A stretch of DNA of 64,000 nucleotides, taken from positions 111,895-175,894 of the IMG/VR virus record IMGVR_UViG_3300042691_047309; one strand, given 5' to 3'. Source of the DNA: a virus. The notes below the pieces were generated by a model. It was given only the letters and a program-made list of their open reading frames with translations, searched no databases and was not told where the DNA came from. Below are positions 1 through 64,000 of this stretch, piece after piece (position 1 is the stretch's first letter; every line of letters starts with the position of its first letter). The position numbers were made by a program, and so were the translations under genes.

Positions 1-39
1 AATTAATATCATCAATAGTGATGATTCAAAATAATTTCC

Positions 40-47
40 TAAATTTG
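40..47 (+). promoter_or_regulatory. Bacteroidota-type -7 element (TAAATTTG)
   Basis: TAnnTTTG 13 nt before ATG at 61. Confidence 0.55.
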
Positions 48-60
48 TAAAAAAATAATT

Positions 61-1308
61 ATGCAAGAAGATATTCAAAATCCAGTAACTGAAGAAGTAA
101 GAACTGAACCAATCATTGGTGAGTTTAAACCAAAACGTAAATTCTTAAACTTTGTTTCTGCTGTAAATGGTGCTCGTGTTCGTTTCATTCGTGATGTTGC
201 CTTTCTTAAAGGTGAAAAACTATCTGGTGTTTTAGAAGGGGCTATATTTAAAATAACTATTTGTGATGAAGGTACAATTAACATTGAAGAACAGGAAGGA
301 ACTAATCTTTCTGATAAATCAATGATCCAAAGACTTCTTAATGAAATCGATGAAATCGATGTTACTGGTTATGCTCAAAAGTTTGTTGTCGCTGGATTAG
401 AGTTCGCTGATGTAAAAGGTGACCGTTGTTACTTAGAAGTAGAACATCAAAAACCAATTGATAAATTAAAATCACTTTTTGATGAAGAGGAAAAAGTTGA
501 GGTTTCTGAAAAGAGTTTGAGTTTACTTGATGATTTATTTGGGAGTGATGAAGAAGAGTGGGATGAGGATCATGCACTTTCAGAAGTGATGAATTCTATG
601 TTAGATGATCTATCAGAAGAAGATGTTAAGACAATTATTGAAGCAAATGAAAATCCAGCTGAACCTAATGATAAATTAAAAGAGGCTGCTGAGTCATATA
701 TGGAAAAACAATTCCGTAAAATGCATGAAGCAAAAATCATTGAGTTAGAATACCGTATTGAAGAAACTCAGAGAGAAATCATTCGATATAAAAATGATGC
801 TAAACAAGCTGAGTCAAAGGCTGAAGAAAAAGTTGAAGCACTTGGTATTTTAGAAACTCGATTAGAAACAATGAAACCAGGTGACGAACCTAATGGTTAT
901 GTATTTTTTGTATCTGAGGAAATGAAAGATATGGAAGAACTTGATGAAACCGAAGCTAAAGTAGCTGCTAAGATTGCAGATATTATGAAGTTGAAGAAAG
1001 ACGTTTTGGTTAAGATGTTGACAGAAGGCTACTACAAAATCAAAATTGCTAAGTCCGATGATATTTCAAATCAAGACTTTGAATTAGACAAAGAAATCTA
1101 TAATAAGATTATGACTTTAGATATTGATGGTAAGATGTCACTTACTGATAGTGAGTTTCGATACCGTGGTAAATTAAACTGGCATCAACTTGTCTCTAAA
1201 ATGATTAAATCTGGATTTGCTCAAGATGAAGAGTTTGATAAACTTTGCAACTCTAATTCTTATGAAAGTCACGAAGAAGAAAAAGAATCTGATAAAACTG
1301 AAGAGTAA
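61..1308 (+). CDS. hypothetical acidic coiled-coil protein
   Basis: 415 aa ORF, E/D-rich middle, coiled-coil segment, A-rich leader. Confidence 0.6.
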   Translation: MQEDIQNPVTEEVRTEPIIGEFKPKRKFLNFVSAVNGARVRFIRDVAFLKGEKLSGVLEGAIFKITICDEGTINIEEQEGTNLSDKSMIQRLLNEIDEIDVTGYAQKFVVAGLEFADVKGDRCYLEVEHQKPIDKLKSLFDEEEKVEVSEKSLSLLDDLFGSDEEEWDEDHALSEVMNSMLDDLSEEDVKTIIEANENPAEPNDKLKEAAESYMEKQFRKMHEAKIIELEYRIEETQREIIRYKNDAKQAESKAEEKVEALGILETRLETMKPGDEPNGYVFFVSEEMKDMEELDETEAKVAAKIADIMKLKKDVLVKMLTEGYYKIKIAKSDDISNQDFELDKEIYNKIMTLDIDGKMSLTDSEFRYRGKLNWHQLVSKMIKSGFAQDEEFDKLCNSNSYESHEEEKESDKTEE

Positions 1309-1310
1309 AA

Positions 1311-1697
1311 ATGAATATGGGGTTTACAAGATATTGGGAATTTGAGAGATTAAATAGTGAGAAGTTTAAAGAGTTCTCTAATATCTGTCAGTTACTTATA
1401 GATAATATGGATATTCCACTTGATGATGTCACCGTTAATGAAGCACAAGTAAGATTCAATGGAGTTGATGATGATGGTCATGAAACATTCAATTTCTCTT
1501 TAAATAAAGATGGATTTAACTTTTGTAAAACAGCTACTAAACCTTACGATGAAGTTGTGTATGGTTGTCTTTATATTGCTAAGTTAATATTCGAAGATAG
1601 TGTAAAGATAAATCAAGATTGTAAAGAAGACGAACCTTATGTAAAAAAAGTAATATCTATTCTAAGAGAAAATAAACTTAATCAACTATTAAAATAA
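1311..1697 (+). CDS. conserved phage hypothetical protein with C-terminal RENKLNQLLK motif
   Basis: MGFTRYW...FNG...HETF...FNFCKT..KPYD pattern of a widespread viral hypothetical family. Confidence 0.6.
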   Translation: MNMGFTRYWEFERLNSEKFKEFSNICQLLIDNMDIPLDDVTVNEAQVRFNGVDDDGHETFNFSLNKDGFNFCKTATKPYDEVVYGCLYIAKLIFEDSVKINQDCKEDEPYVKKVISILRENKLNQLLK

Positions 1698-1704
1698 AAA
1701 AAAT

Positions 1705-2175
1705 ATGATAACTAAAGAAAACCTGAAAATAAAACTTACTAGATTAAGAAGAATAATTAAAGTTTTTTATTTAAAAACATTTAAAACTCTTGGTAAAGAA
1801 AAGAGGCTTAAAAAACCAAAAAAACTTACCGAGTCTGAAGATACTGCTTGTGAGATATTTTTAACAATATTACACAATAAGGATAGTAAATTACATTATG
1901 ATATTCAAACACAGGAATGTTATATAAGTTCTTCAGATAAAACACTTTTTGTCTTTTTAGAAGCTGGTAATGTTAAGATTATTAATTCTGTTTTTGGGTA
2001 TGATGTGCATATACGTCAAGACTTAGAGGCTTATCTACTTGACAAATTTATTAGAGAAATGAGTATTAGAAGAAATGCTTTCAAAAAAGAAGTTCTTTCT
2101 AAAATAAATCACTCTTTAGACAGCACTCTTGATAGAATTAAAGACTGGGATAAAGAATCAAAAAGTAAAAAATAA
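1705..2175 (+). CDS. hypothetical protein
   Basis: 156 aa ORF in operon. Confidence 0.55.
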   Translation: MITKENLKIKLTRLRRIIKVFYLKTFKTLGKEKRLKKPKKLTESEDTACEIFLTILHNKDSKLHYDIQTQECYISSSDKTLFVFLEAGNVKIINSVFGYDVHIRQDLEAYLLDKFIREMSIRRNAFKKEVLSKINHSLDSTLDRIKDWDKESKSKK

Positions 2176-2224
2176 TTAGGTTTATCAATTAATAAATACT
2201 ATATTTGTAAAAAATATTCTAAAA

Positions 2225-3718
2225 ATGATAATTAAGAACATTCACGAAAAATTACTTAACGGTATCCAAACGATGCTTATTGATACTAAAATCAATTTGC
2301 CTTACTACGGAGAATTCAACCTACACGTTTCATTTCATGAGCAAGATTCAATTGGAACCTGTGCTGTAAATGTTACCTCAAAAGGTATGAACTTCTTTTA
2401 TTCTCCAAAGTTTTTGGAAAATATGTCTCAGAAAGAAGTGAACTTCATCACATTACATGAAGATTTTCACTTACTTTTTAATCATCCTCGTAGAACAATC
2501 ACTGGTCAATACGATCACAAATTGTCCAACATCGCTCAAGATATGATTATTAATCACGTTATCTGGGAAGATATCCCACACGCTTTTGTTGAAATTCCAA
2601 AGTCTCCAGATGGTAAGAATATGGCACTTTTTGTTCCGAAAGAATATGAAGGTAAACTTATCTTTGAAGAGCTTTACGAATGGTTGAAAGAAGAAAAAGA
2701 AAAATGGCAGAAAGAACAAAAACAAAACTCTCAATGTCAGTCTTGTGGTGGATCTGGAAAGAAACAAGATGGTCAATGTCAGCAACCTCAAAAAAGTGAT
2801 GACCAAAAACAAGATGGTAAGGGAAAAGGTGAAAAACAAAATGGTGAAGGAGACCAACCAGAGGATGGTCAAAGTCAATCAGAAGGTCAGGGTCAAGGAG
2901 AATCTTGTACAGATTGTCAAGGAACTGGTAATGAAGAAGGAAAAGACTCTTCCGGAAAACCTTCTTATGGACCCTATGGTAAAAATCCATCTAAAGATGG
3001 TGAGTCACTTGATACTTGGTCCAAAGAGCAAATCTTCCAAGATATGGAGAATGGGAATGGAGAGTATCTTGACAAACACATCGGTGATGATGTACCTGAA
3101 GAATTGAGAGATGCGATGGTTAAGGATGTTATGGAGAGATTAGCCGCTCGTGGTTTATCAGCGGGTAATGTTGAACAAACACTAAACAAACTTCGTAAGA
3201 AACGAAAAGATTATCTTCGTGAAATCAAAAGAGCAGTTTCTAATATGATTTTTGGAACTGTTAAAGAACGAACAATTGTTAAACCTAATCGAAAAGGTAT
3301 ATCTGGTTTAAAAGGTAATCGTAAAGTTAAAACCAAAATTAATTGTATCTTAGACACATCAGGTTCAATGGGTGGAACTTTTGAGAGAGTTTTGAACTAT
3401 GTTTATCGTAATGATATTGAAATCAATTTGATTGAGGCTGATACTGAGGTTAAATGGATTGAAAATATTAAAAATGCGAAAAAACTTGAAACTCTTAAAA
3501 TCAAAGGTCTTGGAGGAACAATTCTTCAACCTGCGATTGACTTAGTTGCTGACCAATACAATGAGTTTAACACTGTTGTATTGACTGATGGTTACTGCGA
3601 CTCTCTTGACTTATCTAAGATTAAAGGTAGAGTCTTAATGGTATCGATTGGTGTAAAAGTTCCGATTTCTCGTTCTAATGGAAAAGTCAAGCAGATTATG
3701 GTTGAGAAAGAAAACTAA
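2225..3718 (+). CDS. DUF2201-type metallopeptidase-VWA domain protein (MoxR partner)
   Basis: HExxH (LHEDFH); Q/G-rich linker flanked by CQSCGGSG and CTDCQGTG; VWA MIDAS motifs DTSGS, GGT, TDG; TATATTTG at 2200-2207. Confidence 0.85.
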   Translation: MIIKNIHEKLLNGIQTMLIDTKINLPYYGEFNLHVSFHEQDSIGTCAVNVTSKGMNFFYSPKFLENMSQKEVNFITLHEDFHLLFNHPRRTITGQYDHKLSNIAQDMIINHVIWEDIPHAFVEIPKSPDGKNMALFVPKEYEGKLIFEELYEWLKEEKEKWQKEQKQNSQCQSCGGSGKKQDGQCQQPQKSDDQKQDGKGKGEKQNGEGDQPEDGQSQSEGQGQGESCTDCQGTGNEEGKDSSGKPSYGPYGKNPSKDGESLDTWSKEQIFQDMENGNGEYLDKHIGDDVPEELRDAMVKDVMERLAARGLSAGNVEQTLNKLRKKRKDYLREIKRAVSNMIFGTVKERTIVKPNRKGISGLKGNRKVKTKINCILDTSGSMGGTFERVLNYVYRNDIEINLIEADTEVKWIENIKNAKKLETLKIKGLGGTILQPAIDLVADQYNEFNTVVLTDGYCDSLDLSKIKGRVLMVSIGVKVPISRSNGKVKQIMVEKEN

Positions 3719-3720
3719 TC

Positions 3721-3749
3721 AAAAAGACCAACCTATAGTTGGTCTTTTT
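3721..3749 (+). terminator. intrinsic terminator
   Basis: aaaaagaccaac-ctata-gttggtcttttt hairpin right after stop. Confidence 0.8.
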
Positions 3750-3772
3750 ATTTTAATAAATATATTTGTAAT

Positions 3773-4339
3773 ATGAAAGTAATTTTTTTGGATTTTGATG
3801 GTGTTATGTGTCTCTCTGAGCAATGGGGTGGACGAGCTAAAAAAATGCTAAAGTTTCAAAGAGAATTTCCGGGTTCAACTGAAGATGATATGCCAGCTTG
3901 GATTAAGCTAGATAATTTTGATTTTAAGGCAACTAAAGTTCTTAACTCTATTTTATTACATCACGATGTTGAGATAGTTTGCTCTTCAGATTGGAAATTA
4001 TTTGCTACTTTAGATCAACTTCAAGATATGTTTGATAAATACGGTGTGATTAAATCACCAATAGATGTCACACCAACTCTTGTTAAGTATGAGTCTAAAT
4101 CTCAATTCACACAAAGTGAATTAGAGCAATGGAGAGTTAAAGAAATTAAAACGTGGTTAGATTTACATCCAGAAGTAACACACTGGGTTGCTGTTGATGA
4201 TATGGACTTAGGTGAGAAGTTTGGTCCTATTTCTGGAAATTCCAATGGTGGTCTAACTAACTTCATATTAACTAAGCAGTATATTGGAATTAAACAATCC
4301 GGAATAAAAGAAAAAATCATTAAGTTCTTAAATGATTAA
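3773..4339 (+). CDS. HAD phosphatase, Swiss-Army-knife RNA-repair type (HAD_SAK_2-like)
   Basis: IFLDFDGV, SSDW, EIKTWL, WVAVDD motifs. Confidence 0.85.
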   Translation: MKVIFLDFDGVMCLSEQWGGRAKKMLKFQREFPGSTEDDMPAWIKLDNFDFKATKVLNSILLHHDVEIVCSSDWKLFATLDQLQDMFDKYGVIKSPIDVTPTLVKYESKSQFTQSELEQWRVKEIKTWLDLHPEVTHWVAVDDMDLGEKFGPISGNSNGGLTNFILTKQYIGIKQSGIKEKIIKFLND

Positions 4340-4829
4340 TGTTTTAGAAATGGACATGAGTATTGAATACAAGTTCGCGTGGAATGTAGCTGCTCGAGCT
4401 TGTTTCAGTATTTTCTATATCCTACCAGACTGTATGTTACTTTATAGACATCAAGTGTCGGAACCATATATCTGGACTAAATTCGGATGTAATCACCCTG
4501 ATAAAATAGATTTAGTAAAACTAGATGGTAAAAATCTAATGTTATTTCATGTTGATGTTTATAAAGAAAAAACTCATAAATTTAAAGACCTAATTGATTA
4601 TTGTCAGTCTAATAACATTGATATCTGGATTCCTTTTCCACTTAAAAACCTTTGGAGAACTGAAGAGCCTCATCTTCAGATTATGAAAGATATACTAGAT
4701 AATTATCAATACAGCACTTACGATTTAACTGGAATGAACTACAGGAGTGAAAATGAAATAAGTAGATTGGTTAAAGAAAAAACGAAACCTATATTAAGAG
4801 ATATAAAATTAAGAAACTTATTTGATTAA
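4332..4829 (+). CDS. hypothetical protein with C-terminal LRDIKLRNLFD motif
   Basis: 165 aa ORF overlapping the upstream stop. Confidence 0.55.
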   Translation: MINVLEMDMSIEYKFAWNVAARACFSIFYILPDCMLLYRHQVSEPYIWTKFGCNHPDKIDLVKLDGKNLMLFHVDVYKEKTHKFKDLIDYCQSNNIDIWIPFPLKNLWRTEEPHLQIMKDILDNYQYSTYDLTGMNYRSENEISRLVKEKTKPILRDIKLRNLFD

Positions 4830-5080
4830 TATTCTATTTTCTCAACATCATCTAAATCAACATAGTATTCATTACCATCGATTTCTACTGTTATTAAACC
4901 ATCTTCATCTATATCGACCGGAGTAATTGGATCTTTTGGATCATTATCAGGATATTCTTTAACAATTGTAGAATAGATAACTCCTCTTTTCTTAATACAT
5001 TTTATTATATCATCAATTGTGATAAGAGTTCCTTCTTCATTATTCTGTTTGAAATCCTCAAATAATTTTATCCATTTCAT
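4826..5080 (-). CDS. small putative virion protein (N-terminal MKWIKLFEDF tag)
   Basis: 84 aa; TAATATATA at 5085-5093 (-). Confidence 0.6.
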   Translation of the reverse strand: MKWIKLFEDFKQNNEEGTLITIDDIIKCIKKRGVIYSTIVKEYPDNDPKDPITPVDIDEDGLITVEIDGNEYYVDLDDVEKIEY

Positions 5081-5084
5081 AAAT

Positions 5085-5108
5085 TATATATTAAAAACTT
5101 AATATATA
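5085..5108. promoter_or_regulatory. back-to-back putative late promoters (TAATATATA on both strands)
   Basis: 5085-5093 (-) and 5100-5108 (+), each 4-6 nt from a start codon. Confidence 0.65.
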
Positions 5109-5114
5109 AAAAGT

Positions 5115-5927
5115 ATGAAGTATATTAAAAGATTCAACGAAGAGCTTAAACCAGAAACTTATATTAGTGCTGGTTATAGATTAAAAAATTTACCAGGTGG
5201 TGGAAAAAGAAGATCTTCACCTCTTATTGATTATGGTTTTGGGAAAAAGTATGGTTTCTATAAAATGCACTGGGCTAATGGTTCATCTCTTTTAGGAAAA
5301 GATTTAACATTTACTAATCTAATATGTGAGAGTTACTTTGGGAGACCTGACTCTTCAAAAATTGAGACTTTTAGGTATTCAGCAGAAGATGCTGTGGAAC
5401 TGTGGAAACAAGGTAATCATCCTCTTTGTATGACTTTTAATTTTGTTTTTCAATCTACTGAAGAAACAAAAGATAAATTAAATAGTAGTAGTGAACTTAA
5501 TACCAACTGTCCAATGTTCTCATTTGAGATTTGGTTTAGTAACTGGGAAGAAGGTTTAGATTCTTATAATTGGGATTATGATACTGAAGAGCCAATGACT
5601 GGAGATACCGTAGTTGATTTAAATGGTATGTATAAATGGACTAATGAACTTACAATCTATAAGAAGAAACCTGTTAAAATGTATTACTCAAAATCATATC
5701 CTTTCTGTGGTATATTTTCAGATAGAGCTTCTGCTTTGAAATTCAAAAAAGAATTAAACAGTTTAATGGATCCACATAAAGAAAAAGTTATGGAACTTTT
5801 AAGCTGTGTTAATGCTTCTGCTGACGACATAGAAGATTTTGAAGATAGAATCAATAAAATAAGTTTAAATCATCTTTTCTCAGTTGATGAAAAAACAACC
5901 AATTGGTTCACATACAATGAATTGTAA
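5115..5927 (+). CDS. paralog family member 1, putative head-internal protein
   Basis: MKYIKRFNEELKPETYISA...FSDRASALKFK. Confidence 0.65.
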   Translation: MKYIKRFNEELKPETYISAGYRLKNLPGGGKRRSSPLIDYGFGKKYGFYKMHWANGSSLLGKDLTFTNLICESYFGRPDSSKIETFRYSAEDAVELWKQGNHPLCMTFNFVFQSTEETKDKLNSSSELNTNCPMFSFEIWFSNWEEGLDSYNWDYDTEEPMTGDTVVDLNGMYKWTNELTIYKKKPVKMYYSKSYPFCGIFSDRASALKFKKELNSLMDPHKEKVMELLSCVNASADDIEDFEDRINKISLNHLFSVDEKTTNWFTYNEL

Positions 5928-5940
5928 ATAAATTAATAAT

Positions 5941-6666
5941 ATGAAACACTTAAAGAAATTTAACGAAGAACTTAGACCACAGACTTATATGTCTGCTGCT
6001 AGAAAATTAGATAAATTAGGTCACCACGATAGAGCAAATGCTTTAAAAGACTGGGCTAAAGAAACTGAGAAAAAAGAAGAAATGATTAAGTGGCAAGACC
6101 GCATACAAGATTATGCTCAGTTTGGAACATTTAAATTGACTATAAAAAATCCAGAAACTAATGAAACATTAACTGGTGATTTTCATTTAGATGTTAATTT
6201 TGATGATTTATCATTTAGTGATGAGCCTGAAAGTGGTATAACTTTCTTCTTAGGTTTAATTCCAACTTCTGAAGATTTAATCTATCAGTATATGGAACTT
6301 TGTCCAGATTATGATTTCGGAAACGGTTTCTTCTGGGGTAAAATCTTTAATTTACAATATGAATTAGGAGATACTGTTGTATTTACTAAGTGGAATATGT
6401 GGGACTATGATGATGAAATGAATGGTAAAATAAATTTTGCTGACAGAGCATCTGCTAACAAGTTCAAGAATTTAATTATACAAATATTTAGTAATCCACA
6501 ATTAGGTTATCCATCTGGATATACCGACGCTGATGACTTATATGAAAAATTAACTAATACTATCTTAGCAGAGAACTCATTCTCTTCTGATTATGGATTT
6601 AAATTAGAAGATGCTGCTGAATACATGAGAACAATTAGTCCAAATTTACTTTCTTCTACACTATGA
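5941..6666 (+). CDS. paralog family member 2
   Basis: MKHLKKFNEELRPQTYMSA...FADRASANKFK. Confidence 0.65.
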   Translation: MKHLKKFNEELRPQTYMSAARKLDKLGHHDRANALKDWAKETEKKEEMIKWQDRIQDYAQFGTFKLTIKNPETNETLTGDFHLDVNFDDLSFSDEPESGITFFLGLIPTSEDLIYQYMELCPDYDFGNGFFWGKIFNLQYELGDTVVFTKWNMWDYDDEMNGKINFADRASANKFKNLIIQIFSNPQLGYPSGYTDADDLYEKLTNTILAENSFSSDYGFKLEDAAEYMRTISPNLLSSTL

Positions 6667-7523
6667 GATACTTAAAAAGATTTAATGAAGAGTTAAAAGC
6701 ATCTACTTACAAAAAAGCAGGTGAGAAATTCACTCAGATGGGTCACAAAAGAAGAGGATCTGAATTATTAGATTATGCAACTCAAGTTGAATTAAAAGAA
6801 AAATATCAAAAATTAAGACAGGCTCAGGATGAAAATAAGGAGTATGGTTTATTTGATATTACGATGACAAGAGGTTATGGGTCAAATAAGAAAGATGTAT
6901 TTTCTGGTAAATTTTATCTACAAATGTGTTTAGAATCTGATTGGTTCAAAGACCAATTATGGGATTGGTTTTATGAAGGTATGGATTGGCATATGGGAAT
7001 TGCTATGGAGTTTGCCATTATACCAGCTGATGACGAAACACTTAGAATGTTGGAAACAAGTGAAGACGGAGATATAGTGTATTTTAGAAATAATACTATG
7101 TGGGGAGATGACTATAGATACTGGACAAATAGACTTTGGCTTACACTCTGTGATAAAAATGCAGTTCCTCTTTATATAGCAGGTGCTGGTGGATTTGAAG
7201 ATAGAGATTCTTTTACATTCCATTTTAATTCAAGATCAGAAGCTATGAAATTTAGAAACTTATTGGCTAATACATTAGAAGGAAAATCTGATTGGGGTTC
7301 TTATAATGGTAGAACGATTTCTGACCAATTAAAATCAACAATTATTATGGATGAAGAAGACTGGAGATCAAAACTAATGGATAAGTTTTTACCGGGTAGA
7401 GAAGATGAATATGATATTAATAATCCAGATACTTGGCCAAAAAATACTTTTACAGAAGATACTTACAAAGGAGCTATCGAGGCGGTTAAGAGAATGTCAG
7501 TAAATGGTTTATATAGAGATTAA
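6663..7523 (+). CDS. paralog family member 3
   Basis: MRYLKRFNEELKASTY...FNSRSEAMKFR...NGLYRD. Confidence 0.65.
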   Translation: MRYLKRFNEELKASTYKKAGEKFTQMGHKRRGSELLDYATQVELKEKYQKLRQAQDENKEYGLFDITMTRGYGSNKKDVFSGKFYLQMCLESDWFKDQLWDWFYEGMDWHMGIAMEFAIIPADDETLRMLETSEDGDIVYFRNNTMWGDDYRYWTNRLWLTLCDKNAVPLYIAGAGGFEDRDSFTFHFNSRSEAMKFRNLLANTLEGKSDWGSYNGRTISDQLKSTIIMDEEDWRSKLMDKFLPGREDEYDINNPDTWPKNTFTEDTYKGAIEAVKRMSVNGLYRD

Positions 7524-7526
7524 GAG

Positions 7527-8798
7527 ATGAAGTATTTAAAAAGATATGAAGAAGCTGTCGGTGTTAGATTGAAATCAGAATTGAAATCAACAGTTGAAGA
7601 TTTGCTTATTGATTTAAGAGATGATGAATTTGAAACTAAAGTATCTGAAATAGATTATCATTCTCAAAAAGTAAAGGTCAAAGTCAATATACAAAGAGAT
7701 AGAGAATTTACTTATGAAGATATAAAACCTCAAATTGAATCTATTTGGTCTTATTTAAATGAAGAAGGATTTACAATTGAAAACTTCACTAGTGTAGAAG
7801 ACTGGGAAAACTTTGAAGAACCAGAAGACGAATTTACAATTCATCAAAAAGATAAAGGTTATGTGTGGTCCACTGGTGAAGATGGTGAGATTAAATCTAT
7901 TGACAAAGAATTTCAAAGAAGACCAAATGTCATGATTTCACCAATATATAATCCAGAAAACTTTGATAGAATTCAAAAGTGGATATTTGAGATTTCATTT
8001 ACTAAAGATAAAATTGTAGTTGATAGAAAGAGAGGTCATCTTACAACTAATGAAGAGTTAAAACCACAAACATATATAAGTGCTGCTGATAAACTAACTA
8101 AGTTAGGTCATATTAAAAGACCTGAGCAATTAAAATCTTGGGCTGAAACTATTAAGCAAAGAGAAATAGATACTAAACACAAAATGGCTTTAGAAGAAGC
8201 AAAAAAATTAGGACAATTTCAATTAAGATTTGTTGGTAGAGGAAGTGAAATAAGGTTTGCAAACTGTTACATTCAACTTTATTTTAATTCCGATTATTAC
8301 CTAAGTGAGATGTTACCAGAGTGGTTAGATGGTGAGAGAAACACACTTTGGTCACAGTTTATGTTTGGGATTCATCCGGTTTCTTCAGAAGATTTAGAAG
8401 TTTTAAATTGGTTTTCTGGTGATATTAAAGGTTATACAAATAGAGCGAATGGTATAATCTGGTTACAAGATGTTTATATCAATCTGACAAATCAAAACTG
8501 CAAAGATGAAGATGGTGTGACTTTACCTATGACCCCTTCAGGTGTAGTTTCAATCGAATGCTCTGAATTTAGTGAAGTTTATTTTGCAAATAGAAGAGAA
8601 GCTATTAAGTTTAGAAATTTATTAGTCGATCTTTTCGAGGGAGATATAGATTACATACAACCGAATGGTAAAGACTTTAAAGAAGATATAATTGAAACTT
8701 GGTGTGATCATGAAGAAAGACCAGTTGAACTTTCAGAGTTAGAAGATTTTATTGATAAACTTAGAGTAATGAGATTAAATTCATTATATAGAGATTAA
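7527..8798 (+). CDS. paralog family member 4, fused to an extra N-terminal domain
   Basis: MKYLKRYEE; internal NEELKPQTYISAADKL...FANRREAIKFR...NSLYRD. Confidence 0.65.
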   Translation: MKYLKRYEEAVGVRLKSELKSTVEDLLIDLRDDEFETKVSEIDYHSQKVKVKVNIQRDREFTYEDIKPQIESIWSYLNEEGFTIENFTSVEDWENFEEPEDEFTIHQKDKGYVWSTGEDGEIKSIDKEFQRRPNVMISPIYNPENFDRIQKWIFEISFTKDKIVVDRKRGHLTTNEELKPQTYISAADKLTKLGHIKRPEQLKSWAETIKQREIDTKHKMALEEAKKLGQFQLRFVGRGSEIRFANCYIQLYFNSDYYLSEMLPEWLDGERNTLWSQFMFGIHPVSSEDLEVLNWFSGDIKGYTNRANGIIWLQDVYINLTNQNCKDEDGVTLPMTPSGVVSIECSEFSEVYFANRREAIKFRNLLVDLFEGDIDYIQPNGKDFKEDIIETWCDHEERPVELSELEDFIDKLRVMRLNSLYRD

Positions 8799-8814
8799 TT
8801 ATTATATTTACAAA

Positions 8815-9987
8815 ATGAAAATAAAAAGATATAGACAATTCTTAGAATCAAACTCTAATGATATGTGGAACATTATTCCACAGTCAGTGAAAGATTTGCA
8901 ACAACTTTTTAAATCAAAAGAAAAAAAATTATATGTTGTTGGAGGTGCCGTTAGAGACTTTCTAACAGGAGATACACCAAAAGACTTTGACTTAGCAACT
9001 GATGCACTTCCAGATGAAGTATTAGAAATATTAGGAAGTAAATATAAAACTAACCTACAAGGTAAAGCATTTGGAGTGGTCGTGGTTTTCACCAATGATC
9101 AACCAGAAGGAATGGAGATTGCAACATTCCGAGAAGATGTTTCAAAAGGTAGAAACCCTGAAGTTAAATTAGGAGTTACCATTGAAGATGATGTTAAAAG
9201 AAGAGATTTAACTTATAACGCACTTTTCTATGATTTAGATACTAAAGAGATTGTTGATTTAACTGGAGGACGTGAGCATTTAGCAAAAGGAATAACTCAA
9301 ATGGTTGGTGATCCTATTGAAAGATTTGATGAAGATTCTTTAAGAATTTTGAGAGCTTTTAGATTTGCTTCAAGATATGGACACCCTTTACATAAAGATA
9401 CTGAAGCGGCAATTGAAAAAAGAAAACAATTAGAAAATATAGATCCTGAAACCGGTGAAATGAAAAGAATTTCACAAGAAAGAGTTTGGGAAGAGATGAA
9501 CAAGGCGTGGAAACAAGCAAAAGACTATAGAAACTATTTACAATTCTTTACTAAGTTTGATATGTGGTCTGAAGTTTTTCCAGGCTCTGAAATCAATACC
9601 GATCTGGTTGATAGTAAAGACTTTGTGGTTGTTATTGCTAACTTATTTAAGAATGAAAACACGGATGGTTTAGAAAAGAGATTGGTTCAAGACTACAGAA
9701 TAGATTCTCAAATGGCATCAAAAATAGTTTTCTTAATTAGATTATTAGAATTGACACCAGATACAGCATTTGATTTACATAAGTCAAAATTACAATGTCA
9801 TATTGAAGATAAAACTATTTTAGAATGGTTTAGAGTTTTGGGTGTAAATGATACTGTTAAAATTAAATTTGTAGAATACAAACCAACTACTTCTGCTCAG
9901 GAATTGATGTTACAGGGTTTTAAAGGAAAGGCTTTAGGTGATGAGTTAAAAAGACTTGAAATTGAAAATTTCAAGAAGATTTTATAA
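8815..9987 (+). CDS. cca: tRNA nucleotidyltransferase (class II CCA-adding enzyme)
   Basis: VGGAVRD, DFDLAT, RRDLTYNA, EDSLRILRAFRF, ISQERV, C-terminal GFKGKALG. Confidence 0.9.
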   Translation: MKIKRYRQFLESNSNDMWNIIPQSVKDLQQLFKSKEKKLYVVGGAVRDFLTGDTPKDFDLATDALPDEVLEILGSKYKTNLQGKAFGVVVVFTNDQPEGMEIATFREDVSKGRNPEVKLGVTIEDDVKRRDLTYNALFYDLDTKEIVDLTGGREHLAKGITQMVGDPIERFDEDSLRILRAFRFASRYGHPLHKDTEAAIEKRKQLENIDPETGEMKRISQERVWEEMNKAWKQAKDYRNYLQFFTKFDMWSEVFPGSEINTDLVDSKDFVVVIANLFKNENTDGLEKRLVQDYRIDSQMASKIVFLIRLLELTPDTAFDLHKSKLQCHIEDKTILEWFRVLGVNDTVKIKFVEYKPTTSAQELMLQGFKGKALGDELKRLEIENFKKIL

Positions 9988-10019
9988 TTTTCTCATTTTA
10001 AAAATAGATATATACTGCT

Positions 10020-10484
10020 ATGATTTACCACTTATCGTATTTAAGAGACCGTTTAGGAAATAACTATTTAGGAATTAATATTCCAGTCGATTTAATTGAA
10101 CCCTATTTAAATGAATTAAAAAATCACTTAACTACTGAAGAATACTCAACTTATGTCCAAAATCATCAAAATAGAGATTCTGGTCATTATCACATTACGG
10201 TTATAAATGTTATGGATTATAATAAGTTAGCGGAAGAATGGGGAATGGATAAATTTATTAATTCTTTAGAACCGGTTTTTCACTATGAAATCGATGACTT
10301 AGAAATGTTAGGAGTTGGAAAGGCCATAAAAGAACCAAACGTGGCTTATTTTATCGTCTGTAATTCGGATAAATTAGATGCTGTAAGAACTAGATTTGAT
10401 TTACCAAAACAAGATTTTCATGTTACAATAGGTTTCAAAGATAAAGATGTTTTTGGTGTAAGAAAAAATGAATTACTAAATTAA
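10020..10484 (+). CDS. 2H phosphoesterase (RNA repair / cyclic phosphodiesterase type)
   Basis: two HxT motifs: HITV and HVTIGF..KDV. Confidence 0.8.
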   Translation: MIYHLSYLRDRLGNNYLGINIPVDLIEPYLNELKNHLTTEEYSTYVQNHQNRDSGHYHITVINVMDYNKLAEEWGMDKFINSLEPVFHYEIDDLEMLGVGKAIKEPNVAYFIVCNSDKLDAVRTRFDLPKQDFHVTIGFKDKDVFGVRKNELLN

Positions 10485-10535
10485 ACTTTTAGTCTAATTA
10501 TAGATATAGGAATCTATAATAAAAAAATAAAATAT

Positions 10536-10808
10536 ATGGAAAAAATGGAACTTTATGATTACTACAATCTTGATGAATGTGTTGATAGAAAAAAAGTAAT
10601 TACTACATTAAAGAAGTTTAAAAAAGACGGAAAGATCGATTATTCTTTAGATGGTGAGGAACTTCATATTGAAGATATAGATTTAGATGATACTGAAATC
10701 GAGTATTTGTCTGAACTACTTGACGAAAATGATGTTTTTCCAAATCCTGATAAGGAAGAAGGTGATGATGATTATTCAGACTTTGATGACTACGATGATG
10801 ATTATTAA
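10536..10808 (+). CDS. small acidic hypothetical protein
   Basis: 90 aa, D/E-rich tail. Confidence 0.55.
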   Translation: MEKMELYDYYNLDECVDRKKVITTLKKFKKDGKIDYSLDGEELHIEDIDLDDTEIEYLSELLDENDVFPNPDKEEGDDDYSDFDDYDDDY

Positions 10809-10810
10809 TA

Positions 10811-10841
10811 AAAAAGAGTTAGATTTTTCTAACTCTTTTTT
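10811..10841. terminator. bidirectional intrinsic terminator
   Basis: aaaaagagttag-attttt-ctaactcttttt between convergent genes. Confidence 0.75.
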
Positions 10842-11674
10842 GTTTTCTTTCTTTTACGGTTCCAAAAATAAAGAAATATTGGAATAATTATAGTAGTCAT
10901 TAACCATTGCCAGTATTTCTCAAAAAAACCTTCAACTACAATCGGAAGATTTGATTTGATTTTAATATTTTTATTGAATACAATAATGTCTTTATTTAAA
11001 TCTTTCAACTTAATAACTAACTTTAAAGGAGTTTCACCACTTTTTTTAGGTGTCACAATCCATTCCCATTCTGTGTAACTTTCATTATCTATGTTTTGAA
11101 CAGGAGTTGAAAGTGCAACAATGTTGAAAGCTTCTGAGTCACCTCTTAAATCAGCCGACATCTCACCAGAAACTTTGATATCATCAATTGTTGCGACGCT
11201 CTCATATTGAGGATTGTTTATAAAATCATCATTTCCTAATATCAAAACTGATTTATTTTGACCATTTGTCTTTTTAGATATTCTTACTTTTATTGAGTAG
11301 TTTTTAGATACCTTCATGCTTTCAGGTACTGAATAAGCTATCCATCCTTTTGCAGTATCAACTATATTTTCAGAGATATTTTGAATTGACCTATCCACCA
11401 CTTTTAAATTTGTATTTTTTTCGTGTTTTTCAACTAGTCTTATTTGATGAATCACATCAATTTTATTGATGTCGTCTTTTTTTATTACTTTCATTTCTTC
11501 AACTAATTCTTGTCTAATTAAAGTGTCTTTTATCGGCTCAACATTTAATTCATCTTTAATAACCGAGACAGTATCTAGTTTTAAAGACTCTAAATTCGTA
11601 TCTGATTGGGTTACTTTTTGTGTTGCACATGAGACTAACCAAAATGCACTAATAAAAATAAAAATAAATCTCAT
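10829..11674 (-). CDS. lipoprotein with C-terminal TM helix (u-spanin-like topology)
   Basis: signal peptide with lipobox LVSC; C-terminal WQWLMTTIIIPIFLYFW plus basic tail; AAATATATA at 11679-11687 (-). Confidence 0.6.
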   Translation of the reverse strand: MRFIFIFISAFWLVSCATQKVTQSDTNLESLKLDTVSVIKDELNVEPIKDTLIRQELVEEMKVIKKDDINKIDVIHQIRLVEKHEKNTNLKVVDRSIQNISENIVDTAKGWIAYSVPESMKVSKNYSIKVRISKKTNGQNKSVLILGNDDFINNPQYESVATIDDIKVSGEMSADLRGDSEAFNIVALSTPVQNIDNESYTEWEWIVTPKKSGETPLKLVIKLKDLNKDIIVFNKNIKIKSNLPIVVEGFFEKYWQWLMTTIIIPIFLYFWNRKRKKTKKS

Positions 11675-11718
11675 ATGTTATATATTTAATATGAAAACTA
11701 AAATTAATATATAGTTTT

Positions 11719-12972
11719 ATGGATATTATTAAATTTTCTCAGTTTCTAAATGAAAATGTTATGATAACAGTTCTTGACTGTGTAATTGATGAATTCGGAA
11801 ATTTATACAATGGAACTAACAATCGATATCCGCTAATGAAAGGATATATTGAAAAAGAGAAACTTCCAAAAATTTCAGTTGGTAGAATTTTAGGTGATGA
11901 TAAAAGGACTTATTTAGCTGGTATAGACAAAAACGGTGTTTTAGTAGCAGCTGAAAAAAACAAATCATTAGATGGATATCTAATAGATAATATCGGAAAT
12001 AGAGTAAAAGTTCCGGCTTGGTTAAAAGGTACAAAATCAAGATATTGGAAGTTCTTTGACTTAACAAAGGATGCAAACGGAAATGATGTTCAAAGTTTTA
12101 ATTATGATTACACAAGACTTGTTCCAACTGTTGCAACTGGTTGGGTAAATACTAAAGTTGATATGGAAGTCATCAAAAAAGTTCGTAGATATTCAAGAGG
12201 TTTAGGTCAAGGTTCCGGTAGAGAAGGATTCGTTAGTAAATTGTCTGACTTGCAAAGAATATCTTCTGAAGGACTCCAAAAAAGAAAAAGATCAAGAAAT
12301 ACAATACAGAAAGAAATGTCTGTAATTATGTTACTTCACTACATTAATGAAATTAAAAACTTTTTTACTCCGTCAGCATCTGGATTCCTTTTTGAATCAT
12401 TCTTAGGTGGTTTAATTAAAAACTCAAAAGTGGTTGAAGATAATTCCAAAGCAGATGTAAGAGCTGACGGTGAAACTTGGCAAATAAAACTTTACGATGC
12501 TGTTTCATCCTCTTCGATATCAGTAGCCTATATGGACGAAAGGTCAGTGCCAAAAATTCCGGTAGATCACTTTGTAATTTGTTTGAAATATGCTGATAAG
12601 ATTGATATCGTTGTATTAAGAGGTATTGAAGACACAACAGATCCTCTTTGTTATACTAACTTCATAACCGGTGGTGGTAATTTTTCTGTAGCTAAAATCA
12701 AAAACACACCATTCAAATATACAATAGAGCTTTTAGGTATTGAAGAAAAAATTAAATCTATTGCATCTGGACTTAAAGAATCAATAGATGATATTTATTC
12801 TGATTTAAGCACTTTTCAATATAATATAGAATCAATAATCACTGGAGTAGATGAGAAAGGAAAATTGTTAAACGAGTCTAAGTTTGACCAGACTTACAAT
12901 GAATCAGTTAATATTGCACAAGGACTTGATGTCAAAATAACATCTCTTTACAAGACTATTAAACAAGAATAA
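11719..12972 (+). CDS. putative virion protein with possible PD-(D/E)xK-like nuclease segment
   Basis: MDIIKFSQFLNE tag; GFLFESFL...KADVRADGETWQIKLY; TAATATATA at 11705-11713. Confidence 0.5.
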   Translation: MDIIKFSQFLNENVMITVLDCVIDEFGNLYNGTNNRYPLMKGYIEKEKLPKISVGRILGDDKRTYLAGIDKNGVLVAAEKNKSLDGYLIDNIGNRVKVPAWLKGTKSRYWKFFDLTKDANGNDVQSFNYDYTRLVPTVATGWVNTKVDMEVIKKVRRYSRGLGQGSGREGFVSKLSDLQRISSEGLQKRKRSRNTIQKEMSVIMLLHYINEIKNFFTPSASGFLFESFLGGLIKNSKVVEDNSKADVRADGETWQIKLYDAVSSSSISVAYMDERSVPKIPVDHFVICLKYADKIDIVVLRGIEDTTDPLCYTNFITGGGNFSVAKIKNTPFKYTIELLGIEEKIKSIASGLKESIDDIYSDLSTFQYNIESIITGVDEKGKLLNESKFDQTYNESVNIAQGLDVKITSLYKTIKQE

Positions 12973-13003
12973 TTTGACTTTTATAAACATTGTATTATAT
13001 TTG
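12973..13003 (+). promoter_or_regulatory. Bacteroidota sigma70-type promoter
   Basis: TTTG (12973-12976), 19 nt, TATATTTG (12996-13003). Confidence 0.7.
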
Positions 13004-13017
13004 TAATAAAATATATT

Positions 13018-13665
13018 ATGATAGATATAAAAGAAGTAGTTGATTACCTAAACACATTTAATAATTATCAACTTTCAAACTCAAGTGATGATGGAAGAGT
13101 TAATTCACTCACTTCTGAAGATTTACTTGTCTCAACTATTGAAAAAAATCTAAGTCACTACTCTAACATAAAAGTAGAACCTAAAACCAGCAACCGACAG
13201 GAGCATGATTTTGTTTTATCACTAATTGATAACTCTGGTGAATCAATTTTCACCGAAGGGCATGATATAAAGATTGTTGAACCTTCTAACTTCACAAATA
13301 CTGTTAGCTTTGTGAAACTATCTAAAATGTTAAATTTAGATGGGATGTCCTATGAGACAGTTATCAAATCTTATGAAAAGAAATCTAAAGCATGTGATAT
13401 TAAATTAACACAAGATTATTCAATTTTGTTTTTTAACAAATCAACGATGAAGTTTTTTCATTGCTATCTTTCTGAAATGCCTAATAATGATGTCACTACA
13501 AATCCATCGAATTGTATTCAAACAAAACTTCCAACTGAACTAGTTACAAGAACTGAAGAAGAAAAGTTCAACTTCATACATTCATTGTGGAAAGGATATA
13601 TTTATAAAAGAGTTGTAGCACCTGCTAAATTATGTGAGTCGATTGACTTTTCAGATATGTTTTAA
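13018..13665 (+). CDS. putative type II restriction endonuclease
   Basis: DGRVNS..SE, HDF, HDIK (PD-(D/E)xK-like); convergent and overlapping with an N6-MTase. Confidence 0.55.
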   Translation: MIDIKEVVDYLNTFNNYQLSNSSDDGRVNSLTSEDLLVSTIEKNLSHYSNIKVEPKTSNRQEHDFVLSLIDNSGESIFTEGHDIKIVEPSNFTNTVSFVKLSKMLNLDGMSYETVIKSYEKKSKACDIKLTQDYSILFFNKSTMKFFHCYLSEMPNNDVTTNPSNCIQTKLPTELVTRTEEEKFNFIHSLWKGYIYKRVVAPAKLCESIDFSDMF

Positions 13666-14804
13666 ACATCTATTGTTATATTTGATAAAGTTTTCTGAGA
13701 AAAAACAAATCTTCCACCAACTTTAAATCCTAAACTTTTCCAGTCAGTCAAATTAAGTTTTGATAAGTAGAAGTCTATGTTATTTTCAACCTCGTCTGAC
13801 TTTGGAATAAGAGCTAATACTGAACCATCGTAGTTCTTACATTCGTGTGTAAAGAATGGATTTTGATTTCTGGTTTTAGCATTAACATAGATTCTTCTTC
13901 TATCTGATTTATAGAAATCACGACCCCACATCCACCAATTAGTTTCGTTGAATTTTTTGATTTTACGTTTAATTATTACATCTTTCTTAGATGTGATATA
14001 ATCATTGATGATATTATAGTGAAAGGTTTTAAGTTGTCCAGTCTGTGCTGTATAAGAACAAACGAATTGCTCATTACCGGTTTCTTCTGCAAAAACTTCA
14101 TCCATTCCTGACACACCTCCGACTTTAACATCAAACAAGTCACCTAATCTTGTACCTGACGGAGCATCATCTAAAAATAGAATTTGACCGTTAAGTAATG
14201 TAAAGGTTTTGACACCTGAATTTGTAATTGTTTTTCTGGAAAAGTCACCTTTTTGAAATCTAAATATTACCACAGATGGAGAGTATCCTTTAAAGACGAC
14301 AGAATCACCAAATTCGTACCAATCAGTGATTGTTCCCATATCATAAATGAATTGGTTCAGACCAATAGATGAAGTAGATTTTATAAACTCTCTTGGTGTA
14401 ATAAAAATAATCTCACCGTTATCGGTTAGGTGATTGATACTTTTTTCAATAAAGTATAGGTAAAGATTTGACTTTGCGTGCGTCACGCACTTACTGTTAA
14501 TCTTTGAAAGTGTTTGTTTAAGTATTTTTTTACCTTTCACATACGGAGGATTTCCAACAATTGTGTCAAACTTTTCATCAATTGAATAATCAAAAAAATC
14601 CATGCAAATTGCATTTTCAGGACAATGATTTTGGTCGAATTCAATTCCAACTATATTCTCATTACTTAAATTATTCAGGAATATTCCATCGCCACAAGAA
14701 GGTTCAAGTATTCTTGAGCCGTTTTTTATCATTTTACACATTCTTTCAACTATATCTTCTGGTGTAAAAACTTGACCTAAATCTTCAACATTGTATTCTG
14801 ACAT
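13662..14804 (-). CDS. N6-adenine DNA methyltransferase, gamma class (HindII/Eco57I-like)
   Basis: GQVFTP, ILEPSCGDG, GNPPY, NLYLYFIEK; likely start at 14804 (MSEY) rather than 14879. Confidence 0.88.
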   Translation of the reverse strand: MSEYNVEDLGQVFTPEDIVERMCKMIKNGSRILEPSCGDGIFLNNLSNENIVGIEFDQNHCPENAICMDFFDYSIDEKFDTIVGNPPYVKGKKILKQTLSKINSKCVTHAKSNLYLYFIEKSINHLTDNGEIIFITPREFIKSTSSIGLNQFIYDMGTITDWYEFGDSVVFKGYSPSVVIFRFQKGDFSRKTITNSGVKTFTLLNGQILFLDDAPSGTRLGDLFDVKVGGVSGMDEVFAEETGNEQFVCSYTAQTGQLKTFHYNIINDYITSKKDVIIKRKIKKFNETNWWMWGRDFYKSDRRRIYVNAKTRNQNPFFTHECKNYDGSVLALIPKSDEVENNIDFYLSKLNLTDWKSLGFKVGGRFVFSQKTLSNITIDV

Positions 14805-14880
14805 AGTTATTATATTAAAAACTATTGATAAAGTTAAGATAATTTTGATAATTGAATTATTTATTATTATATTTGTCATT

Positions 14881-15471
14881 ATGAAAATTTATTTAGTAAG
14901 ACTAAAAAATACTAATGTTAGATGGTTTGATAATGATTCAGACCTTACTAACTTTTTTATTAATGCACCTGAAAGACTTGATAGTTATCAAGTCACTATA
15001 CTTAATGCTGAAGTTGATACAAAAATAACCGGTGATAAATTATTTGATGCTATTCAAGAACAGTCTAATCTTGATAGAAAATTAAATGTTGTTTTAGGTA
15101 ATGAATATGTTGATAAAGTCGAGAAATTAATTCAATTATATGAGCAGTTTTGCAAAAGGACTCCTTGGGATAAAACCAAAATGACTACAAATGCTCAAAA
15201 AGTTTATGAAAAATTGACTACCACCACACCGGAAGAAAAACAATTTTATAAACTTATGAGTAGTAGTTGTCAAAGATATTTACTTTACTCTGTTTCTGAC
15301 TCAGTTGAGTGGTACGAAGCTATGTTGGATGTTTATCCAAAAATTAAAGGTCTTGCTGAAACTTGTGAAATTGAGTATGTTGATCCTGTTACTCGTGGAA
15401 CTTCTTGGAGAGGTGGTAGAACTCCTGTAAAAATGGTTAAAAACTTCGAAAAAGCAAAAAAAATAAAATAA
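14881..15471 (+). CDS. hypothetical protein (paralog of the next gene)
   Basis: start moved to 14881 after TTTG-N20-TATATTTG (14844-14875); shares YL..DSVEW and RxxKLN motifs with 15471..16058. Confidence 0.6.
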   Translation: MKIYLVRLKNTNVRWFDNDSDLTNFFINAPERLDSYQVTILNAEVDTKITGDKLFDAIQEQSNLDRKLNVVLGNEYVDKVEKLIQLYEQFCKRTPWDKTKMTTNAQKVYEKLTTTTPEEKQFYKLMSSSCQRYLLYSVSDSVEWYEAMLDVYPKIKGLAETCEIEYVDPVTRGTSWRGGRTPVKMVKNFEKAKKIK

Positions 15472-16058
15472 TGAAAAAGTTTATAGTTTATAGTGATGTT
15501 GTTAAAATATTTAATGAAGAAAAAGACTTAGTTAAATATTTAGCCACTCAAAAGTCAAAAAGAACTTGGTCTGGTGGTAAAATCGTTTCTAAATTAGACC
15601 TTATTGAAATTGAAACTTGTGAGATTGAAGTTCTGGAAGAATCTATTGCTTCAAAATATTTAGAGTCTTATGTAGAAAAACAAAAAAGAGAAACAAAATT
15701 GAACAGTATTTTTGGAGATACTCTTTCTCAGAATTTTGAAAAGTTTAAAACTATGTTTTTAGAGTTAGCAAAAGATGATATGAACAAAAGGAAATTTCTA
15801 ACTCAACTAGAAATAACACCAGTTGAAAAGAAATCTATCTCAAAACTTATTTCAGGTTGGGTCTCTTATCTTTTCTTATTAAATGATAGTGTTGAGTGGT
15901 TTAAAATATTGATTGCCTTACACAACTTTAGAAAAATAAATGACTCCTATGTCACAGAAGTATTTTATTCCAACGGTTCAAGTAGATATCAAAATATCAA
16001 AATAAGTGAATCGACTAAAGAGAATTTCTATAAAGCAAAATCACTAAATAATTTTTAG
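15471..16058 (+). CDS. hypothetical protein (paralog of the previous gene)
   Basis: RETKLNSIFG; YLFLLNDSVEWF; similar C-terminus NFYKAK vs NFEKAK. Confidence 0.6.
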   Translation: MKKFIVYSDVVKIFNEEKDLVKYLATQKSKRTWSGGKIVSKLDLIEIETCEIEVLEESIASKYLESYVEKQKRETKLNSIFGDTLSQNFEKFKTMFLELAKDDMNKRKFLTQLEITPVEKKSISKLISGWVSYLFLLNDSVEWFKILIALHNFRKINDSYVTEVFYSNGSSRYQNIKISESTKENFYKAKSLNNF

Positions 16059-16116
16059 AAAATAATTTGTATTGTTAATTTTTTTTACTACTTTTGTATA
16101 AATAAAATGTATCACT

Positions 16117-16626
16117 ATGAATATGTCTAAAATCTTTTGTGTTGATTTAACTAAATACAATCAAGATCAACTTACTAAAATTTCTGATATCATCGGAATA
16201 AATTCAGGTTCTCTTGTAGAAGCAAAAGTTAATGGAACTAAACGAGTTTATTTTGATCACGAGAATAGATTATTCATCGGAGAACTTGTAAAAGATGCTA
16301 CTAAGTATATTAGAAGCTACAAAAATCTTGTTCTTACTGAAAATTTTGCACACCTTTCTAAAAGAGAAAAAGACCAATTAATTAATATGGATCCTTATAA
16401 ATTCAACACAAAAAATGTTGATAAAAACGATTTATTTAATTCTGTTGTTGAGACTGAAATTATTGAAATTAAAGGTGATGTTACTAAAAATGAAATTGTT
16501 AATGTTGTTAGAGTTTCAAATGTTGTTTTGGAAATTGACGCTATATTAGATAAAATTGCAGACTTTGGAATTAAATCATTGACCAAAGAAGAAAAAGATT
16601 TCTTGGATAAGGAATCAATGAAATAA
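16117..16626 (+). CDS. DUF6576-like C-terminal domain protein
   Basis: IDAILDKIADFGIKSLTKEEKDFL resembles the tail of Bacteroidota rhomboid proteins; TTTG-N19-TACTTTTG at 16066-16096. Confidence 0.65.
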   Translation: MNMSKIFCVDLTKYNQDQLTKISDIIGINSGSLVEAKVNGTKRVYFDHENRLFIGELVKDATKYIRSYKNLVLTENFAHLSKREKDQLINMDPYKFNTKNVDKNDLFNSVVETEIIEIKGDVTKNEIVNVVRVSNVVLEIDAILDKIADFGIKSLTKEEKDFLDKESMK

Positions 16627-16814
16627 ACTTTTTTCCGATTGAAAACCAAAATCAATATCTATAATAATCAGAACTCTAACTGATAGAATAAAATGAGGGA
16701 TAGAGAATTGGCATTTTTCTATATTTTCCTTGAAAAGTAATCATATTTACTCATGTGTGGAAGATTTTCTTTACAACAATTTGTTAGAGAAGAAAAAATA
16801 AATTCTATTATTTC

Positions 16815-17471
16815 TTAATATATTCTTTTTGACGCCTCAATACAAGCAAGTACATCCTTTTCACAATACTCTTTTATCTCTTCTAATTTCCCATTCCAAA
16901 AATAAGTATTGACATCACCACCATTGATTTTATCTTTAGGTGATTCTACTCCTAACTCATAACACATTTCATCAAATGACCAAGACCAAGCAAATTTTTG
17001 TTTCCAATCATCAGCCATATCAACAATTCTCATTTCCCAAGGTTTCTTGTTGTATGGTTTAATAATATCAGCTGGAATAATTTCATACTTGTGAAGTTTA
17101 TGTAAAACATAAGGAATATCAAAATGTAAAATACGAAATCCAGAAAGACTAAAAGATTTCTTTTCGATTTTTTTAAGTAGATTATTAAATGATTCAACAA
17201 TTTCTTTCTCATCTTCACCATATATAGAACGAATTTGTGATTGACCAGAATCATCGGTGAATCCGAATGAAATACAAACAATTCTACCATAAGTTGAAAT
17301 GATACCACCCTGTTCTTTATAAGCTTCTTCTAATGAAGAATACTTATCTTCCCAATTCATACGATGGTATTTAGATTCAAAAAGTTTTGAACCTCTTTCG
17401 TCTTCTAATTTAAATGTTTCCCAGTTCGGGAATCCACAAGCTGTTTCTATATCCCAGTGAAATAATTCCAT
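16815..17471 (-). CDS. DEDDy 3'-5' exonuclease (PolB-exo2-like)
   Basis: WDIET, FDIPY, YCEKDV. Confidence 0.85.
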   Translation of the reverse strand: MELFHWDIETACGFPNWETFKLEDERGSKLFESKYHRMNWEDKYSSLEEAYKEQGGIISTYGRIVCISFGFTDDSGQSQIRSIYGEDEKEIVESFNNLLKKIEKKSFSLSGFRILHFDIPYVLHKLHKYEIIPADIIKPYNKKPWEMRIVDMADDWKQKFAWSWSFDEMCYELGVESPKDKINGGDVNTYFWNGKLEEIKEYCEKDVLACIEASKRIY

Positions 17472-17522
17472 ATTTATTATACTACACAGTGAACTTAAGT
17501 TTTATTTTTTATATACCTTATT

Positions 17523-17636
17523 ATGATAAAAATAATAGAACTAATTAAAATTTATCCAATATCATTTTTTATGATAGTTGGTATATTCATAGCCTTAGTA
17601 TTTACAATTAAAGAAGAAATTGGAAGAAAAAAATGA
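17523..17636 (+). CDS. small membrane protein (not in ORF track)
   Basis: MIKIIELIKIYPISFFMIVGIFIALVFTIKEEIGRKK; single TM. Confidence 0.4.
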   Translation: MIKIIELIKIYPISFFMIVGIFIALVFTIKEEIGRKK

Positions 17637-17670
17637 TATGAGAAAAGATTAAGAGTTTTATAAATACTCA

Positions 17671-18183
17671 ATGGGTAGAAAATCATCAATCAATAAAATA
17701 AAAAGAGATAACTCTAAATCAAAAAATATAGAAGCATCTTTGGTAATGTATCTGTATCAAAAATCACATTCACCAATAACAACTAGATTCACCGGAATGG
17801 GTCTTCAAGAATGTGATGTGATATCAGTATCAAAGTCTGATTATATCTATGAGTATGAAATTAAAATAAGTCGTCAAGACTTTAAAAAAGATTTCATTAA
17901 AGAAAAACATAATCATATCTTAAATGAGAAATTTACTTATGTTAGAAAGGGTGAACAACTTTTCAGAGTTTGTAATTACTTTAACTATGTAGTTCCAAAA
18001 GATTTGATTTCAGTTGATGAGGTTCCAGAGTATGCTGGACTTATTTATATCAATGAGGATTTTACTTTTGAAATTGTGAAGAAACCAATATTATTACATA
18101 AGACTAAAGCAACTGCAGGATTTATCAGACAGTTAGCACATAATTTAAGTTGTAAATTAATATTTAATAAGGTTTTATCCTAG
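17671..18183 (+). CDS. PD-(D/E)xK nuclease, MmcB-like
   Basis: ECDVI...YEYEIKISRQDFKKD...YVVP...EVPEYAGLI. Confidence 0.75.
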   Translation: MGRKSSINKIKRDNSKSKNIEASLVMYLYQKSHSPITTRFTGMGLQECDVISVSKSDYIYEYEIKISRQDFKKDFIKEKHNHILNEKFTYVRKGEQLFRVCNYFNYVVPKDLISVDEVPEYAGLIYINEDFTFEIVKKPILLHKTKATAGFIRQLAHNLSCKLIFNKVLS

Positions 18184-18240
18184 AACACGAGTGAACAACA
18201 CAATTATAATTTATATATACTAAAAAAATAATAAAACGTT

Positions 18241-18525
18241 ATGGATGAATACATAGGATCAATTTTACCAATGGCATTTAATTGGTCACCTAAAGGGTGG
18301 TATATTTGTCATGGTCAAGTATTATCAATTAATCAATATCAAGCACTTTTTGCACTTATTGGAACTACTTATGGTGGTGATGGTGCTACTACCTTTAAGA
18401 TACCTGATTTAAGAAAAAAGAATTCAGGTGGTAATTATTACCAACCTGGTGAGATTATGGAAGATGGAACTCCTTATATTGAGAGTTGTATCTGTGTTGA
18501 AGGTATATTTCCTTCGAGACCTTAA
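18241..18525 (+). CDS. stand-alone phage tail-collar domain protein
   Basis: IGSI...PKGWYICHGQVLSINQYQALFALIGTTYGGDG.TTF.IPDLR. Confidence 0.85.
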   Translation: MDEYIGSILPMAFNWSPKGWYICHGQVLSINQYQALFALIGTTYGGDGATTFKIPDLRKKNSGGNYYQPGEIMEDGTPYIESCICVEGIFPSRP

Positions 18526-18528
18526 ATT

Positions 18529-18558
18529 AAAACCTCATCTTTTAGATGGGGTTTTTTT
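18529..18558 (+). terminator. intrinsic terminator
   Basis: aaaacctcatct-ttt-agatggggtttt plus T run. Confidence 0.75.
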
Positions 18559-18568
18559 TATTCTAATA

Positions 18569-18691
18569 TTTGTAAATTAAAATAATTTCCGTATATTTGT
18601 ATTGTCTGATTGAGACAACGATTTAGATACAACAATCAGAAAAAAAAGATAAGGAAATATTTGGTGAAACCAGAAAAACTCCTTATCTTTG
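18569..18691 (+). promoter_or_regulatory. tandem Bacteroidota sigma70-type promoters
   Basis: TTTG(18569)-N19-TATATTTG(18592-18599) and TTTG(18660)-N20-TATCTTTG(18684-18691). Confidence 0.75.
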
Positions 18692-18731
18692 TAAAAGAAA
18701 TTAATCACTACAAATAAAAAACAAAGAAACT

Positions 18732-19352
18732 ATGGCAAATTTATTCGCAAAAGCAAAGAAAGCAGCACCCGCTAAAACTACAGCAGCAAAAGACAAAAAA
18801 GTTCGTCTAAACGTAACTGACCCTACATTCTTCTCTAAAGTTGAGAAGTTGGAGCAACTAAACGACACTCTTAAATCAGCTAAAGCTCAAGCTGACATGA
18901 TTTCTGACGAAATCAAAGACTTGGCTAAATCTGAGTGGGTTGATTACTACTCTCAAACTGGTAAAAACCCTGAGTCTGTTATGATTGTTCAGGAAGTTGC
19001 TGGAGACACTGCACAAGTTATGTTCATACCTACAGACAAATACATTACCGTTACTGAGGCTCGTGCCGAAGAACTTCGTGAGACTTACGGTGAAGAAATC
19101 GTTGAAGAAGAAACTACTTTCTCTTTTGACTCAACAATGATTGAGAAATACGGTGAAGTTCTTTCTATGTTGATTGAGAACTGTGCTGATATCACAGACG
19201 CTGACAAAGAGAAAATCATCAAAGCAACTACTAAATACTCTGTCGCTAAAGGAACCATCGACAAATTGAACCAATACGGTGATGTGACTGAAGTTATGGA
19301 AGCTGTTAAACCAGTTGTAGCACTTAAGAACGTTGAAGTTATCAAAGGGTAA
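18732..19352 (+). CDS. putative highly expressed early protein
   Basis: 206 aa; K/A-rich N-terminus; codons biased to C-ending forms (TTC, AAC, GAC, ATC); tandem promoters. Confidence 0.6.
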   Translation: MANLFAKAKKAAPAKTTAAKDKKVRLNVTDPTFFSKVEKLEQLNDTLKSAKAQADMISDEIKDLAKSEWVDYYSQTGKNPESVMIVQEVAGDTAQVMFIPTDKYITVTEARAEELRETYGEEIVEEETTFSFDSTMIEKYGEVLSMLIENCADITDADKEKIIKATTKYSVAKGTIDKLNQYGDVTEVMEAVKPVVALKNVEVIKG

Positions 19353-19382
19353 TCCTTTGATAACTTTTTTAATATAATAATT

Positions 19383-19823
19383 ATGAAAAACACTATTTTA
19401 TTTTTAATCTCCTGTTGTATTAGTTTTCTAATAATGTTTGCTTGTAATGAAACAGACCGTGGTCCGAAAGCTCCTCAATCAAAACGAATGGAGTTAGATA
19501 CCACTTCACAATACTATGACCAACAATATAAAGTTTATACACTTGAAGGATGTGAATACATTGTAGTTGGATATGGTAAGGATAGGTGGGGATCTCATAA
19601 AGGAAATTGTAAAAATCCAATACACTCTAATGTTCCTGTTTGTAAAACACCTGTAATCGATACAGTAGAAAAACATTTCGATTGTTATGTAGAAGATTGT
19701 TATTTTGATAAAGAAATGAATTCATATGCAGTAACAACTGAATGTGGAATTCAATTTTACGATAAATCTAAACATAATAAGAATGTAGTCCTAAAAGGAT
19801 TTAAATCACCTAAACATAAATAA
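19383..19823 (+). CDS. putative lipoprotein
   Basis: hydrophobic signal with lipobox MFAC; EGCEYI...SHKGNCKNPIH motif. Confidence 0.55.
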   Translation: MKNTILFLISCCISFLIMFACNETDRGPKAPQSKRMELDTTSQYYDQQYKVYTLEGCEYIVVGYGKDRWGSHKGNCKNPIHSNVPVCKTPVIDTVEKHFDCYVEDCYFDKEMNSYAVTTECGIQFYDKSKHNKNVVLKGFKSPKHK

Positions 19824-19824
19824 G

Positions 19825-19983
19825 ATGAAGAGAAGTAAGACTGATAGAATTGTAGGAGGAGTTTGTGGAGGTATTGGAAAATATTTTGATATAAACCCGT
19901 GGGCGCCAAGGCTAGTTTTTCTTTTAGCCGGTGGATTTTGGATATATGTTATCCTTTGGATAGCTTTAAAAGAAGAAAATTAA
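19825..19983 (+). CDS. pspC: PspC-domain membrane protein (not in ORF track)
   Basis: MKRSKTDRIVGGVCGGIGKYFDINPWAPRLVFLLAGGFWIYVILWIAL matches the PspC signature. Confidence 0.8.
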   Translation: MKRSKTDRIVGGVCGGIGKYFDINPWAPRLVFLLAGGFWIYVILWIALKEEN

Positions 19984-19987
19984 CATT

Positions 19988-20125
19988 ATGGAAAATTGGA
20001 ATAGAAATGAATGGCAAGGTCGCCGTAAAGACCAATATGAATCATCTGCTAAGATTTTAGTTGGTTCTTTTGTTGCGATTGTTTTGATATTAGTTGTGTC
20101 TTTAATTTATTTGGTGTGTCTTTAA
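19988..20125 (+). CDS. small single-TM protein (not in ORF track)
   Basis: MENWNRNEWQGRRKDQYESS plus hydrophobic C-terminus, 45 aa. Confidence 0.5.
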   Translation: MENWNRNEWQGRRKDQYESSAKILVGSFVAIVLILVVSLIYLVCL

Positions 20126-20706
20126 AATTTATAACTTTACTTCTAACACTTTTTATCTTCAATCCAGTTTTGAATGAATCTAAAAAAGTTGATATTAGAG
20201 TTAAAAAAATAGACACTTCTAAAAAACAGTTGGTTCAAAAAAATATCATCATCGGTGACTCTCAATCACCATTTGTTGATTGGGGAAGTCAGAGTTTTAA
20301 TTTGATTTCATCAAAAGGTGGCCAAAGTTCTCTTTGGTTGGGAGGGAAAACTTTAGGTTGGTTGTTAGAATCCATTAAAGTTTATCCTGGTGATAGTTTA
20401 GTAACTGGTGTTGCAATTTGTATTGGAACAAACGGTGGGTTTAATAAAAATGATAAGATTTCAGAATTGGTGACCGAGTGTAAATTAAAGTTTCCAAATT
20501 CTAAACTCTATGTAATACAGGGATCTTGGGGTTGGGGTGGTGTTTCTAATAAAACTGAAAGTGTTGTCAGAGATTACTATAAGAAGTTTTCAGAATTAGG
20601 TGTTGTAGTGGTTGAACCACCTATTGGAAAGATTGAACCACATGGTAGAAAACTAATTTATAAAAAGATTGGACAAAATTTAGATAGTTTAGTGAAAATA
20701 AACTAA
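20116..20706 (+). CDS. exported SGNH/GDSL-like hydrolase
   Basis: N-terminal hydrophobic segment; IIGDSQ, IGTNG, C-terminal EPH. Confidence 0.6.
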   Translation: MSLKFITLLLTLFIFNPVLNESKKVDIRVKKIDTSKKQLVQKNIIIGDSQSPFVDWGSQSFNLISSKGGQSSLWLGGKTLGWLLESIKVYPGDSLVTGVAICIGTNGGFNKNDKISELVTECKLKFPNSKLYVIQGSWGWGGVSNKTESVVRDYYKKFSELGVVVVEPPIGKIEPHGRKLIYKKIGQNLDSLVKIN

Positions 20707-20755
20707 ACAAAGTTGATAATTAAGATAAAAGTTTTATCTTTGTTAAAAGAAATAA

Positions 20756-20840
20756 GGTCGAGTGATGAAATCGGTATACATGACAGACTTAAAATCTGTT
20801 GGGCATTACGCCCGTGCGGGTTCAAGTCCCGCCTCGACTA
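20756..20840 (+). tRNA. tRNA-Leu(UAA), CCA not encoded
   Basis: acceptor GGTCGAG/CTCGACT; anticodon arm ACAGA-CTTAAAA-TCTGT; long variable arm; GGTTCAAGTCC T-loop. Confidence 0.93.
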
Positions 20841-20876
20841 CAAATAGGTAATCTTCGGAAATCCTTATAAAAAAAG

Positions 20877-20948
20877 GGTCCCATAGCTTAACGGATAAAG
20901 CCTCGGTTTTCTAAACCGATAATCCAAGTTCGATTCTTGGTGGGATCA
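20877..20948 (+). tRNA. tRNA-Arg(UCU), CCA not encoded
   Basis: acceptor GGTCCCA/TGGGATC; anticodon arm TCGGT-TTTCTAA-ACCGA; GTTCGATTC T-loop. Confidence 0.92.
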
Positions 20949-20953
20949 CAAAA

Positions 20954-20983
20954 AAAAAGAGACTCAGATTTGAGTCTCTTTTT
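20954..20983. terminator. bidirectional intrinsic terminator
   Basis: aaaaagagactca-gatt-tgagtctcttttt. Confidence 0.8.
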
Positions 20984-20986
20984 GTT

Positions 20987-21337
20987 TTAAATAATTTCAG
21001 TTACATCTGATGCGGTTTGACCATCTTCTTCGTCGACTTTCTGAATCAACATTTTATCTCTATCTTCAGAATTAAACCAGTAGTCAACTACTTTGTTTAG
21101 GTTACCAACAAATGCCCCTAAAAGGATAAGTAACATTTCTTTCCAATCTTCGTTAATCGAGGCTCCCATAAACACACCAGCATTTATTCCTAAAATAATG
21201 AAAAAGAAAAGTCCTAATACGATAGCTGTAATTCTCCATCTATTAGCTTGCATTTGTTGAAGCATATAATAGAATCTGTTTTTATCTTCTACTTTAACAT
21301 ACTCGGTCTTTGCGCTAAAAATGTTTTTAAATCTCAT
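20987..21337 (-). CDS. two-TM membrane protein, holin candidate
   Basis: two hydrophobic helices, VVDYWFNSE, acidic tail; TAATATATA at 21352-21360 (-). Confidence 0.45.
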   Translation of the reverse strand: MRFKNIFSAKTEYVKVEDKNRFYYMLQQMQANRWRITAIVLGLFFFIILGINAGVFMGASINEDWKEMLLILLGAFVGNLNKVVDYWFNSEDRDKMLIQKVDEEDGQTASDVTEII

Positions 21338-21414
21338 AATATTTTTTGTTTTATATATTATAAGTCGAATTCAATAATTTTTCTAACATTTTACAAAAAT
21401 TCAATATAACATAA

Positions 21415-22101
21415 ATGATTAATATAACTAAAGGTGTCATAGTAACAGAAGTTGATTCTATAATTAAATATATCAATGAGATTAAAAAGATACCGATTCT
21501 TACAAGAGAAGAAGAGTTTGAGATTTGTCAAAGAATCAAATCTGGTGACCAATCTGCTATTTCTGAGTTAGTAAAACACAATTTAAGATTTGTTATACAC
21601 ACTGCAAAAAAGTATCAGAATTTAGGTCTTACATTTGAGGATTTAATATCATTTGGTAACTTGGGTCTTTACAGAGCAGTTGAAAAGTTTGATATTGATA
21701 GAGGATTTAAGTTTATAACATTTGCTGTTTGGTATATCAAATCTGAAATAACAACCGCTATAAATGAACTATCTACTCAGGTGAGGATACCTAACTCACA
21801 GGACTCTGATAATTATGATTTTAAGTCGGAAGATGCTAATTTATCTACAAATGATGTTAGTAGATTCGATAAGAGTGATTTAATGACGGAGTTAAAAATG
21901 GTTCTTAATTGTTTGTCTAGTGAGGAATATGATTATATAACTAGATTTTATGGATTTGGATATGAGTTTGCTCAATCTATTGATGATATTGCTGAAGTAA
22001 TGAGTCTATCTAATGAAAGAGTAAGACAGGTGATTAGAAAGGCTGAAAGAAGGTTAAAGAGTCATCCTAATTTAGATATATTAAGGAAATATTTAGATTA
22101 A
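21415..22101 (+). CDS. RNA polymerase sigma-70 family factor (RpoD/RpoH-like)
   Basis: ILTREEE, LVKHNLRFV, DLISFGNLGL, KFDIDRGFKFITFAVWYI, ERVRQ HTH. Confidence 0.9.
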   Translation: MINITKGVIVTEVDSIIKYINEIKKIPILTREEEFEICQRIKSGDQSAISELVKHNLRFVIHTAKKYQNLGLTFEDLISFGNLGLYRAVEKFDIDRGFKFITFAVWYIKSEITTAINELSTQVRIPNSQDSDNYDFKSEDANLSTNDVSRFDKSDLMTELKMVLNCLSSEEYDYITRFYGFGYEFAQSIDDIAEVMSLSNERVRQVIRKAERRLKSHPNLDILRKYLD

Positions 22102-22165
22102 AATTATTTTTTACAAACTATTTGATATTTATACTAAAAGTGGTATATTTGTAAAAAATAGTAAT

Positions 22166-22333
22166 ATGTCACAGCTCAGTAAAGAGCAAGATTTGCTCAG
22201 AAAGTTATATGAATGTCAGGAAGAAATGGAAAAACTTCTAAAGCAGGGTAAGGAAGATTCTCACTATAAAATGATATGTGAGTTAATAACTCGTTTAGAG
22301 ATGTTTCTTTGTAATAATCAAGATTTAATGTAA
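22166..22333 (+). CDS. small hypothetical protein (not in ORF track)
   Basis: 55 aa after TTTG-N19-TATATTTG (22121-22151). Confidence 0.5.
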   Translation: MSQLSKEQDLLRKLYECQEEMEKLLKQGKEDSHYKMICELITRLEMFLCNNQDLM

Positions 22334-22336
22334 GTT

Positions 22337-22786
22337 ATGGATATAGATAAACTTTATAGTGATTTCAACTTTGCTCAGGGAGTAGATGAAAAAAGACAAA
22401 TTTTAGAATCATTTTCTGATGATATTTCGGATCATGATTTAAAAGAGCTTCAAGCTCAGATTAATGATGTTATTGAGAATTCAAAAATTGAAGAGGATAT
22501 TATTATTTCTATGGAAATAGAAGATGGTAAGTACCACCTTTATAACTGTGTGGAAAGTGTTGCTGATTATAAATCTGGTTCTAATTACTATGTCAAAGTA
22601 GATGATCCAAAAGAATTTTACTTATCAACTGGAATTGGTGAAACAAATACAATTATTCACAATATGATTGAAACTATTAAACCAATCTATTGGATTATAA
22701 CTGACGATGGTATTGGTACATTAAAAAGAAAAAATATTTTCCCGAATGATGTTGATTTTTCGGATTATTTTGTTAAATTTGCTTAA
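22337..22786 (+). CDS. hypothetical protein
   Basis: 149 aa ORF in operon. Confidence 0.55.
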   Translation: MDIDKLYSDFNFAQGVDEKRQILESFSDDISDHDLKELQAQINDVIENSKIEEDIIISMEIEDGKYHLYNCVESVADYKSGSNYYVKVDDPKEFYLSTGIGETNTIIHNMIETIKPIYWIITDDGIGTLKRKNIFPNDVDFSDYFVKFA

Positions 22787-22795
22787 AATATAAAT

Positions 22796-22981
22796 ATGGA
22801 AAAAATTAATGAAGTTGAAATTATCTCAAGATTAGATAAACAATTCGGAAATGATCAAGATTTGGGTAAAAACTACCGTAGTGTTATCTTAATGAATTTT
22901 GGAAAATTCGACGAAAATTGCAAAAAATATCCTAATGATTTTGACTTAGGAAAAAATTTAAGAAAAAAAATTAAAAATTAA
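22796..22981 (+). CDS. small protein with two ND(Q/F)DLGK repeats
   Basis: FGNDQDLGKNYR / YPNDFDLGKNLR. Confidence 0.5.
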   Translation: MEKINEVEIISRLDKQFGNDQDLGKNYRSVILMNFGKFDENCKKYPNDFDLGKNLRKKIKN

Positions 22982-23035
22982 TTTGGTAAAAAGAAAATAA
23001 TTACTAACTTTGTTAAAAATAAAAACGAAAAATAT

Positions 23036-24160
23036 ATGTCAATGAAACCTAATGGAATGTCAGAAGAAATGTTAGAGAACTTGGGTAACCTAACAGAAAA
23101 AGAAAGAAAGTATTTTGCTATTATGTGGGCAAAGTATGGTGTTCTTTTTATATCATCTAAACCCGGAGTTGCTAAGTCTGCAATTGGTCGTTCAATCGCT
23201 GAGAAGATGGGATTTGCATACTTAGATATGCGTTTATCGATGTCTGATGAATCTGACTTCAAATATCCTTATCTTGAAGATGGTACGTTTGAGGGAAAAC
23301 CAATTAAAGTTTCCGGATACGCAGTACCGAAATGGGCTTATGAGGCTAACCAACGCCCAACACTTATTCACTTCGAAGAGTTAAACAGAGCTCCTCAATT
23401 CGTAAGAAATGCGGCTCTACAAATCCTTCTTGAGCGTGAGATTGGTGAATTCAAATTCAACTCTAACGTTATTATGATGGCATCTGGTAACTTAGGTGAT
23501 GAAGATGGTACTGACGTTGAAGAGTTCGACTCAGCTCTTAACAACCGTCTAATTCACATTCCTCACTCTCTTGGAGTTGAAGAGTGGTTAGGTGATTTCG
23601 CATCTACAGGGTGTCACAAACTTATCACTTCATTCATCAAATCTCACCCAGAGCAGATGTATAAGACGAGTGATAACACTAAGGGTTACGCAACTCCACG
23701 TTCTTGGACAATGTTGTCTAAGTTTATCACAGAAAACTGGGGAATGGAAGCTTCACCGAGAGAGTTTCTTCCACTTTTGAAAGAGGTAGCCTCTGGATAT
23801 GTTGGAAACTCAGCGATGAAGTTCATTCAATACTGTGAGGATATGTTGAATATCTCAATTCAAGATGTTCTTAATGACTACGACCGTATCAAAAAGGATC
23901 TTGAGAAGTACAACCGTGATAAGAACTCTGAATTGATTCAGTCATTGAAAGAGATTGATATCACTAAGTTGTCTGAGAAACAACTTGACAATTGTGTTAA
24001 ATTTCTTAACGGAGTTGGTGATGATGAAAAGACGGCTTACCTACTTTACATCTTAGATAATATCGCGGATGTGACTAATCCAAAAATGAAGAAGTTTCTT
24101 CTTAAGTTTGAGGAATTGTTGAGAACAATTAAGAAAATCAACAAACCAGGTAGTAAGTAA
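23036..24160 (+). CDS. MoxR-like AAA+ ATPase
   Basis: Walker A SKPGVAKS, Walker B HFEELNRA, ASGN sensor, ALNNR, TPRSW; promoter TTTG-N19-TAACTTTG at 22982-23012. Confidence 0.85.
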   Translation: MSMKPNGMSEEMLENLGNLTEKERKYFAIMWAKYGVLFISSKPGVAKSAIGRSIAEKMGFAYLDMRLSMSDESDFKYPYLEDGTFEGKPIKVSGYAVPKWAYEANQRPTLIHFEELNRAPQFVRNAALQILLEREIGEFKFNSNVIMMASGNLGDEDGTDVEEFDSALNNRLIHIPHSLGVEEWLGDFASTGCHKLITSFIKSHPEQMYKTSDNTKGYATPRSWTMLSKFITENWGMEASPREFLPLLKEVASGYVGNSAMKFIQYCEDMLNISIQDVLNDYDRIKKDLEKYNRDKNSELIQSLKEIDITKLSEKQLDNCVKFLNGVGDDEKTAYLLYILDNIADVTNPKMKKFLLKFEELLRTIKKINKPGSK

Positions 24161-24177
24161 TAGTCTTTCTGAGAGTT

Positions 24178-24209
24178 AAGGGGATGTCGAAAAGATATCC
24201 CCTTTTTTT
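24178..24209 (+). terminator. intrinsic terminator
   Basis: aaggggatgtc-gaaaa-gatatcccctt plus T run. Confidence 0.8.
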
Positions 24210-24242
24210 GATAATTAAGAAATTATTTTAGATATATAAACC

Positions 24243-24467
24243 ATGTATGAGATAAAACTTGTTTTGATAAGCACTTACGGTGAATTTCGAGGTAGGCCTG
24301 CAATTCTATCTTTAGAAGACTATGCTCGTCTTGTCGAAATGACCAAAACATTTTACAGTGGAGGATTTGAATTGACACTTGAAGATGGTACATTCGTAGT
24401 ATTTGCCCCTGATGTTGTTAGTCAATCTATTCTTAAAATAGAAAAAAAAGAAATAAAAAATGTTTAA
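24243..24467 (+). CDS. hypothetical protein
   Basis: 74 aa ORF, first of an operon. Confidence 0.5.
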   Translation: MYEIKLVLISTYGEFRGRPAILSLEDYARLVEMTKTFYSGGFELTLEDGTFVVFAPDVVSQSILKIEKKEIKNV

Positions 24468-25110
24468 AAATAGATTTAAAAGATTTGGGGGAGATTACAT
24501 TCCTGATATCATAGAGTATCTTTCTGATTATATTAGTAAAGATCCTAGTGTTACTATTTCAGTTGGTTGTGACTCTATTCAAAAGAGACGAAGAACTGTT
24601 TATGCAATCACAATTATGATGTATAATACCGATTTAAGACATGGGGCTCACGTTGTTTTTTTCAGAGAGTCTTGTCCTAAAATTAGAGACAACAATGAAA
24701 GACTTTTTAAAGAAGCTCAATATTTACATGATATTGGAACTTACTTAGATGGTGAGCTTTCCAAATTTTATAAAAGAACAGACTTATCAGAAAGAGAAAT
24801 GAAAAGATATAAGTATCACCTTCTTAAATGTGCGGGTGAATATGGACACGTTCCTCTTCACCAAGATGATGCGGTAATGAATGCTCTGTTTCTCAGTCCT
24901 GCTGATATGATTGATTATAGAACTGTTGATATACATGTTGACTTTAATCCATTTGAGGGTTCAATAAATGAAAAAGGATTACATAAAAATAAGTCGTATG
25001 CTGCTTATAAAAGTTATACACCTTGGTTGAGAGGCATGGGCTTTAGAACTTGGGCAAAACCTCTCGCCCATGCCAGTACATCAGCCGCAGACTTACTTTT
25101 ACAGGACTGA
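24460..25110 (+). CDS. RNase H-like YkuK (DUF458) family protein
   Basis: SVGCDS, RLFKEA, DIHVDFN, ASTSAAD. Confidence 0.75.
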   Translation: MFKNRFKRFGGDYIPDIIEYLSDYISKDPSVTISVGCDSIQKRRRTVYAITIMMYNTDLRHGAHVVFFRESCPKIRDNNERLFKEAQYLHDIGTYLDGELSKFYKRTDLSEREMKRYKYHLLKCAGEYGHVPLHQDDAVMNALFLSPADMIDYRTVDIHVDFNPFEGSINEKGLHKNKSYAAYKSYTPWLRGMGFRTWAKPLAHASTSAADLLLQD

Positions 25111-25469
25111 TGTTTGAATTAAACTCACATATGATTCAAAAAATGGGGTGGTTTTCATATCACCCTTCTATTGGACTTGGGTTTGATTTGCCTGGTGTTT
25201 TTCATAGTGATCCTTTTGTTAGATTTTTTTTCATTGACAAGTCTAAAAATGTTGTTTTCATTATTAAAGAAATGACTCCTGATGAAAAACAAAAGACAAA
25301 AAAAGAATATAAATTTATAGATTTTAAAACACCAATAAACATAAAAGCTACTAAGATGAATATAGTAGAATTTAACTCAAATGAAGAATTATGGAAACTG
25401 GTTATTGAAAATGAGGCTTGTGGTGAAAATTATCAAAGACACTTTAGACTAAACAAAATATTAAAATGA
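25110..25469 (+). CDS. hypothetical protein with C-terminal RHFRLNKILK motif
   Basis: likely start MFELNS overlapping the upstream TGA. Confidence 0.5.
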   Translation: MFELNSHMIQKMGWFSYHPSIGLGFDLPGVFHSDPFVRFFFIDKSKNVVFIIKEMTPDEKQKTKKEYKFIDFKTPINIKATKMNIVEFNSNEELWKLVIENEACGENYQRHFRLNKILK

Positions 25470-26092
25470 AAAGAAAAGAATTAAAAATTTTAGGTCTCTC
25501 TTATAGCCAAACACAAATCGGATCTTATGTTTGTGTGCTAACTGAAAAAAAGGGAACAATTAAGATACCACTTATTATTAAAGCAAATGAAGCTCAAAGA
25601 ATTGCACTTGAACTTGAAGGTATTAAACCAACTAGAACTCTAACACATGATACCATTAAAGGTATTTGTGATTCTTTTGATTTAGATGTTCAGGAAGTTT
25701 TTATTTACGCACTTATGGAAGGTGTTTTCTACACCAGAATAGTAGTTTCTAACGGAATTGATGAAATGGAAATTGAAACAACTATTGGTGATGCACTTGC
25801 TCTATCAACAATATATAAATGTCCAATTTACACTACCACTGATATCATAGGTTCGGTAGGTGTCAAAATTAATGATGATGGTAGCTTTGATTCAAATGAT
25901 AAAGATGAAGATGATTTTGAGGATGATGATTTTGAAGATGATTTTGATAGTTTTATTGATGATGGAAAAAAAGAAAGAGTTGTCTCTGTTGAAGATTTAG
26001 AGATACTTATGCAAAATGCTATTGATAATGAAGAGTATGAAATTGCAGCAGAACTAAGAGACCGCATACAAAAATTAAAAAATGAAGAATAA
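25466..26092 (+). CDS. bifunctional nuclease (DUF151) with UvrB/UvrC motif
   Basis: LGLSYSQTQIGSY, EAQRIA, LTHD, EGVFY, GDALAL; C-terminal AIDNEEYEIAAELRD. Confidence 0.85.
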   Translation: MKRKELKILGLSYSQTQIGSYVCVLTEKKGTIKIPLIIKANEAQRIALELEGIKPTRTLTHDTIKGICDSFDLDVQEVFIYALMEGVFYTRIVVSNGIDEMEIETTIGDALALSTIYKCPIYTTTDIIGSVGVKINDDGSFDSNDKDEDDFEDDDFEDDFDSFIDDGKKERVVSVEDLEILMQNAIDNEEYEIAAELRDRIQKLKNEE

Positions 26093-26523
26093 TGGAGAAA
26101 AAGTTATACGATAAAATCGATAGTAATATACTTAAATCACTACCTAACCCAACTGAAGAAGCTTACGAGGCAAAAATAAAAATTCCAGAATGTACCTTTT
26201 TAGGAGTTCATGAACAACCAGATTTTGCTAGTTTCTACCTTACTTTTTATGCTGATAAAAAAATCATTGAATTGAAATCTCTTAAACATTACATCTATCA
26301 ATTGAGAGATATTGTAGTTTCATATGAGAGACTAATCAATATCGTTTATGAGGATTTAATGAAAACATATGAGCCTACTAGATTAAGAATCGTTATGGTT
26401 TGTAATCCACGAGGCGGTATAAGTTCTAAACTAACCATTGATTCGGATTGGGGAATTAGAGGTGGGAAAGAAATTTTCAAAGACTGGCACCAATCAGAGG
26501 ACACTTGGGAAGTTGTAATGTAA
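26092..26523 (+). CDS. queF: QueF-family T-fold protein (variant active site)
   Basis: LPNP, QPDF, ELKSLKHY, SYE, PRGGI; canonical TSLCP reads TFLGV. Confidence 0.75.
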   Translation: MEKKLYDKIDSNILKSLPNPTEEAYEAKIKIPECTFLGVHEQPDFASFYLTFYADKKIIELKSLKHYIYQLRDIVVSYERLINIVYEDLMKTYEPTRLRIVMVCNPRGGISSKLTIDSDWGIRGGKEIFKDWHQSEDTWEVVM

Positions 26524-26588
26524 AAAAAAATTACAATAAAGGCAACTTAGGTTGTCTTTTTTTATATAACAAAAAAATAAAATATTAA

Positions 26589-27488
26589 ATGGCATTATCT
26601 TATATCGGTGGTAAGTCAAGAATCGGAACTTGGATTAGAAATTATATTCCAAAAGACATTGAGACTTATGTAGAACCTTTTTCCGGAATGTTCTGGGTCT
26701 TCTTCAAAATGGAGCTTCCAGTATATCAAAATATCAAAACTGTCGTTTATAACGACTGGAACCCACTCAATGTAAATCTTTTCAACTGTATCAAAAATTA
26801 CAAAGAGTTTTATGATGTGATTAAAGATTATAAATCACAGGATAAATCAATGTTTGAAAAGTTTCAAAAAGAGATTTTTAGTCCTGAATTTAAAATAGAT
26901 TTGACCAATTCTGATTATCACACGGCCGCAAAATACGCTTATGTTTTATCACAAGTTTGGTCTGGGACTAATCCTGAGAAATCTAAATTTATTGATCTTA
27001 AGGGTAAATATAAATCAAAGTTTGATTCATTTGTTAATAAACTTCAAAACCCTAATTGGCAAAAGTATTTTGATAAAATAACAGTTTGTGAAAATTTAGA
27101 CTTTGAAGAAGTTATTAAAAAATATGATTCGGAAAGAACATATTTCTACTGTGATCCACCTTACTATAAGACGGAAAAGTATTACGCAAATCATGAGTTT
27201 GGAATTGAAACACATGAAAGATTGGCAAATTGTTTAAAATCAACTACTGGTAAATTTTCACTTAGCTACTATCACTTTGAACAATTAGAGGAATGGTTTC
27301 CAAAAGATGAGTATCAGTGGCAATCTAAAGAATTCTCAAAAGCAGCAATGGCTAAGGCAGGTAAATCTCAAACAGTTGGAACTGAACTACTAATTATGAA
27401 CTATGGAAAAGTAGAAAAGAGAGAATTGATAGAAGAAGAAAAGACATCAACTATTTTAGATGATGATAACTTTGATTTCAGTATTTAA
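26589..27488 (+). CDS. dam: Dam-like (D12 class) DNA adenine methyltransferase
   Basis: YIGGKS, YVEPFSG, VYND, YCDPPY, ELLIMNY. Confidence 0.88.
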   Translation: MALSYIGGKSRIGTWIRNYIPKDIETYVEPFSGMFWVFFKMELPVYQNIKTVVYNDWNPLNVNLFNCIKNYKEFYDVIKDYKSQDKSMFEKFQKEIFSPEFKIDLTNSDYHTAAKYAYVLSQVWSGTNPEKSKFIDLKGKYKSKFDSFVNKLQNPNWQKYFDKITVCENLDFEEVIKKYDSERTYFYCDPPYYKTEKYYANHEFGIETHERLANCLKSTTGKFSLSYYHFEQLEEWFPKDEYQWQSKEFSKAAMAKAGKSQTVGTELLIMNYGKVEKRELIEEEKTSTILDDDNFDFSI

Positions 27489-27548
27489 TTTATAAAAGGA
27501 GACTTGATAATTTTTATAAATAAGTTATAAAAATTATCACTCTTTTCT

Positions 27549-27770
27549 ATGAAGTACAAACCCGGTGATATAGTCATTAAAACCACAGGTGGTAATAAAA
27601 TGACAATCTTTGATAAGATATCCGATGGTGTTTATAAATGTCTTTGGTTTGTTGAAAACTCAATGAAGGAATCCGTATTTAATGAGGAGGAATTAGTTAC
27701 TTTAAATGAGTATAAACGGTTTCTGAAAACGGAAGAAAGAGAAGATAAGATTAATCAATTACTGGGTTAA
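27549..27770 (+). CDS. YodC/DUF2158-like protein with C-terminal REDKINQLLG
   Basis: YKPGDIV..TTGGNKMT...CLWF...F.EEEL. Confidence 0.7.
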   Translation: MKYKPGDIVIKTTGGNKMTIFDKISDGVYKCLWFVENSMKESVFNEEELVTLNEYKRFLKTEEREDKINQLLG

Positions 27771-28248
27771 AATAAACATTTAATGATATTGACTTATATT
27801 CTTCGTGGTGTGAATTCATATCAATAAGAACTTTATCATAACTATCTTTAAGTCTATCCCAAGTTACTAAAATATCCTTTAACTTATCAACACCAGAATC
27901 ATCTAAAATAGCATAATCAGCTTTTATCTTTATGGTAGCACAAAATACAAACGGATATTCATCTAAATCAGTTGTGCGTAAAAATAATTGACGGTAAGAC
28001 TCATTATCAAGATATCTATTAGCTTCTTCTGTTTGAGATTGAACCCATCTTTCAAAATTTCCATTATTTGGATTTACAGACCAAAGCATGTCACGCTCTT
28101 TTACACCAGAGTATCCACAAACACACATGCTATAAGATACAACATCATCATCTTCATACTCTACGAAATATTCCCTAATCTTATTTACTTCATCTTTGAA
28201 AGAATCAGACGAATTACTTTCATTAAATTTTGACCAGTCTTTAATCAT
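27751..28248 (-). CDS. putative virion protein (MIKDWSKFNES tag)
   Basis: 165 aa; TAATATATA at 28317-28325 (-), preceded by a 20-aa ORF at 28250-28312. Confidence 0.55.
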   Translation of the reverse strand: MIKDWSKFNESNSSDSFKDEVNKIREYFVEYEDDDVVSYSMCVCGYSGVKERDMLWSVNPNNGNFERWVQSQTEEANRYLDNESYRQLFLRTTDLDEYPFVFCATIKIKADYAILDDSGVDKLKDILVTWDRLKDSYDKVLIDMNSHHEEYKSISLNVYFNPVID

Positions 28249-28322
28249 ACTACTTCTTTCTTACAGCAACTCTACCTTTAAGTAAAGATTTTAATAATTC
28301 TAATATTTTCATAGATTATATA

Positions 28323-31112
28323 TTAAAAATTATATTTGAAAGAAAGACTTATTGATTGACCAAAGTTTATTTCCTGCCATCTATTGTCACCAGATGTATA
28401 TTTTCTATTACCATCTAAATCTTGAAATAAAATCAAATCTTGAGATATAATATCTTTGATATTCAGTTTAAGCTCACAATTTTTAATTGTCTTAGAAATT
28501 TGTAAATCAATTACATTTCTACCATTTTCCCAAACAGATGGCTCTTGAACATTACCAACTATATAAATCCTTTGGCCTATTAGGTTGTATGAAATTGTCG
28601 CTGTGAAATCCTTTTTAGGGGATGTGTAAAATAAACCAGAATTTATTATAAAAGGTGATTGTCCCTGTAGAGGTCTATTTTCAGATCCATGAAAACCTTC
28701 TAAATTAACTTCAGACTTAATAAGTGATGCATTTGTGTATATTGATAGATTTTCAAATTTACTGGATATAAATTTTAAATTAGTTCTCATTTCAATCTCT
28801 GCTCCGAAATTTCTACTTGACTTAGCATTCATGTAATACAATTCTGGAGAACCTGAAGTTCCCGTTCTGTTTATCAACTCTATTGGGTTTATGAATTTTT
28901 TATAGAAACCGGATACTGAAATCATTTGACCACTTTTAGGAAACCACTCCCATCTTAAATCTAAATTATCAATGGTTGCTCTCTCTAATTTAGGATTTCC
29001 AGAAACTATGTTGTCTAAAACAAAGTTATAAAAACTAAATGGTGCTAATTCTCTAAACTCTGGTCTCGAAACTGACTTGAAGTAAGCCGCTCTTATTTTC
29101 ATTTTATCAGTTAGTGAATAGATTAAATTCAATGAAGGTAAAACATCAATAACAGTTGTATCAATTGTCTTTTTTAAGTTACTTCCGAATTCAACATAAT
29201 TAAACTTCTGACTGTAAGACTCAACTCTCACTCCTGTAACAAATCTGAAATTGTTTATTTTTGAATCTGTCATTAGAAATCCAGAGTTGAGAAATGAATT
29301 CGCTGAGTAAGAGTCATCGACATTTGTCGCTTCATCTAATTTGAATCCACCTGTTCCATCGGATAAAAGACCCATATTTTGTTGTGAGAAGATTTCACTC
29401 GCTGGAAGTAAAAGTAACTGTGAGTTGAAATACGAACCTTGTGGTTTATATTGAGAAAATCCAAAGTTTCTTGATATAAATTCTTTGTCTCTAAATTGAT
29501 GCCATCCTCCGAGTTTAATCTCATTTTCTAATTTTGATATATTGACCGGTATTATATAATCATAATTCAAAGACCATATATTTTCACCTGATTTAGACCA
29601 AAACATATTACCAGCAGCTGTTGGAATAGTTCCATTTGATTGTATGACAGCCGCGTATTGTTGAGTCGTATCATCTTCGTATAAAGAGTATTTTCTATAA
29701 ACTATTCTTCTTAAATTCGGAATATCTCTTATAACATTTGAATATCCAATATTCCAATTGAATACGGTTTTTTTAATATCGTGTTTTCCAGATAACTGAT
29801 TTGTTAAAATATTATTTTGTGTTAGCCAAAAATTAGTGGATTTTTCCCATTGACGAGGATCATTATCCATTTCACGAACACCGTTTCTAACATTTATTCT
29901 ATCTTCAGAGTTTATTGAATATAAAGATTTCAACTTAATGTTGTTTTTTTGATTAATTTTTAGACTCAAATTCAATAAGTTAGTAAATAATATATTTTTT
30001 GTAAAAACCGAATCTTTTAATTCCATTTTCGTAATTACACCTGAAGCTTGTTCTTCAAAATCTCGCCTGATTGAATTATTCATTGATTCAACATTTTGAT
30101 AAGATGTAGCAAAAATAAGACCTAATTTTGTGTCTTTTTTTAATTTAATTTCTTTACCAATGGTCCATTGTAAAGTTCCACCTGGAAGAGCTAATCTTTG
30201 ATTAGTGGTCCAGTTCCAATTCATCAGTTTAGAATAGTCAGCTCTCTGATTTTTATCAGTTAATAACCAGTCTTCTATTGTTGGTATTCCATCTGGTAGA
30301 TTTCTTGATTTACCAGCAATTCCTAAAAATTCTAAACCAGAATTTTTATTATAATTAAAGTTTCTAAAAGTAGAGATTGTGTTATAATTTAAACCTAAAC
30401 TTAGATTATGTATAACCTTAGCATCAAGTGTTGATACATTTATCACACCACCTGCAAACTCACCAGGTAGGTCTGGAGAACCCGATTTATAAATGACTAA
30501 ATTGTCTAATATATTTGAAGGAAATATATCAAAAGAAAAAGCTCTTTTGTCAGATTCGGTCGATGGTAGAGGACTTCCATTTATAAGTCCAAAATTATAT
30601 CTATCATTAAGTCCTCTTATGATAACGAATTTGTTTTCCTGTATTGAAGCTCCTGAAACTCTTTTAAATACATCAGTAGCTTTAGAATCAGGTGTTTTTT
30701 TAAATTGTTCTGATGTCACTCCATCTAAAGAAACTGCTGATTTATTTTGCATTCTTATAATTTCAGAAGTTGATCCTTTATCAACCGTCATAGTGACTGT
30801 CACTCCCTCAAGCTCCTGTGTTTTAGATTCTAAACTTACAACTATTGAAGTGTCGGAATTTATAGATAATTCTATTAACTTATTTTGATACCCGATATAT
30901 CTGAACTCAATTCTATTAACACCTTTAGATAGATTAATTTTGAAATTACCATCATAATCTGTTCTAGTCCCTGTTTGTTGATTAATTATATATACTGTTG
31001 CACCAAAAAGTGACTCACCTGATTGAGAGTCACTAATGGTTCCAGTTAGTGTTTGTGAAAATGTGTAATAAGAAATAAATAATAATACTACACTTAAAAA
31101 TAAATTTCTCAT
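28323..31112 (-). CDS. TonB-dependent outer-membrane receptor
   Basis: signal peptide; N-terminal CarboxypepD_reg-like domain (LFGATV, TDYDGNF); plug (IIRGLNDRY, PGEFAGG); SRPEFRE, GNPKL; ends in YNF. Confidence 0.92.
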   Translation of the reverse strand: MRNLFLSVVLLFISYYTFSQTLTGTISDSQSGESLFGATVYIINQQTGTRTDYDGNFKINLSKGVNRIEFRYIGYQNKLIELSINSDTSIVVSLESKTQELEGVTVTMTVDKGSTSEIIRMQNKSAVSLDGVTSEQFKKTPDSKATDVFKRVSGASIQENKFVIIRGLNDRYNFGLINGSPLPSTESDKRAFSFDIFPSNILDNLVIYKSGSPDLPGEFAGGVINVSTLDAKVIHNLSLGLNYNTISTFRNFNYNKNSGLEFLGIAGKSRNLPDGIPTIEDWLLTDKNQRADYSKLMNWNWTTNQRLALPGGTLQWTIGKEIKLKKDTKLGLIFATSYQNVESMNNSIRRDFEEQASGVITKMELKDSVFTKNILFTNLLNLSLKINQKNNIKLKSLYSINSEDRINVRNGVREMDNDPRQWEKSTNFWLTQNNILTNQLSGKHDIKKTVFNWNIGYSNVIRDIPNLRRIVYRKYSLYEDDTTQQYAAVIQSNGTIPTAAGNMFWSKSGENIWSLNYDYIIPVNISKLENEIKLGGWHQFRDKEFISRNFGFSQYKPQGSYFNSQLLLLPASEIFSQQNMGLLSDGTGGFKLDEATNVDDSYSANSFLNSGFLMTDSKINNFRFVTGVRVESYSQKFNYVEFGSNLKKTIDTTVIDVLPSLNLIYSLTDKMKIRAAYFKSVSRPEFRELAPFSFYNFVLDNIVSGNPKLERATIDNLDLRWEWFPKSGQMISVSGFYKKFINPIELINRTGTSGSPELYYMNAKSSRNFGAEIEMRTNLKFISSKFENLSIYTNASLIKSEVNLEGFHGSENRPLQGQSPFIINSGLFYTSPKKDFTATISYNLIGQRIYIVGNVQEPSVWENGRNVIDLQISKTIKNCELKLNIKDIISQDLILFQDLDGNRKYTSGDNRWQEINFGQSISLSFKYNF

Positions 31113-32671
31113 TTATTGATAGTTATCGTTTTTGTAATATCTCCTACTTTTACAAAGTAGATTCCACTTGATAAATTTGATAAATTAATATAAGAGTCAT
31201 TAGTAGAGATTAAATTCTTACCTAAATTATCTGATATCGAGACTATAACATTTCTGTCTGACTTGATATTTATGTAATCAGTAGCAGGATTTGGATAAAC
31301 AACTACATCTGAATTAGAAATTTCAGAAACAGTCAAAAATCCACCTTGAAATTTAGGGTTGGTGAAGTCAGCTCCTGTTGATACTGTAGAATTATTATTT
31401 AGTCTGAAATCTGGATTATTTGAAAAAGCATCAACCCAAGAAATTTGATCTATTGATTTAGTAGTATCATTTGAATTCTGATTAAAAAATGTTGAATAAA
31501 ATTGTGTAGTAGCTGTTACTAAATTAAATCCGGTTGTGAATTCAACTAAATCATTATTTGCGAAAACTAAATTTCCATTTGATATATTTGTTTCAACTGG
31601 TAATCCTTCAATTGATAGCCCCTTTTCCCAACCAGTAACTAAAGAGTTAAATATTGAAATTGAAGAGTTTCTTCTTATTCTGAAAGATTTCTCAAATTTC
31701 TCACCAACTGGAAGTTGAATACTACCATCACCTTTTGGTCCTATGATTGTGAAGTTTGAAAATATAGCCGATGTTTGTGGTGTATTTGATGAACCTTGAG
31801 CATCATTGTCTGATTCAAAACAATTTGAATCACCCGCAGCATCTGATAAATATTGAGTTCTTATTGATAATCCAAATTGAACTTTTCCTCTATATCCAAA
31901 ATCAGTATCGAAATCATCATCAGTTCCTTTAAAAGCAATCAAGTGTCTGCAATTAACAGTTCCGCCAAACCATTCAAATGAATCATCTCCTGAAAAAGAA
32001 ACTTGAACGAAATCAACTTCTGTTTCACTACCTACGGATCCAAAAGTCAAACCATTTATTTCTTTGTTAGGCTCTAGTGCAATTCCTGCAAATTCTATTC
32101 TAACATATTTTAATATTCCCGAATTGTCTAAGTCATTACTTCCACCATACTCGGTATTGGAAGTTGGTGAAATTCCTTCAATATTTGCAACTCCACCAGG
32201 TTGGTTATTAGTTGCTTGTCCTAAGATCACCAGACCACCCCAATCACCTTCAGCTCTTAGACCGACATTTTGTGAAGAAGTGAAAACTATTGGATTTGTT
32301 GATGTGCCTTCTGCTATTATTTTTGAGCCTTTTGTTATAATCAAACTACCTTGAGTGGAACCATCTCCTCTGATTATAGTTCCTGGTAGAATTGTTAATA
32401 CTGCTCCATTTTTAACATAAACTTTATTTTCTAATAGAACTACTCCAGAGATGGTTGTATTTGTAGTAATATCGTTATTTAAGGTTGAAGTAATTTGAGG
32501 ATAATAGGTATTTTCAGGATCGAAATTTGACCAACCATCTGTCCAGTCTGTCTGAGATGTTCCATCTGTCACCGGAAATGCTCCTTTATAGCTTGTTGAT
32601 GTCCAAAATGCTTGCTGACTTAATAACAAATTAGAAATGCAAATTGTAATTAATGTAATTAATTTTTTCAT
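31109..32671 (-). CDS. secreted beta-helix-like protein with T9SS type A C-terminal sorting domain
   Basis: signal peptide; GDWGGLVILG, DNSGILKYVRIEFAG, DDSFEWFGG; CTD VYPNPATD...INLSNLSSGIYFVK. Confidence 0.85.
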   Translation of the reverse strand: MKKLITLITICISNLLLSQQAFWTSTSYKGAFPVTDGTSQTDWTDGWSNFDPENTYYPQITSTLNNDITTNTTISGVVLLENKVYVKNGAVLTILPGTIIRGDGSTQGSLIITKGSKIIAEGTSTNPIVFTSSQNVGLRAEGDWGGLVILGQATNNQPGGVANIEGISPTSNTEYGGSNDLDNSGILKYVRIEFAGIALEPNKEINGLTFGSVGSETEVDFVQVSFSGDDSFEWFGGTVNCRHLIAFKGTDDDFDTDFGYRGKVQFGLSIRTQYLSDAAGDSNCFESDNDAQGSSNTPQTSAIFSNFTIIGPKGDGSIQLPVGEKFEKSFRIRRNSSISIFNSLVTGWEKGLSIEGLPVETNISNGNLVFANNDLVEFTTGFNLVTATTQFYSTFFNQNSNDTTKSIDQISWVDAFSNNPDFRLNNNSTVSTGADFTNPKFQGGFLTVSEISNSDVVVYPNPATDYINIKSDRNVIVSISDNLGKNLISTNDSYINLSNLSSGIYFVKVGDITKTITINK

Positions 32672-32781
32672 AATTTTTTTTTGTTTTTTATTTTTATATA
32701 TGTGATTTGTCTAAATCAATAAAAAACACAAAAATCATCTAAACTATTGCTGGGTAATAGTTTCAAACGATTTTTACTTTT

Positions 32782-32809
32782 GTTAAGAAATCGTTAAGAA
32801 AAGGTTATA
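32782..32809 (-). promoter_or_regulatory. 11-bp-period direct repeat (Pho-box / OmpR-family-like operator)
   Basis: GTTAAG at 32782 and 32793, GTTATA at 32804, upstream of the T9SS-cargo/TBDR operon. Confidence 0.5.
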
Positions 32810-32835
32810 AAATCAGCACATCTAATATATAACCT

Positions 32836-33180
32836 ATGAAACTTGACATAAATGAAGTATATCATAACTATATTGTTAGAGTGGTAATTTTTTCACTCTT
32901 CACTTATAAGAGATTAGTTAGGCAGCCAAATGTATATAAACAATCTGTTCTTTCGTTTGTGACTAAAAGAGTTGCATGGAAAATACATCTTGTTATAGAT
33001 ACTGGTCTTCAAATGTCAAAAGATGAAGAAAGAGATATAGTATTAAATGAGTTACTCGAAGGAATTGAATCTGATTATCTAACAACAGTAACTGTTACTT
33101 TTACAACACCACTTAAAGAAATAACAATAGAGGTTGATTTAAAAGATGAAGATAAATACCAAAACTTTCTGTACTTATAA
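32836..33180 (+). CDS. hypothetical protein (internal RDIVLNELL motif)
   Basis: 114 aa; TAATATATA at 32823-32831. Confidence 0.5.
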   Translation: MKLDINEVYHNYIVRVVIFSLFTYKRLVRQPNVYKQSVLSFVTKRVAWKIHLVIDTGLQMSKDEERDIVLNELLEGIESDYLTTVTVTFTTPLKEITIEVDLKDEDKYQNFLYL

Positions 33181-33195
33181 TTTAATATATAAAGT

Positions 33196-33867
33196 ATGAA
33201 ATATTTAAGTAATTGGAAACAAATAAATGAAGCTGATAATCAACTAACTGAAGAAACACCAAGTAGATCTGGTAGAGTATTAACTCAAGCTCAGCGAGAG
33301 TGGAATGATGATTCTTCTATAGAAAGAGGTGATAATTTACCTTCAGTTCTCTTTACTGATGTTGAGGGATCTTCTGAAAAATGGTCAAGTGATGCTGTAA
33401 CAATGATGGAGCAATTGAAAGGACATCATGAGTTAGTTAATAGAATTTCTAAAAAGTATAACGGATGGATTGTTAAAACAATAGGAGATGCTTTTATGAT
33501 ATATTTTGAACCAAATACTGATTCACTAACAAATGCAATTAAATGTGGTAAAGAGATAATTTTGTCTGAAAAAAACTATAATTTAAGAGTTGGGGTTTGC
33601 CAGGGTCCGATGCAAGAAGATACTTATGAGTTACAAAAGGTAACTCTAAGAGATTTTTATGGTAACTCTATAAATGTTGCATCTAGAATGGAGTCTAAAA
33701 TCGCAGAAGCTGCCGGTTATATTGCTTTTACATCACTTGAGCCAATTAGTAAAAATATTATATCTCAGTATAGTAAAACAATTGGTGAGGTTTTAGATGT
33801 TGATTTAAGTAAATTTGATCTAAAAGGAGCTAAAACCGAATCTGCTTATAGAATAAAAGTAAAATGA
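33196..33867 (+). CDS. class III adenylate/guanylate cyclase
   Basis: LFTDVEGSS, VKTIGDAFM, RVG, DFYGNSINVASRME; TAATATATA at 33183-33191. Confidence 0.9.
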   Translation: MKYLSNWKQINEADNQLTEETPSRSGRVLTQAQREWNDDSSIERGDNLPSVLFTDVEGSSEKWSSDAVTMMEQLKGHHELVNRISKKYNGWIVKTIGDAFMIYFEPNTDSLTNAIKCGKEIILSEKNYNLRVGVCQGPMQEDTYELQKVTLRDFYGNSINVASRMESKIAEAAGYIAFTSLEPISKNIISQYSKTIGEVLDVDLSKFDLKGAKTESAYRIKVK

Positions 33868-33904
33868 TTTTACTTTATTAAATTTTTTTTAGTATATTTG
33901 TAAT

Positions 33905-34120
33905 ATGTTTATCTGTGTTAGTAATACATCAAATAGAAGTGAATTAGAAATAGGAAAATACTATGACTTATTTAAACATGAGCAACACCCAAAAGTTGTT
34001 TGGGTAAAAATACCCGATTCATCTAATACTGTTGGTTACAGAACTATTCAATGTTATTTAGCTGACTTTAAAAATAAAGGTCAATGGAGAAATGATCAGA
34101 TTGATAAGATTTTAGATTAA
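33905..34120 (+). CDS. small hypothetical protein with C-terminal WRNDQIDKILD
   Basis: 71 aa after TATATTTG at 33893-33900. Confidence 0.55.
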   Translation: MFICVSNTSNRSELEIGKYYDLFKHEQHPKVVWVKIPDSSNTVGYRTIQCYLADFKNKGQWRNDQIDKILD

Positions 34121-35451
34121 TCTTCCCAAAAGAAATAGACAAACTTATCTGGCCATCTGTAATCAAAGTGTGCAAAACCATATAACTCTGCAACTCTTTC
34201 TAATCTATCATCAGTATTTCTTGGAAGTTCTCCGTCATACTCGATTGAGTCAAATTCAACATAAACATTATCATCATGTTCTGTGACATCTAAAATATGT
34301 AAGCCAGTATGATGTTCGAAATTGGACCTGAACTCATTGGTATCAAATTTCTTTTCACCAACTCTTTCGTCTTTCTTTTTGAATTTAAAATCAATTGTGT
34401 GAAATTTAATATCTGTTTGTTCACCTTCACTTGAATAAGGCTCGAATTTCACTAAAGACCAACCTAAATCTGAAAGTCTAGCAATTACCACTTGCATTTC
34501 ATCACAAATTCTAACAAAGTCTTCATAGGTCTTAAATTTATCATTTTTAAAGAATCTTATAAAAAACTGAGAAACCAAAACACCGCTACTCATTTTTATT
34601 TGTGGTTGGAAACTGGTATCACCATCTAAATATTGTTGATAAGTAATACCACCACCATGTGATATAAATTTTATATCATATCCATCATCAATAAAATCTA
34701 GCATAGTATCAACTATTTGTGAAGTAACATCTTTGTTATCAACACTTTCTTTAATGACGTATCTGTCATTCTTTCTAATTGCTAACTTACCATCAATAAA
34801 TTTATAAAACTTATATTTCTTATCAATTGATGTTACTAAATAATATGCATCTGGATTAAGTGCTTTATATCTTTGAATATTACCTTCTACTTTAACTCCA
34901 TCAACTTCACCACCCTGTTGTTTAGCATAAGCCCATTGAATATAGTGTGGATCAACGTGACGTGATCTTAAAGCATCTTGGTCAATAGAGGTTTGTAAAG
35001 TAGAAAGTAAATGAATGAATATTATTTTATATTTATTTTGTCTAGCATTATCATAAATCTCTTTTATGTGTTCATATCCTTTATCTGTGAATTCTTTTCC
35101 AGCACCAGTTGTGTCATAGATAAAGTTTTGACCAGTTTCCATAAACTCCATCATTCTTAGAAGATTTAATTCAGAAGCATTCTTAGTTCTACCACCTTCT
35201 TTTTTTTCTCTACCTCTGTAATAAACATTTGGATCTTTTGTAAAAAGAAGTGAAACATCATCAGTTGAGAAGTCTTTAATGTTTCTATTTTTAGTATGAA
35301 TATGATTTTTAACAAAGTAAGACTTTCCGATACCTGGTGCTCCAATCAAGAAGATAGCTAGTCCTCTACTCATTCCAATGATTTCTGGAATCGGCTCGTT
35401 TTTAGAAACTTCTTCTAAAATAAATTGGTTATATTCCTTAATAAATTTCAT
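34117..35451 (-). CDS. zeta-toxin/AAA_33-like P-loop kinase fused to a C-terminal domain
   Basis: GAPGIGKS, STDD, FIYDTTG, RSRHV lid; MKFIKEYNQFILE tag; TAATATATA at 35461-35469 (-). Confidence 0.7.
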   Translation of the reverse strand: MKFIKEYNQFILEEVSKNEPIPEIIGMSRGLAIFLIGAPGIGKSYFVKNHIHTKNRNIKDFSTDDVSLLFTKDPNVYYRGREKKEGGRTKNASELNLLRMMEFMETGQNFIYDTTGAGKEFTDKGYEHIKEIYDNARQNKYKIIFIHLLSTLQTSIDQDALRSRHVDPHYIQWAYAKQQGGEVDGVKVEGNIQRYKALNPDAYYLVTSIDKKYKFYKFIDGKLAIRKNDRYVIKESVDNKDVTSQIVDTMLDFIDDGYDIKFISHGGGITYQQYLDGDTSFQPQIKMSSGVLVSQFFIRFFKNDKFKTYEDFVRICDEMQVVIARLSDLGWSLVKFEPYSSEGEQTDIKFHTIDFKFKKKDERVGEKKFDTNEFRSNFEHHTGLHILDVTEHDDNVYVEFDSIEYDGELPRNTDDRLERVAELYGFAHFDYRWPDKFVYFFWED

Positions 35452-35492
35452 ACTATATTGTATATATTAAAATTGTTTATTATATTTGTCGT

Positions 35493-36347
35493 ATGAGAGG
35501 ATTTAGAATTTACAACAAACAAGAACTATTCAATTCGATTGAAAAAATCACGGTTGAAAAAATTGAAGACCAAGTTATCACAAAGTATAACGGTCGTGTC
35601 ACACAGGTGGCAAATGTCTCAAAAAGATATGAGATATTTGATATTGTTAAATATCTAAAAGATAAGATTGAACTTATTGAACAAAACTTTACTATTTCTA
35701 AATATCAATTGTTGATTAGAAAAGGTCAACAATACCTTCAACTTATTTCTGATAGTGTTGAAATCGGAGGTATTCGTTTTTACAAATCCTTTTACATACT
35801 TAACTCAACTGATAAATCACGTAGGCTTAGTTTCTATGCGGGTCTACACTCTGAAAAATATTATTTCATCGGAGCAAACAATGTAGGTATGTCAAGAAAA
35901 CATCTTACTGGTGTCACTGAAGCTGCTGATGTTGCTTCAACCGCATTGAATGGTGAAACTTTTGATGAACAAATTAAAGCTCTTCAAAACTTAGTCGGTC
36001 ACCGTATTCAACTCTCTAAAATACGTGAGGTTATCTTAGGTGATAAAGAGGAAATTCCACAAATCAATCATCGTAAATTTGATGCGTTTAAGAACTCTAT
36101 TCGTTACGCTGATAGTGATGGTCTTATCAGACTTACCAGAGAACAACGTTCTCAATTATATACTGACTCTGAAAGAATGACAGAAGTTAAAGAAGATTTT
36201 TACTTAGATGCTTTCTGGGTTTTCGGAACTTATATGAGATTGTTTAACAAACAAGACTCACATATCATTAAAAATGAAACAGACCGTATTATGAAGATTA
36301 CTCAATGGGCTGTTAGAAACTCAGTGTTGGAGGCACTTGGTATCTAA
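35493..36347 (+). CDS. DUF932-like hypothetical protein, C-terminal RNSVLEALGI
   Basis: VSKRYEI, ILNSTDKS, RKH.G patterns; TATATTTG at 35481-35488. Confidence 0.5.
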   Translation: MRGFRIYNKQELFNSIEKITVEKIEDQVITKYNGRVTQVANVSKRYEIFDIVKYLKDKIELIEQNFTISKYQLLIRKGQQYLQLISDSVEIGGIRFYKSFYILNSTDKSRRLSFYAGLHSEKYYFIGANNVGMSRKHLTGVTEAADVASTALNGETFDEQIKALQNLVGHRIQLSKIREVILGDKEEIPQINHRKFDAFKNSIRYADSDGLIRLTREQRSQLYTDSERMTEVKEDFYLDAFWVFGTYMRLFNKQDSHIIKNETDRIMKITQWAVRNSVLEALGI

Positions 36348-36464
36348 TGAAAAAAATTGGATGCACAGACTATGATAGTATGGGAAACCACGGAAGGTTT
36401 CCTAAAAGAAAAGAGATTGAGCCAAGTCTTATGACTAAATTTATAAATTCAATTAAAAGATTTT

Positions 36465-36947
36465 ATGCTAAGAGAAGATAACACCGGATTTGTAAATTTT
36501 CCTATATCAGGAAAAGTAATTGATAGAATTGAAGGTCTTAAAACCTTTATCTATTTGGTCGCGTTTGAAACATTAGACCTAACTAATGTTCCTTATATAC
36601 TTTCTAATTGCAGATTGAATTTACAAGGAACTCTTGTATCTGATGATGTTACCTTTAGAAAACGATTTACACACAATACACTCGACGAAATTATCGAGTC
36701 ACAATTGGATAGTAACGAGTTTGAAAGTCGTTATTTTCCAAACGTAGATGGAGAAACTCAAGTTTCTATTCCACTAACTACTTCAATTTGTTTGGGTTGG
36801 TCTGAACATACTTATCAATTCAAAGATGGAAATGATTGGGTTTGTACTTTCAGAGATCTAACTAATGAAGGACAGAAGTTATACTATTCAATAAAAAAGC
36901 TTCACAATAATAAAGAAGTAAGAATTTTTACTTTTAACAATATTTAA
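36465..36947 (+). CDS. hypothetical protein
   Basis: 160 aa ORF. Confidence 0.5.
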   Translation: MLREDNTGFVNFPISGKVIDRIEGLKTFIYLVAFETLDLTNVPYILSNCRLNLQGTLVSDDVTFRKRFTHNTLDEIIESQLDSNEFESRYFPNVDGETQVSIPLTTSICLGWSEHTYQFKDGNDWVCTFRDLTNEGQKLYYSIKKLHNNKEVRIFTFNNI

Positions 36948-36993
36948 TATTGTATTTTTCATTTTAATCATTATATTTGTAGAAAATAATTTT

Positions 36994-38316
36994 ATGGCAT
37001 ACGAAAGAAAAACTTACGACCTCTTTATCTCTGACGAACTAAAAGAAGTTTTAGAACAAATTAAATCAGAATCAGTTGTTGCTGATTTGCTTCTTAAACG
37101 CAGACATTCCAAAGAGGACTTGGTTGATGATCCAATAAATTTCGTATCCATTTCATCACAAGATTCAACTCGAATTTCTTACCTTACAACTGAGCGTATA
37201 GGTATGATAAACGAGGGTGAATTTTGGACATCCTCTCGTAGATTTCACATGAAACCAGGTGGTTTTATTTCTAAAGTTTTTAAGAATATTTCTGCAAAAG
37301 ATGTTGAGGTTTTTTCAAATCTTTACCGTTCAGAGGTTCGAAAACCTAAATTTGAATTTAAAATTGTAAATGGTGAAGATATCAGAAGATATTACCATTA
37401 TGATTACCACGCAAATGACTATGGAAGTCTTGGTGTTTCTTGTATGAGATATGAATCTTGTCAAAAACTATTCAATATGTATGTCGAAAACTCTGATAAA
37501 ATTTCTTTGTTACTTATGTTAAACGAAGATGGTCGAGTTATGGGTCGAACTCTTCTTTGGAACTTCGATGGGAATAGAATTATGGATAGGATTTATTCTG
37601 TCAATGACGAACAACTACCTTTTTATTTTAAGAAGTGGGCAACTGAAAACGGTTACTACTATAAATCACAACAAAATTGGTATAACTCAATTCAATTTGA
37701 AAGACTAGGAGAGGGTAAAAAATTATTAAAGTTAGACGTTAAGTTAGATAGTTTTGATTTTAGATACTATCCTTATATGGACACTTTTAAGTTCTTCAAT
37801 CCCGATACAGGAACATTCTCTAATTACCGACCAGAAGGTAGAGATCATTATACACTTTGTTCATCTGATGGAAGCAAATATGATTGGAACTATCTTGAGT
37901 ACGATGATTTTGATAAAGTTTATCGTCATAGAGGAGAGACCGTAAGACTTAATTATCTTAATATGAATGCTCACCCTGATAGATGTAACTATTCTGAAAT
38001 ACATGACCAATACTTGTTAAGTGATCATTCTCAATGGAGAGACGATTTAAGAGATTATGTTTTTAGTGGTGAATATTCAAACTTGAATGATGTGAATAGA
38101 ATCGAACAAAGAATTAAAGATAATGAGGAATATGAAAAAGAGAGAGAATCTCGTAGAAGTAGAAGGGGATATTCTATTTCACAGAGAATATTAGAATCAC
38201 TTTCTAATCCTCAAAGTGAGATTGATATGTCAAGTCTTTATCAACAATATGTAACCTCAGGATCAGCATTCGACCAAATTAATATATCAACACAAACAGA
38301 ATCTACAGAAGAATAA
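36994..38316 (+). CDS. conserved phage hypothetical protein
   Basis: SLGVSCMR, GRTLLW, MDRIY, YPYMDTF motifs; TATATTTG at 36972-36979. Confidence 0.6.
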   Translation: MAYERKTYDLFISDELKEVLEQIKSESVVADLLLKRRHSKEDLVDDPINFVSISSQDSTRISYLTTERIGMINEGEFWTSSRRFHMKPGGFISKVFKNISAKDVEVFSNLYRSEVRKPKFEFKIVNGEDIRRYYHYDYHANDYGSLGVSCMRYESCQKLFNMYVENSDKISLLLMLNEDGRVMGRTLLWNFDGNRIMDRIYSVNDEQLPFYFKKWATENGYYYKSQQNWYNSIQFERLGEGKKLLKLDVKLDSFDFRYYPYMDTFKFFNPDTGTFSNYRPEGRDHYTLCSSDGSKYDWNYLEYDDFDKVYRHRGETVRLNYLNMNAHPDRCNYSEIHDQYLLSDHSQWRDDLRDYVFSGEYSNLNDVNRIEQRIKDNEEYEKERESRRSRRGYSISQRILESLSNPQSEIDMSSLYQQYVTSGSAFDQINISTQTESTEE

Positions 38317-38327
38317 AAAAAAGAGAT

Positions 38328-38873
38328 CTAATGGTCTCTTTTTTCTTTTTTATACTTATCTAATAACTCTCTAACATTTGTATAGTCATAATAATCAATA
38401 TAATTATCTATTGTTTTTATAAAGTTCCAATCTTTTCTTTCAGTAGTTGTTAGTATATTAAAATAGTAATCAAAATAATTGAATATTTTTTTTTCTGACA
38501 CTAAACCATTTTTACAATGAATATTGAAGTAAGCCAGTTTATCAAAAAAGTTATCAAAAAGGTCTCTTATATGTGCTTCCTCAATTGAAAATCTTGACTT
38601 TTGATTATGTGTTTTCAAAGCTTCTATCATATAATCATCATTTACTTTAACTTCCTGTCCATTAATCATAATTTTTCTGACATTCCAATCAAGTAGTGTT
38701 AAAACAACTTTTACTCTTTCATCTGAAAAAAACTCTTTAATCTCTTTAGATAAAAACTCAGATTCTTTCCAAAGTTGTGTTTTTCTATATTCAATGATGG
38801 CTTTTATAAATGAAAATATTCCAAGCAAAGGAATAATATCAATTATGATGTTATATATTGTCTCCATAAACAA
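38328..38873 (-). CDS. hypothetical protein with N-terminal TM segment
   Basis: 181 aa, hydrophobic N-terminus. Confidence 0.5.
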   Translation of the reverse strand: MFMETIYNIIIDIIPLLGIFSFIKAIIEYRKTQLWKESEFLSKEIKEFFSDERVKVVLTLLDWNVRKIMINGQEVKVNDDYMIEALKTHNQKSRFSIEEAHIRDLFDNFFDKLAYFNIHCKNGLVSEKKIFNYFDYYFNILTTTERKDWNFIKTIDNYIDYYDYTNVRELLDKYKKEKRDH

Positions 38874-38899
38874 ACACTTTTTTCTATATATAAATTATT

Positions 38900-39634
38900 A
38901 TGAAAGATTTAATCTTATCTCAATTAGAATGTTTTAACGATACTGACTTTAAATTCGATCCAAAGTATCACAAATACACTTATCACGGAGAACAATTTAT
39001 TTCCGTAACAAAGTATATTCAGAATTTTCACAAACCATTTGAAACTGATTTTTGGTCTAAAAAGAAGGCAGAACAAAGAGGAGTCGATCAAGAAGTTATT
39101 CTAAAAGAATGGAAACAACTCAACGATTATGCAAATGATGTTGGAACAGATACACATCAATGGATAGAAGATTACTTTAATGAAATTTGGAAACCACTTC
39201 CATCTAATTTAGATTTAATACATCGTATAAATAAATTCAATAAGATATTCGCTAAACATCTTCACAAGTTAGAACCACTTAAATTTGAGGTAAGAGTATT
39301 TTCTAAAAAATGGAAAATTGCAGGAATGATAGATTCTCTTTTTCTTTATAAAGGAAAAATCTATATTTTAGATTGGAAAACAAATAAACAATTCACAAAC
39401 GATGATCATCAAAAAGGTCAATATGAAAAACTATTAGAACCATTTGATGATTTCTGGAAAAACCATCATAACGAATATTCAATACAGTTATCTCTTTATG
39501 CTCTTATTTTAGAAGAGTGGGGATTTGAAGTAGGAGGAGCTTATCTCGTTCATATAGGACCAGGTGACGAAGAAGCTGAATTATACAAGGTTGTTGATAT
39601 GAGAGATAAGTTAAAAATAGCTCTTGAAAAATGA
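38900..39634 (+). CDS. PD-(D/E)xK exonuclease (RecB/Cas4-like)
   Basis: GTDTH, AGMIDSL, LDWKTNK, YSIQLSLY. Confidence 0.85.
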   Translation: MKDLILSQLECFNDTDFKFDPKYHKYTYHGEQFISVTKYIQNFHKPFETDFWSKKKAEQRGVDQEVILKEWKQLNDYANDVGTDTHQWIEDYFNEIWKPLPSNLDLIHRINKFNKIFAKHLHKLEPLKFEVRVFSKKWKIAGMIDSLFLYKGKIYILDWKTNKQFTNDDHQKGQYEKLLEPFDDFWKNHHNEYSIQLSLYALILEEWGFEVGGAYLVHIGPGDEEAELYKVVDMRDKLKIALEK

Positions 39635-39864
39635 AATCAATTTTAGGATTTTTTAGATTTTTAGGAAATATTGCTCTGATTTATCTGGCTTTTTACTTTC
39701 TTTTTTGGTACATAAAAATGCACTTCAATCGTAAATGGTTTTGGGCTTTTTGGTTAAACACTAGTTTATCAATAGTCATGTTTATAAATCATAATAAACC
39801 AGATCGTGAAAGGGAAAAGATTGAAAGAATGACAGGTGCTGAATACTGGAAGATGACACATTAA
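39631..39864 (+). CDS. small two-TM membrane protein
   Basis: 77 aa, hydrophobic. Confidence 0.5.
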   Translation: MKSILGFFRFLGNIALIYLAFYFLFWYIKMHFNRKWFWAFWLNTSLSIVMFINHNKPDREREKIERMTGAEYWKMTH

Positions 39865-39881
39865 ACAAAAAAAGAGAGTAT

Positions 39882-40358
39882 TTAACTCTCTTTTTTCTCT
39901 GACTTTTCAACATATTCCGAAAAAATATTCATTTCTTTAAATACCTCTAAAATTTGTGATGTTATTTCAAATTTCTCAGCAGCATAGACTGTTTCAATTT
40001 TACTAATAACAGCATCTATGGAGTTTTTGATTGAATATTCTGAAACTATTTTTTCTATATCTTCATAAACCTCTTCTTTTAATTTTTGACCCATCTTTGA
40101 TAGTTTATATTTTGCATCTTTATCAATTTCAACCATTTGACTTTGTAGCCTCTGAAATTTTTCCATTCTTTGTTCTTGAGTAAGGTTGTCAACAATAATA
40201 CCACCCTGAGATGCAGCAATGATATTTTGCATTTCTCTTCTCATTGGTTCAATACTTTCAAGTATTTGTGCCTTTTCTTTGTCAATCTCAGCAACTCCTT
40301 TTTGATACTTATCAAAGTGTCTTGTTAGTAATTCAAAATCTACGACTCTAATTTCCAT
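39882..40358 (-). CDS. Skp/OmpH-like chaperone lacking a signal peptide
   Basis: IRVVDFELL, long coiled coil, IDAVI...VYA..KFEITSQIL. Confidence 0.7.
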   Translation of the reverse strand: MEIRVVDFELLTRHFDKYQKGVAEIDKEKAQILESIEPMRREMQNIIAASQGGIIVDNLTQEQRMEKFQRLQSQMVEIDKDAKYKLSKMGQKLKEEVYEDIEKIVSEYSIKNSIDAVISKIETVYAAEKFEITSQILEVFKEMNIFSEYVEKSEKKES

Positions 40359-40393
40359 AATTATAATATTTTTCTATTATATATGAAATATCA

Positions 40394-42088
40394 TCAAGAG
40401 TTTAGATAATCCACAGCTTGGGTATATCTAATTAGTAAATTTTGATCTTCCGCCAAAGATAAGTCATCATAAGCAAAAATTGATGCCGTTGCAAAGCCAG
40501 TTAATGATGTTAAATCTACTTTATGTACTTCAAGATATGTTTTTCTTGCTCCTATAATTTTAGCAAATTGTCGATTTAACAATAAATATTTTGCATCAGG
40601 TGTAAATATTTCTCTTTCAATGATTTTTCCTAAATAAGTGTTCCTGTTTGTGTCAATTTTGTAATTTAGTATTTGATTTTTACCTTTATAGTAATTAACT
40701 CTGTAGTAATAATTACTTGATTTACTTAGATTAGTTAATAAAACAGAGGCGGTAGTTCCATAAATTTGTTTTCCTAATTTATACTTTTGTTCTATAGTAC
40801 TGAATGTGCTACTTTTCGAAAGTTCAAATTCGTATCCATTTTCATTATTTACAGACATTGGTCCTGTATTGATAGTTGGCCAATATGCAGTTCCAAATGA
40901 ATCTGAGGATATGACCTCACCGGATTGAGTTTGACCATATAATGTTCTTACTCTGTAGTAATAAGTTCCGGTAGAAAGTCCAGATATTGAATACGTATTC
41001 GAAACACTACTAGTAATATATGGTAAAGTATTCGACAATGTACCTAAAGTCAAACTGTAATTAGGTAATAAAGATGAGAATGAACTAAATGTTGATATAT
41101 CAAAAGAATATGCATCAGCTGAATTATTTGTCGGCCATGTAAAACTAGCAGTACTGCCACTAGCTGATAATATCAACTGATTAGTAAAAGTAGTTAAAGT
41201 ATATCTTGAAGTATAATAATAAGTAGTATTTGGTGATAAATCAAATACAACAAGAGAAGCGGTATTTCCAGAAACATTATAAGATGGTGGATTTGAACCT
41301 GTTCCTAACTTTATGGAATTATAACTAGATAATTTTGTTTCAAAAGAACTTGATGTTGATATGTTTAATATGTATCCAGTTGTTACCGGGTCTGTATTCC
41401 AAACTATTGACGCGGTTGGATTAGAAGACATAAAAGAAGCCGAGTAAGTAAAATTCTTTAAAATATTTTCTCTTTCTTCTGTGTAAATCCACCATTGTTT
41501 AGTCAAATCTAAATTTATTTGAGTTTGAATCTCACTAAATGTTCCAACTAAGAAATTCATATATTCTACCGCGTTTGATGGTACAAAAGTGTCATTATCA
41601 TCAACCCATTCAGATAGATAAAGTTTAAAAGAGTATAGATTATCTCTAATGATATTCATATTAACGGAATAATCTTCTTCTTTTGTTAGTATAAAGGAAC
41701 TAGTGAGCGAGGTAATAGAAAAAGTTGTCGATAATGGATCAGATAGAGATAAATTTATATTATTTATATTTAGTGAGTAAATATCGACCGATGTTTGATA
41801 AACTTTCTTCTTATCATACATCAGTTTTAACTTCTTCAAAAAAGGTGTATTAGTTTCAAAACAAATCTGTTCCCAAGTAGTTCTTTTAATCTCAGCCAAA
41901 TTTGTTACCTCATCAATATTAATTTTGTAATAGTAATACAAACATTGTTGAAAAGCTTGAAAATCTCCTTTATTGACTAATTCGTCAATATACTTATAAT
42001 ATTCTGAAATATTATCTTTGCCCTTAGATGCTAATTTATCAAGGCTATTTTGAATTTTTGCTAATTTTCTTTGATAGAGATTTGCCAT
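40394..42088 (-). CDS. putative virion structural protein with FN3-like S/T-rich repeats
   Basis: repeated W..., Y...IS.SSSF, L.xxTYYYR(V) blocks; TAATATATA at 42095-42103 (-). Confidence 0.55.
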   Translation of the reverse strand: MANLYQRKLAKIQNSLDKLASKGKDNISEYYKYIDELVNKGDFQAFQQCLYYYYKINIDEVTNLAEIKRTTWEQICFETNTPFLKKLKLMYDKKKVYQTSVDIYSLNINNINLSLSDPLSTTFSITSLTSSFILTKEEDYSVNMNIIRDNLYSFKLYLSEWVDDNDTFVPSNAVEYMNFLVGTFSEIQTQINLDLTKQWWIYTEERENILKNFTYSASFMSSNPTASIVWNTDPVTTGYILNISTSSSFETKLSSYNSIKLGTGSNPPSYNVSGNTASLVVFDLSPNTTYYYTSRYTLTTFTNQLILSASGSTASFTWPTNNSADAYSFDISTFSSFSSLLPNYSLTLGTLSNTLPYITSSVSNTYSISGLSTGTYYYRVRTLYGQTQSGEVISSDSFGTAYWPTINTGPMSVNNENGYEFELSKSSTFSTIEQKYKLGKQIYGTTASVLLTNLSKSSNYYYRVNYYKGKNQILNYKIDTNRNTYLGKIIEREIFTPDAKYLLLNRQFAKIIGARKTYLEVHKVDLTSLTGFATASIFAYDDLSLAEDQNLLIRYTQAVDYLNS

Positions 42089-42121
42089 ATAATTTATATA
42101 TTAAAAATCTCAATCTATAAG

Positions 42122-43252
42122 TTATTGCTCTTCTCCTCCACCTAATTGTTTTTCAATTTCAGCGATTTTATCTTTATTAACATCAGGATCTTTGTAAAGG
42201 TCAGCTATATCACTTAGTTTTTTGATTGCTTCAGGATTCTTAGTTTTTACATCTTTAAGTGTATTTACTAAGTCTTCTTGTCCTTCTGCTTTTGCTTCTA
42301 CTTTTCCTAATAAATCCTCAGTTTTCTTTTTAAAATCTGCATCTTCAAAGGAAACAACATCACCGTTAATATCCTTGACTTTTTTAATACCTATCATTTC
42401 TTTATCTTGAAGATCTTTCATAGGTCCTTCATTAGGTTTTTTCTTATCCTCATCAGTTATTTTTTTCCATTCATCTTCATTGAATTTATCTCTTTTATAG
42501 ATAACTGTATCACCAGCTTTGTAACCTCCTTCTGGTCCAGCTTCCGGAACTTCTTTTCCTAATGACTCAACGTATTTATCAACGTCTTCGTCTTTAATTT
42601 CGGATAAATATTTATCAAGTCTCGGAACTAAAATTTTATTTACCCAATCAATAGATAATTGTTTCATCTTTTTAGTATCTTTTCCAGCTGGTAGAATTGC
42701 CTTTTTAAATTCCGGAAGGTGAGTTTGATCTTTCATATCAACAACAATCTTTTTGTCATCTACCTTAGCGTCTGTTCCAACTTTTAAATCAGGTCCACCC
42801 GCATATTTATAATCTTTAATAGCTCTATTTCTTATTGTTTCCATATAGAATTTAACTATATCGACTGTCGGTGTATCTTTACCAAAAGATTTCAAAAGTC
42901 CATCATAAAGAGTTTGAAGACCTTGTTTTCCAAGTGCTCCCAATTGAGGATCGAGTATGTTTTTAATCAGATCTAAACATGCTTGTTCATTAATATCTGT
43001 ATCTTTTTTCTTTATAAATTCGTCCATTACTCCTTTAAGTAAGTAACTATCATCTTGTGGATTCAATGGATTTTTATCAATCCATGCTTCAATTTCTTCA
43101 GGTGCTGGGTTTTCTCCTAATTTTTTAATTTCCTCTACGGCTTTATTCCACATATTTTTGAAAAAATTCAAAACACCAGATAGGAGTTCTTCATTTACTG
43201 ATTTTAGGTTTCTATCTTTTTTAAATGACTCAAATTTCTTAATATAGCTCAT
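42122..43252 (-). CDS. putative virion protein (MSYIKKFESF tag)
   Basis: 376 aa; TAATATATA at 43276-43284 (-). Confidence 0.55.
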   Translation of the reverse strand: MSYIKKFESFKKDRNLKSVNEELLSGVLNFFKNMWNKAVEEIKKLGENPAPEEIEAWIDKNPLNPQDDSYLLKGVMDEFIKKKDTDINEQACLDLIKNILDPQLGALGKQGLQTLYDGLLKSFGKDTPTVDIVKFYMETIRNRAIKDYKYAGGPDLKVGTDAKVDDKKIVVDMKDQTHLPEFKKAILPAGKDTKKMKQLSIDWVNKILVPRLDKYLSEIKDEDVDKYVESLGKEVPEAGPEGGYKAGDTVIYKRDKFNEDEWKKITDEDKKKPNEGPMKDLQDKEMIGIKKVKDINGDVVSFEDADFKKKTEDLLGKVEAKAEGQEDLVNTLKDVKTKNPEAIKKLSDIADLYKDPDVNKDKIAEIEKQLGGGEEQ

Positions 43253-43311
43253 TACATAATATTATTTTTACAAACTATATATTATTTTTTTTATATAAAA
43301 AATAAAAAATT

Positions 43312-43767
43312 ATGAACTATTTATCAAAAGTATCAGAGTTTCATAAAACCTTTGACGCTCCAATATTAGAAAGTCCTCAAATTCCATCTGATGAAAGATG
43401 TCAATTAAGAGTTTCACTACTTCAAGAAGAATTAAATGAATTAAAACAAGCTATTGATGATAATGATATTGTTGAAATCGCAGATGCTCTCTGTGATTTA
43501 CAATATGTCCTTTCTGGTGCAATCTTAGAATTTGGTTTAGGTGAAAAGTTTGATGAACTTTTTGATGAAGTACAAAGGAGTAATATGTCTAAGGCTTGTA
43601 GTTCAATACAAGAAGCAATCGAAACAATATCACACTATAAAAAGAAAGATAGTACTGAATCATCATATAAAATGATTGGTGAAAAATGTGTAGTGTATAG
43701 AGACTCTGATAACAAGGTGTTGAAATCTATAAACTATTCACCTGCTGATTTAAAAAATAAAATTTAA
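43312..43767 (+). CDS. MazG-like NTP pyrophosphohydrolase (PRA-PH family)
   Basis: EFHKTF, LLQEELNE, EIADALCDLQYV, EVQRSNMSK, KVLKS. Confidence 0.88.
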   Translation: MNYLSKVSEFHKTFDAPILESPQIPSDERCQLRVSLLQEELNELKQAIDDNDIVEIADALCDLQYVLSGAILEFGLGEKFDELFDEVQRSNMSKACSSIQEAIETISHYKKKDSTESSYKMIGEKCVVYRDSDNKVLKSINYSPADLKNKI

Positions 43768-43769
43768 GA

Positions 43770-44615
43770 ATGGAAAATTTAGGAATTATAGGACAGGGTT
43801 TTGTCGGAGGTGCAGTTTATCAAGGAATGAAAAACTTCTTCAATGTTTATACTTTTGATATAAATGGAAATTGTACAGAGTCATCACTTTTTAATTTAAT
43901 CGAAAAAGTTGATATGACATTTTTATGTTTACCAACACCAATGAGAAAAACAGGAGAATGTGATTTATCAATTGTTAAAAATTGTCTCTCTCAAATAGAT
44001 TTGATTGTTAAATCATTAGATAAAAAAGATTTTATTGTTATTATAAAATCAACAATTCCACCGGGAACAACAGAAATGTTAAATAAAGAAAACGAAAATA
44101 TACATATCGTTTTCAATCCAGAATTTTTAACAGAAGCCAATGCTGTTGAAGATTATAAAAATCAAAATAGAATTATTGTCGGAGGTGACAGACCTTATTC
44201 ATCAAAAGTTAAAAATATTTTTGAAAAGGCTTTCCCAAAAGTTCCTATTGTAAAGACTTCCTCAACAATTGCAGAAATGATTAAATATGTTACAAATACT
44301 TTTTTAGCAACTAAAGTTTCATTTGCTAATGAAATGTATCAAATATGTGAGGGGTTGAATATTGATTATGATAAAGTGATTGAATACGCTCGTTATGATG
44401 ATAGATTGGGTAATTCTCATTGGTCGGTTCCTGGACCGGATGGCGACCTGGGATACGGTGGTCATTGTTTTCCAAAAGATGTAGCAGCTCTAAAATATGT
44501 CGGTGACTCAATGAATGTTTCAACGACAATGTTATGTGCAACTATGGACAAAAATAAAGAAGTTAGAACAGACAAAGATTGGGAAAGCCAAATAGGAAGA
44601 GCAGTTTCAGAATAA
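43770..44615 (+). CDS. ugd: UDP-glucose/GDP-mannose dehydrogenase family protein
   Basis: GQGFVG, CLPTP, IKSTIPPG, NPEFL, EMIKY, GYGGHCFPKD. Confidence 0.88.
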   Translation: MENLGIIGQGFVGGAVYQGMKNFFNVYTFDINGNCTESSLFNLIEKVDMTFLCLPTPMRKTGECDLSIVKNCLSQIDLIVKSLDKKDFIVIIKSTIPPGTTEMLNKENENIHIVFNPEFLTEANAVEDYKNQNRIIVGGDRPYSSKVKNIFEKAFPKVPIVKTSSTIAEMIKYVTNTFLATKVSFANEMYQICEGLNIDYDKVIEYARYDDRLGNSHWSVPGPDGDLGYGGHCFPKDVAALKYVGDSMNVSTTMLCATMDKNKEVRTDKDWESQIGRAVSE

Positions 44616-44618
44616 AAT

Positions 44619-44867
44619 ATGAATCCTGATATGTCGGATATTCTTATGATGAACTCTAAGTTCTATGGTGATTATTACTGTAAGAAAGTAAAAGATTTTT
44701 TTGATGACGGTCAAATAGTAACTGTTTATTCACACTACTCATATAGACTTTTTACAATAGGAAAAAATAAAAGAATATTCAGAATTCATCATACAGATTT
44801 TGGAACTACACTTTTTACAAAAGAAGAATGGAGAAATAAAAAAATTAATAGAGTTTTAAAAAAATAA
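44619..44867 (+). CDS. hypothetical protein with C-terminal WRNKKINRVLKK
   Basis: 82 aa. Confidence 0.5.
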   Translation: MNPDMSDILMMNSKFYGDYYCKKVKDFFDDGQIVTVYSHYSYRLFTIGKNKRIFRIHHTDFGTTLFTKEEWRNKKINRVLKK

Positions 44868-44883
44868 TTTCTATATTTGCCAT

Positions 44884-45240
44884 ATGTTATCGAATAAAGA
44901 AAAGAAACGAAGACAACACGAGAAAGAACTGAAGTCACTTAGAAATAAGATGAGTAAAAACATCATATGGTTTGACGCTCTCAATACCACTCAACAATAT
45001 GACCTTCTTTTTGCTTGGAAGAGAGAGAAAAAATCAAACACACGAACTAAACCTCAAAAGAAAACAATTATAAGAAAAGTGGGTGGATTCTTGAATGGTA
45101 GATATCAGACTATGAGAAAAGAAATCGAAATAGTGTCTTATCCACCAAACTTTAAACATTTTCTTAAAAATATGAAACCAAAATTCAGCGTAAGTGTCTC
45201 AAAAATGAGACAGGCTCAATTAAAACATCTATTGAAATAA
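44884..45240 (+). CDS. basic hypothetical protein with C-terminal RQAQLKHLLK
   Basis: 118 aa; TATATTTG at 44872-44879. Confidence 0.5.
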   Translation: MLSNKEKKRRQHEKELKSLRNKMSKNIIWFDALNTTQQYDLLFAWKREKKSNTRTKPQKKTIIRKVGGFLNGRYQTMRKEIEIVSYPPNFKHFLKNMKPKFSVSVSKMRQAQLKHLLK

Positions 45241-45255
45241 ATTAAATAATAATAT

Positions 45256-46242
45256 ATGAAAATTTTTAGCGGAACCGGAAGTCAGCAATTGACTAAAGAA
45301 ATTTGTAAAGTCTTAAAAGAAAGAGGTAGTGATATATCACCTGGTAGATTGAAAATTGATAAGTTTTTAGACGGTGAAATACTACCGTTATTTGAAGAGT
45401 CAGTTAGAGACCAAGATGTCTTTTTTGTTCAAACAACAAATAGCTCTGATAACATAATGGAAACACTCTTAGTTATCGATGCTGCAAAAAGAGCCGGTTG
45501 TAAATCATTTACACTTGTTGCTCCATTCCACGGATACTCTCGTCAGGATAAAACAGACCACCTCCGTTCATCAATTGGTTCTAAAATGTTAGCTGATGTC
45601 TTAACAACAGCTGGTATGAACCGAATTATTACAATCGACTTACATGCCTCTGCTATTCAAGGATTTTATAATGTTCCTGTTATTCACTTAAATGGGAATA
45701 AAATATTTATTGACTACATTAAAGAGAACGAAATAGAAGATTTAACAATTGTTGCTCCAGACCAAGGAGCTGTTAAAAGAGCTTCTGACTTTTGTAAAGC
45801 ATTTCCAGAAGCAACATTCGCAATGATTAATAAGAAAAGAATTAAACCAAATGAAATTCATTCAATGGAGTTAGTTGGTGAAGTTACTGGTCGTAATGTT
45901 GTTATTGTAGATGATATGGCTGATACATTAGGAACAATGTGTAAAGCAGCTGAGTTGCTTATTGAGAAGGGTGCTAATTCTGTAAGATGTATTGCGACTC
46001 ATGGTATTCTAAGTGGTAAAGCAATTGAAAACCTTTACAACTCTAAGATTACTGAGTTATTAGTATCTGATACAATCTCATTTATTGGTGATAAAGATGC
46101 TTCTCGTAATGAAGGTAGAGGTATTTATCAAGGTCCTCCAACTAATTCAAAAATGAGAGTGATTAGTTGTGCAAAAATTATTGGTAAATCAATCTGGTCT
46201 CTCTCTCAGCGTCAATCAATACACGAAATTAATATGATATAA
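45256..46242 (+). CDS. prs: ribose-phosphate pyrophosphokinase
   Basis: DGEI, GYSRQDK, IDLHA, APDQG, IVDDMADTLGT, ATHG. Confidence 0.95.
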   Translation: MKIFSGTGSQQLTKEICKVLKERGSDISPGRLKIDKFLDGEILPLFEESVRDQDVFFVQTTNSSDNIMETLLVIDAAKRAGCKSFTLVAPFHGYSRQDKTDHLRSSIGSKMLADVLTTAGMNRIITIDLHASAIQGFYNVPVIHLNGNKIFIDYIKENEIEDLTIVAPDQGAVKRASDFCKAFPEATFAMINKKRIKPNEIHSMELVGEVTGRNVVIVDDMADTLGTMCKAAELLIEKGANSVRCIATHGILSGKAIENLYNSKITELLVSDTISFIGDKDASRNEGRGIYQGPPTNSKMRVISCAKIIGKSIWSLSQRQSIHEINMI

Positions 46243-46607
46243 TGAAAAAGATTTTACTATGTGACATAGACGGAACTATATGTGATGATATCAAAAATGA
46301 GGAATCACATCTTTATGCAACTGCAGAAGTGTATGAAGGATCCAGAGAACAATTAAATCAATGGTATGATGAAGGACATCATATTACATTCTTTACAGCT
46401 CGTGAAGAAAAAGATAGAGAAGTGACCGTAAAATGGTTAGATTATAATGGGTTTAAATATCACGGTCTTATTATGAATAAACCAAGATGTTTAAATGATG
46501 AAGATGTTTATTGTTGGATAGACAATAGAAAAGTTATGGGTGTTACTTATAAAGGGGTCTGGGGACCACTTGTTGAAAGAGTAACAACAATAAAAACGAT
46601 GGAATAA
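46242..46607 (+). CDS. HAD-superfamily phosphatase
   Basis: CDIDGTIC, FFTAR, KPR, WIDN. Confidence 0.75.
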   Translation: MKKILLCDIDGTICDDIKNEESHLYATAEVYEGSREQLNQWYDEGHHITFFTAREEKDREVTVKWLDYNGFKYHGLIMNKPRCLNDEDVYCWIDNRKVMGVTYKGVWGPLVERVTTIKTME

Positions 46608-46702
46608 TATGGTAGTGTATTTAGTTGGTGGGATAGCAATAGGAATTATGATTGCACCTACAGTTAATCAAATGATTAAAGATTACGTTAATAGAAAATA
46701 AT

Positions 46703-47347
46703 ATGAGTTATCTTAATGAACTTAAAGCTTATCTAAGAGATATAAATTTGGAAATTCTAATGGAAAGTCCAGATGTTAAAATTGATATATCTAAAAGATA
46801 TTATAATAAATTTAGACTTTTTTACCCAAGTCGTAGGCTTATCAAATACACCACCAATATTGGTGGTGTATTGGTTGGATCAAGAGCAATTCGTTGCTTT
46901 ACAATAAATGATAAACCAATTCTTGAAAGAAGAGTAAATGATTGGGACTTTATTGTAACACTTGATATGGCTTTTAAGATCTGTGATGATATGGGAATAG
47001 AAGAGATTCCAAAAATCGGTGGTGTTATAAGTATTAAGAATCAAAGAAGATGGGCTCATCCATCTTATCAAGATGCTTATAGAGTTGGTCCAGTTGATGT
47101 TCAGTTAATTGTAGAGGAAGAACTACCGGATTATACGGAAGTTGATGGTGTTAGAATTGCTAACTTTGGTTATTCAATTTCTCAAAAGATTGGTCTAACT
47201 TCTGAATTACAAAGTAAATTGGGTGATCGAAACAAATACAAAAGCCTATCTTCTCGTTATGATAGTATAGATGAACAATATCATAAACACATAGATGATT
47301 TAAAAGAAATAATTATAAAATATAATAGTATCAAATGCAAACTTTAG
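46703..47347 (+). CDS. putative Pol-beta-like nucleotidyltransferase
   Basis: LVGSRAI...NDWDFIV...VDV. Confidence 0.55.
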   Translation: MSYLNELKAYLRDINLEILMESPDVKIDISKRYYNKFRLFYPSRRLIKYTTNIGGVLVGSRAIRCFTINDKPILERRVNDWDFIVTLDMAFKICDDMGIEEIPKIGGVISIKNQRRWAHPSYQDAYRVGPVDVQLIVEEELPDYTEVDGVRIANFGYSISQKIGLTSELQSKLGDRNKYKSLSSRYDSIDEQYHKHIDDLKEIIIKYNSIKCKL

Positions 47348-48240
47348 CAAACATTTTAGATGGAAGAATCGTATCAGGTCAAATTTTATCCAATATCAAA
47401 GATAAAATCGAAGGTCACATAGAAAAAAGCCAATCAAGATTAGGATATCAAATTTCAAAACCATCTATGGCGATAGTTCTTGTTGGAAATAATCCAGCAT
47501 CTGAGTCTTATGTCAATGGAAAAACAAAAGCTTGTGAAAAAGCTGGAATAAACTATAGTGTTATTAGATTTCCAGAAAAAATAACCTCATTTGATCTTTT
47601 AGAAGAAGTAAAAAGATTAAATAAGTCTTCTTATGATGGATTTATTGTTCAACTTCCATTACCAGAACACATTAAGTCGGATTCTATTATAAACGAGATA
47701 AGTGCATATAAAGACATTGATGGATTTCATCCTCTTAACTTTGGTAAAATGTCACTTGGTCAGAAGTCAATGAGACCAGCAACTGCTTATGGTATATTAA
47801 AACTAATCGAATGGTATGAAATTGACACTAAAGGAAAACATGTCGTAGTTATTGGTCGCTCTAATATTGTCGGGAAACCTATTTCTATTATGTTAGGTAA
47901 CGACTTTAACATTGGAAGAGCTACCGTTACATCTTGTGATATAAACACTCCTAAAGAACTCCTAATTGAAGAAACTAAGAAAGCTGATATAGTAATTGTT
48001 GCAGTTGGAAAACCTGGTTTATTAACAGCTGATATGATTAAAGAAGGAGTGGTTGTGATTGATGTAGGTATCAATAGATTAGAATCTGGTAAATTAGTTG
48101 GTGATTGTGATTTTGATTCTATTTCTAAGAAGGCTTCTTGGATTACTCCAGTACCAGGTGGTGTTGGACCAATGACTATATCTGGTTTGATTTTGAATAC
48201 TTATGAGGCTTGGAAGATGAAAAATTTTATTGAAGAATAA
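47335..48240 (+). CDS. folD: methylenetetrahydrofolate dehydrogenase/cyclohydrolase
   Basis: ASESYV, VQLPLP, KDIDGFHP, GRSNIVGKP, DVGIN, TPVPGGVGPMT. Confidence 0.95.
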   Translation: MQTLANILDGRIVSGQILSNIKDKIEGHIEKSQSRLGYQISKPSMAIVLVGNNPASESYVNGKTKACEKAGINYSVIRFPEKITSFDLLEEVKRLNKSSYDGFIVQLPLPEHIKSDSIINEISAYKDIDGFHPLNFGKMSLGQKSMRPATAYGILKLIEWYEIDTKGKHVVVIGRSNIVGKPISIMLGNDFNIGRATVTSCDINTPKELLIEETKKADIVIVAVGKPGLLTADMIKEGVVVIDVGINRLESGKLVGDCDFDSISKKASWITPVPGGVGPMTISGLILNTYEAWKMKNFIEE

Positions 48241-48659
48241 TGGGATTTATAGGAGCAACAACTTTATTAAATCATGATGTATCTATTAACCCAAGATCAA
48301 AGATGACTTGGTCTCAAAAAATAGATGATATATCCTCTTACTTAGAGAATCCAGATTTTGAGGTTATAAACCCAACCGTAAAAATATGTGAGTATTTTAA
48401 AGATAAGATAGGATATTGTCTACCATCATCAAGTTTCTTTGTTATTGATAATAGTAGATTAGAGATTTTTAATCAACCATTAAATTGCTTAGATTTTTAT
48501 AACTATGATGATTTAATAAAATATTTAAGTGATGAGAAGAAAACTATTTATGTAAGTAAGATTACATTAAACTTTGGTAGAATATACAAAGCTTTTATCT
48601 ATGAGATAGATAATTTACCTAATATAAGAAATCATAAATTAGAAAAAATAGGAATATGA
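48240..48659 (+). CDS. hypothetical protein with C-terminal RNHKLEKIGI
   Basis: 139 aa. Confidence 0.5.
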   Translation: MGFIGATTLLNHDVSINPRSKMTWSQKIDDISSYLENPDFEVINPTVKICEYFKDKIGYCLPSSSFFVIDNSRLEIFNQPLNCLDFYNYDDLIKYLSDEKKTIYVSKITLNFGRIYKAFIYEIDNLPNIRNHKLEKIGI

Positions 48660-48913
48660 AAGTAAAGTGTTTATCTAATGAAAGTTGGGATCTTCTTCAC
48701 AATTTGCGTGATAAACTAACGATTGGTAAAATATATGATGTTATAAAAATTGAACAAATACCATTCTCACCACATAGATATGATGATCCAAGTGGTCCCT
48801 TTTATAGAATAAAATGTGATAATGGAGAAATAAAACACATTGATGCAAATAGATTTCGCGAATTGACTATGTATGAAAAAAGAGAATTAAAATTGAAAGA
48901 TTTAGGTATATGA
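48656..48913 (+). CDS. small SH3-like protein with C-terminal RELKLKDLGI
   Basis: VKC...LTIGKIYDV...IKCDNG; paralogous to the next ORF. Confidence 0.55.
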   Translation: MKVKCLSNESWDLLHNLRDKLTIGKIYDVIKIEQIPFSPHRYDDPSGPFYRIKCDNGEIKHIDANRFRELTMYEKRELKLKDLGI

Positions 48914-49143
48914 GAAAGTTTTATAAAATAGTTTGTATAAATAATAAACCAATTCCCGGTAGTAGCGAAAGAACTCAAAGCCTCACGGAAGGAAAAGTCT
49001 ATCAAACTTATGACAATCCAGATTATAGAGATGTTTGTGTTGTAAATGATAAAGGAATAGAAGTAAACTATTCGAGTTCTAGATTTATAACATTAGAAGA
49101 ATTTAGAGAAAATAAATTAAATAAAATATTAGAATGCAGTTAA
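48910..49143 (+). CDS. small SH3-like protein with C-terminal RENKLNKIL
   Basis: IVC...LTEGKVY...VVNDKG...RF. Confidence 0.55.
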   Translation: MRKFYKIVCINNKPIPGSSERTQSLTEGKVYQTYDNPDYRDVCVVNDKGIEVNYSSSRFITLEEFRENKLNKILECS

Positions 49144-49472
49144 TACTTGGAATATTATTTGGAACATTAGCACAAATACTTGTTTTTTTTCAGATACAAG
49201 GTAGTTTGAAATATCCTTTCTTACAGAATAATCAATGGATAGTTCTGCTTTCTGGTGTTCCAATAACTTGGCTTTTTGTAGAATCGGTAAAATATATTTA
49301 CGATTGGAGTGGAGGTCAACTTTGGCCCGGAAGACTTATCGGATTTTCAATTGGTATAGTTGTCTTCACAGCGATGTCAATTATATTATTTGGAGAGGGA
49401 ATAAGTGCTAAAACTGGAATTTGTTTAGTTCTATCAGTTTTGATTCTACTTATACAAATTTTTTGGAAATGA
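49134..49472 (+). CDS. four-TM membrane protein (DMT/SMR-like)
   Basis: 112 aa, four hydrophobic helices, LFGE. Confidence 0.55.
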   Translation: MQLILGILFGTLAQILVFFQIQGSLKYPFLQNNQWIVLLSGVPITWLFVESVKYIYDWSGGQLWPGRLIGFSIGIVVFTAMSIILFGEGISAKTGICLVLSVLILLIQIFWK

Positions 49473-49498
49473 ATATAAATAAAAAATAAAATAATATT

Positions 49499-51262
49499 AT
49501 GAATGTATTAAGAGGTGGTGAGTTTTTGATTAAAGAATCAAACTGTGATGAAACTTTTATACCAGAAGAGTTTAATGAAGAGCAATTGATGATTGCTGAG
49601 ATGTGTGAAGACTTCATCGAAACAGAAGTTTATCCTAATCTAGATAGAATCGATTCAATGGAAGATGGTCTGATGGTTTCTATTTTGGACAAAGCTGGTG
49701 AATTAGGATTATTAAGCATTTCAATCCCTGAAGAACTAGGTGGAATGGGTTCCGACTTTGTAACTTCAATGATTACAACTGAAAAAACTGGAACTGGTCA
49801 CTCTGCGGCTGTTGCACTTTCAGCTCACACTGGAATTGGAACTTTACCAATACTATACTTTGGAAGTGATGAACAAAAATTAAAGTATATTCCAAAATTA
49901 GCCACTGGTGAATTAAAGGCTTGTTATTGCTTGACAGAGCCAAATGCGGGTAGTGATGCTAATAGTGGAAAAACCAAAGCGGTGTTGAATGGTGATAAGT
50001 CTAAATATCTAATCACAGGACAAAAAATGTGGATAACAAACTCGGGGTTTGCTGATATATTTGTTGTTTTTGCTAAAATTGATGATGATAAAAATCTATC
50101 AGCATTTATTGTTGAAAAAGAATATTCAGGTATTTCTTTAAATCCTGAGGAAAAGAAAATGGGTATTAAAGGTTCTTCAACTCGACAAGTATTCTTTAAT
50201 AACTGTGAAGTTCCGGTGAAAAATTTACTTGGTAAAAGAGAAGATGGTTTTAAAATTGCACTTAATATTCTCAATATCGGTAGAATTAAATTAGCAGGAG
50301 CTACACTTGGTTCATCTAAAAAGGTCATCGAAGATACAATTAAGTATTCGCTTGAAAGAGAACAGTTTGGAAGACCAATTGCTAAATACTCTGCGATAAA
50401 AAATAAAATTGCAAATCAAATTATTAAAACATACGCATCAGAATCAGCGCTATATAGAGTATCAAAAAATATTGATGACTTAATCAACCAATCAATTGCT
50501 AATGGTAAAACTAAATCCGAATCATTACTAGATGCTATTAAAGAATATGCTTCTGAAGCAGCTATGTTAAAAGTACATGGCTCTGAAACATTGGATTATG
50601 TAGTAGATGAAGGAGTTCAGGTATATGGTGGTATGGGGTATTCCGCAGAGGCTCCTATGGATAGAGCATATAGAGATTCGAGAATTAATAGAATATTTGA
50701 AGGGACAAATGAGATTAACAGAATGTTATCAGTTGATTTTATACTAAAAAAGGCAATGAAAGGTGAATTAGATTTAATGTCACATGCTACAAAGATAGCT
50801 GGTGATTTGATGTCTATTCCGGATTTTTCAACTGAAGAAGAATCAACCTTTGATAAACATAAAAAATATATCAAAAACTTTAAGAAGATATTATTAATGA
50901 TAGCAGGGGCTGCTGTGCAGAAATTAATGATGACTTTATCAAAAGAACAAGAGATACTAATGAATCTATCTGATATTATGATTGAAACATACGTATCCGA
51001 ATCTCTTTTACTAAGAGTTGAAAAATTAGTAAAACTAAGAGGTGAAGAAAACTGCCAGTATGAAATTGAAATTATGAAGAGTTATATTTATGATGCTTCT
51101 GATAAAATTAACAAATTAGGAAAAGATACACTAAATTCATTTTCATCAGGTGATGATTTAAGAATAATGTTAATGGGTTTGAAAAGATTTACAAAACAAG
51201 ATCCTTTTAATATTACAAAGTCTAAAAGACTTATCTCTGAAGTTGCAATGAGTAAAAACTAA
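49499..51262 (+). CDS. acyl-CoA dehydrogenase (VLCAD-like)
   Basis: YCLTEPNAGSDA, GQKMWITN, KMGIKGSST, REQFG, GGMGY, RIFEGTNEI. Confidence 0.95.
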   Translation: MNVLRGGEFLIKESNCDETFIPEEFNEEQLMIAEMCEDFIETEVYPNLDRIDSMEDGLMVSILDKAGELGLLSISIPEELGGMGSDFVTSMITTEKTGTGHSAAVALSAHTGIGTLPILYFGSDEQKLKYIPKLATGELKACYCLTEPNAGSDANSGKTKAVLNGDKSKYLITGQKMWITNSGFADIFVVFAKIDDDKNLSAFIVEKEYSGISLNPEEKKMGIKGSSTRQVFFNNCEVPVKNLLGKREDGFKIALNILNIGRIKLAGATLGSSKKVIEDTIKYSLEREQFGRPIAKYSAIKNKIANQIIKTYASESALYRVSKNIDDLINQSIANGKTKSESLLDAIKEYASEAAMLKVHGSETLDYVVDEGVQVYGGMGYSAEAPMDRAYRDSRINRIFEGTNEINRMLSVDFILKKAMKGELDLMSHATKIAGDLMSIPDFSTEEESTFDKHKKYIKNFKKILLMIAGAAVQKLMMTLSKEQEILMNLSDIMIETYVSESLLLRVEKLVKLRGEENCQYEIEIMKSYIYDASDKINKLGKDTLNSFSSGDDLRIMLMGLKRFTKQDPFNITKSKRLISEVAMSKN

Positions 51263-51272
51263 AATATTATCA

Positions 51273-51566
51273 GTGATTAACAATTGGATTATAAAGGATA
51301 GAATAAAAAGTGGTATAATTTCATTTGAGGTTGGTGATGAAATAGTTATTTTTTGGAGAAAAGGAAATGGCTATCCGAGAACTATAATTGATAATAAAAT
51401 ATACGTTATCAGTAGAATTGAATCTGATAATTTATTTTTAAACGAAAAAAATATTATAAACTCAAAACATTTTCCATTAAGAGTGCATAAAACCTATATG
51501 ATACCTCTGTATGTTTTAAGAGAAATCAAATTAAATAGTCTGTTTGACGAAACAAAGTTAATATAA
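51273..51566 (+). CDS. hypothetical protein with LREIKLNSLFD motif
   Basis: 97 aa. Confidence 0.5.
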   Translation: MINNWIIKDRIKSGIISFEVGDEIVIFWRKGNGYPRTIIDNKIYVISRIESDNLFLNEKNIINSKHFPLRVHKTYMIPLYVLREIKLNSLFDETKLI

Positions 51567-51598
51567 TAAAATATAAAATAAAAAATAAAAAATTCTAA

Positions 51599-52777
51599 AT
51601 GGGAAAATTAGCCTTAAATTTTATTTGTAAAGATGAATCACATGTCATCGAAAAAATGCTAGAAAGTAATAAATCCATAGTTGATTTAGTAGTTTGTAAT
51701 GACACTGGTTCAACTGATGGTACTCAAGATATAATTAAAAACTGGGGAGAAAAAAATAACATTCCAACTTACGTTTTTGAAAGACCGTTCGATGATTTCG
51801 AAAAAAGTAGAAATCATGCGATGCAGAAACTTAAAGATGTTGTTGCTGAACTAAAATGGAATCCAAATGATGTACATGGTTACTGGTGTGACTGTGATGA
51901 AACGGTTGTCATTGATCCTAAATTCAATAAAAATCAATTCAAAAATGACCTTTATATGATTAACACTTATATCGGTCAAATGAAATATACCAGAAATACA
52001 TTCTTTAGAGTATCACTTCCCTTTAAATGGTATGGACCCGTTCATGAGTTCATTGTATGTGATAAGAAAGATATTACTTCTGGTTTAGCTGAAGGTATCC
52101 ATGTTGATGTTAAAATGACAGGTAATTCCTGGAAAGGTAATATCCCTACAAAATACAAATCACATGCCTTTGTTTTAGAGAAATATATTGATGAGAACAG
52201 ACAAGATCCTCGTTGGATATTCTATACAGCTCAGTCTTATCACGACTCAGCTTCTATCCCGGATAATAAAGAGGAAAATGAAGAAAGATTAAGAAGAGCT
52301 CTTAAATATTATAGAGAGAGAACAAATAGATTCGATGGATATGCGGAAGAAAACTACTATTCTCAATACAGAATCGGTACTATTATGAGAGTTTTAGAAG
52401 ATCCGTGGCACTTGACTATGCAGGAATGTCTCAAAGCTTACTCAATGGATCCAGTTAGGGGAGAATCTATCAAAACTATCATAGACCATTACTTACAAGT
52501 TGGTGAATGGAATTTAGCTTATCTATATACAAAATTTGCTAAAGAAAATTTTCACGGCAAAAATCCTTACCCATCAAGATTACTCTTTGTCGATGAGGCA
52601 CTTTACGCTTGGAAGTTTGCAGAAGCTCACGCAGCCGCGAGTTTCTACACTGGTAGAATGGAAGAAGCTAAGGGTAATTATCAGGAAATTCTAAAAGCAA
52701 TGAAAACTCATCCACAGTGTTTCACACCAGAAGATATAAAAAAGGTTGAAATGAACGGTCAGTTTTTTAACAGATGA
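51599..52777 (+). CDS. GT2-family glycosyltransferase with TPR-like C-terminus
   Basis: ICKDES, DTGSTDGT, DFEKSRN, DCDE, WYGPVHE, FYTAQSY. Confidence 0.85.
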   Translation: MGKLALNFICKDESHVIEKMLESNKSIVDLVVCNDTGSTDGTQDIIKNWGEKNNIPTYVFERPFDDFEKSRNHAMQKLKDVVAELKWNPNDVHGYWCDCDETVVIDPKFNKNQFKNDLYMINTYIGQMKYTRNTFFRVSLPFKWYGPVHEFIVCDKKDITSGLAEGIHVDVKMTGNSWKGNIPTKYKSHAFVLEKYIDENRQDPRWIFYTAQSYHDSASIPDNKEENEERLRRALKYYRERTNRFDGYAEENYYSQYRIGTIMRVLEDPWHLTMQECLKAYSMDPVRGESIKTIIDHYLQVGEWNLAYLYTKFAKENFHGKNPYPSRLLFVDEALYAWKFAEAHAAASFYTGRMEEAKGNYQEILKAMKTHPQCFTPEDIKKVEMNGQFFNR

Positions 52778-53253
52778 TTAAGTTAATAGTTGCAATATCA
52801 AAGAATAGAGTTATTGGTGATTCGAATAAACTAATTTGGAATTTACCAGCAGACTTAAAACGATTTAAGGAAATCACAACAGGTCATCCAATTGTTATGG
52901 GTAGAAAAACCTATCAATCAATTGGAAGACCTCTTCCTAATCGTAGAAACATTATTATAACAAGAGATGAGAGTTATGAAGTTGATGGATGTGAAGTCGT
53001 CAATTCTGTTGAAGAAGCTCTTTTACTTACGAATAATGATTGCTTTATAATTGGTGGTGGTGAAATTTACAAACAAACCTTACATATTGCTGACCAGATT
53101 TATATGACCGAAGTTCATGAAGAATTTGTTGGTGATACTACTTTTCCAGAACTAACTGCTGTTTGGTATGTGTCTAAAGAAGAAAAGTTCTTAGCAGACA
53201 AAAAAAATAATTACAACTATTCATTTATTTTTTATGAAAAATTTGAATTCTAA
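52774..53253 (+). CDS. folA: dihydrofolate reductase
   Basis: VIG, WNLPADLKRFK, MGRKTY, PLPNR, IGGGEIY, GDTTFP. Confidence 0.95.
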   Translation: MIKLIVAISKNRVIGDSNKLIWNLPADLKRFKEITTGHPIVMGRKTYQSIGRPLPNRRNIIITRDESYEVDGCEVVNSVEEALLLTNNDCFIIGGGEIYKQTLHIADQIYMTEVHEEFVGDTTFPELTAVWYVSKEEKFLADKKNNYNYSFIFYEKFEF

Positions 53254-53806
53254 AGGTAAACTTATAATGATAATCGGGGCACCTGCTTCTGGTAAATCAA
53301 CATTGGCTTCTGAAGTTCATACTGAACTAAAGAAAAGAAATAAGAACTCTATTTTTATTAGTGAAGTCGCTACAGATTTTATTGCAGAATATGGAATACC
53401 AAACACACCAATTGATCAGATGGTTATATTTTATAAACAATTGAATAAAGAAACAATGTTTTTAGATTCAAAGGAGTTCATTGTTTGTGATTCGAGTTCT
53501 ATCTTAAACTATTTTTACTTTAGAAAATTATTCCCTGAGAAGTTATCCAATAAAGATATTGCTTCTATTAATCATCTTCAAAAAGAAATATTAAAACATA
53601 TTAATACAATTGACTATATCTTTTATGTACCACCTATGATAGATATCGATACTAATGATGGTATTAGGTATCACAAAGAAGATGATATAAAGAGATTAGA
53701 TAGATGGATTAAGTCTTATTTAGAATTAGAAAATATAAATCATACTGATTTATCTGAAGTGAAAGTAAATGATAGATTAGATTTTATTTTAAAAGAATTA
53801 CTATAA
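53234..53806 (+). CDS. NadR-like / AAA_28 P-loop kinase
   Basis: GAPASGKST, SEVA, VCDSS, DGIR. Confidence 0.75.
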   Translation: MKNLNSKGKLIMIIGAPASGKSTLASEVHTELKKRNKNSIFISEVATDFIAEYGIPNTPIDQMVIFYKQLNKETMFLDSKEFIVCDSSSILNYFYFRKLFPEKLSNKDIASINHLQKEILKHINTIDYIFYVPPMIDIDTNDGIRYHKEDDIKRLDRWIKSYLELENINHTDLSEVKVNDRLDFILKELL

Positions 53807-54127
53807 TCCATCCTCATCGTGACTGTGTGAAGAATGACCTGTTCGGGTTGATTTATACTGATTCCACATCTCCATATAATCCTCTTCATCTTCGATTTTA
53901 TCAAATATATCAACTGGCTTTTCATGTTCTTCTTCATTATCTGTCGATGATAAAGATCCATGAAAAATCTCACCCGGTTTAATATTTTCATCCAACCAAT
54001 TCTCAAATTCCTCAACCTCATCGATTGTACAACCAAGTCTCTTAGATATATCATCATAAGTTAGTGGTATGAACATTGATTCTTTATTTCCACTCACAAA
54101 TTCTAAAAATAATTTTATCTTCTTCAT
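53801..54127 (-). CDS. acidic putative virion protein (MKKIKLFLEF tag)
   Basis: 108 aa; TAATATATA at 54132-54140 (-). Confidence 0.55.
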   Translation of the reverse strand: MKKIKLFLEFVSGNKESMFIPLTYDDISKRLGCTIDEVEEFENWLDENIKPGEIFHGSLSSTDNEEEHEKPVDIFDKIEDEEDYMEMWNQYKSTRTGHSSHSHDEDGL

Positions 54128-54218
54128 AAGGTATATATTAAAAAAAATTAGACAAAAAAGAAACCCAAGAAAATCATTCTTGGGTCGGTCTAAGAATACT
54201 ATTCTTAGAGTGGTTTGT

Positions 54219-54866
54219 TTATTTACTTAGTAGTCTAATTAAATCCTCAGTGATTTTAGTAATCATTTTCTTACCATCTAAAGTAATAGTAGGAATGTTT
54301 TTTACCATAGAATATTTATCATTACCATCAACATAAATAGCCTCAACAAGCTTTTGAATCTTTGGTTCGTTTGAATATTTTTTCAAGTAATATGTTTTTA
54401 ATTCGTTAACAAATTTAGTTAAATCAACACCTTCTTTGTAGTTGTATTTGACCATTTGTAATTCATTATCTTGTTTTTCAACCATCAAATACCAAATTGA
54501 CTTCTTAGAAACTTTAACATTTTCTAAGAAGTTATAAGCTTTTGATGCCTTAACATTTTTTGGGAATTTAGCAACTTTGCCAGTAAAATCAACTTTTGAT
54601 TCATGAGTCTCTTCGTCTAAATCTATATCGTTTTCAAAATCATCAGAATCCTCATCTATTTCTAAATTTTGGTCTTGAGGTATGATATTCTTTCTAGAAG
54701 TTAATCTCTCAACTCTGTTGGAGTCTTTTGATAAATTCGGATTCATTGGTATGTCACTATCACTATCTGGTGATTGAGGCAAAGAAGCATCTACCTCTTC
54801 CATTTTAGATTTACCTTTAATTTCAGAGAATTTCTTAAAACCAACTACTTTTTTATTTTCCGCCAT
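54219..54866 (-). CDS. putative virion protein
   Basis: KKVVGFKKFSE near N-terminus; TAATATATA at 54889-54897 (-). Confidence 0.5.
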   Translation of the reverse strand: MAENKKVVGFKKFSEIKGKSKMEEVDASLPQSPDSDSDIPMNPNLSKDSNRVERLTSRKNIIPQDQNLEIDEDSDDFENDIDLDEETHESKVDFTGKVAKFPKNVKASKAYNFLENVKVSKKSIWYLMVEKQDNELQMVKYNYKEGVDLTKFVNELKTYYLKKYSNEPKIQKLVEAIYVDGNDKYSMVKNIPTITLDGKKMITKITEDLIRLLSK

Positions 54867-54915
54867 TAATTCAATTTATTTTATTCTTTATATATTAAAA
54901 CTCGAAATTAGTTTT

Positions 54916-55170
54916 TTAACCTTTACCTTTATAATGATATTTATCTACCATATAATTTCTCCAATTCTTGATGATGTTCATTTTATCAAAAAACAAAGCC
55001 ATTAATGGTTGGAGTCTATCTAAAAATCCAGCCATTGTCTTATTTTCGTAAATATATGGTGAGAGTGATTTATTCAAAATATCATTTTCATAGTCAAAGT
55101 TAGGTGTTTCTGAATCATGTATATGCTTCATAAATTTTAATTCTGGTAGTTGCCTTCTATCGTATAACAT
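54916..55170 (-). CDS. hypothetical protein, possibly baseplate-associated
   Basis: 84 aa, translationally coupled to the wedge gene. Confidence 0.5.
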   Translation of the reverse strand: MLYDRRQLPELKFMKHIHDSETPNFDYENDILNKSLSPYIYENKTMAGFLDRLQPLMALFFDKMNIIKNWRNYMVDKYHYKGKG

Positions 55171-56924
55171 TATCTTCCTTTATTTTTAACATCTACAGTT
55201 CCAGTGAAGAACACATTTAACCCACATATATTAGATGTTGATATTGGATCTTCATCTGTATAGAAAGATCCATTTCTGTCATAAAAATTTCCTCTCAATA
55301 CTGGTATTTCGCTTGGTTCGAAAATAATATCGCCTAATTGAGAGTCGATACCAAGTATTTTATTTGGATCGTAAGAGTTTGGTGATGAAGAAGGATCACT
55401 TCCGAAGTTTGACTCATCAAAAGAAGCTCTACTCAAAAGTGACTTTTGACCTTCTATGTGGTAATCTTCATTCTTTTTACAAACAAATTCTACTTTTACT
55501 GAGTTGATATCAGCGATATTGGAAAGTAATTTAACAATATCTGATTTTGGAATTCTATCAATTTTATTAAGAGATAAGAAATAATTTGATATTTGACCTA
55601 CTATTTGTGCTTTGACAGCGTCGGTTGTTGAATCTGAATAGTTGATAACCCAAACATTCATTACATAAAAAGACAATGTAGGTGACTTTACTATAAATTT
55701 CTTTGTTAATTGAATATTTCCACCTGATTTTAGGTAAGTGATTATTTTATTACGCTCATAAGAGTCTAACTCAAATGCTGATGTCTTTACTTTACCTGAT
55801 TCAAAAGTGTTTTGAATCGGAATATTAAAGTAACTCTCATCATCTCTTTTAAACAAGTTTATGTTAGGTACAAGATATATAAAAACGGTACCATTTTTTT
55901 CTTCAGCATTGACGTGTGTGAAGATACCAAGTTTTTTCAACTCATAAGCATACTGTTGAGGTAGAGCCAATACAAAGTTATTAGAGGCTATTGGTAGAAG
56001 ACTTCTAGTAAATAAATAGTTTTCTCTATCCGCTCCAAAATTGATATCATTATAAATTTCTATGTCAAATATTTTTTCTAACTCCACAGTGTCGCCACCT
56101 ATGTCAAAAATATCATCAATAATTGACCAGTCATTAACAGTCCTTCTATAGATGTTGCCTATTGCACCATCAGAACAAAGGTATCTAACAATGATTTCAG
56201 AAGATATAGAAGGTATCCTACCAAATCCACCATTACCAAAAATGATATCAATTCCACCATCAAATGATGTTCTCACTACACAAGACCTTTCATTTGGTAG
56301 TAAGTCATAGACATGTTTTTTTAATTCAAAAATAATACCATCGACCGAAACTTCAACATTAAAGTTTTCAATATCTTTTTCACCGATCTCTTGAACATTA
56401 TAAGTTTGCATCTGAGAACCATCACCTGTAAAGACTTGGCTTTTCCACTCTCCTTGTATAATAGGAATAGGAATAAACTTAGTATTATTGACGTTATATT
56501 CCAATTTGAATTTACCTATATTGAATGAGTAAAATAAGTTATTTGTTTTATTTTTTATTTTTGTTTTGTTATTTAATACGATAACTCCACTTGGTAGTTC
56601 TTTCTCAATATCAATTGAGGTTTTTTTAATTAATCTAATTGTCCCAGTAGAACTAATTGAACGAAATGGAATATGACCAGCTAAAATTGCAGTATTCTTA
56701 ATCACTCTTTCGTTGGTGCTATTGAACTTATTCAAATCTAATTGACTTATTGTATTTTTTAGATACAACAACGAAAGTTGATGTAGATTTTCAATCACAG
56801 CAAGTACCTGACCATAAGGGGAAGCAGGACTATATAAAAGACTAGCCTTATTGTGCTCCTCTCTTAAGTATCTTTCTACTTCGTTTTTAATATTCGAAAA
56901 GGATATGGAAGAAAATGCTGTCAT
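55170..56924 (-). CDS. baseplate wedge subunit, T4 gp6-like
   Basis: F..IKNEV..YL; IIQGE; GDGSQMQ; IIFGNGGFGRIP; YLCSDGAIGN; GADRE. Confidence 0.7.
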   Translation of the reverse strand: MTAFSSISFSNIKNEVERYLREEHNKASLLYSPASPYGQVLAVIENLHQLSLLYLKNTISQLDLNKFNSTNERVIKNTAILAGHIPFRSISSTGTIRLIKKTSIDIEKELPSGVIVLNNKTKIKNKTNNLFYSFNIGKFKLEYNVNNTKFIPIPIIQGEWKSQVFTGDGSQMQTYNVQEIGEKDIENFNVEVSVDGIIFELKKHVYDLLPNERSCVVRTSFDGGIDIIFGNGGFGRIPSISSEIIVRYLCSDGAIGNIYRRTVNDWSIIDDIFDIGGDTVELEKIFDIEIYNDINFGADRENYLFTRSLLPIASNNFVLALPQQYAYELKKLGIFTHVNAEEKNGTVFIYLVPNINLFKRDDESYFNIPIQNTFESGKVKTSAFELDSYERNKIITYLKSGGNIQLTKKFIVKSPTLSFYVMNVWVINYSDSTTDAVKAQIVGQISNYFLSLNKIDRIPKSDIVKLLSNIADINSVKVEFVCKKNEDYHIEGQKSLLSRASFDESNFGSDPSSSPNSYDPNKILGIDSQLGDIIFEPSEIPVLRGNFYDRNGSFYTDEDPISTSNICGLNVFFTGTVDVKNKGR

Positions 56925-56925
56925 A

Positions 56926-57246
56926 TTAGTTTAGTTTTTCTAAATAATCGGATGAGAATCTATTTTTAGTGAAAATATCACTTACGTCGTTAGTAAAGTT
57001 AGATACAGAGGATTTTCTCTCCACTACTTGTGAATCATTTTCAAGTGGATTTGATTTATAGTTCCACTCAAATTCGTCAGAGTTTAAATCTTGTTTCTTG
57101 AACTCTAATTTTAAATTTTTATTTTCCTCATTGATGATCATCTCAATAAATGATACACCTTTAATAAACTTTTCATTTACTATAACTTCACCATAGAGTG
57201 ATTCTAACTCACTATGTAACTTATTTATGTTCTCTTTGAATTTCAT
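56926..57246 (-). CDS. hypothetical late protein
   Basis: 106 aa; TAATATATA at 57266-57274 (-). Confidence 0.5.
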   Translation of the reverse strand: MKFKENINKLHSELESLYGEVIVNEKFIKGVSFIEMIINEENKNLKLEFKKQDLNSDEFEWNYKSNPLENDSQVVERKSSVSNFTNDVSDIFTKNRFSSDYLEKLN

Positions 57247-57360
57247 ACAGATTAAAAATTTATTTTATATATTAAATACGTATTCCTTCAATTAAATTGA
57301 TATTTAAAAAAATGGGTATTTTCTAAAAAAATATATATAATAAACAGAACTTTTAATAAA

Positions 57361-58080
57361 ATGAGTATTAAGGAAATATCCGAAATTTTTGAGAAATATG
57401 GTTATAAAGGTGGGATTTTTATAATAATTATCTTTCTTTTGATTCTATTGGTAAAAAGCAAATGGTTTTCTGATTTCTTCTCTAAGATTTCGGATAAGTT
57501 TGTTGAAAGACTAATGAGAAATAAAGTTAAAGATATTAGTGTAGTGTCGAAATCTATAACTGACTCTGATATTACAAATCACGATATTTTTAATTATATT
57601 GACTTTTGGATGTATTCGAAGGTTCCAACTTTGCAATTCTCAACAGACTATAGAACTGCAGTATTTAGAAAATACTTAACAATTTATCTAAAATCTTACA
57701 AAAAAAATATTTCAGACTTCGTTCTTACAAAAGATTATCAAAATATGGATGATGCTAAAGTTTGGAAAGCTCTACTTAATTTAATAAATAAAACAGTATT
57801 TGATTATGAAAGAGAATGTTTAGAAGTTGGAATTCCAAAAATCATCATAGATAAGATGAAAGTTAAAAATAACGATAATATAACTTTAACATTTGATTTG
57901 ATTGAAGGTGTTTGTGGATCTCAATTTTATGATTCAGATAAGAATTTACTGAAAGTATATTCTATATTAAACATTCTATTATCAGTTTTGGAAAATACGA
58001 TTAGTAACTCAGAGAGTGTTTGTAATTCAATTAATGGACAACTAAAAGGTTTGAATTTTGAAGGTAGAACAGAACCTTAA
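57361..58080 (+). CDS. single-TM protein with a large soluble domain
   Basis: GGIFIIIIFLLILLV; AATATATA upstream. Confidence 0.5.
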   Translation: MSIKEISEIFEKYGYKGGIFIIIIFLLILLVKSKWFSDFFSKISDKFVERLMRNKVKDISVVSKSITDSDITNHDIFNYIDFWMYSKVPTLQFSTDYRTAVFRKYLTIYLKSYKKNISDFVLTKDYQNMDDAKVWKALLNLINKTVFDYERECLEVGIPKIIIDKMKVKNNDNITLTFDLIEGVCGSQFYDSDKNLLKVYSILNILLSVLENTISNSESVCNSINGQLKGLNFEGRTEP

Positions 58081-58625
58081 TCCATTAAATCATAAACATC
58101 ATCAGCTGTGAATTCATGATCTCTAATCTTTAAGTCATAGTCAGTAAAGCTTTGAAAGTCTAGTTCATCAGCGTCTAATCTTCTTTTGATAGAGTCATTT
58201 TTATCTTCTCTTTTGAATAGTCTTGATTCTCTTACACTTCGGTCTATGTCTAAATAGACAACGAAACAATTTTTTCTTTGTTCAGTTGTTATGTTTTTAA
58301 ACTCACCTGGTGTCATTATTAGAACCTGTGAATTATCAAACTCTTCTTGGGTTATTCCATAATACCAATTTTCAGGAGATTTTCCTTCTGGTGTTACTTG
58401 AAACTTCTGATAAGCTAAGAATTTATTTTCATTTATTGATTGTACGAACTGAAAATCAGAAACAAAGTTATAATCTATACCAGGTTTTTCAAATTTACGA
58501 ACAGGTCTAGTAGTCCATTTAAGACAAGGTTTTAATCCTTTTTCTACAAGTTTTCTGACTAGAAAAGATTTACCACTACCGGTTTTTCCGATAACTATAC
58601 ACTTTTCTTTTTTTGATTTATCCAT
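58077..58625 (-). CDS. gmk: guanylate kinase
   Basis: GKTGSGKS, TTRPVR.FE..GIDYNF, WYYG, RRLDAD. Confidence 0.85.
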   Translation of the reverse strand: MDKSKKEKCIVIGKTGSGKSFLVRKLVEKGLKPCLKWTTRPVRKFEKPGIDYNFVSDFQFVQSINENKFLAYQKFQVTPEGKSPENWYYGITQEEFDNSQVLIMTPGEFKNITTEQRKNCFVVYLDIDRSVRESRLFKREDKNDSIKRRLDADELDFQSFTDYDLKIRDHEFTADDVYDLMD

Positions 58626-58656
58626 TATCTATTATAACAGATAATTTTAGAAAGTT

Positions 58657-58908
58657 TTAATTTCTACTTAAAGGTTTATAATCAGGCATTACACCTTTGA
58701 AGTTTCTCTCTCCGGATAAATATGCTTCTTGGTCAGCTTTACAAGCAGCGTCATATTCAGGATCCTTTATCTCATCCTCTTTACATTTCATGCAAATGAC
58801 CTCTTCATTGAACATTGATTGGGTTGTTGAGTTGTCAGTTGGACCTTTACATCTATCACAGAATTCTCTATACATTGAGAATGATTCGAATGTTTTTATG
58901 TTTTTCAT
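58657..58908 (-). CDS. small zinc-finger protein (MKNIKTFESF tag)
   Basis: CDRC...SMFN...ICMKC. Confidence 0.6.
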   Translation of the reverse strand: MKNIKTFESFSMYREFCDRCKGPTDNSTTQSMFNEEVICMKCKEDEIKDPEYDAACKADQEAYLSGERNFKGVMPDYKPLSRN

Positions 58909-59417
58909 TTTTTGATTGTGTTAAAATCATTTTTAAGGAAGTTATTAAAATCTAAAACTTTTTTATCTTTCGATTTAATTTCTCCTTCTCCAGATGTAAA
59001 GTCTTGTCTTTTAGCAAAGATATCTTTAAGTGCTTTTAAATCTAACCTTTTTTGTCTTGATTTCTTTCCAGTTCTGGGTCCATGTTCTTTACCCATCGGA
59101 CTTGGCATTTTCTGAAAAACTCTATTGGATCCAGATGGATTGTATGGAATTGAAACATCACCCGAACCGACAGATCCGCCACCAGAAGCCCAGTTTGTAC
59201 CTATTGTAGTTCCTGCTAATCCAGATGGTTGAGCATTTACAACAGCTCCCATTCCACCGACAGATGGGCCACCAGTTGCTGATGTATCTTCGAGTATAAG
59301 CGACTCTTTTTGTTTTATTGTTGAAACTATTTGTTCAAACAATACTTCATCACTGTGGTCTTCTTTCAAAAATCTAGATTTAATTTGATATAATTCCATT
59401 AGGCTTAAATGTTCCAT
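58905..59417 (-). CDS. Gly-rich putative virion protein
   Basis: ILEDTSATGG low-complexity segment; GAATATATA at 59423-59431 (-). Confidence 0.5.
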   Translation of the reverse strand: MEHLSLMELYQIKSRFLKEDHSDEVLFEQIVSTIKQKESLILEDTSATGGPSVGGMGAVVNAQPSGLAGTTIGTNWASGGGSVGSGDVSIPYNPSGSNRVFQKMPSPMGKEHGPRTGKKSRQKRLDLKALKDIFAKRQDFTSGEGEIKSKDKKVLDFNNFLKNDFNTIKK

Positions 59418-59429
59418 AAATCTATATAT

Positions 59430-59705
59430 TCAATTTTGTAAGCGGTTTCTTAGAAAAGTTATCTCGTGTCTATATTTTTCTACCCATTCAAAAACTAAGG
59501 ATACATCATCACCAACAGTAAACGTTACCGCAAGTTGAGGATTGTCTATATCAACACCCTCGATATTAATTAGCATAATTTTATTTTTCACAGGTGTGTA
59601 ATATATCTGCATCTCAAAATCTTTAGACTTTCTCCAGAAAGTCTTTTTTGTTTTACCAACAATTACAACTTGACTCAATAATCTTTTTAGTCTTTTGTAA
59701 TTCAT
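59430..59705 (-). CDS. hypothetical protein
   Basis: 91 aa. Confidence 0.5.
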   Translation of the reverse strand: MNYKRLKRLLSQVVIVGKTKKTFWRKSKDFEMQIYYTPVKNKIMLINIEGVDIDNPQLAVTFTVGDDVSLVFEWVEKYRHEITFLRNRLQN

Positions 59706-59775
59706 TGTGAAGATTTTTTTTTGAACAAACTCGTTTATAACTTATATATAATTTACTAAATATAGAAAAACATTA

Positions 59776-60441
59776 ATGAATAAAGTGAAACTCTTAGAAG
59801 TAAAAAAACTTCTAAAAGAATTGGAGTTTATTGAATCTGATTTTGACTATCGAAATGAAATTATCGGAGAAGCAGATTCTGCTTTTATAAATTCAATCAA
59901 TCAATTCTTATCACTTCATCCAGAACTTAAGGAAATCTATGACAACAAAATTACGGAAAAAATTAATCAATCAATCAAAAAAACGGAAGAATTCTCAGGA
60001 GAATCTACAACGGAAAATTCCGAATTGGTTGAACCAGATGATATCGAAAACGAGAAAATTGAATCTGAAAATATTGAGGAGAATGAAGAGGAAGTTAAGA
60101 ATCAAAGCCATCTTTCGGTTATAAAAAAACTTTACAGAGAAATTGTAAAAATTACACATCCTGATAAAATTAAAAATAGTAGATTAAACGAGTTATATCT
60201 CAAATCAACACAATATTATGATAGTAATAATAAGATTGGAATTTATGCAGTTTGCAATGAGTTAAATATTAATTATGAAATATCAGATGATGACATTGAA
60301 TTGATTTATGGTGAAATAAAAAAATATCAACAGAAAATTAATTTTATTGAAAGTACATATACTTGGAAATGGTATAATTGTGATGACGATGGATTAAAAA
60401 ATCAAATATTGGTAAATTATATCAAACAAAAAATTACATAA
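59776..60441 (+). CDS. J-domain-containing protein
   Basis: IKKLYREIVKITHPDK (HPD motif). Confidence 0.65.
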   Translation: MNKVKLLEVKKLLKELEFIESDFDYRNEIIGEADSAFINSINQFLSLHPELKEIYDNKITEKINQSIKKTEEFSGESTTENSELVEPDDIENEKIESENIEENEEEVKNQSHLSVIKKLYREIVKITHPDKIKNSRLNELYLKSTQYYDSNNKIGIYAVCNELNINYEISDDDIELIYGEIKKYQQKINFIESTYTWKWYNCDDDGLKNQILVNYIKQKIT

Positions 60442-61078
60442 CATTTATTTTAATCTTCTTGTCTTTTACTAAATCCTCTAATTCTTCTTTTCTAAAAGTC
60501 TCTTTATAAATATCATTAATCTTATCCTTATTCTGAAGTATCCACTCATTACCATTCGATGTAGTGTAGATATAGTTCTGGTCACCATCAACAATTTCAA
60601 TAGTTCTTGATGTAAGTTTATCATAAAACTTTTTGACATCATCTTTAATTTTATAAATTTTTACATCATTCCATTTTGAAACAGTGTCATTGAATATTTG
60701 CATAAGAATATAGAGTGGATTCTCTAGTTCACTACTATTTATGTCATATAAAAACATAAATCTACAAGGTTTATTTAAAAATGTTTGATAGTCATTTGAA
60801 TTTTCAAGAGGAGACTTCTTTAACGCTATACTTGATAAGGAGTTAATGAACTCTATGTTATCTGTTAAAACATCTAAATCTAACTTATCTTGAAAATCAT
60901 TTTGTGGCAATTTCAAAGTATCAAAGATATTTGTTTCCTCAGCGCCTATCGAAGATAGTAGTGCATCATGCCATACAGTTAGTGATTCAAGTAGATCCTC
61001 TACTCTCTGAAAATTTAAGTCGATGACCAACGATTCTTTGAACTGACTATATGTCTTGAGCCTTTTTAGATGTTTCAT
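60434..61078 (-). CDS. putative virion protein (MKHLKRLKTYSQFKES tag)
   Basis: 214 aa; TAATATATA at 61083-61091 (-). Confidence 0.55.
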   Translation of the reverse strand: MKHLKRLKTYSQFKESLVIDLNFQRVEDLLESLTVWHDALLSSIGAEETNIFDTLKLPQNDFQDKLDLDVLTDNIEFINSLSSIALKKSPLENSNDYQTFLNKPCRFMFLYDINSSELENPLYILMQIFNDTVSKWNDVKIYKIKDDVKKFYDKLTSRTIEIVDGDQNYIYTTSNGNEWILQNKDKINDIYKETFRKEELEDLVKDKKIKINVM

Positions 61079-61124
61079 AATTTATATATTAAAAAAAGAG
61101 ATTCAATTTTAATATATAAGAAGT

Positions 61125-62483
61125 ATGAAATGGATCAGAGGTTATCAACTTTTTAAAGAATCAAAGACTTATGCTAACAAAAACATTATTAGTGAGATTT
61201 GCATCTCTATGGTTCTATTGAATAATGAATTTCTTGACTCAATATTAGATAGAGGACTAAAAGCTAGGTATTCTGAGAATTCTCAGATATTTTTAACAGA
61301 CTTAAAGAATTTACTTCTTGCTAAGAATAGACTTGAGTTAGGTAAATTTGTGGATGGTAAATGTGTAACAGATGATGAGGTTTCTAAAATAAACGGTGGA
61401 TTCGATGAGATAGATTTTGATATTGAAAAAGATTGGAATATACTTTTAAATGCTAGATTAGCTGCTCGTAGTATTATTGATAAACTACTCCCAGATCAAA
61501 AACTTGAATCTGAAATGATTTCAAAAGTTTATTGGTTAGGTCCTAATAAAGACAACGAAAACAAAGAAGATATTGTTTTAGAACTAAAAGACGGGAAACA
61601 ATTTTCATTTTACATAAATAAAAGTTTAAGTAGTCAAAAGAGCTCTTCTTTTAATACATTCGCTGAAGACTTATTAGGATCTAATTTAGAAAAACTATAT
61701 TCAGAAGAGTATTTACCAAAATGGGATAAATTAGTACAACAATGGATTAAAATAATTTATGAAAATTCTAATAAAAATATTCAAAGACATATAGAAAATT
61801 TCATTGATCCAAATAGAATAGATACTATGAAATATTTTGAATACTTTGATATTAGACACAGTGATCCTAAATTTAAACATTTAGGTGAGTTTATTGATGA
61901 GTTTAGTAAGAACATTTTAAAATTTGACGAACTACTTAATGAAGTTTGGAAAAACAAAGAAAGATGCTTTGTTGATGTCGATAGAGTTGAAAAAGATTGG
62001 AATGAAACAAAGATAGTTATTCTAAACTCAAAAATATTAGAGAACTTATTTACAAACTCGCTCAAAACTCAATTTCCAGAAGATATCAAAAAAGTTGATG
62101 ATAATTTTAAAGAAGCCGCTGGTACTGTTAAAATGAAATTTATTAAAACAGTTGTTGATAAAATGGGTTGCTTAGAAAGACCAATTTACTATGTCGGTAC
62201 AGGAGGTAAAGATTTTAATCTATTACCATCGAGAGAGTTCTTTAGAGAGAACTATGATAATTTACAACTATTATTTGACTACCACGTAAACTTTGAAATA
62301 AGTCAATTAGACAATGACTTTAAAATTAAATTGATACTTAATTTCGAAAATGAAAAACTAATCGAAATGGACATCATTATTAAATTTAGTGGAAGTGAGT
62401 TATCTGGAAAACTTAGTTCAAAATACAGGTATGAAATTCCTGCAAATTTTAACTATCTAGTCTCAAAGAATATCTTAGATTAA
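61125..62483 (+). CDS. putative virion protein (MKWIRGYQLFKES tag), possible nuclease-like fold
   Basis: 452 aa; VYWLG...KEDIVL; TAATATATA at 61110-61118. Confidence 0.5.
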   Translation: MKWIRGYQLFKESKTYANKNIISEICISMVLLNNEFLDSILDRGLKARYSENSQIFLTDLKNLLLAKNRLELGKFVDGKCVTDDEVSKINGGFDEIDFDIEKDWNILLNARLAARSIIDKLLPDQKLESEMISKVYWLGPNKDNENKEDIVLELKDGKQFSFYINKSLSSQKSSSFNTFAEDLLGSNLEKLYSEEYLPKWDKLVQQWIKIIYENSNKNIQRHIENFIDPNRIDTMKYFEYFDIRHSDPKFKHLGEFIDEFSKNILKFDELLNEVWKNKERCFVDVDRVEKDWNETKIVILNSKILENLFTNSLKTQFPEDIKKVDDNFKEAAGTVKMKFIKTVVDKMGCLERPIYYVGTGGKDFNLLPSREFFRENYDNLQLLFDYHVNFEISQLDNDFKIKLILNFENEKLIEMDIIIKFSGSELSGKLSSKYRYEIPANFNYLVSKNILD

Positions 62484-63619
62484 GCAGCGACTATAGTTGC
62501 CTTAAGCAACGGTAGTCCATTAGATAAACTCTTATTTAAATCAGCATATGCTTTTTGTTTATCCTTTTCAATTTTTTCTCTAAACGATTCATAAAGCTGT
62601 CTTTGTGTTTTATAAGGATTTACACCACCGGCTGGATTCGGAGCAAAGAAGCTAACAGCTGTATTTTTAAGTAGTGTATCATATCCTTCAATCTGAACCT
62701 GATAAGCTAAAAGAACTACAAGCTTAGCATCAATAAACTTAGAAATCGCGTCATATTTAAGTCTTTTTGATTCAATTTTTTTCATTTCCAAATTTAAGTA
62801 AGTAGATATCAATACTTTAGATTGTGGTTTTATGATAAAATCTAAATAATGAGTGTGTAAAAATAAATCCCCAATGGATGAAAGTTTCTTTTTTCCTTCT
62901 TTAATCATAGATTTACAAACATGATATATTGCATATATTCCAGATATGCTCAAAATTGAATGACTTGTTATAGGAGACCAACCAGCTCCATGATCTAAAA
63001 CACCCGTAGGATCCGCAGCTACTAACTCTATATAATCCGGAGGAACGTGAAATGATGTGTTCTCAAACTTAGTAGCTCTATCGATTAAAGTCATCATGTA
63101 ATTGAGGTCCTCATCTAACTCAGAGTTAAAATATTGTATTTTATGAAAGTCCGAAGCAACTTGTTTTTTCATTAAATAGATATCTTCAAACATTTTGTCC
63201 TCTCTTCTTAGTGGCTTGAAAGGAGAATCCGGATCATCGTCCATCTCTCTATCGGTTTTCACACCATCTAATCTATCAGATACAATTGATGGATTTAAGT
63301 CTTCATCATCTGTTGTCCATGGTACATAAAGTGGTCCTAATTGTTTTTTTAAATCCGTTCCATAAACCATTTTATTTGCATCTTCGTCTGACAAATAATC
63401 ACCGTTTTCTTCATCTCTTTTTTCATAGACAGGATAAACCTTTATAGTATTTGCTCTTTTAAGAGTCATTCTTTTATAACATTGTCTATCAGACATATAA
63501 TGTTGCTTAACATTAAAACTTGCTGGTAAAAAATATGCTTCATTAGTCAAGATAAATAGTCTGACAGTATCTTCCAAAATGTTCATTTCAGGACTAAAAC
63601 CTTGTTCCTTAAAATCCAT
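62480..63619 (-). CDS. hypothetical late protein
   Basis: 379 aa; AAATATATA at 63636-63644 (-). Confidence 0.5.
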   Translation of the reverse strand: MDFKEQGFSPEMNILEDTVRLFILTNEAYFLPASFNVKQHYMSDRQCYKRMTLKRANTIKVYPVYEKRDEENGDYLSDEDANKMVYGTDLKKQLGPLYVPWTTDDEDLNPSIVSDRLDGVKTDREMDDDPDSPFKPLRREDKMFEDIYLMKKQVASDFHKIQYFNSELDEDLNYMMTLIDRATKFENTSFHVPPDYIELVAADPTGVLDHGAGWSPITSHSILSISGIYAIYHVCKSMIKEGKKKLSSIGDLFLHTHYLDFIIKPQSKVLISTYLNLEMKKIESKRLKYDAISKFIDAKLVVLLAYQVQIEGYDTLLKNTAVSFFAPNPAGGVNPYKTQRQLYESFREKIEKDKQKAYADLNKSLSNGLPLLKATIVAA

Positions 63620-63699
63620 AATTTTTTTTTATTTTTATATATTTGATTAAACATCTTCTATCGACTGCTATATAAATAAAAAATTAAAATTTTATCAAT

Positions 63700-64000
63700 A
63701 TGGCTACAAATTCAAAGCACAGAAAGAATCATAAACAAAAAGTAGAAGCTAGAAAAAAAAGAATGGCTCATCAAAAAAGAACTCAGGAAAAATTCCAAAG
63801 AGAATTTATTATGAATTTGATTAAACAAGAGCAAGAAAAAGGACTTTTTGAATCATCTACACCAGTTGATGGACCAGTTATTGATGGACCAGTTATTGAT
63901 GGACCAGTTATTGATGGACCAGTTATTGACGGACCAGTTATTGACGGACCAGTTATTGACGGACCAGTTATTGACGGACCAGTTATTGACGGACCAGTTA
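63700..64000 (+). CDS. partial ORF with basic N-terminus and GPVID repeats (runs off window)
   Basis: MATNSKHRKNHKQKVEARKKRM...STPVDGPVIDGPVID...; no stop before window end. Confidence 0.7.
   Translation, partial: MATNSKHRKNHKQKVEARKKRMAHQKRTQEKFQREFIMNLIKQEQEKGLFESSTPVDGPVIDGPVIDGPVIDGPVIDGPVIDGPVIDGPVIDGPVIDGPV
63862..64000 (+). repeat. 15-bp tandem repeat GGACCAGTTATTGA(T/C)
   Basis: eight full units from 63871 plus a partial ninth, preceded by a degenerate unit; in frame. Confidence 0.95.

Follow-up and report, generated by a model that had tools for sequence, protein, structure and literature searches.

About one protein in seven encoded by the giant Bacteroidota phage genome studied here (G000; 175,894 bp, 251 greedy ORFs) ends in the same short peptide, which we call the tag and which we read as a portable recognition helix on early accessory proteins, most likely read by one conserved partner. 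We put the probability of this reading at roughly 55%. The analysis establishes the existence of the tag, selection on it at the peptide level, its portability, its position, the promoter class of the genes that carry it and its distribution among clades; a description of it was not found in the literature. The core consensus is R-[DEN]-x-K-[LI]-x-x-[LI]-[LFG]. Promoter classes were read from the sequence as host-type (E-type), TTTG-N19-21-TAnnTTTG, and late-type, the TTAATATATA motif. The window, the whole stretch of 64,000 nucleotides that was analysed, is part of G000 and holds twelve tagged proteins, all of which an initial annotation had named and all of which carry the tag at the end of the gene. 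They are given below, followed by one borderline late protein:

1311..1697, + strand: 128-aa ORFan without Pfam or PHROG family; tag RENKLNQLL, then K, at 1665-1691; unit behind the E-type promoter at window position 61.
4332..4829, + strand: 165-aa ORFan; tag RDIKLRNLF, then D, at 4797-4823; unit behind the E-type promoter of 3773.
25050..25469, + strand: ORFan of about 120-139 aa; tag RHFRLNKIL, then K, at 25437-25463; kept in the orthologues of G001, G002 and LR745206.
27549..27770, + strand: 73-aa protein, DUF2158 beta-core (residues 6-49) plus tail helix; tag REDKINQLL, then G, at 27738-27764.
33905..34120, + strand: 71-aa ORFan; tag RNDQIDKIL, then D, at 34088-34114; E-type promoter 4 nt 5' of the ATG.
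35493..36347, + strand: 284-aa conserved viral protein; tag variant RNSVLEALG, then I, at 36315-36341; E-type promoter.
44619..44867, + strand: 82-aa ORFan; tag RNKKINRVL, then KK, at 44832-44858.
44884..45240, + strand: 118-aa ORFan; tag RQAQLKHLL, then K, at 45208-45234; E-type promoter.
48240..48659, + strand: 139-aa ORFan; tag RNHKLEKIG, then I, at 48627-48653; stop overlaps the next start (ATGA).
48656..48913, + strand: 85-aa ORFan; tag RELKLKDLG, then I, at 48881-48907.
48910..49143, + strand: 77-aa ORFan; tag RENKLNKIL, then ECS, at 49105-49131; the G002 orthologue ends REIQLNKIGLQ.
51273..51566, + strand: 97-aa ORFan; tag REIKLNSLF, then 6 residues, at 51519-51545.
7527..8798, + strand: 423-aa late protein with an N-terminal capsid-type tag; ends in the tag-like RVMRLNSLY, then RD (8763-8789), below the HMM listing.

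The pattern R[DENQHK].[KRQV][LI]..[LIV][LGFMY] matches 34 times in G000, and 30 of the 34 matches finish 0-6 residues before the C-terminus. Shuffling the residues of whole proteins gives 1.56 matches in all and 0.064 at the C-terminus, shuffling the last 30 residues only gives 0.076 C-terminal matches, and the reversed proteins of G000 give none. The enrichment at C-termini that had been proposed is borne out and is larger than first listed; the four internal or N-terminal instances listed alongside are at chance level, with 4 internal hits per proteome against 1.6-4.3 in shuffles. One of these, LDRKLNVVLG, is out of register with the tag, and the internal match in 49499-51262 lies within R-I-F-E-G-T-N-E-I, which we take to be an acyl-CoA-dehydrogenase signature. 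A further seven or so weaker members, with I or V at the last position, come from an HMM of the tails. With this profile the load reaches about 37 of the 251 ORFs, and the share of the proteome that is tagged is about 10-15%. Tagged proteins are 51-284 aa long; their median length, 120 aa, compares with 190 aa over all ORFs.

Across these unrelated bodies R1 is invariant, K4 is near-fixed, positions 5, 8 and 9 are hydrophobic, N or D is favoured at position 6 and 0-6 free residues follow. Aromatics are rare at positions 8-9; where position 9 is Gly, the following residue is hydrophobic, and this form may be a helix end capped by Gly. In helical-wheel projection R1, L5, L8 and L/F9 share one face, with K4 at its flank. 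Such a surface would be suited to docking through its hydrophobic-x-x-hydrophobic-hydrophobic residues, the fixed Arg lying one turn before them, and the docking-helix hub proposed in the initial annotation is consistent with this anatomy. The free carboxylate is probably not read, since 0-6 residues come after the core; the members of one orthologous family end, past the core, in G, D, KDSN or NSFTN. A short, C-terminal, amphipathic helix whose net charge over 16 residues averages +1.3 (SD 2.0) might also be taken for a membrane-targeting helix of the MinD/FtsA kind, which we consider very unlikely: the hydrophobic positions are three only, the invariant Arg interrupts the face that they form, acidic flanks are frequent (the tail of the DUF2158 protein is net negative), and the sequence specificity is far above what such helices need.

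Selection acts on the peptide and not on the DNA, because synonymous codons vary freely: TTA, TTG, CTN, ATT, ATA and ATC are all used at the Leu/Ile positions of the tag. Tagged genes often overlap the following start or adjoin it, as would be expected if the peptide merely reflected a signal in the DNA or RNA where genes end, be it a promoter, a recombination site or a ribosome site serving the gene that follows. We give this explanation practically no credence, as codons vary at each conserved residue, the stop lies a variable 0-6 codons away, and the 3' context ranges from overlapping starts to gaps and convergent genes, several tagged genes having a convergent neighbour or a long gap downstream.

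The portability that had been suggested holds as well. BLASTP among the tagged proteins found no match between bodies, on which ground paralogy is rejected, and Pfam and PHROGs assigned no family to 40 tagged proteins, the sole exception being the DUF2158 core. In 16 orthologue pairs between G000 and G002, identity is 69% in the tag core and 49% in the body (P = 1e-6), with the five key positions retained in 95%. The L9 and G9-hydrophobic forms interchange between orthologues, and they would accordingly be read as one specificity. AlphaFold places the tail in a terminal helix with a pLDDT below that of the body.

The 73-aa DUF2158 protein illustrates how tail and body come apart. Its body scores 27.8 bits with DUF2158/YodC (PF09926), above the gathering cut-off of 22.3; residues 6-49 align with model positions 3-50, and the tail (residues 50-73) lies outside the 50-position model. 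More than 250 homologues of the DUF2158-plus-tail protein retain EEREDKINQLL. Close DUF2158 homologues of 67-89 aa keep the tail; weaker ones of 46-66 aa, whose bacterial or viral origin is not given, stop just past the C-x-W-F core and lack it, so that the tail does not seem to belong to the domain proper. In 185,579 species genomes no bacterial copy of the DUF2158-plus-tail protein was found. The predicted helix spans residues 61-72, with a pLDDT of about 67 compared with about 90 in the body. The 284-aa protein at 35493..36347 has 791 homologues in which the tail is invariant, and its predicted C-terminal helix spans residues 256-281 (pLDDT 45-64). Foldseek against the PDB returned no fold match for it, and it is DUF932-like by language-model features only.

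Most tagged genes also share a predicted mode of expression. Six of them lie directly behind TTTG-N19-21-TAnnTTTG and none directly behind TTAATATATA, the motif found 5' of the adaptor gene and the baseplate unit, which precedes virion and N-tagged genes. By transcription unit, 21 tagged genes are early, 5 late and 8 unassigned. The original placement in early or middle units is supported for most assigned genes, the 5 late ones having been placed in late units by carry-over. The N-terminal tag, which resembles a capsid-targeting sequence (CTS) and occurs on at least 34 proteins of G000, shows the reverse, with 0 early and 28 late genes. A single G000 protein bears both tags, where 4.8 would be expected; in G002 none does, against an expectation of 6.4 (P = 0.0007). 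The claim that the tags never co-occur is softened to near-exclusivity by this one protein, and the protein at 7527..8798 is a borderline exception.

That the phage clearly has an N-terminal capsid-type tag, and that the R-x-x-K spacing and -LGI endings resemble the C-terminal helix of the P22 scaffold and encapsulin cargo peptides, might suggest a second capsid-loading signal that packs tagged proteins into the head. We regard this as quite improbable: the promoters of tagged genes are host-type, the late-type motif is never found directly before such a gene, and the two tags are nearly exclusive. A search for the Gp23 family found no match anywhere, control genomes included, and is hence uninformative.

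Whole-record counts of the tag pattern, with the reversed pattern as control, were made in a small set of related genomes. The pattern exceeds its control in LR745206 (110 against 16), G001 (85 against 26) and LR756504 (46 against 19). It stays close to the control in LR756501 (15 against 12), LR756508 (7 against 6) and Lak-A1 (14 against 17), from which we take the tag to be absent. It is found in G001, G002 (43 of 419 ORFs) and LR745206, and in variant form in LR756504 (47 of 958 ORFs), where it changes in concert to R-K-x-K-I-[DE]-x-L-[LY]. Judged by these patterns, the tag is clade-specific. A different portable tail, DPYGEExW, is present in LR756501, which suggests that terminal labels may be replaced between lineages.

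These features also bear on the possibility of a structural or self-association tail, which would cap, stabilise or oligomerise small domains and would have spread by working on many bodies without a common partner. The carriers are indeed mostly very small (76% are at most 150 aa), an ordinary helix cap could account for the Gly-hydrophobic ending, and AlphaFold shows a plain helix. A generic helix, however, needs no invariant Arg, near-fixed Lys or N/D at position 6. Nor would one expect its restriction to one promoter class, its exclusion from N-tagged proteins or the coordinated switch in LR756504, and the pLDDT of the tail, lower than that of the body, means that no confident packing is predicted. 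We consider this explanation improbable, while ranking it above the other alternatives to a recognition helix.

As a recognition helix, the tail of about 14 residues would consist of an N-cap and an acidic turn, followed by the R1-x-x-K4 core with hydrophobic positions 5, 8 and 9. Its carriers would be small accessory proteins that evolve fast and whose genes the host sigma-A polymerase transcribes early, with the helix at their C-terminus, and late proteins bound for the virion would be kept free of it. One conserved partner would read the helix, and the whole protein class would be handled together. Docking, the single reader and the fate of the tagged proteins are what we infer from these features. 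As about 10-15% of the proteome is tagged, we find a processive or high-capacity reader more plausible than a single stoichiometric site.

Among the hubs first proposed, the clamp, MoxR/VWA and a protease find no specific support. The tag might be a sliding-clamp-binding tail, given its C-terminal position and the [DEN]-x-x-[LI]-x-x-[LI]-[LF] spacing, its only points of likeness; we hold this to be highly unlikely. Clamp families (PF09116, PF00712; gp45-type and DnaN) gave no credible match in G000, G001 (97% complete) or G002 (94%). PolB (PF00136) is only a split N-terminal piece in G001 and undetectable in G002. No polymerase or other replication protein is tagged: the tagged proteins tested did not match replication families, and the large proteins of G000 and G002 are all untagged. 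Aromatics, moreover, are rare at positions 8-9, and forty competitors for one clamp pocket seem implausible.

The AAA+ and proteostasis genes of the phage comprise an N-less ClpC-like protein, PrkA/YeaH/SpoVR, DnaK/DnaJ/GrpE and MoxR. MoxR AAA_5 with the DUF2201 peptidase/VWA is also in LR756501 and equally frequent without the tag, and a protease conserved alongside the tag was not found; ClpP is present in G001 only. DnaK also occurs in the tag-less LR756501, LR756508 and Lak-A1, and DnaJ genes likewise in tag-less relatives. The ClpC-like unfoldase has homologues in all Bacteroidota megaphages tested and is not specific to tagged genomes; a GVGF loop is found only in its G000/G002 form. The PrkA/YeaH/SpoVR trio co-occurs with the tag among Bacteroidota megaphages, and the Ralstonia phage RsoM2USA has the trio without the tag. 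A link between trio and tag may be suggested, weakly because the genomes compared are few and related; no mechanistic information was found in the literature on YeaG/YeaH/YcgB. As a separate observation, 52 proteins of RsoM2USA end in F-[DE]-L-Q-[DE]-W-L-I-[DE]-N-G-[FY]-E, largely as one paralogous family.

Within the recognition-helix reading we tentatively prefer, as a possibility that falls well short of the reading itself, delivery of the early proteins to an AAA+ machine that unfolds or degrades them, so that they are removed or remodelled at a set time. We speculate, with more doubt still, that the Mahaphage-group Bacteroidota phages have a genome-encoded tagging of their early accessory proteome with lineage-specific C-terminal labels (the R-x-x-K-hydrophobic helix, the Lys-rich form of LR756504, possibly DPYGEExW of LR756501), read by a phage AAA+ machine that clears, remodels or relocates proteins at the late switch; the trio and the N-less ClpC-like unfoldase would be the candidates.

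If one partner reads the tail, at least a tenth of the 'dark' genes in the largest known phages would form one functional class with a common handle. A single reader would offer as entry points a pull-down peptide, a transferable stability or localisation tag and an annotation rule for hundreds of metagenome ORFans. An early C-terminal tag set against a late N-terminal capsid-type tag would show that these phages sort their proteins by labels at the termini.

Several known systems share this logic in part. The T4 capsid-targeting sequence (IPI-III, Alt) is likewise a short terminal peptide on unrelated phage proteins by which one machine handles a class. The tag differs in its opposite terminus, its sequence and its host-type promoters, and no cleavage site is evident; N-terminal position, late expression and virion proteins, the marks of capsid targeting, are not its own. 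The ssrA tag and MuA-type ClpX signals are also portable C-terminal peptides, through which unrelated proteins become clients of one processive machine. The tag, in contrast, is unrelated in sequence, helical with a fixed Arg and trailed by 0-6 residues, it probably does not depend on the extreme C-terminal residues and carboxylate as ssrA does, and it is genome-encoded on about 40 genes and not added co-translationally.

Clamp-binding tails, such as the PIP-box and the L-x-x-L-F of T4-family tails (gp43/gp33/gp55 on gp45), have the same hydrophobic spacing at the C-terminus and bring several proteins to one hub. The tag has far more carriers, is aliphatic where those tails are aromatic, and lacks both a detected clamp gene and any tagged replication or late-transcription protein. 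The LxxLL helices of eukaryotic co-activators and MIM1 of ESCRT-III are two-turn amphipathic helices with basic flanks that dock in a groove, and MIM1 likewise sits at the C-terminus of several proteins, where an AAA+ ATPase recognises it through the MIT domain of Vps4; between unrelated organisms and in the absence of homology, the analogy is one of mechanism only. The DPYGEExW tail of LR756501 is a parallel in design: it too is specific to a lineage and shared by many small proteins of unrelated kinds, with another sequence and in another phage lineage.

Matches to the strict C-terminal tag, R-[DEN]-x-K-[LI]-x-x-[LI]-[LFG], cluster at protein ends in G000, the IMG/VR contig that contains the window. 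Here 30 of 34 matches end no more than six residues from the stop, while the expected number of C-terminal matches is 0.064 after shuffling of whole proteins, 0.076 after shuffling of the last 30 residues and 0 in reversed proteins. All 12 C-terminal instances named in the initial annotation were confirmed at the ends of their genes, and the tag reaches well beyond the window; a profile derived from the tails picks up about seven more, in which the last position is Ile or Val, and brings the total to about 37 of 251 ORFs. The tag of G000 was likewise recovered when C-terminal windows were clustered de novo. Its carriers are short (51-284 aa, median 120 aa vs 190 aa for all ORFs), the longest having 284 aa in G000 and 307 aa in the related IMG/VR contig G002. 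Four internal or N-terminal instances proposed alongside could not be upheld, since shuffles alone yield 1.6-4.3 matches per proteome; one of them is out of register and another sits in the stretch R-I-F-E-G-T-N-E-I, which we take to be an acyl-CoA-dehydrogenase signature. Full-text literature searches turned up no description of the tail.

The conserved signal is a peptide rather than a nucleic acid, because codon choice at the conserved Leu/Ile positions (TTA, TTG, CTA, CTC, CTT, CTG, ATT, ATA and ATC), the distance from tag core to stop (0-6 codons) and the sequence downstream (overlapping starts, short gaps, long gaps, convergent genes) all vary. It is also portable and does not reflect paralogy. 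Tagged proteins gave no BLASTP match to one another at E <= 1e-3, a Pfam family above cut-off was present in one of 40 from G000, G002 and the uncultured phage records LR745206 and LR756504, and none of the 10 checked belonged to a PHROG family. The one with a Pfam family is the protein encoded at window 27549-27770: the 50-position DUF2158 model of Pfam covers residues 6-49 and leaves out the tail. More than 250 close homologues keep E-E-R-[ED]-D-K-[IL]-N-x-[LI]-L with freely varying residues beyond, and homologues of 67-89 aa, from a search of 1.84 billion representatives, keep R-x-x-x-[IL]-x-x-[IL]-[LIF] until identity falls to about 35%. At the weak end of the matches, homologues of 46-66 aa stop right after the DUF2158 core and lack the tail; the motif is thus no inherent component of DUF2158, as the proposal of an appended helix had implied. 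A search of 185,579 bacterial and archaeal species genomes turned up no copy of this protein.

Comparison of G000 with G002 yielded 19 reciprocal-best pairs with at least one strict-pattern member; both members match in 14, and in the other five the partner has a degenerate or shifted version. Tagged proteins diverge faster than the rest (median identity 44% vs 57%), yet their nine core tag positions reach 69% identity, compared with 49% in the bodies (P = 1e-6), with the five key positions kept in 95%. One orthologue may have the L9 and the other the G9-hydrophobic form, an interchange that speaks for a single specificity.

Tag position usage in 77 tails of G000 and G002
Position 1: Arg, imposed by construction of the pattern
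Position 2: Asp, Glu or Asn
Position 4: Lys in 61 of 77
Position 5: Ile or Leu
Position 6: Asn, Asp or Lys
Position 8: Ile or Leu
Position 9: Leu (39), Gly (16), Phe (10), Ile or Val

Where position 9 is Gly, the following residue is Ile or Leu, and the two would form a Gly-capped helix end; upstream of the tag, a helix start is suggested by Ser, Thr, Asp or Asn around -5 to -3 together with Glu at -2. In a helical-wheel projection R1, L5, L8 and L9 fall on the same face, with K4 on its flank. A membrane role for such a helix is a rival to docking, and evidence was counted against it. For both proteins modelled, AlphaFold places a helix at the C-terminus, with a pLDDT of 67 for the tail of the DUF2158 protein vs about 90 for its body, and of 45-64 in the 284-aa protein, whose helix spans residues 256-281. 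The body of the latter had no fold match in the PDB and no match in Pfam; the protein (window 35493-36347) adjoins DUF932 clusters by language-model features alone (score 0.97).

The initial annotation held that this tag never co-occurs with the N-tag, the capsid-type N-terminal start of other phage proteins, which we called by a profile of the MKxLKxFxxF-type start. This stands for G002, where 62 N-tagged and 42 C-tagged proteins overlap in 0 cases vs 6.4 expected (P = 0.0007), but not strictly for G000, where 34 and 34 overlap in one case vs 4.8 expected. A borderline exception at window 7527-8798 has the N-tag at its start and the end RVMRLNSLYRD. Five tandem genes at window 5115-9987 start with an MK[YH]LKRFNEEL-type tag, and at least this one of them has a C-tag-like end.

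Two upstream motifs were distinguished. The E-type, TAnnTTTG, lies 4-23 nt upstream of ATG in 27 genes, 15 of which are accompanied by TTG or TTTG within the -33 window, as a rule some 19-21 nt upstream; we take TTTG-N19-21-TAnnTTTG to be the Bacteroidota sigma-A promoter. The L-type, tTTAATATATA, precedes 36 genes, including most N-tagged genes, one for a head-tail adaptor and the unit with a baseplate wedge gene, and is a candidate late promoter. It is seen 4-25 nt ahead of N-tagged and virion gene starts, for example upstream of window positions 5115, 11719, 33196, 42088 (minus strand) and 61125.

Promoter motifs of tagged genes
C-tagged: directly upstream, E-type 6, L-type 0; by unit, E-type 21, L-type 5, unassigned 8
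N-tagged: directly upstream, E-type 0, L-type 14; by unit, E-type 0, L-type 28, unassigned 1

Judged by sequence, the E-type would mark early and the L-type late genes; promoter assignment is much less complete for the tagged clusters of G002 than in G000. The gene at 32836, singled out earlier as the exception to an early or middle location, has an L-type motif upstream, and its tag match is internal and at chance level only. Capsid-loading and structural readings of the C-tag are further rivals, and here too evidence was counted against each. Elsewhere in the window, two large genes on the minus strand (28323-32671; 929 and 520 aa) have signal-peptide-like starts, and on inspection by eye their C-termini resemble an outer-membrane barrel and a secretion-sorting domain of Bacteroidota.

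G000 comprises 175,894 bp at 29.5% G+C, with a completeness of 73% estimated by CheckV; the window covers its bases 111,895-175,894. Its closest database relatives are the uncultured phages LR745206 and LR756502 (635-642 kb) and the IMG/VR contigs G001 (476 kb) and G002 (281 kb). In one published set, the five genomes >634 kb belong to the Mahaphage clade, with Bacteroidetes as predicted hosts (Al-Shayeb et al., 2020; PMC7162821); the LR records compared here match these in size. The spread of the tag was measured as a back-translated DNA pattern over whole records, with the same pattern read backwards as control and the composition-matched phage Lak-A1 as a natural negative control.

Tag pattern and reversed-pattern control per record
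LR745206: 110, control 16
G001: 85, control 26
LR756504: 46, control 19
LR756501 (735 kb): 15, control 12
LR756508: 7, control 6
Lak-A1 (26% G+C): 14, control 17
Ralstonia phage RsoM2USA: 7, control 7

ORF-level counts agree (G002 43/419; LR756504 47/958; LR756501 0/1057), and the tag of LR756504 is a variant, R-K-x-[KR]-I-[DE]-x-L-[LYI]. De novo clustering of C-terminal windows gave no convincing shared tail in LR756508 or Lak-A1. In LR756501 it uncovered another portable tail, [DE]-P-Y-G-E-E-x-W with 0-4 residues after it, at the end of at least 38 proteins with unrelated bodies (55-843 aa), about 10 of which also start with a capsid-type N-tag, MI.K[FY]..FE. Example regions of LR756501.1 are:
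500330-503452
552409-555773

RsoM2USA (MG752970.1) encodes 52 proteins with the end F-[DE]-L-Q-[DE]-W-L-I-[DE]-N-G-[FY]-E, the majority of them about 190-210 aa long with an MKLNEI start; most form one paralogous family, and a few of 75-80 aa and 250-457 aa have the tail alone in common.

The anatomy of the tag, its class-wide restriction and the coordinated LR756504 variant lead us to favour a docking label that would be read by one partner over a generic helix, with a probability of roughly 0.55. Given the very many tagged proteins, a reader that is processive or of high capacity seems likelier than a hub with one site. As the preferred form of this docking label we tentatively suggest that early proteins are unfolded or degraded at a set time; a host machine to which they would be recruited is a less likely alternative, and a function in localisation less likely again. 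Candidate readers are encoded as follows.
G000 63421-65304: phage DnaK
G000 47539-48618, minus strand: phage DnaJ
G000 49473-49940, minus strand: phage GrpE
G000 7502-9619, plus strand: ClpC-like Hsp100 unfoldase, 705 aa, with AAA, AAA_lid_9, UVR, AAA_2 and ClpB_D2-small domains
G000 70988-72910, 73007-74272 and the next gene; G002 88500-93200: complete PrkA/YeaG-DUF444(YeaH)-SpoVR trio

In G000 as in G002, dnaJ and grpE have two C-tagged genes between them. The ClpC-like gene of G000 sits inside a tagged cluster with C-tagged genes on its flanks; its product lacks Clp_N, contains a GVGF loop and is acidic over a stretch of 60 residues at the N-terminus; the homologues of relatives differ from it in N-domain and GVGF loop. 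ClpP was found in G001 only. The phage also encodes a MoxR AAA_5 protein and a DUF2201 peptidase/VWA protein. Genes for DnaK, DnaJ, MoxR/VWA and ClpC-like proteins are not confined to tag carriers, being found in relatives without the tag as well.

Among 23 G002 proteins with a homologue in LR756504 and none in LR756501, GrpE and the very well conserved PrkA trio, with 50-66% identity between its G002 and LR756504 versions, stand out. G000, G002, LR745206, LR756502 and LR756504 have the trio, and LR756501, LR756508 and Lak-A1 lack it; among the Bacteroidota megaphages tested it occurs only in tag carriers, and RsoM2USA has it without this tag. Since the compared genomes are few and related, this co-occurrence is a lead and not evidence. 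A full-text search on YeaG/YeaH/YcgB yielded nothing on mechanism.

A sliding clamp as the partner is a further rival, and evidence was counted against it as well: G000, G001 and G002 yielded neither a gp45-type clamp nor DnaN, and no tagged protein tested matched a replication family. LR745206 has one tagged protein of 731 aa, without a Pfam family. At G001 84454-87936, a family-B DNA polymerase match is limited to an N-terminal 508-aa ORF of an apparently split gene, and G000 and G002 yielded no homologue. The spacing of the tag itself is like that of the PIP-box and of T4-type clamp tails.

Follow-up and report, generated by a model that had tools for sequence, protein, structure and literature searches.

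The window analysed here is a stretch of 64,000 nucleotides from an IMG/VR virus record, a contig of 175,894 bp (CheckV completeness 73%), and its minus strand carries two overlapping genes. A preliminary description had read these as an intact 520-aa secreted protein with a type A T9SS sorting domain and a 929-aa TonB-dependent receptor, preceded at about 110 nt by three repeats at 11-bp spacing. All of these were recovered, at the following positions:

28323..31112, minus strand: TonB-dependent transporter of 929 aa (ORF call, Pfam/NCBIfam)
31109..32671, minus strand: secreted beta-helix protein of 520 aa, the cargo (ORF call, Pfam/NCBIfam, AF2, Foldseek)
32741..32763, minus strand: perfect 8-bp inverted repeat, AAACTATT / AATAGTTT, with a 7-nt loop (inverted-repeat search)
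32764..32767, minus strand: TTTG, candidate core of a Bacteroidota -7 promoter element (sequence reading)
32782..32808, minus strand: three direct repeats, a candidate PhoB-type site or Pho box (sequence reading, bacterial and pstS comparison)
32808-32804, minus strand: ATAAC, first repeat
32797-32793, minus strand: TTAAC, second repeat
32786-32782, minus strand: TTAAC, third repeat

The 520-aa protein begins with a signal-like stretch, read as a Sec signal, continues as a pectate-lyase-like beta-helix (PF28492, Beta_helix_4, residues about 20-440) and ends in its type A T9SS domain at residues 458-518, where Por_Secre_tail (Pfam) and TIGR04183 (NCBIfam) both exceed their cut-offs; the contig has three T9SS tails in all. 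Its AF2 model (pLDDT 89.8) was matched by Foldseek to Pel9A (1ru4, prob 0.99) and to the CTD of a T9SS substrate (8glk_D, TMt 0.76). Four RNA contigs, all from one metatranscriptome, are identical to the cargo gene, a weak hint of its expression. The transporter ORF overlaps the cargo ORF by 4 nt; in its product a signal peptide is followed by a CarboxypepD_reg-like N-domain, then by plug and beta-barrel, F being the last residue, with CarbopepD_reg_2, Plug and TonB_dep_Rec_b-barrel all above their cut-offs. Its best NCBIfam model is TIGR01782, of Xanthomonas/Caulobacter type (200 bits, cut-off 310), the SusC model TIGR04056 reaches 65 bits (cut-off 368), and the Pfam search of the receptor returned no match to PF14905.

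Neither gene has a PHROGs match, and both are of a typically cellular kind, which would suit bacterial DNA misassembled onto phage DNA, or a bacterial contig misfiled as a virus. We consider such an artefact highly improbable. PHROGs matches occur all along the window, including a baseplate wedge, a sigma factor (21415-22098) and nucleotide-metabolism genes, and the GC content is even (0.27-0.33). Moreover, a contig of 16.5 kb (X3) and small ones (X18) assembled in other studies cross both junctions of the block with 0 differences, and an 18.8-kb contig (X2) covers positions 26000-35000; since independent assemblies bridge both junctions, the block is not a chimera. At least 0.97 of the sampled words of the stretch are present in 19 runs of 15 studies, each run possibly being the source, so that independence is not given for all of them. 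A phage-specific gene order common to 21 viral loci, described below, also argues against an artefact. The phage context claimed earlier, and its continuity into flanking phage DNA, thus hold.

The spacing of the three repeats is exactly 11 bp, and the third lies 111 nt 5' of the ATG at 32671. Their units are too short for a general repeat search, which does not list them. The pattern WTAAY-N6-TTAAY-N6-TTAAY occurs once on the two strands of the whole contig, and a reversed control pattern 0 times; there are seven perfect TTAAY-N6-TTAAY pairs in the contig, this site being the sole TTAAC/TTAAC pair, and two in the window, versus 7.2 +/- 3.2 in mononucleotide shuffles. The chance of a sense-orientation TTAAC-N6-TTAAC in this 164-nt spacer, estimated from base composition, is about 8e-4. 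The Bacteroidota promoter consensus is TAnnTTTG, and the TTTG lies 14 nt 3' of the last repeat. The inverted repeat falls in the presumed 5' leader, whose fold reaches -16.7 kcal/mol (z = -3.79), and may form a hairpin or serve as an operator. On the plus strand, a divergent gene starts at 32836, a distance of 28 nt from the repeats. Its use of the same spacer was counted against a Pho reading, as was the first box being ATAAC and not TTAAC.

Relatives are encoded in 599 bacterial stretches, and the best 78 loci are mostly from freshwater Crocinitomicaceae, Fluviicola or Lishizhenia MAGs. In 74 of these best 78 loci the receptor adjoins the cargo gene; identity between phage and bacterial proteins is 47-68% for the cargo (best 78 loci) and 38-64% for the receptor. 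In a FastTree phylogeny of 121 distinct rows, the protein of the window belongs to a clade of 27 rows, all viral (support 98), which has a Crocinitomicaceae clade of 52 rows (97) as its sister and is nested among other Flavobacteriia.

The neighbourhood of the bacterial pair, which includes a PhoB/PhoR-like two-component system, links the pair to phosphate. An OmpR/PhoB-type regulator stands beside the pair in 5/6 bacterial loci scanned, and 61 of 70 evaluable loci encode a PhoB-like response regulator no more than 2.5 kb from it, with at least 50% identity in 56 of those 61 and with a kinase also present in 43. The best NCBIfam models of this regulator are PhoB, and against the Bacteroidota PhoB model it ranked top in three of five genomes, tied for top in one and came second in one; it scores only 204-217 bits, however, where the curated PhoB cut-offs are 270 and 296, which counts against this assignment, and it could be a dedicated paralogue. 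A true pstSCAB lies 10 kb from the pair in a distant genome (G005), and at two loci (L003 and L074) a GT28 gene is close by, like in the F. johnsoniae phoBR cluster.

The promoters tell a similar story. A perfect TTAAY triple at 11-bp spacing is found in 36/60 bacterial receptor promoters, and in 44/60 bacterial loci the boxes stand exactly 25 nt (14+11) before TTTG; the bacterial cargo gene has a boxed spacer of its own, each bacterial gene thus having its own boxed promoter. The same TTAAY box pair stands in front of Flavobacteriales pstS: across 79,236 bases of pstS loci, 7/8 perfect TTAAY-N6-TTAAY pairs precede pstS by no more than 250 nt, at 5/8 loci with PstS above cut-off, and the 14-nt distance between box and TTTG seen in the phage recurs at pstS of G005 and L183. 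In the comparison with pst upstream regions proposed in the preliminary description, the phage repeat thus matches the boxes of Flavobacteriales pstS, and it matches those of the bacterial operons as well. Three comparisons count against it or restrict it: perfect pairs precede PhoX-like genes of the host family in only 3/25 cases; in the phage, 111 nt separate the boxes from the ATG, whereas in bacteria the first box stands about 70-90 nt before it; and the phage site scores only 6.1 bits on a 36-nt matrix trained on 50 distinct bacterial receptor promoters, the lowest training site having 12.4 and shuffled phage genomes reaching 15.5 on average, so that the likeness between phage and bacteria is confined to core pentamers, spacing, orientation and place.

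Among viruses, 63 IMG/VR contigs encode the beta-helix cargo; the receptor lies directly behind it in 21 and in front in 0, and no receptor is seen at 42 of the 63 loci, some of which end too early to judge. The phage order, cargo then receptor, is the reverse of the bacterial one. Both phage genes are intact and homologous to the bacterial pair; in the reversed order, and in the separate promoters of the bacterial genes, the arrangement differs from a simple captured operon. Phage genes flank the module at 5/5 viral loci checked. TTAAC-N6-TTAAC/G is present upstream of the cargo gene in many viral loci, and viral groups distinct from one another carry boxes (the groups of L122 and of L119, and L174/L177/L179, the last with a perfect triple); in the L157-L165 group there are no recognisable boxes and the cargo gene comes after another ORF. 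Between viral copies dN/dS is about 0.1 (0.06-0.16, 7 pairs for each gene), and judging from these ratios both genes are under purifying selection in phages.

We favour, with a probability of roughly 0.57, the reading that the block is a host-derived outer-membrane uptake pair of the Pho regulon, which a giant phage from freshwater, with a Crocinitomicaceae-like member of the Flavobacteriales as its host, retains as an auxiliary module. The interpretation in the preliminary description is supported, by sequence comparison, in every element open to computational checking. In a Pi-starved infected cell, the phosphorylated PhoB-like regulator of the host would bind the three boxes, which would occupy the -33 region of the promoter, and recruit host RNA polymerase, giving one shared transcript for cargo and transporter. 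Both products would cross the inner membrane via Sec; the host T9SS would export the beta-helix protein and anchor it on the cell surface, and host BAM would insert the barrel, energised by host TonB-ExbBD. Host factors would be needed, since the contig search found neither a TonB_C domain nor a response-regulator receiver domain; that PhoH is not found in the contig was counted against this reading. At the surface, the beta-helix protein would partner the transporter as a 'lid' or substrate catcher, the role suggested for ElpS, FII and BT4056, and the pair would increase uptake of a phosphorus-bearing substrate for synthesis of the roughly 240-kb phage genome. Intact copies of importer and partner behind a host-type repeat suggest that, under starvation, the phage probably has the infected cells scavenge phosphorus on its behalf; PhoB binding, low-Pi induction and the benefit to the phage are what we infer from this arrangement.

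An alternative that we hold to be unlikely is that a diverged phage lid, with or without the transporter, caps or replaces the host version, in superinfection exclusion or progeny protection. On this reading, the Pho-induced transporter-lid complex of the host would be an abundant surface structure and the receptor of this phage group, with the Pho boxes timing the masking. Phage T5 Llp, which blocks FhuA, is a model for such masking. The commoner phage-borne form is indeed the cargo gene alone (no visible receptor at 42/63 viral loci), the phage proteins have diverged from the bacterial ones to the identities given above, starved Flavobacterium cells carry FI-type proteins in great abundance (PMC8115612), and receptor interference has been proposed for phage-encoded outer-membrane proteins, lambda Lom-LamB being cited (10.64898/2026.10.24.761521). 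However, a whole transporter is unnecessary for a mask, yet it is present in 21/63 loci and in this phage; strong purifying selection on its barrel and plug (dN/dS 0.06-0.10) fits a working importer, and adsorption of the phage to this transporter would have to be assumed.

Slightly less probable still is a genuine uptake or surface module whose repeats are a relic or due to chance, expressed on the phage's own programme and indifferent to phosphate. The phage sigma factor, the low matrix score, the degenerate first box, the long leader with a hairpin absent from bacterial promoters and the viral relatives with no recognisable boxes, such as the L157-L165 group, would agree with this, as would the failure of predicted phage Pho boxes in cyanophage tests (PMC10976474). 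Against it, the site is the sole triple and sole TTAAC/TTAAC pair in 175.9 kb, is sense-oriented before the one gene with boxed bacterial orthologues and is in phase with TTTG, as at pstS; boxes also recur in the three viral groups named above. The Pho-regulated uptake pair remains our preferred reading.

Several known systems resemble this pair. The F. johnsoniae phoBR cluster 'PUSIV' comprises GT Fjoh_0541, OprP 0542, PhoR 0543, PhoB 0544, TBDT 0545 and the FII lipoprotein 0546, and Pi depletion strongly induces both the TBDT and the pectin-lyase-fold FII (Lidbury et al., ISME J 2020/21, PMC8115612). Compared by layout, it matches our bacterial relatives: in both, phoBR and GT28 have as neighbours a TonB-dependent transporter and, after it, a surface protein of pectin-lyase fold. 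The Pi-starvation induction of such pairs in Flavobacteria, stated in the preliminary description, is thus found in print for this layout. In contrast to PUSIV, the phage pair is in reversed order and without phoBR, its partner has a T9SS type A tail and no lipobox, and its receptor has no match to PF14905, listed for Fjoh_0545 (PMC8115612), which counts against the parallel. ElpS (CC0170) of Caulobacter crescentus, with a neighbouring TonB-dependent receptor, is reportedly induced by Pi starvation (Le Blastier 2010, PMC2996285), and the BT4055/BT4056 'lid' pairs join a non-SusC transporter to an outer-facing pectin-lyase-superfamily protein, a proximity conserved in 621 genera (Price and Arkin, 10.1101/2023.03.17.533168). 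The phage pair shares this combination, its membership being by fold class and synteny only, and its transporter's best model (TIGR01782) is of Xanthomonas/Caulobacter type; ElpS and BT4056 are, however, cellular lipoproteins and not phage-borne. Huge phages encode outer-membrane beta-barrel proteins, including a 22-strand TonB-dependent receptor of Lak phage, and in aquatic phages some of these genes adjoin phosphate-acquisition genes (10.64898/2026.10.24.761521). Our phage is likewise large and encodes an outer-membrane protein, whereas the passages of that survey considered here describe no beta-helix partner, T9SS sorting, Pho-type boxes or Crocinitomicaceae origin ('T9SS' and 'type IX' occur 0 times each).

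Phage Pho-regulon auxiliary genes are of a kind already known. Cyanophage Pho-regulon genes (pstS, phoA) are under the control of host PhoBR by way of Pho boxes (PMC10976474), as Zeng and Chisholm reportedly described in 2012. Host PhoBR control of cyanophage pstS and the cyanobacterial Pho box PyTTAAPyPyT/A, both given earlier (the latter as a TTAAC-like core), are stated in PMC10976474. The same paper warns that Pho boxes predicted in phages are unreliable without binding tests, a caution that weighs against the present site. The present pair differs in the phylum of its host and in being a two-part outer-membrane machine that would need host T9SS, BAM and TonB, in place of a periplasmic binding protein. 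With cyanophage pstS and phoA it nonetheless shares a host origin and a probable phosphorus-acquisition function in a phage, TTAA-core direct repeats at 11-bp spacing and an expected response to the host PhoB.

The two genes of the block and the elements in front of them are listed below, with two further T9SS sorting domains that lie before the window and carry whole-contig coordinates:

28323-31112 (-): 929-aa open reading frame (the receptor), overlapping the 520-aa frame by 4 nt, with CarbopepD_reg_2, Plug and TonB_dep_Rec_b-barrel domains
31109-32671 (-): 520-aa open reading frame (the cargo, from the ORF call), with a signal-like N-terminus and a T9SS type A tail at residues 458-518
32741-32763 (-): perfect 8-bp inverted repeat with a 7-nt loop, in the presumed cargo leader, after the TTTG
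32767-32764 (-): TTTG, 14 nt past the last repeat
32808-32804, 32797-32793 and 32786-32782 (-): ATAAC, TTAAC and TTAAC, at 11-bp spacing, read from the sequence
G000:C1:96273-96449 (-) and 100010-100219 (+): two other T9SS sorting domains, on open frames of 527 and 731 aa

The cargo tail scores 44 bits against PF18962 (cut-off 27) and 34.9 bits against TIGR04183 (cut-off 23), and together with the signal-like (Sec) N-terminus this C-terminal sorting domain gives the protein the features of a type A T9SS cargo; the whole phage contig holds three such tails. The family PF28492, which the protein atlas names Beta_helix_4 ('pectate-lyase like beta helix'), is assigned in precomputed form to the cargo and to 120 of 120 listed relatives. 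An AlphaFold2 model built on a 36-sequence alignment (mean pLDDT 89.8) shows a beta-helix followed by a beta-sandwich tail, and the cargo is accordingly predicted to be a pectate-lyase-like right-handed beta-helix. In Foldseek comparisons with the PDB the helix found weak, fold-level matches only, to pectate lyase Pel9A (probability 0.99, TM 0.34-0.43) and to phage tailspikes; the tail clearly matched the C-terminal domain of a solved T9SS substrate (8glk_D, TMt 0.76, 32% identity), and it alone matched in a profile search of PDB sequences. No lipobox-type cysteine context was seen by eye in the cargo N-terminus, and the T9SS tail would provide an alternative route to the surface, instead of lipoprotein anchoring. 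The nearest bacterial relatives of the cargo gene come from Flavobacteriales, and their copies carry the T9SS tail too. The phage partner is a short form of 515-530 aa, compared with about 840-850 aa in many Crocinitomicaceae (bacterial loci L012, L033, L040 and L048), where Ig_7 and PKD domains stand between beta-helix and tail.

The receptor has a plug (PF07715, 35.8 bits, cut-off 23.9) followed by a beta-barrel (PF00593, 93.9 bits, cut-off 27), the domain order expected of a TonB-dependent transporter, which we predict it to be; it ends in KYNF, and the stretch ELEGVTVT at residues ~99-106 presumably resembles a TonB box. Its best NCBIfam model is TIGR01782, of the Xanthomonas/Caulobacter type, at 200 bits, under the cut-off of 310. 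Assignment to SusC/RagA was rejected: TIGR04056 (cut-off 368 bits) reaches 65.5 bits and covers the N-terminal 138 residues only, and the partner is a beta-helix, not SusD. In one viral subgroup (loci L118, L123, L125 and relatives) the receptor has 853-864 aa and the match begins at residue 99 of the window protein, so the CarboxypepD_reg-like N-terminal domain is missing there or replaced.

The three repeats lie in the 164-nt spacer common to the cargo gene and the divergent gene starting at 32836, and have the layout of a Pho box, being direct repeats that precede the gene, read in its sense direction and recur every 11 bp. With both strands of the contig scanned, WTAAY-N6-TTAAY-N6-TTAAY has a single match and its reversed control none; perfect TTAAY-N6-TTAAY pairs number seven in the contig, the TTAAC/TTAAC form being found solely at the cargo site. 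The only other perfect pair in the window (TTAAT...TTAAT, 11545-11560, +) stands ~175 nt 5' of a 417-aa frame (11719-12972) for which PHROGs gave no match. The presumed 98-nt leader of the cargo gene folds with z = -3.79, and the bacterial promoters show no counterpart of its 8-bp inverted repeat.

With one genome scanned per species, cargo relatives are encoded in 599 bacterial stretches, and the best 78 of these loci, at 47-68% identity to the cargo, come mostly from freshwater Crocinitomicaceae, Fluviicola and Lishizhenia MAGs. A receptor homologue adjoins the cargo homologue in 74 of the 78, always upstream and on the same strand (74/74), the bacterial order thus being receptor, then partner. 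A homologue of the neighbouring regulator lies within 2.5 kb of the pair in 61 of 70 evaluable loci, with at least 50% identity in 56, and a kinase is also present in 43. Of six loci analysed with Pfam, five have a response regulator of OmpR/PhoB type next to the pair, in most cases together with a HisKA/HATPase kinase; in the sixth, L031, the regulator is of LuxR type, and a Guanylate_cyc+HD gene follows the pair immediately. The best NCBIfam models of the regulator are two PhoB models at 204-217 bits, under their cut-offs of 270 and 296, and those of the kinase are PnpS and PhoR, likewise below cut-off. No protein in five host-like genomes passed the Bacteroidota PhoB cut-off, and the regulator of the pair ranked first in three of them, shared first place in another and came second in the last. 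In four of these genomes (G001-G004) there is just a PstS-like gene, which belongs to an ExbB-ExbD-TonB cluster and has no pstCAB alongside; the fifth, the more distant Bacteroidota G005, has a true pstSCAB at a distance of 10 kb from the pair. A GT28 glycosyltransferase is found near the pair in two bacterial loci (L003 and L074).

At the bacterial receptor promoters a perfect TTAAY triple with 11-bp spacing is present in 36 of 60 loci, and the best triple stands exactly 25 nt before a TTTG in 44 of 60, this TTTG being ~25 nt from the ATG; when 13 matching letters of 15 are enough, 54 of 60 have a triple at that 25-nt distance from the TTTG. The bacterial partner gene has a spacer of its own (113-418 nt), often behind a terminator-like hairpin, with like boxes at a like distance to TTTG, and a perfect box pair in 16 of 73 cases. 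Because the bacterial partner has this boxed spacer, the phage arrangement of boxes, partner and receptor can derive from the partner's own promoter. As G001-G004 have only the PstS-like gene without pstCAB, pstS promoters were taken from other Flavobacteriales: among 151 genomes, 21 had a PstS-family match at E <= 1e-40, eight of them over the curated cut-off. These 21 loci (79,236 bases, both strands) contain only eight perfect TTAAY-N6-TTAAY pairs, seven of which are in sense orientation no more than 250 nt upstream of pstS, in five of the eight loci over the cut-off. At pstS of L183 (a Flavobacteriales locus) and of G005 the distance from the last box to a TTTG is 14 nt, the same as in the phage, and the 25 nt of the bacterial operons exceeds it by one turn of 11 bp. 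The cyanobacterial Pho box consensus PyTTAAPyPyT/A also resembles the TTAAY core (PMC10976474). The link to phosphate that the preliminary description had proposed for the pair is supported by its bacterial neighbours, and the comparison that it had suggested, of the repeats with the upstream regions of pst operons, gave a likeness at part of the pstS loci.

Of 25 PhoX-like genes of the host family only three have a perfect pair upstream, although these are three of the four pairs in 116,452 bases. Strict TTAAY triples number 0-3 per genome in the five host-like genomes and, beyond the operon promoters, lie at a peptidase M43 gene, at an OmpA-family gene and between two convergent genes; a regulon could not be derived from them. 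In a scan with a 36-nt matrix trained on 50 distinct bacterial promoters the phage site does not stand out; it scores 6.1 bits (training-site minimum 12.4; mean of the best sites in shuffled genomes 15.5), so the likeness to the bacterial sites is confined to cores, spacing, orientation and place, and the flanks are unlike.

Concerning the origin of the block, the preliminary description had considered that it might be an assembly chimera, and contigs of other studies dispose of this. The source record (175,894 bp, CheckV completeness 73%), of which the window is the final 64 kb, has PHROGs matches spread over the whole window, including an HNH endonuclease, tRNA nucleotidyltransferase, sigma factor, DHFR, thymidylate and guanylate kinases, tail-fibre pieces and a baseplate wedge protein, and an even GC of 0.27-0.33. 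At least 0.97 of the sampled words of a 7-kb stretch are present in 19 runs from 15 studies (lake and other freshwater metagenomes, 2017-2025), any of which may be the source of the window DNA. A contig of 16,468 bp from run X3 covers 27853-35000 with 0 differences, one of 18,840 bp from X2 covers 26000-35000, and small contigs from X18 span the junctions at 28323 and 32671-32836; an artefact is most improbable. Megablast with 27500-33300 as query found nothing among GenBank phages, and tblastn gave no cultured phage, its matches being solely to unannotated metagenomic records. Among these, short human-faecal 'Bacteriophage sp.' contigs have the bacterial gene order, and the published huge-phage genome LR745206.1 ('uncultured phage', 634,780 bp) has, in an unannotated region (77457-81033, -), a cargo-like frame immediately 5' of a receptor, as in our phage, with identities of 40% over residues 79-312 and 27.5%, respectively.

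The genes around the block (165-aa, 114-aa, cyclase, AAA and DUF2158) have no relatives at any of the bacterial (78) and viral (63) loci, so that the flanks are peculiar to this phage. The stretch just before the block (25466-27488, +) encodes a bifunctional nuclease that has a UVR motif, a QueF-like protein, which hints at modification of DNA with 7-deazaguanine, and a Dam-type N6-adenine methyltransferase. On the other side, after the 114-aa divergent gene (32836-33180, +), a 223-aa protein (33196-33867, +) has a class III adenylate/guanylate cyclase catalytic domain (PF00211, 56.9 bits), and this small phage-borne cyclase could have a role in signalling or counter-defence. In the metatranscriptome X20, four RNA contigs are identical to 31564-32285, inside the cargo gene, and one lies in the Dam methylase gene; as RNA libraries can contain DNA this is only a hint that the cargo gene is transcribed, and stretches without RNA contigs are uninformative.

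Partner relatives are encoded at 63 IMG/VR loci (38-69% identity, contigs up to 290-295 kb), with the receptor directly behind the partner in 21 and in front in none, some of the loci ending too early for the receptor to be judged. Phage genes flank the viral loci in five of five checked; in L134, for instance, a major head protein lies 1.7 kb from the receptor. This pair-bearing relative also has a PhoH-like gene (L134:44-562, +) ~9.4 kb upstream of the cargo gene. Upstream boxes are found as TTAAC-N6-TTAAC, 8 nt from TTTG, in the L122 group, as TTAAT/C-N6-TTAAC in the L119 group and as a perfect triple in L174, L177 and L179; in the L157-L165 group boxes are absent and the gene comes after another frame. 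In a FastTree phylogeny of 121 distinct partner proteins (19 identical rows merged, rows with fewer than 300 aligned residues dropped; support values local, root not inferred) the window partner belongs to a purely viral clade of 27 (98), whose sister is a Crocinitomicaceae clade of 52 rows (97). The dN/dS ratios, from seven viral pairs each, span 0.07-0.16 (partner) and 0.06-0.10 (receptor). The pair constitutes phage auxiliary metabolic genes, being of host origin, in a bona fide phage genome and kept under selection.

We favour the reading, with a probability of roughly 0.57, that the phage keeps a Pho-regulon uptake pair which is probably switched on by the host PhoB-like regulator in starved infected cells. 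The pair would then be wired to the starvation sensor of the host, and the Sec, T9SS, BAM and TonB machineries of the infected cell would have to stay active for it to work; in the phage contig (a 73% complete record) no TonB_C, response-regulator receiver domain or PhoH was found. That the module functions and its boxes no longer work is rather unlikely: the low matrix score and the boxless L157-L165 group speak for it, the unique triple and its pstS-like distance to TTTG against it. It is doubtful, too, that the pair serves to mask or swap receptors.

A phosphate-gated form of that swap is conceivable, if likewise improbable. A starved host would coat itself in the transporter-lid complex and these phages would adsorb to it; the host Pho signal would drive the phage's diverged copies, which would cap or replace the complex, shutting out superinfecting phages and sparing progeny from debris, and in the barrel-carrying phages phosphorus import would also be kept going. 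If true, it would be the first case in which a phage takes over a nutrient-stress switch of its host to set the timing of receptor remodelling via the T9SS.

As for the favoured phosphorus-uptake reading, the module is widespread, with 63 IMG/VR contigs of which some exceed 290 kb, and since it is also under purifying selection and this particular phage is present in lake metagenomes of many studies, the pair bears on phosphorus flow through infected cells of P-limited lakes. Moreover, phages keep a minimal set, either partner plus barrel or partner alone, which provides a starting point for finding the substrate of the widespread ElpS/FII-type pairs.

Our literature search turned up no paper describing the module in a phage; closest comes a preprint of 2026 about huge-phage outer-membrane proteins (10.64898/2026.10.24.761521), the searched text of which does not mention the T9SS. 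The best described bacterial counterpart is a Flavobacterium johnsoniae cluster that comprises a glycosyltransferase (pf04101), OprP, PhoR, PhoB, the TonB-dependent transporter Fjoh_0545 and 'FII' Fjoh_0546, of pectin-lyase fold (IPR011050); in the account of Lidbury et al. (PMC8115612) the last two are induced ~8-10 log2-fold on Pi depletion, and FI, FII and FIII are related to ElpS of Caulobacter. Price and Arkin (10.1101/2023.03.17.533168) describe BT4055/BT4056, Fjoh_0546 and ElpS as one family of a transporter with an outer-facing 'lid', the two genes being side by side in 621 genera, with few confident contacts for BT4055/BT4056. The phage pair fits this family by fold class and synteny, not by direct alignment: the partners of both stand beside a non-SusC TonB-dependent transporter, whereas the cargo is without a lipobox and has a T9SS tail. 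Cyanophage phosphorus genes under host PhoB control are a parallel from another host group; however, their product is soluble and periplasmic, while here a Bacteroidota phage carries a two-part outer-membrane machine.
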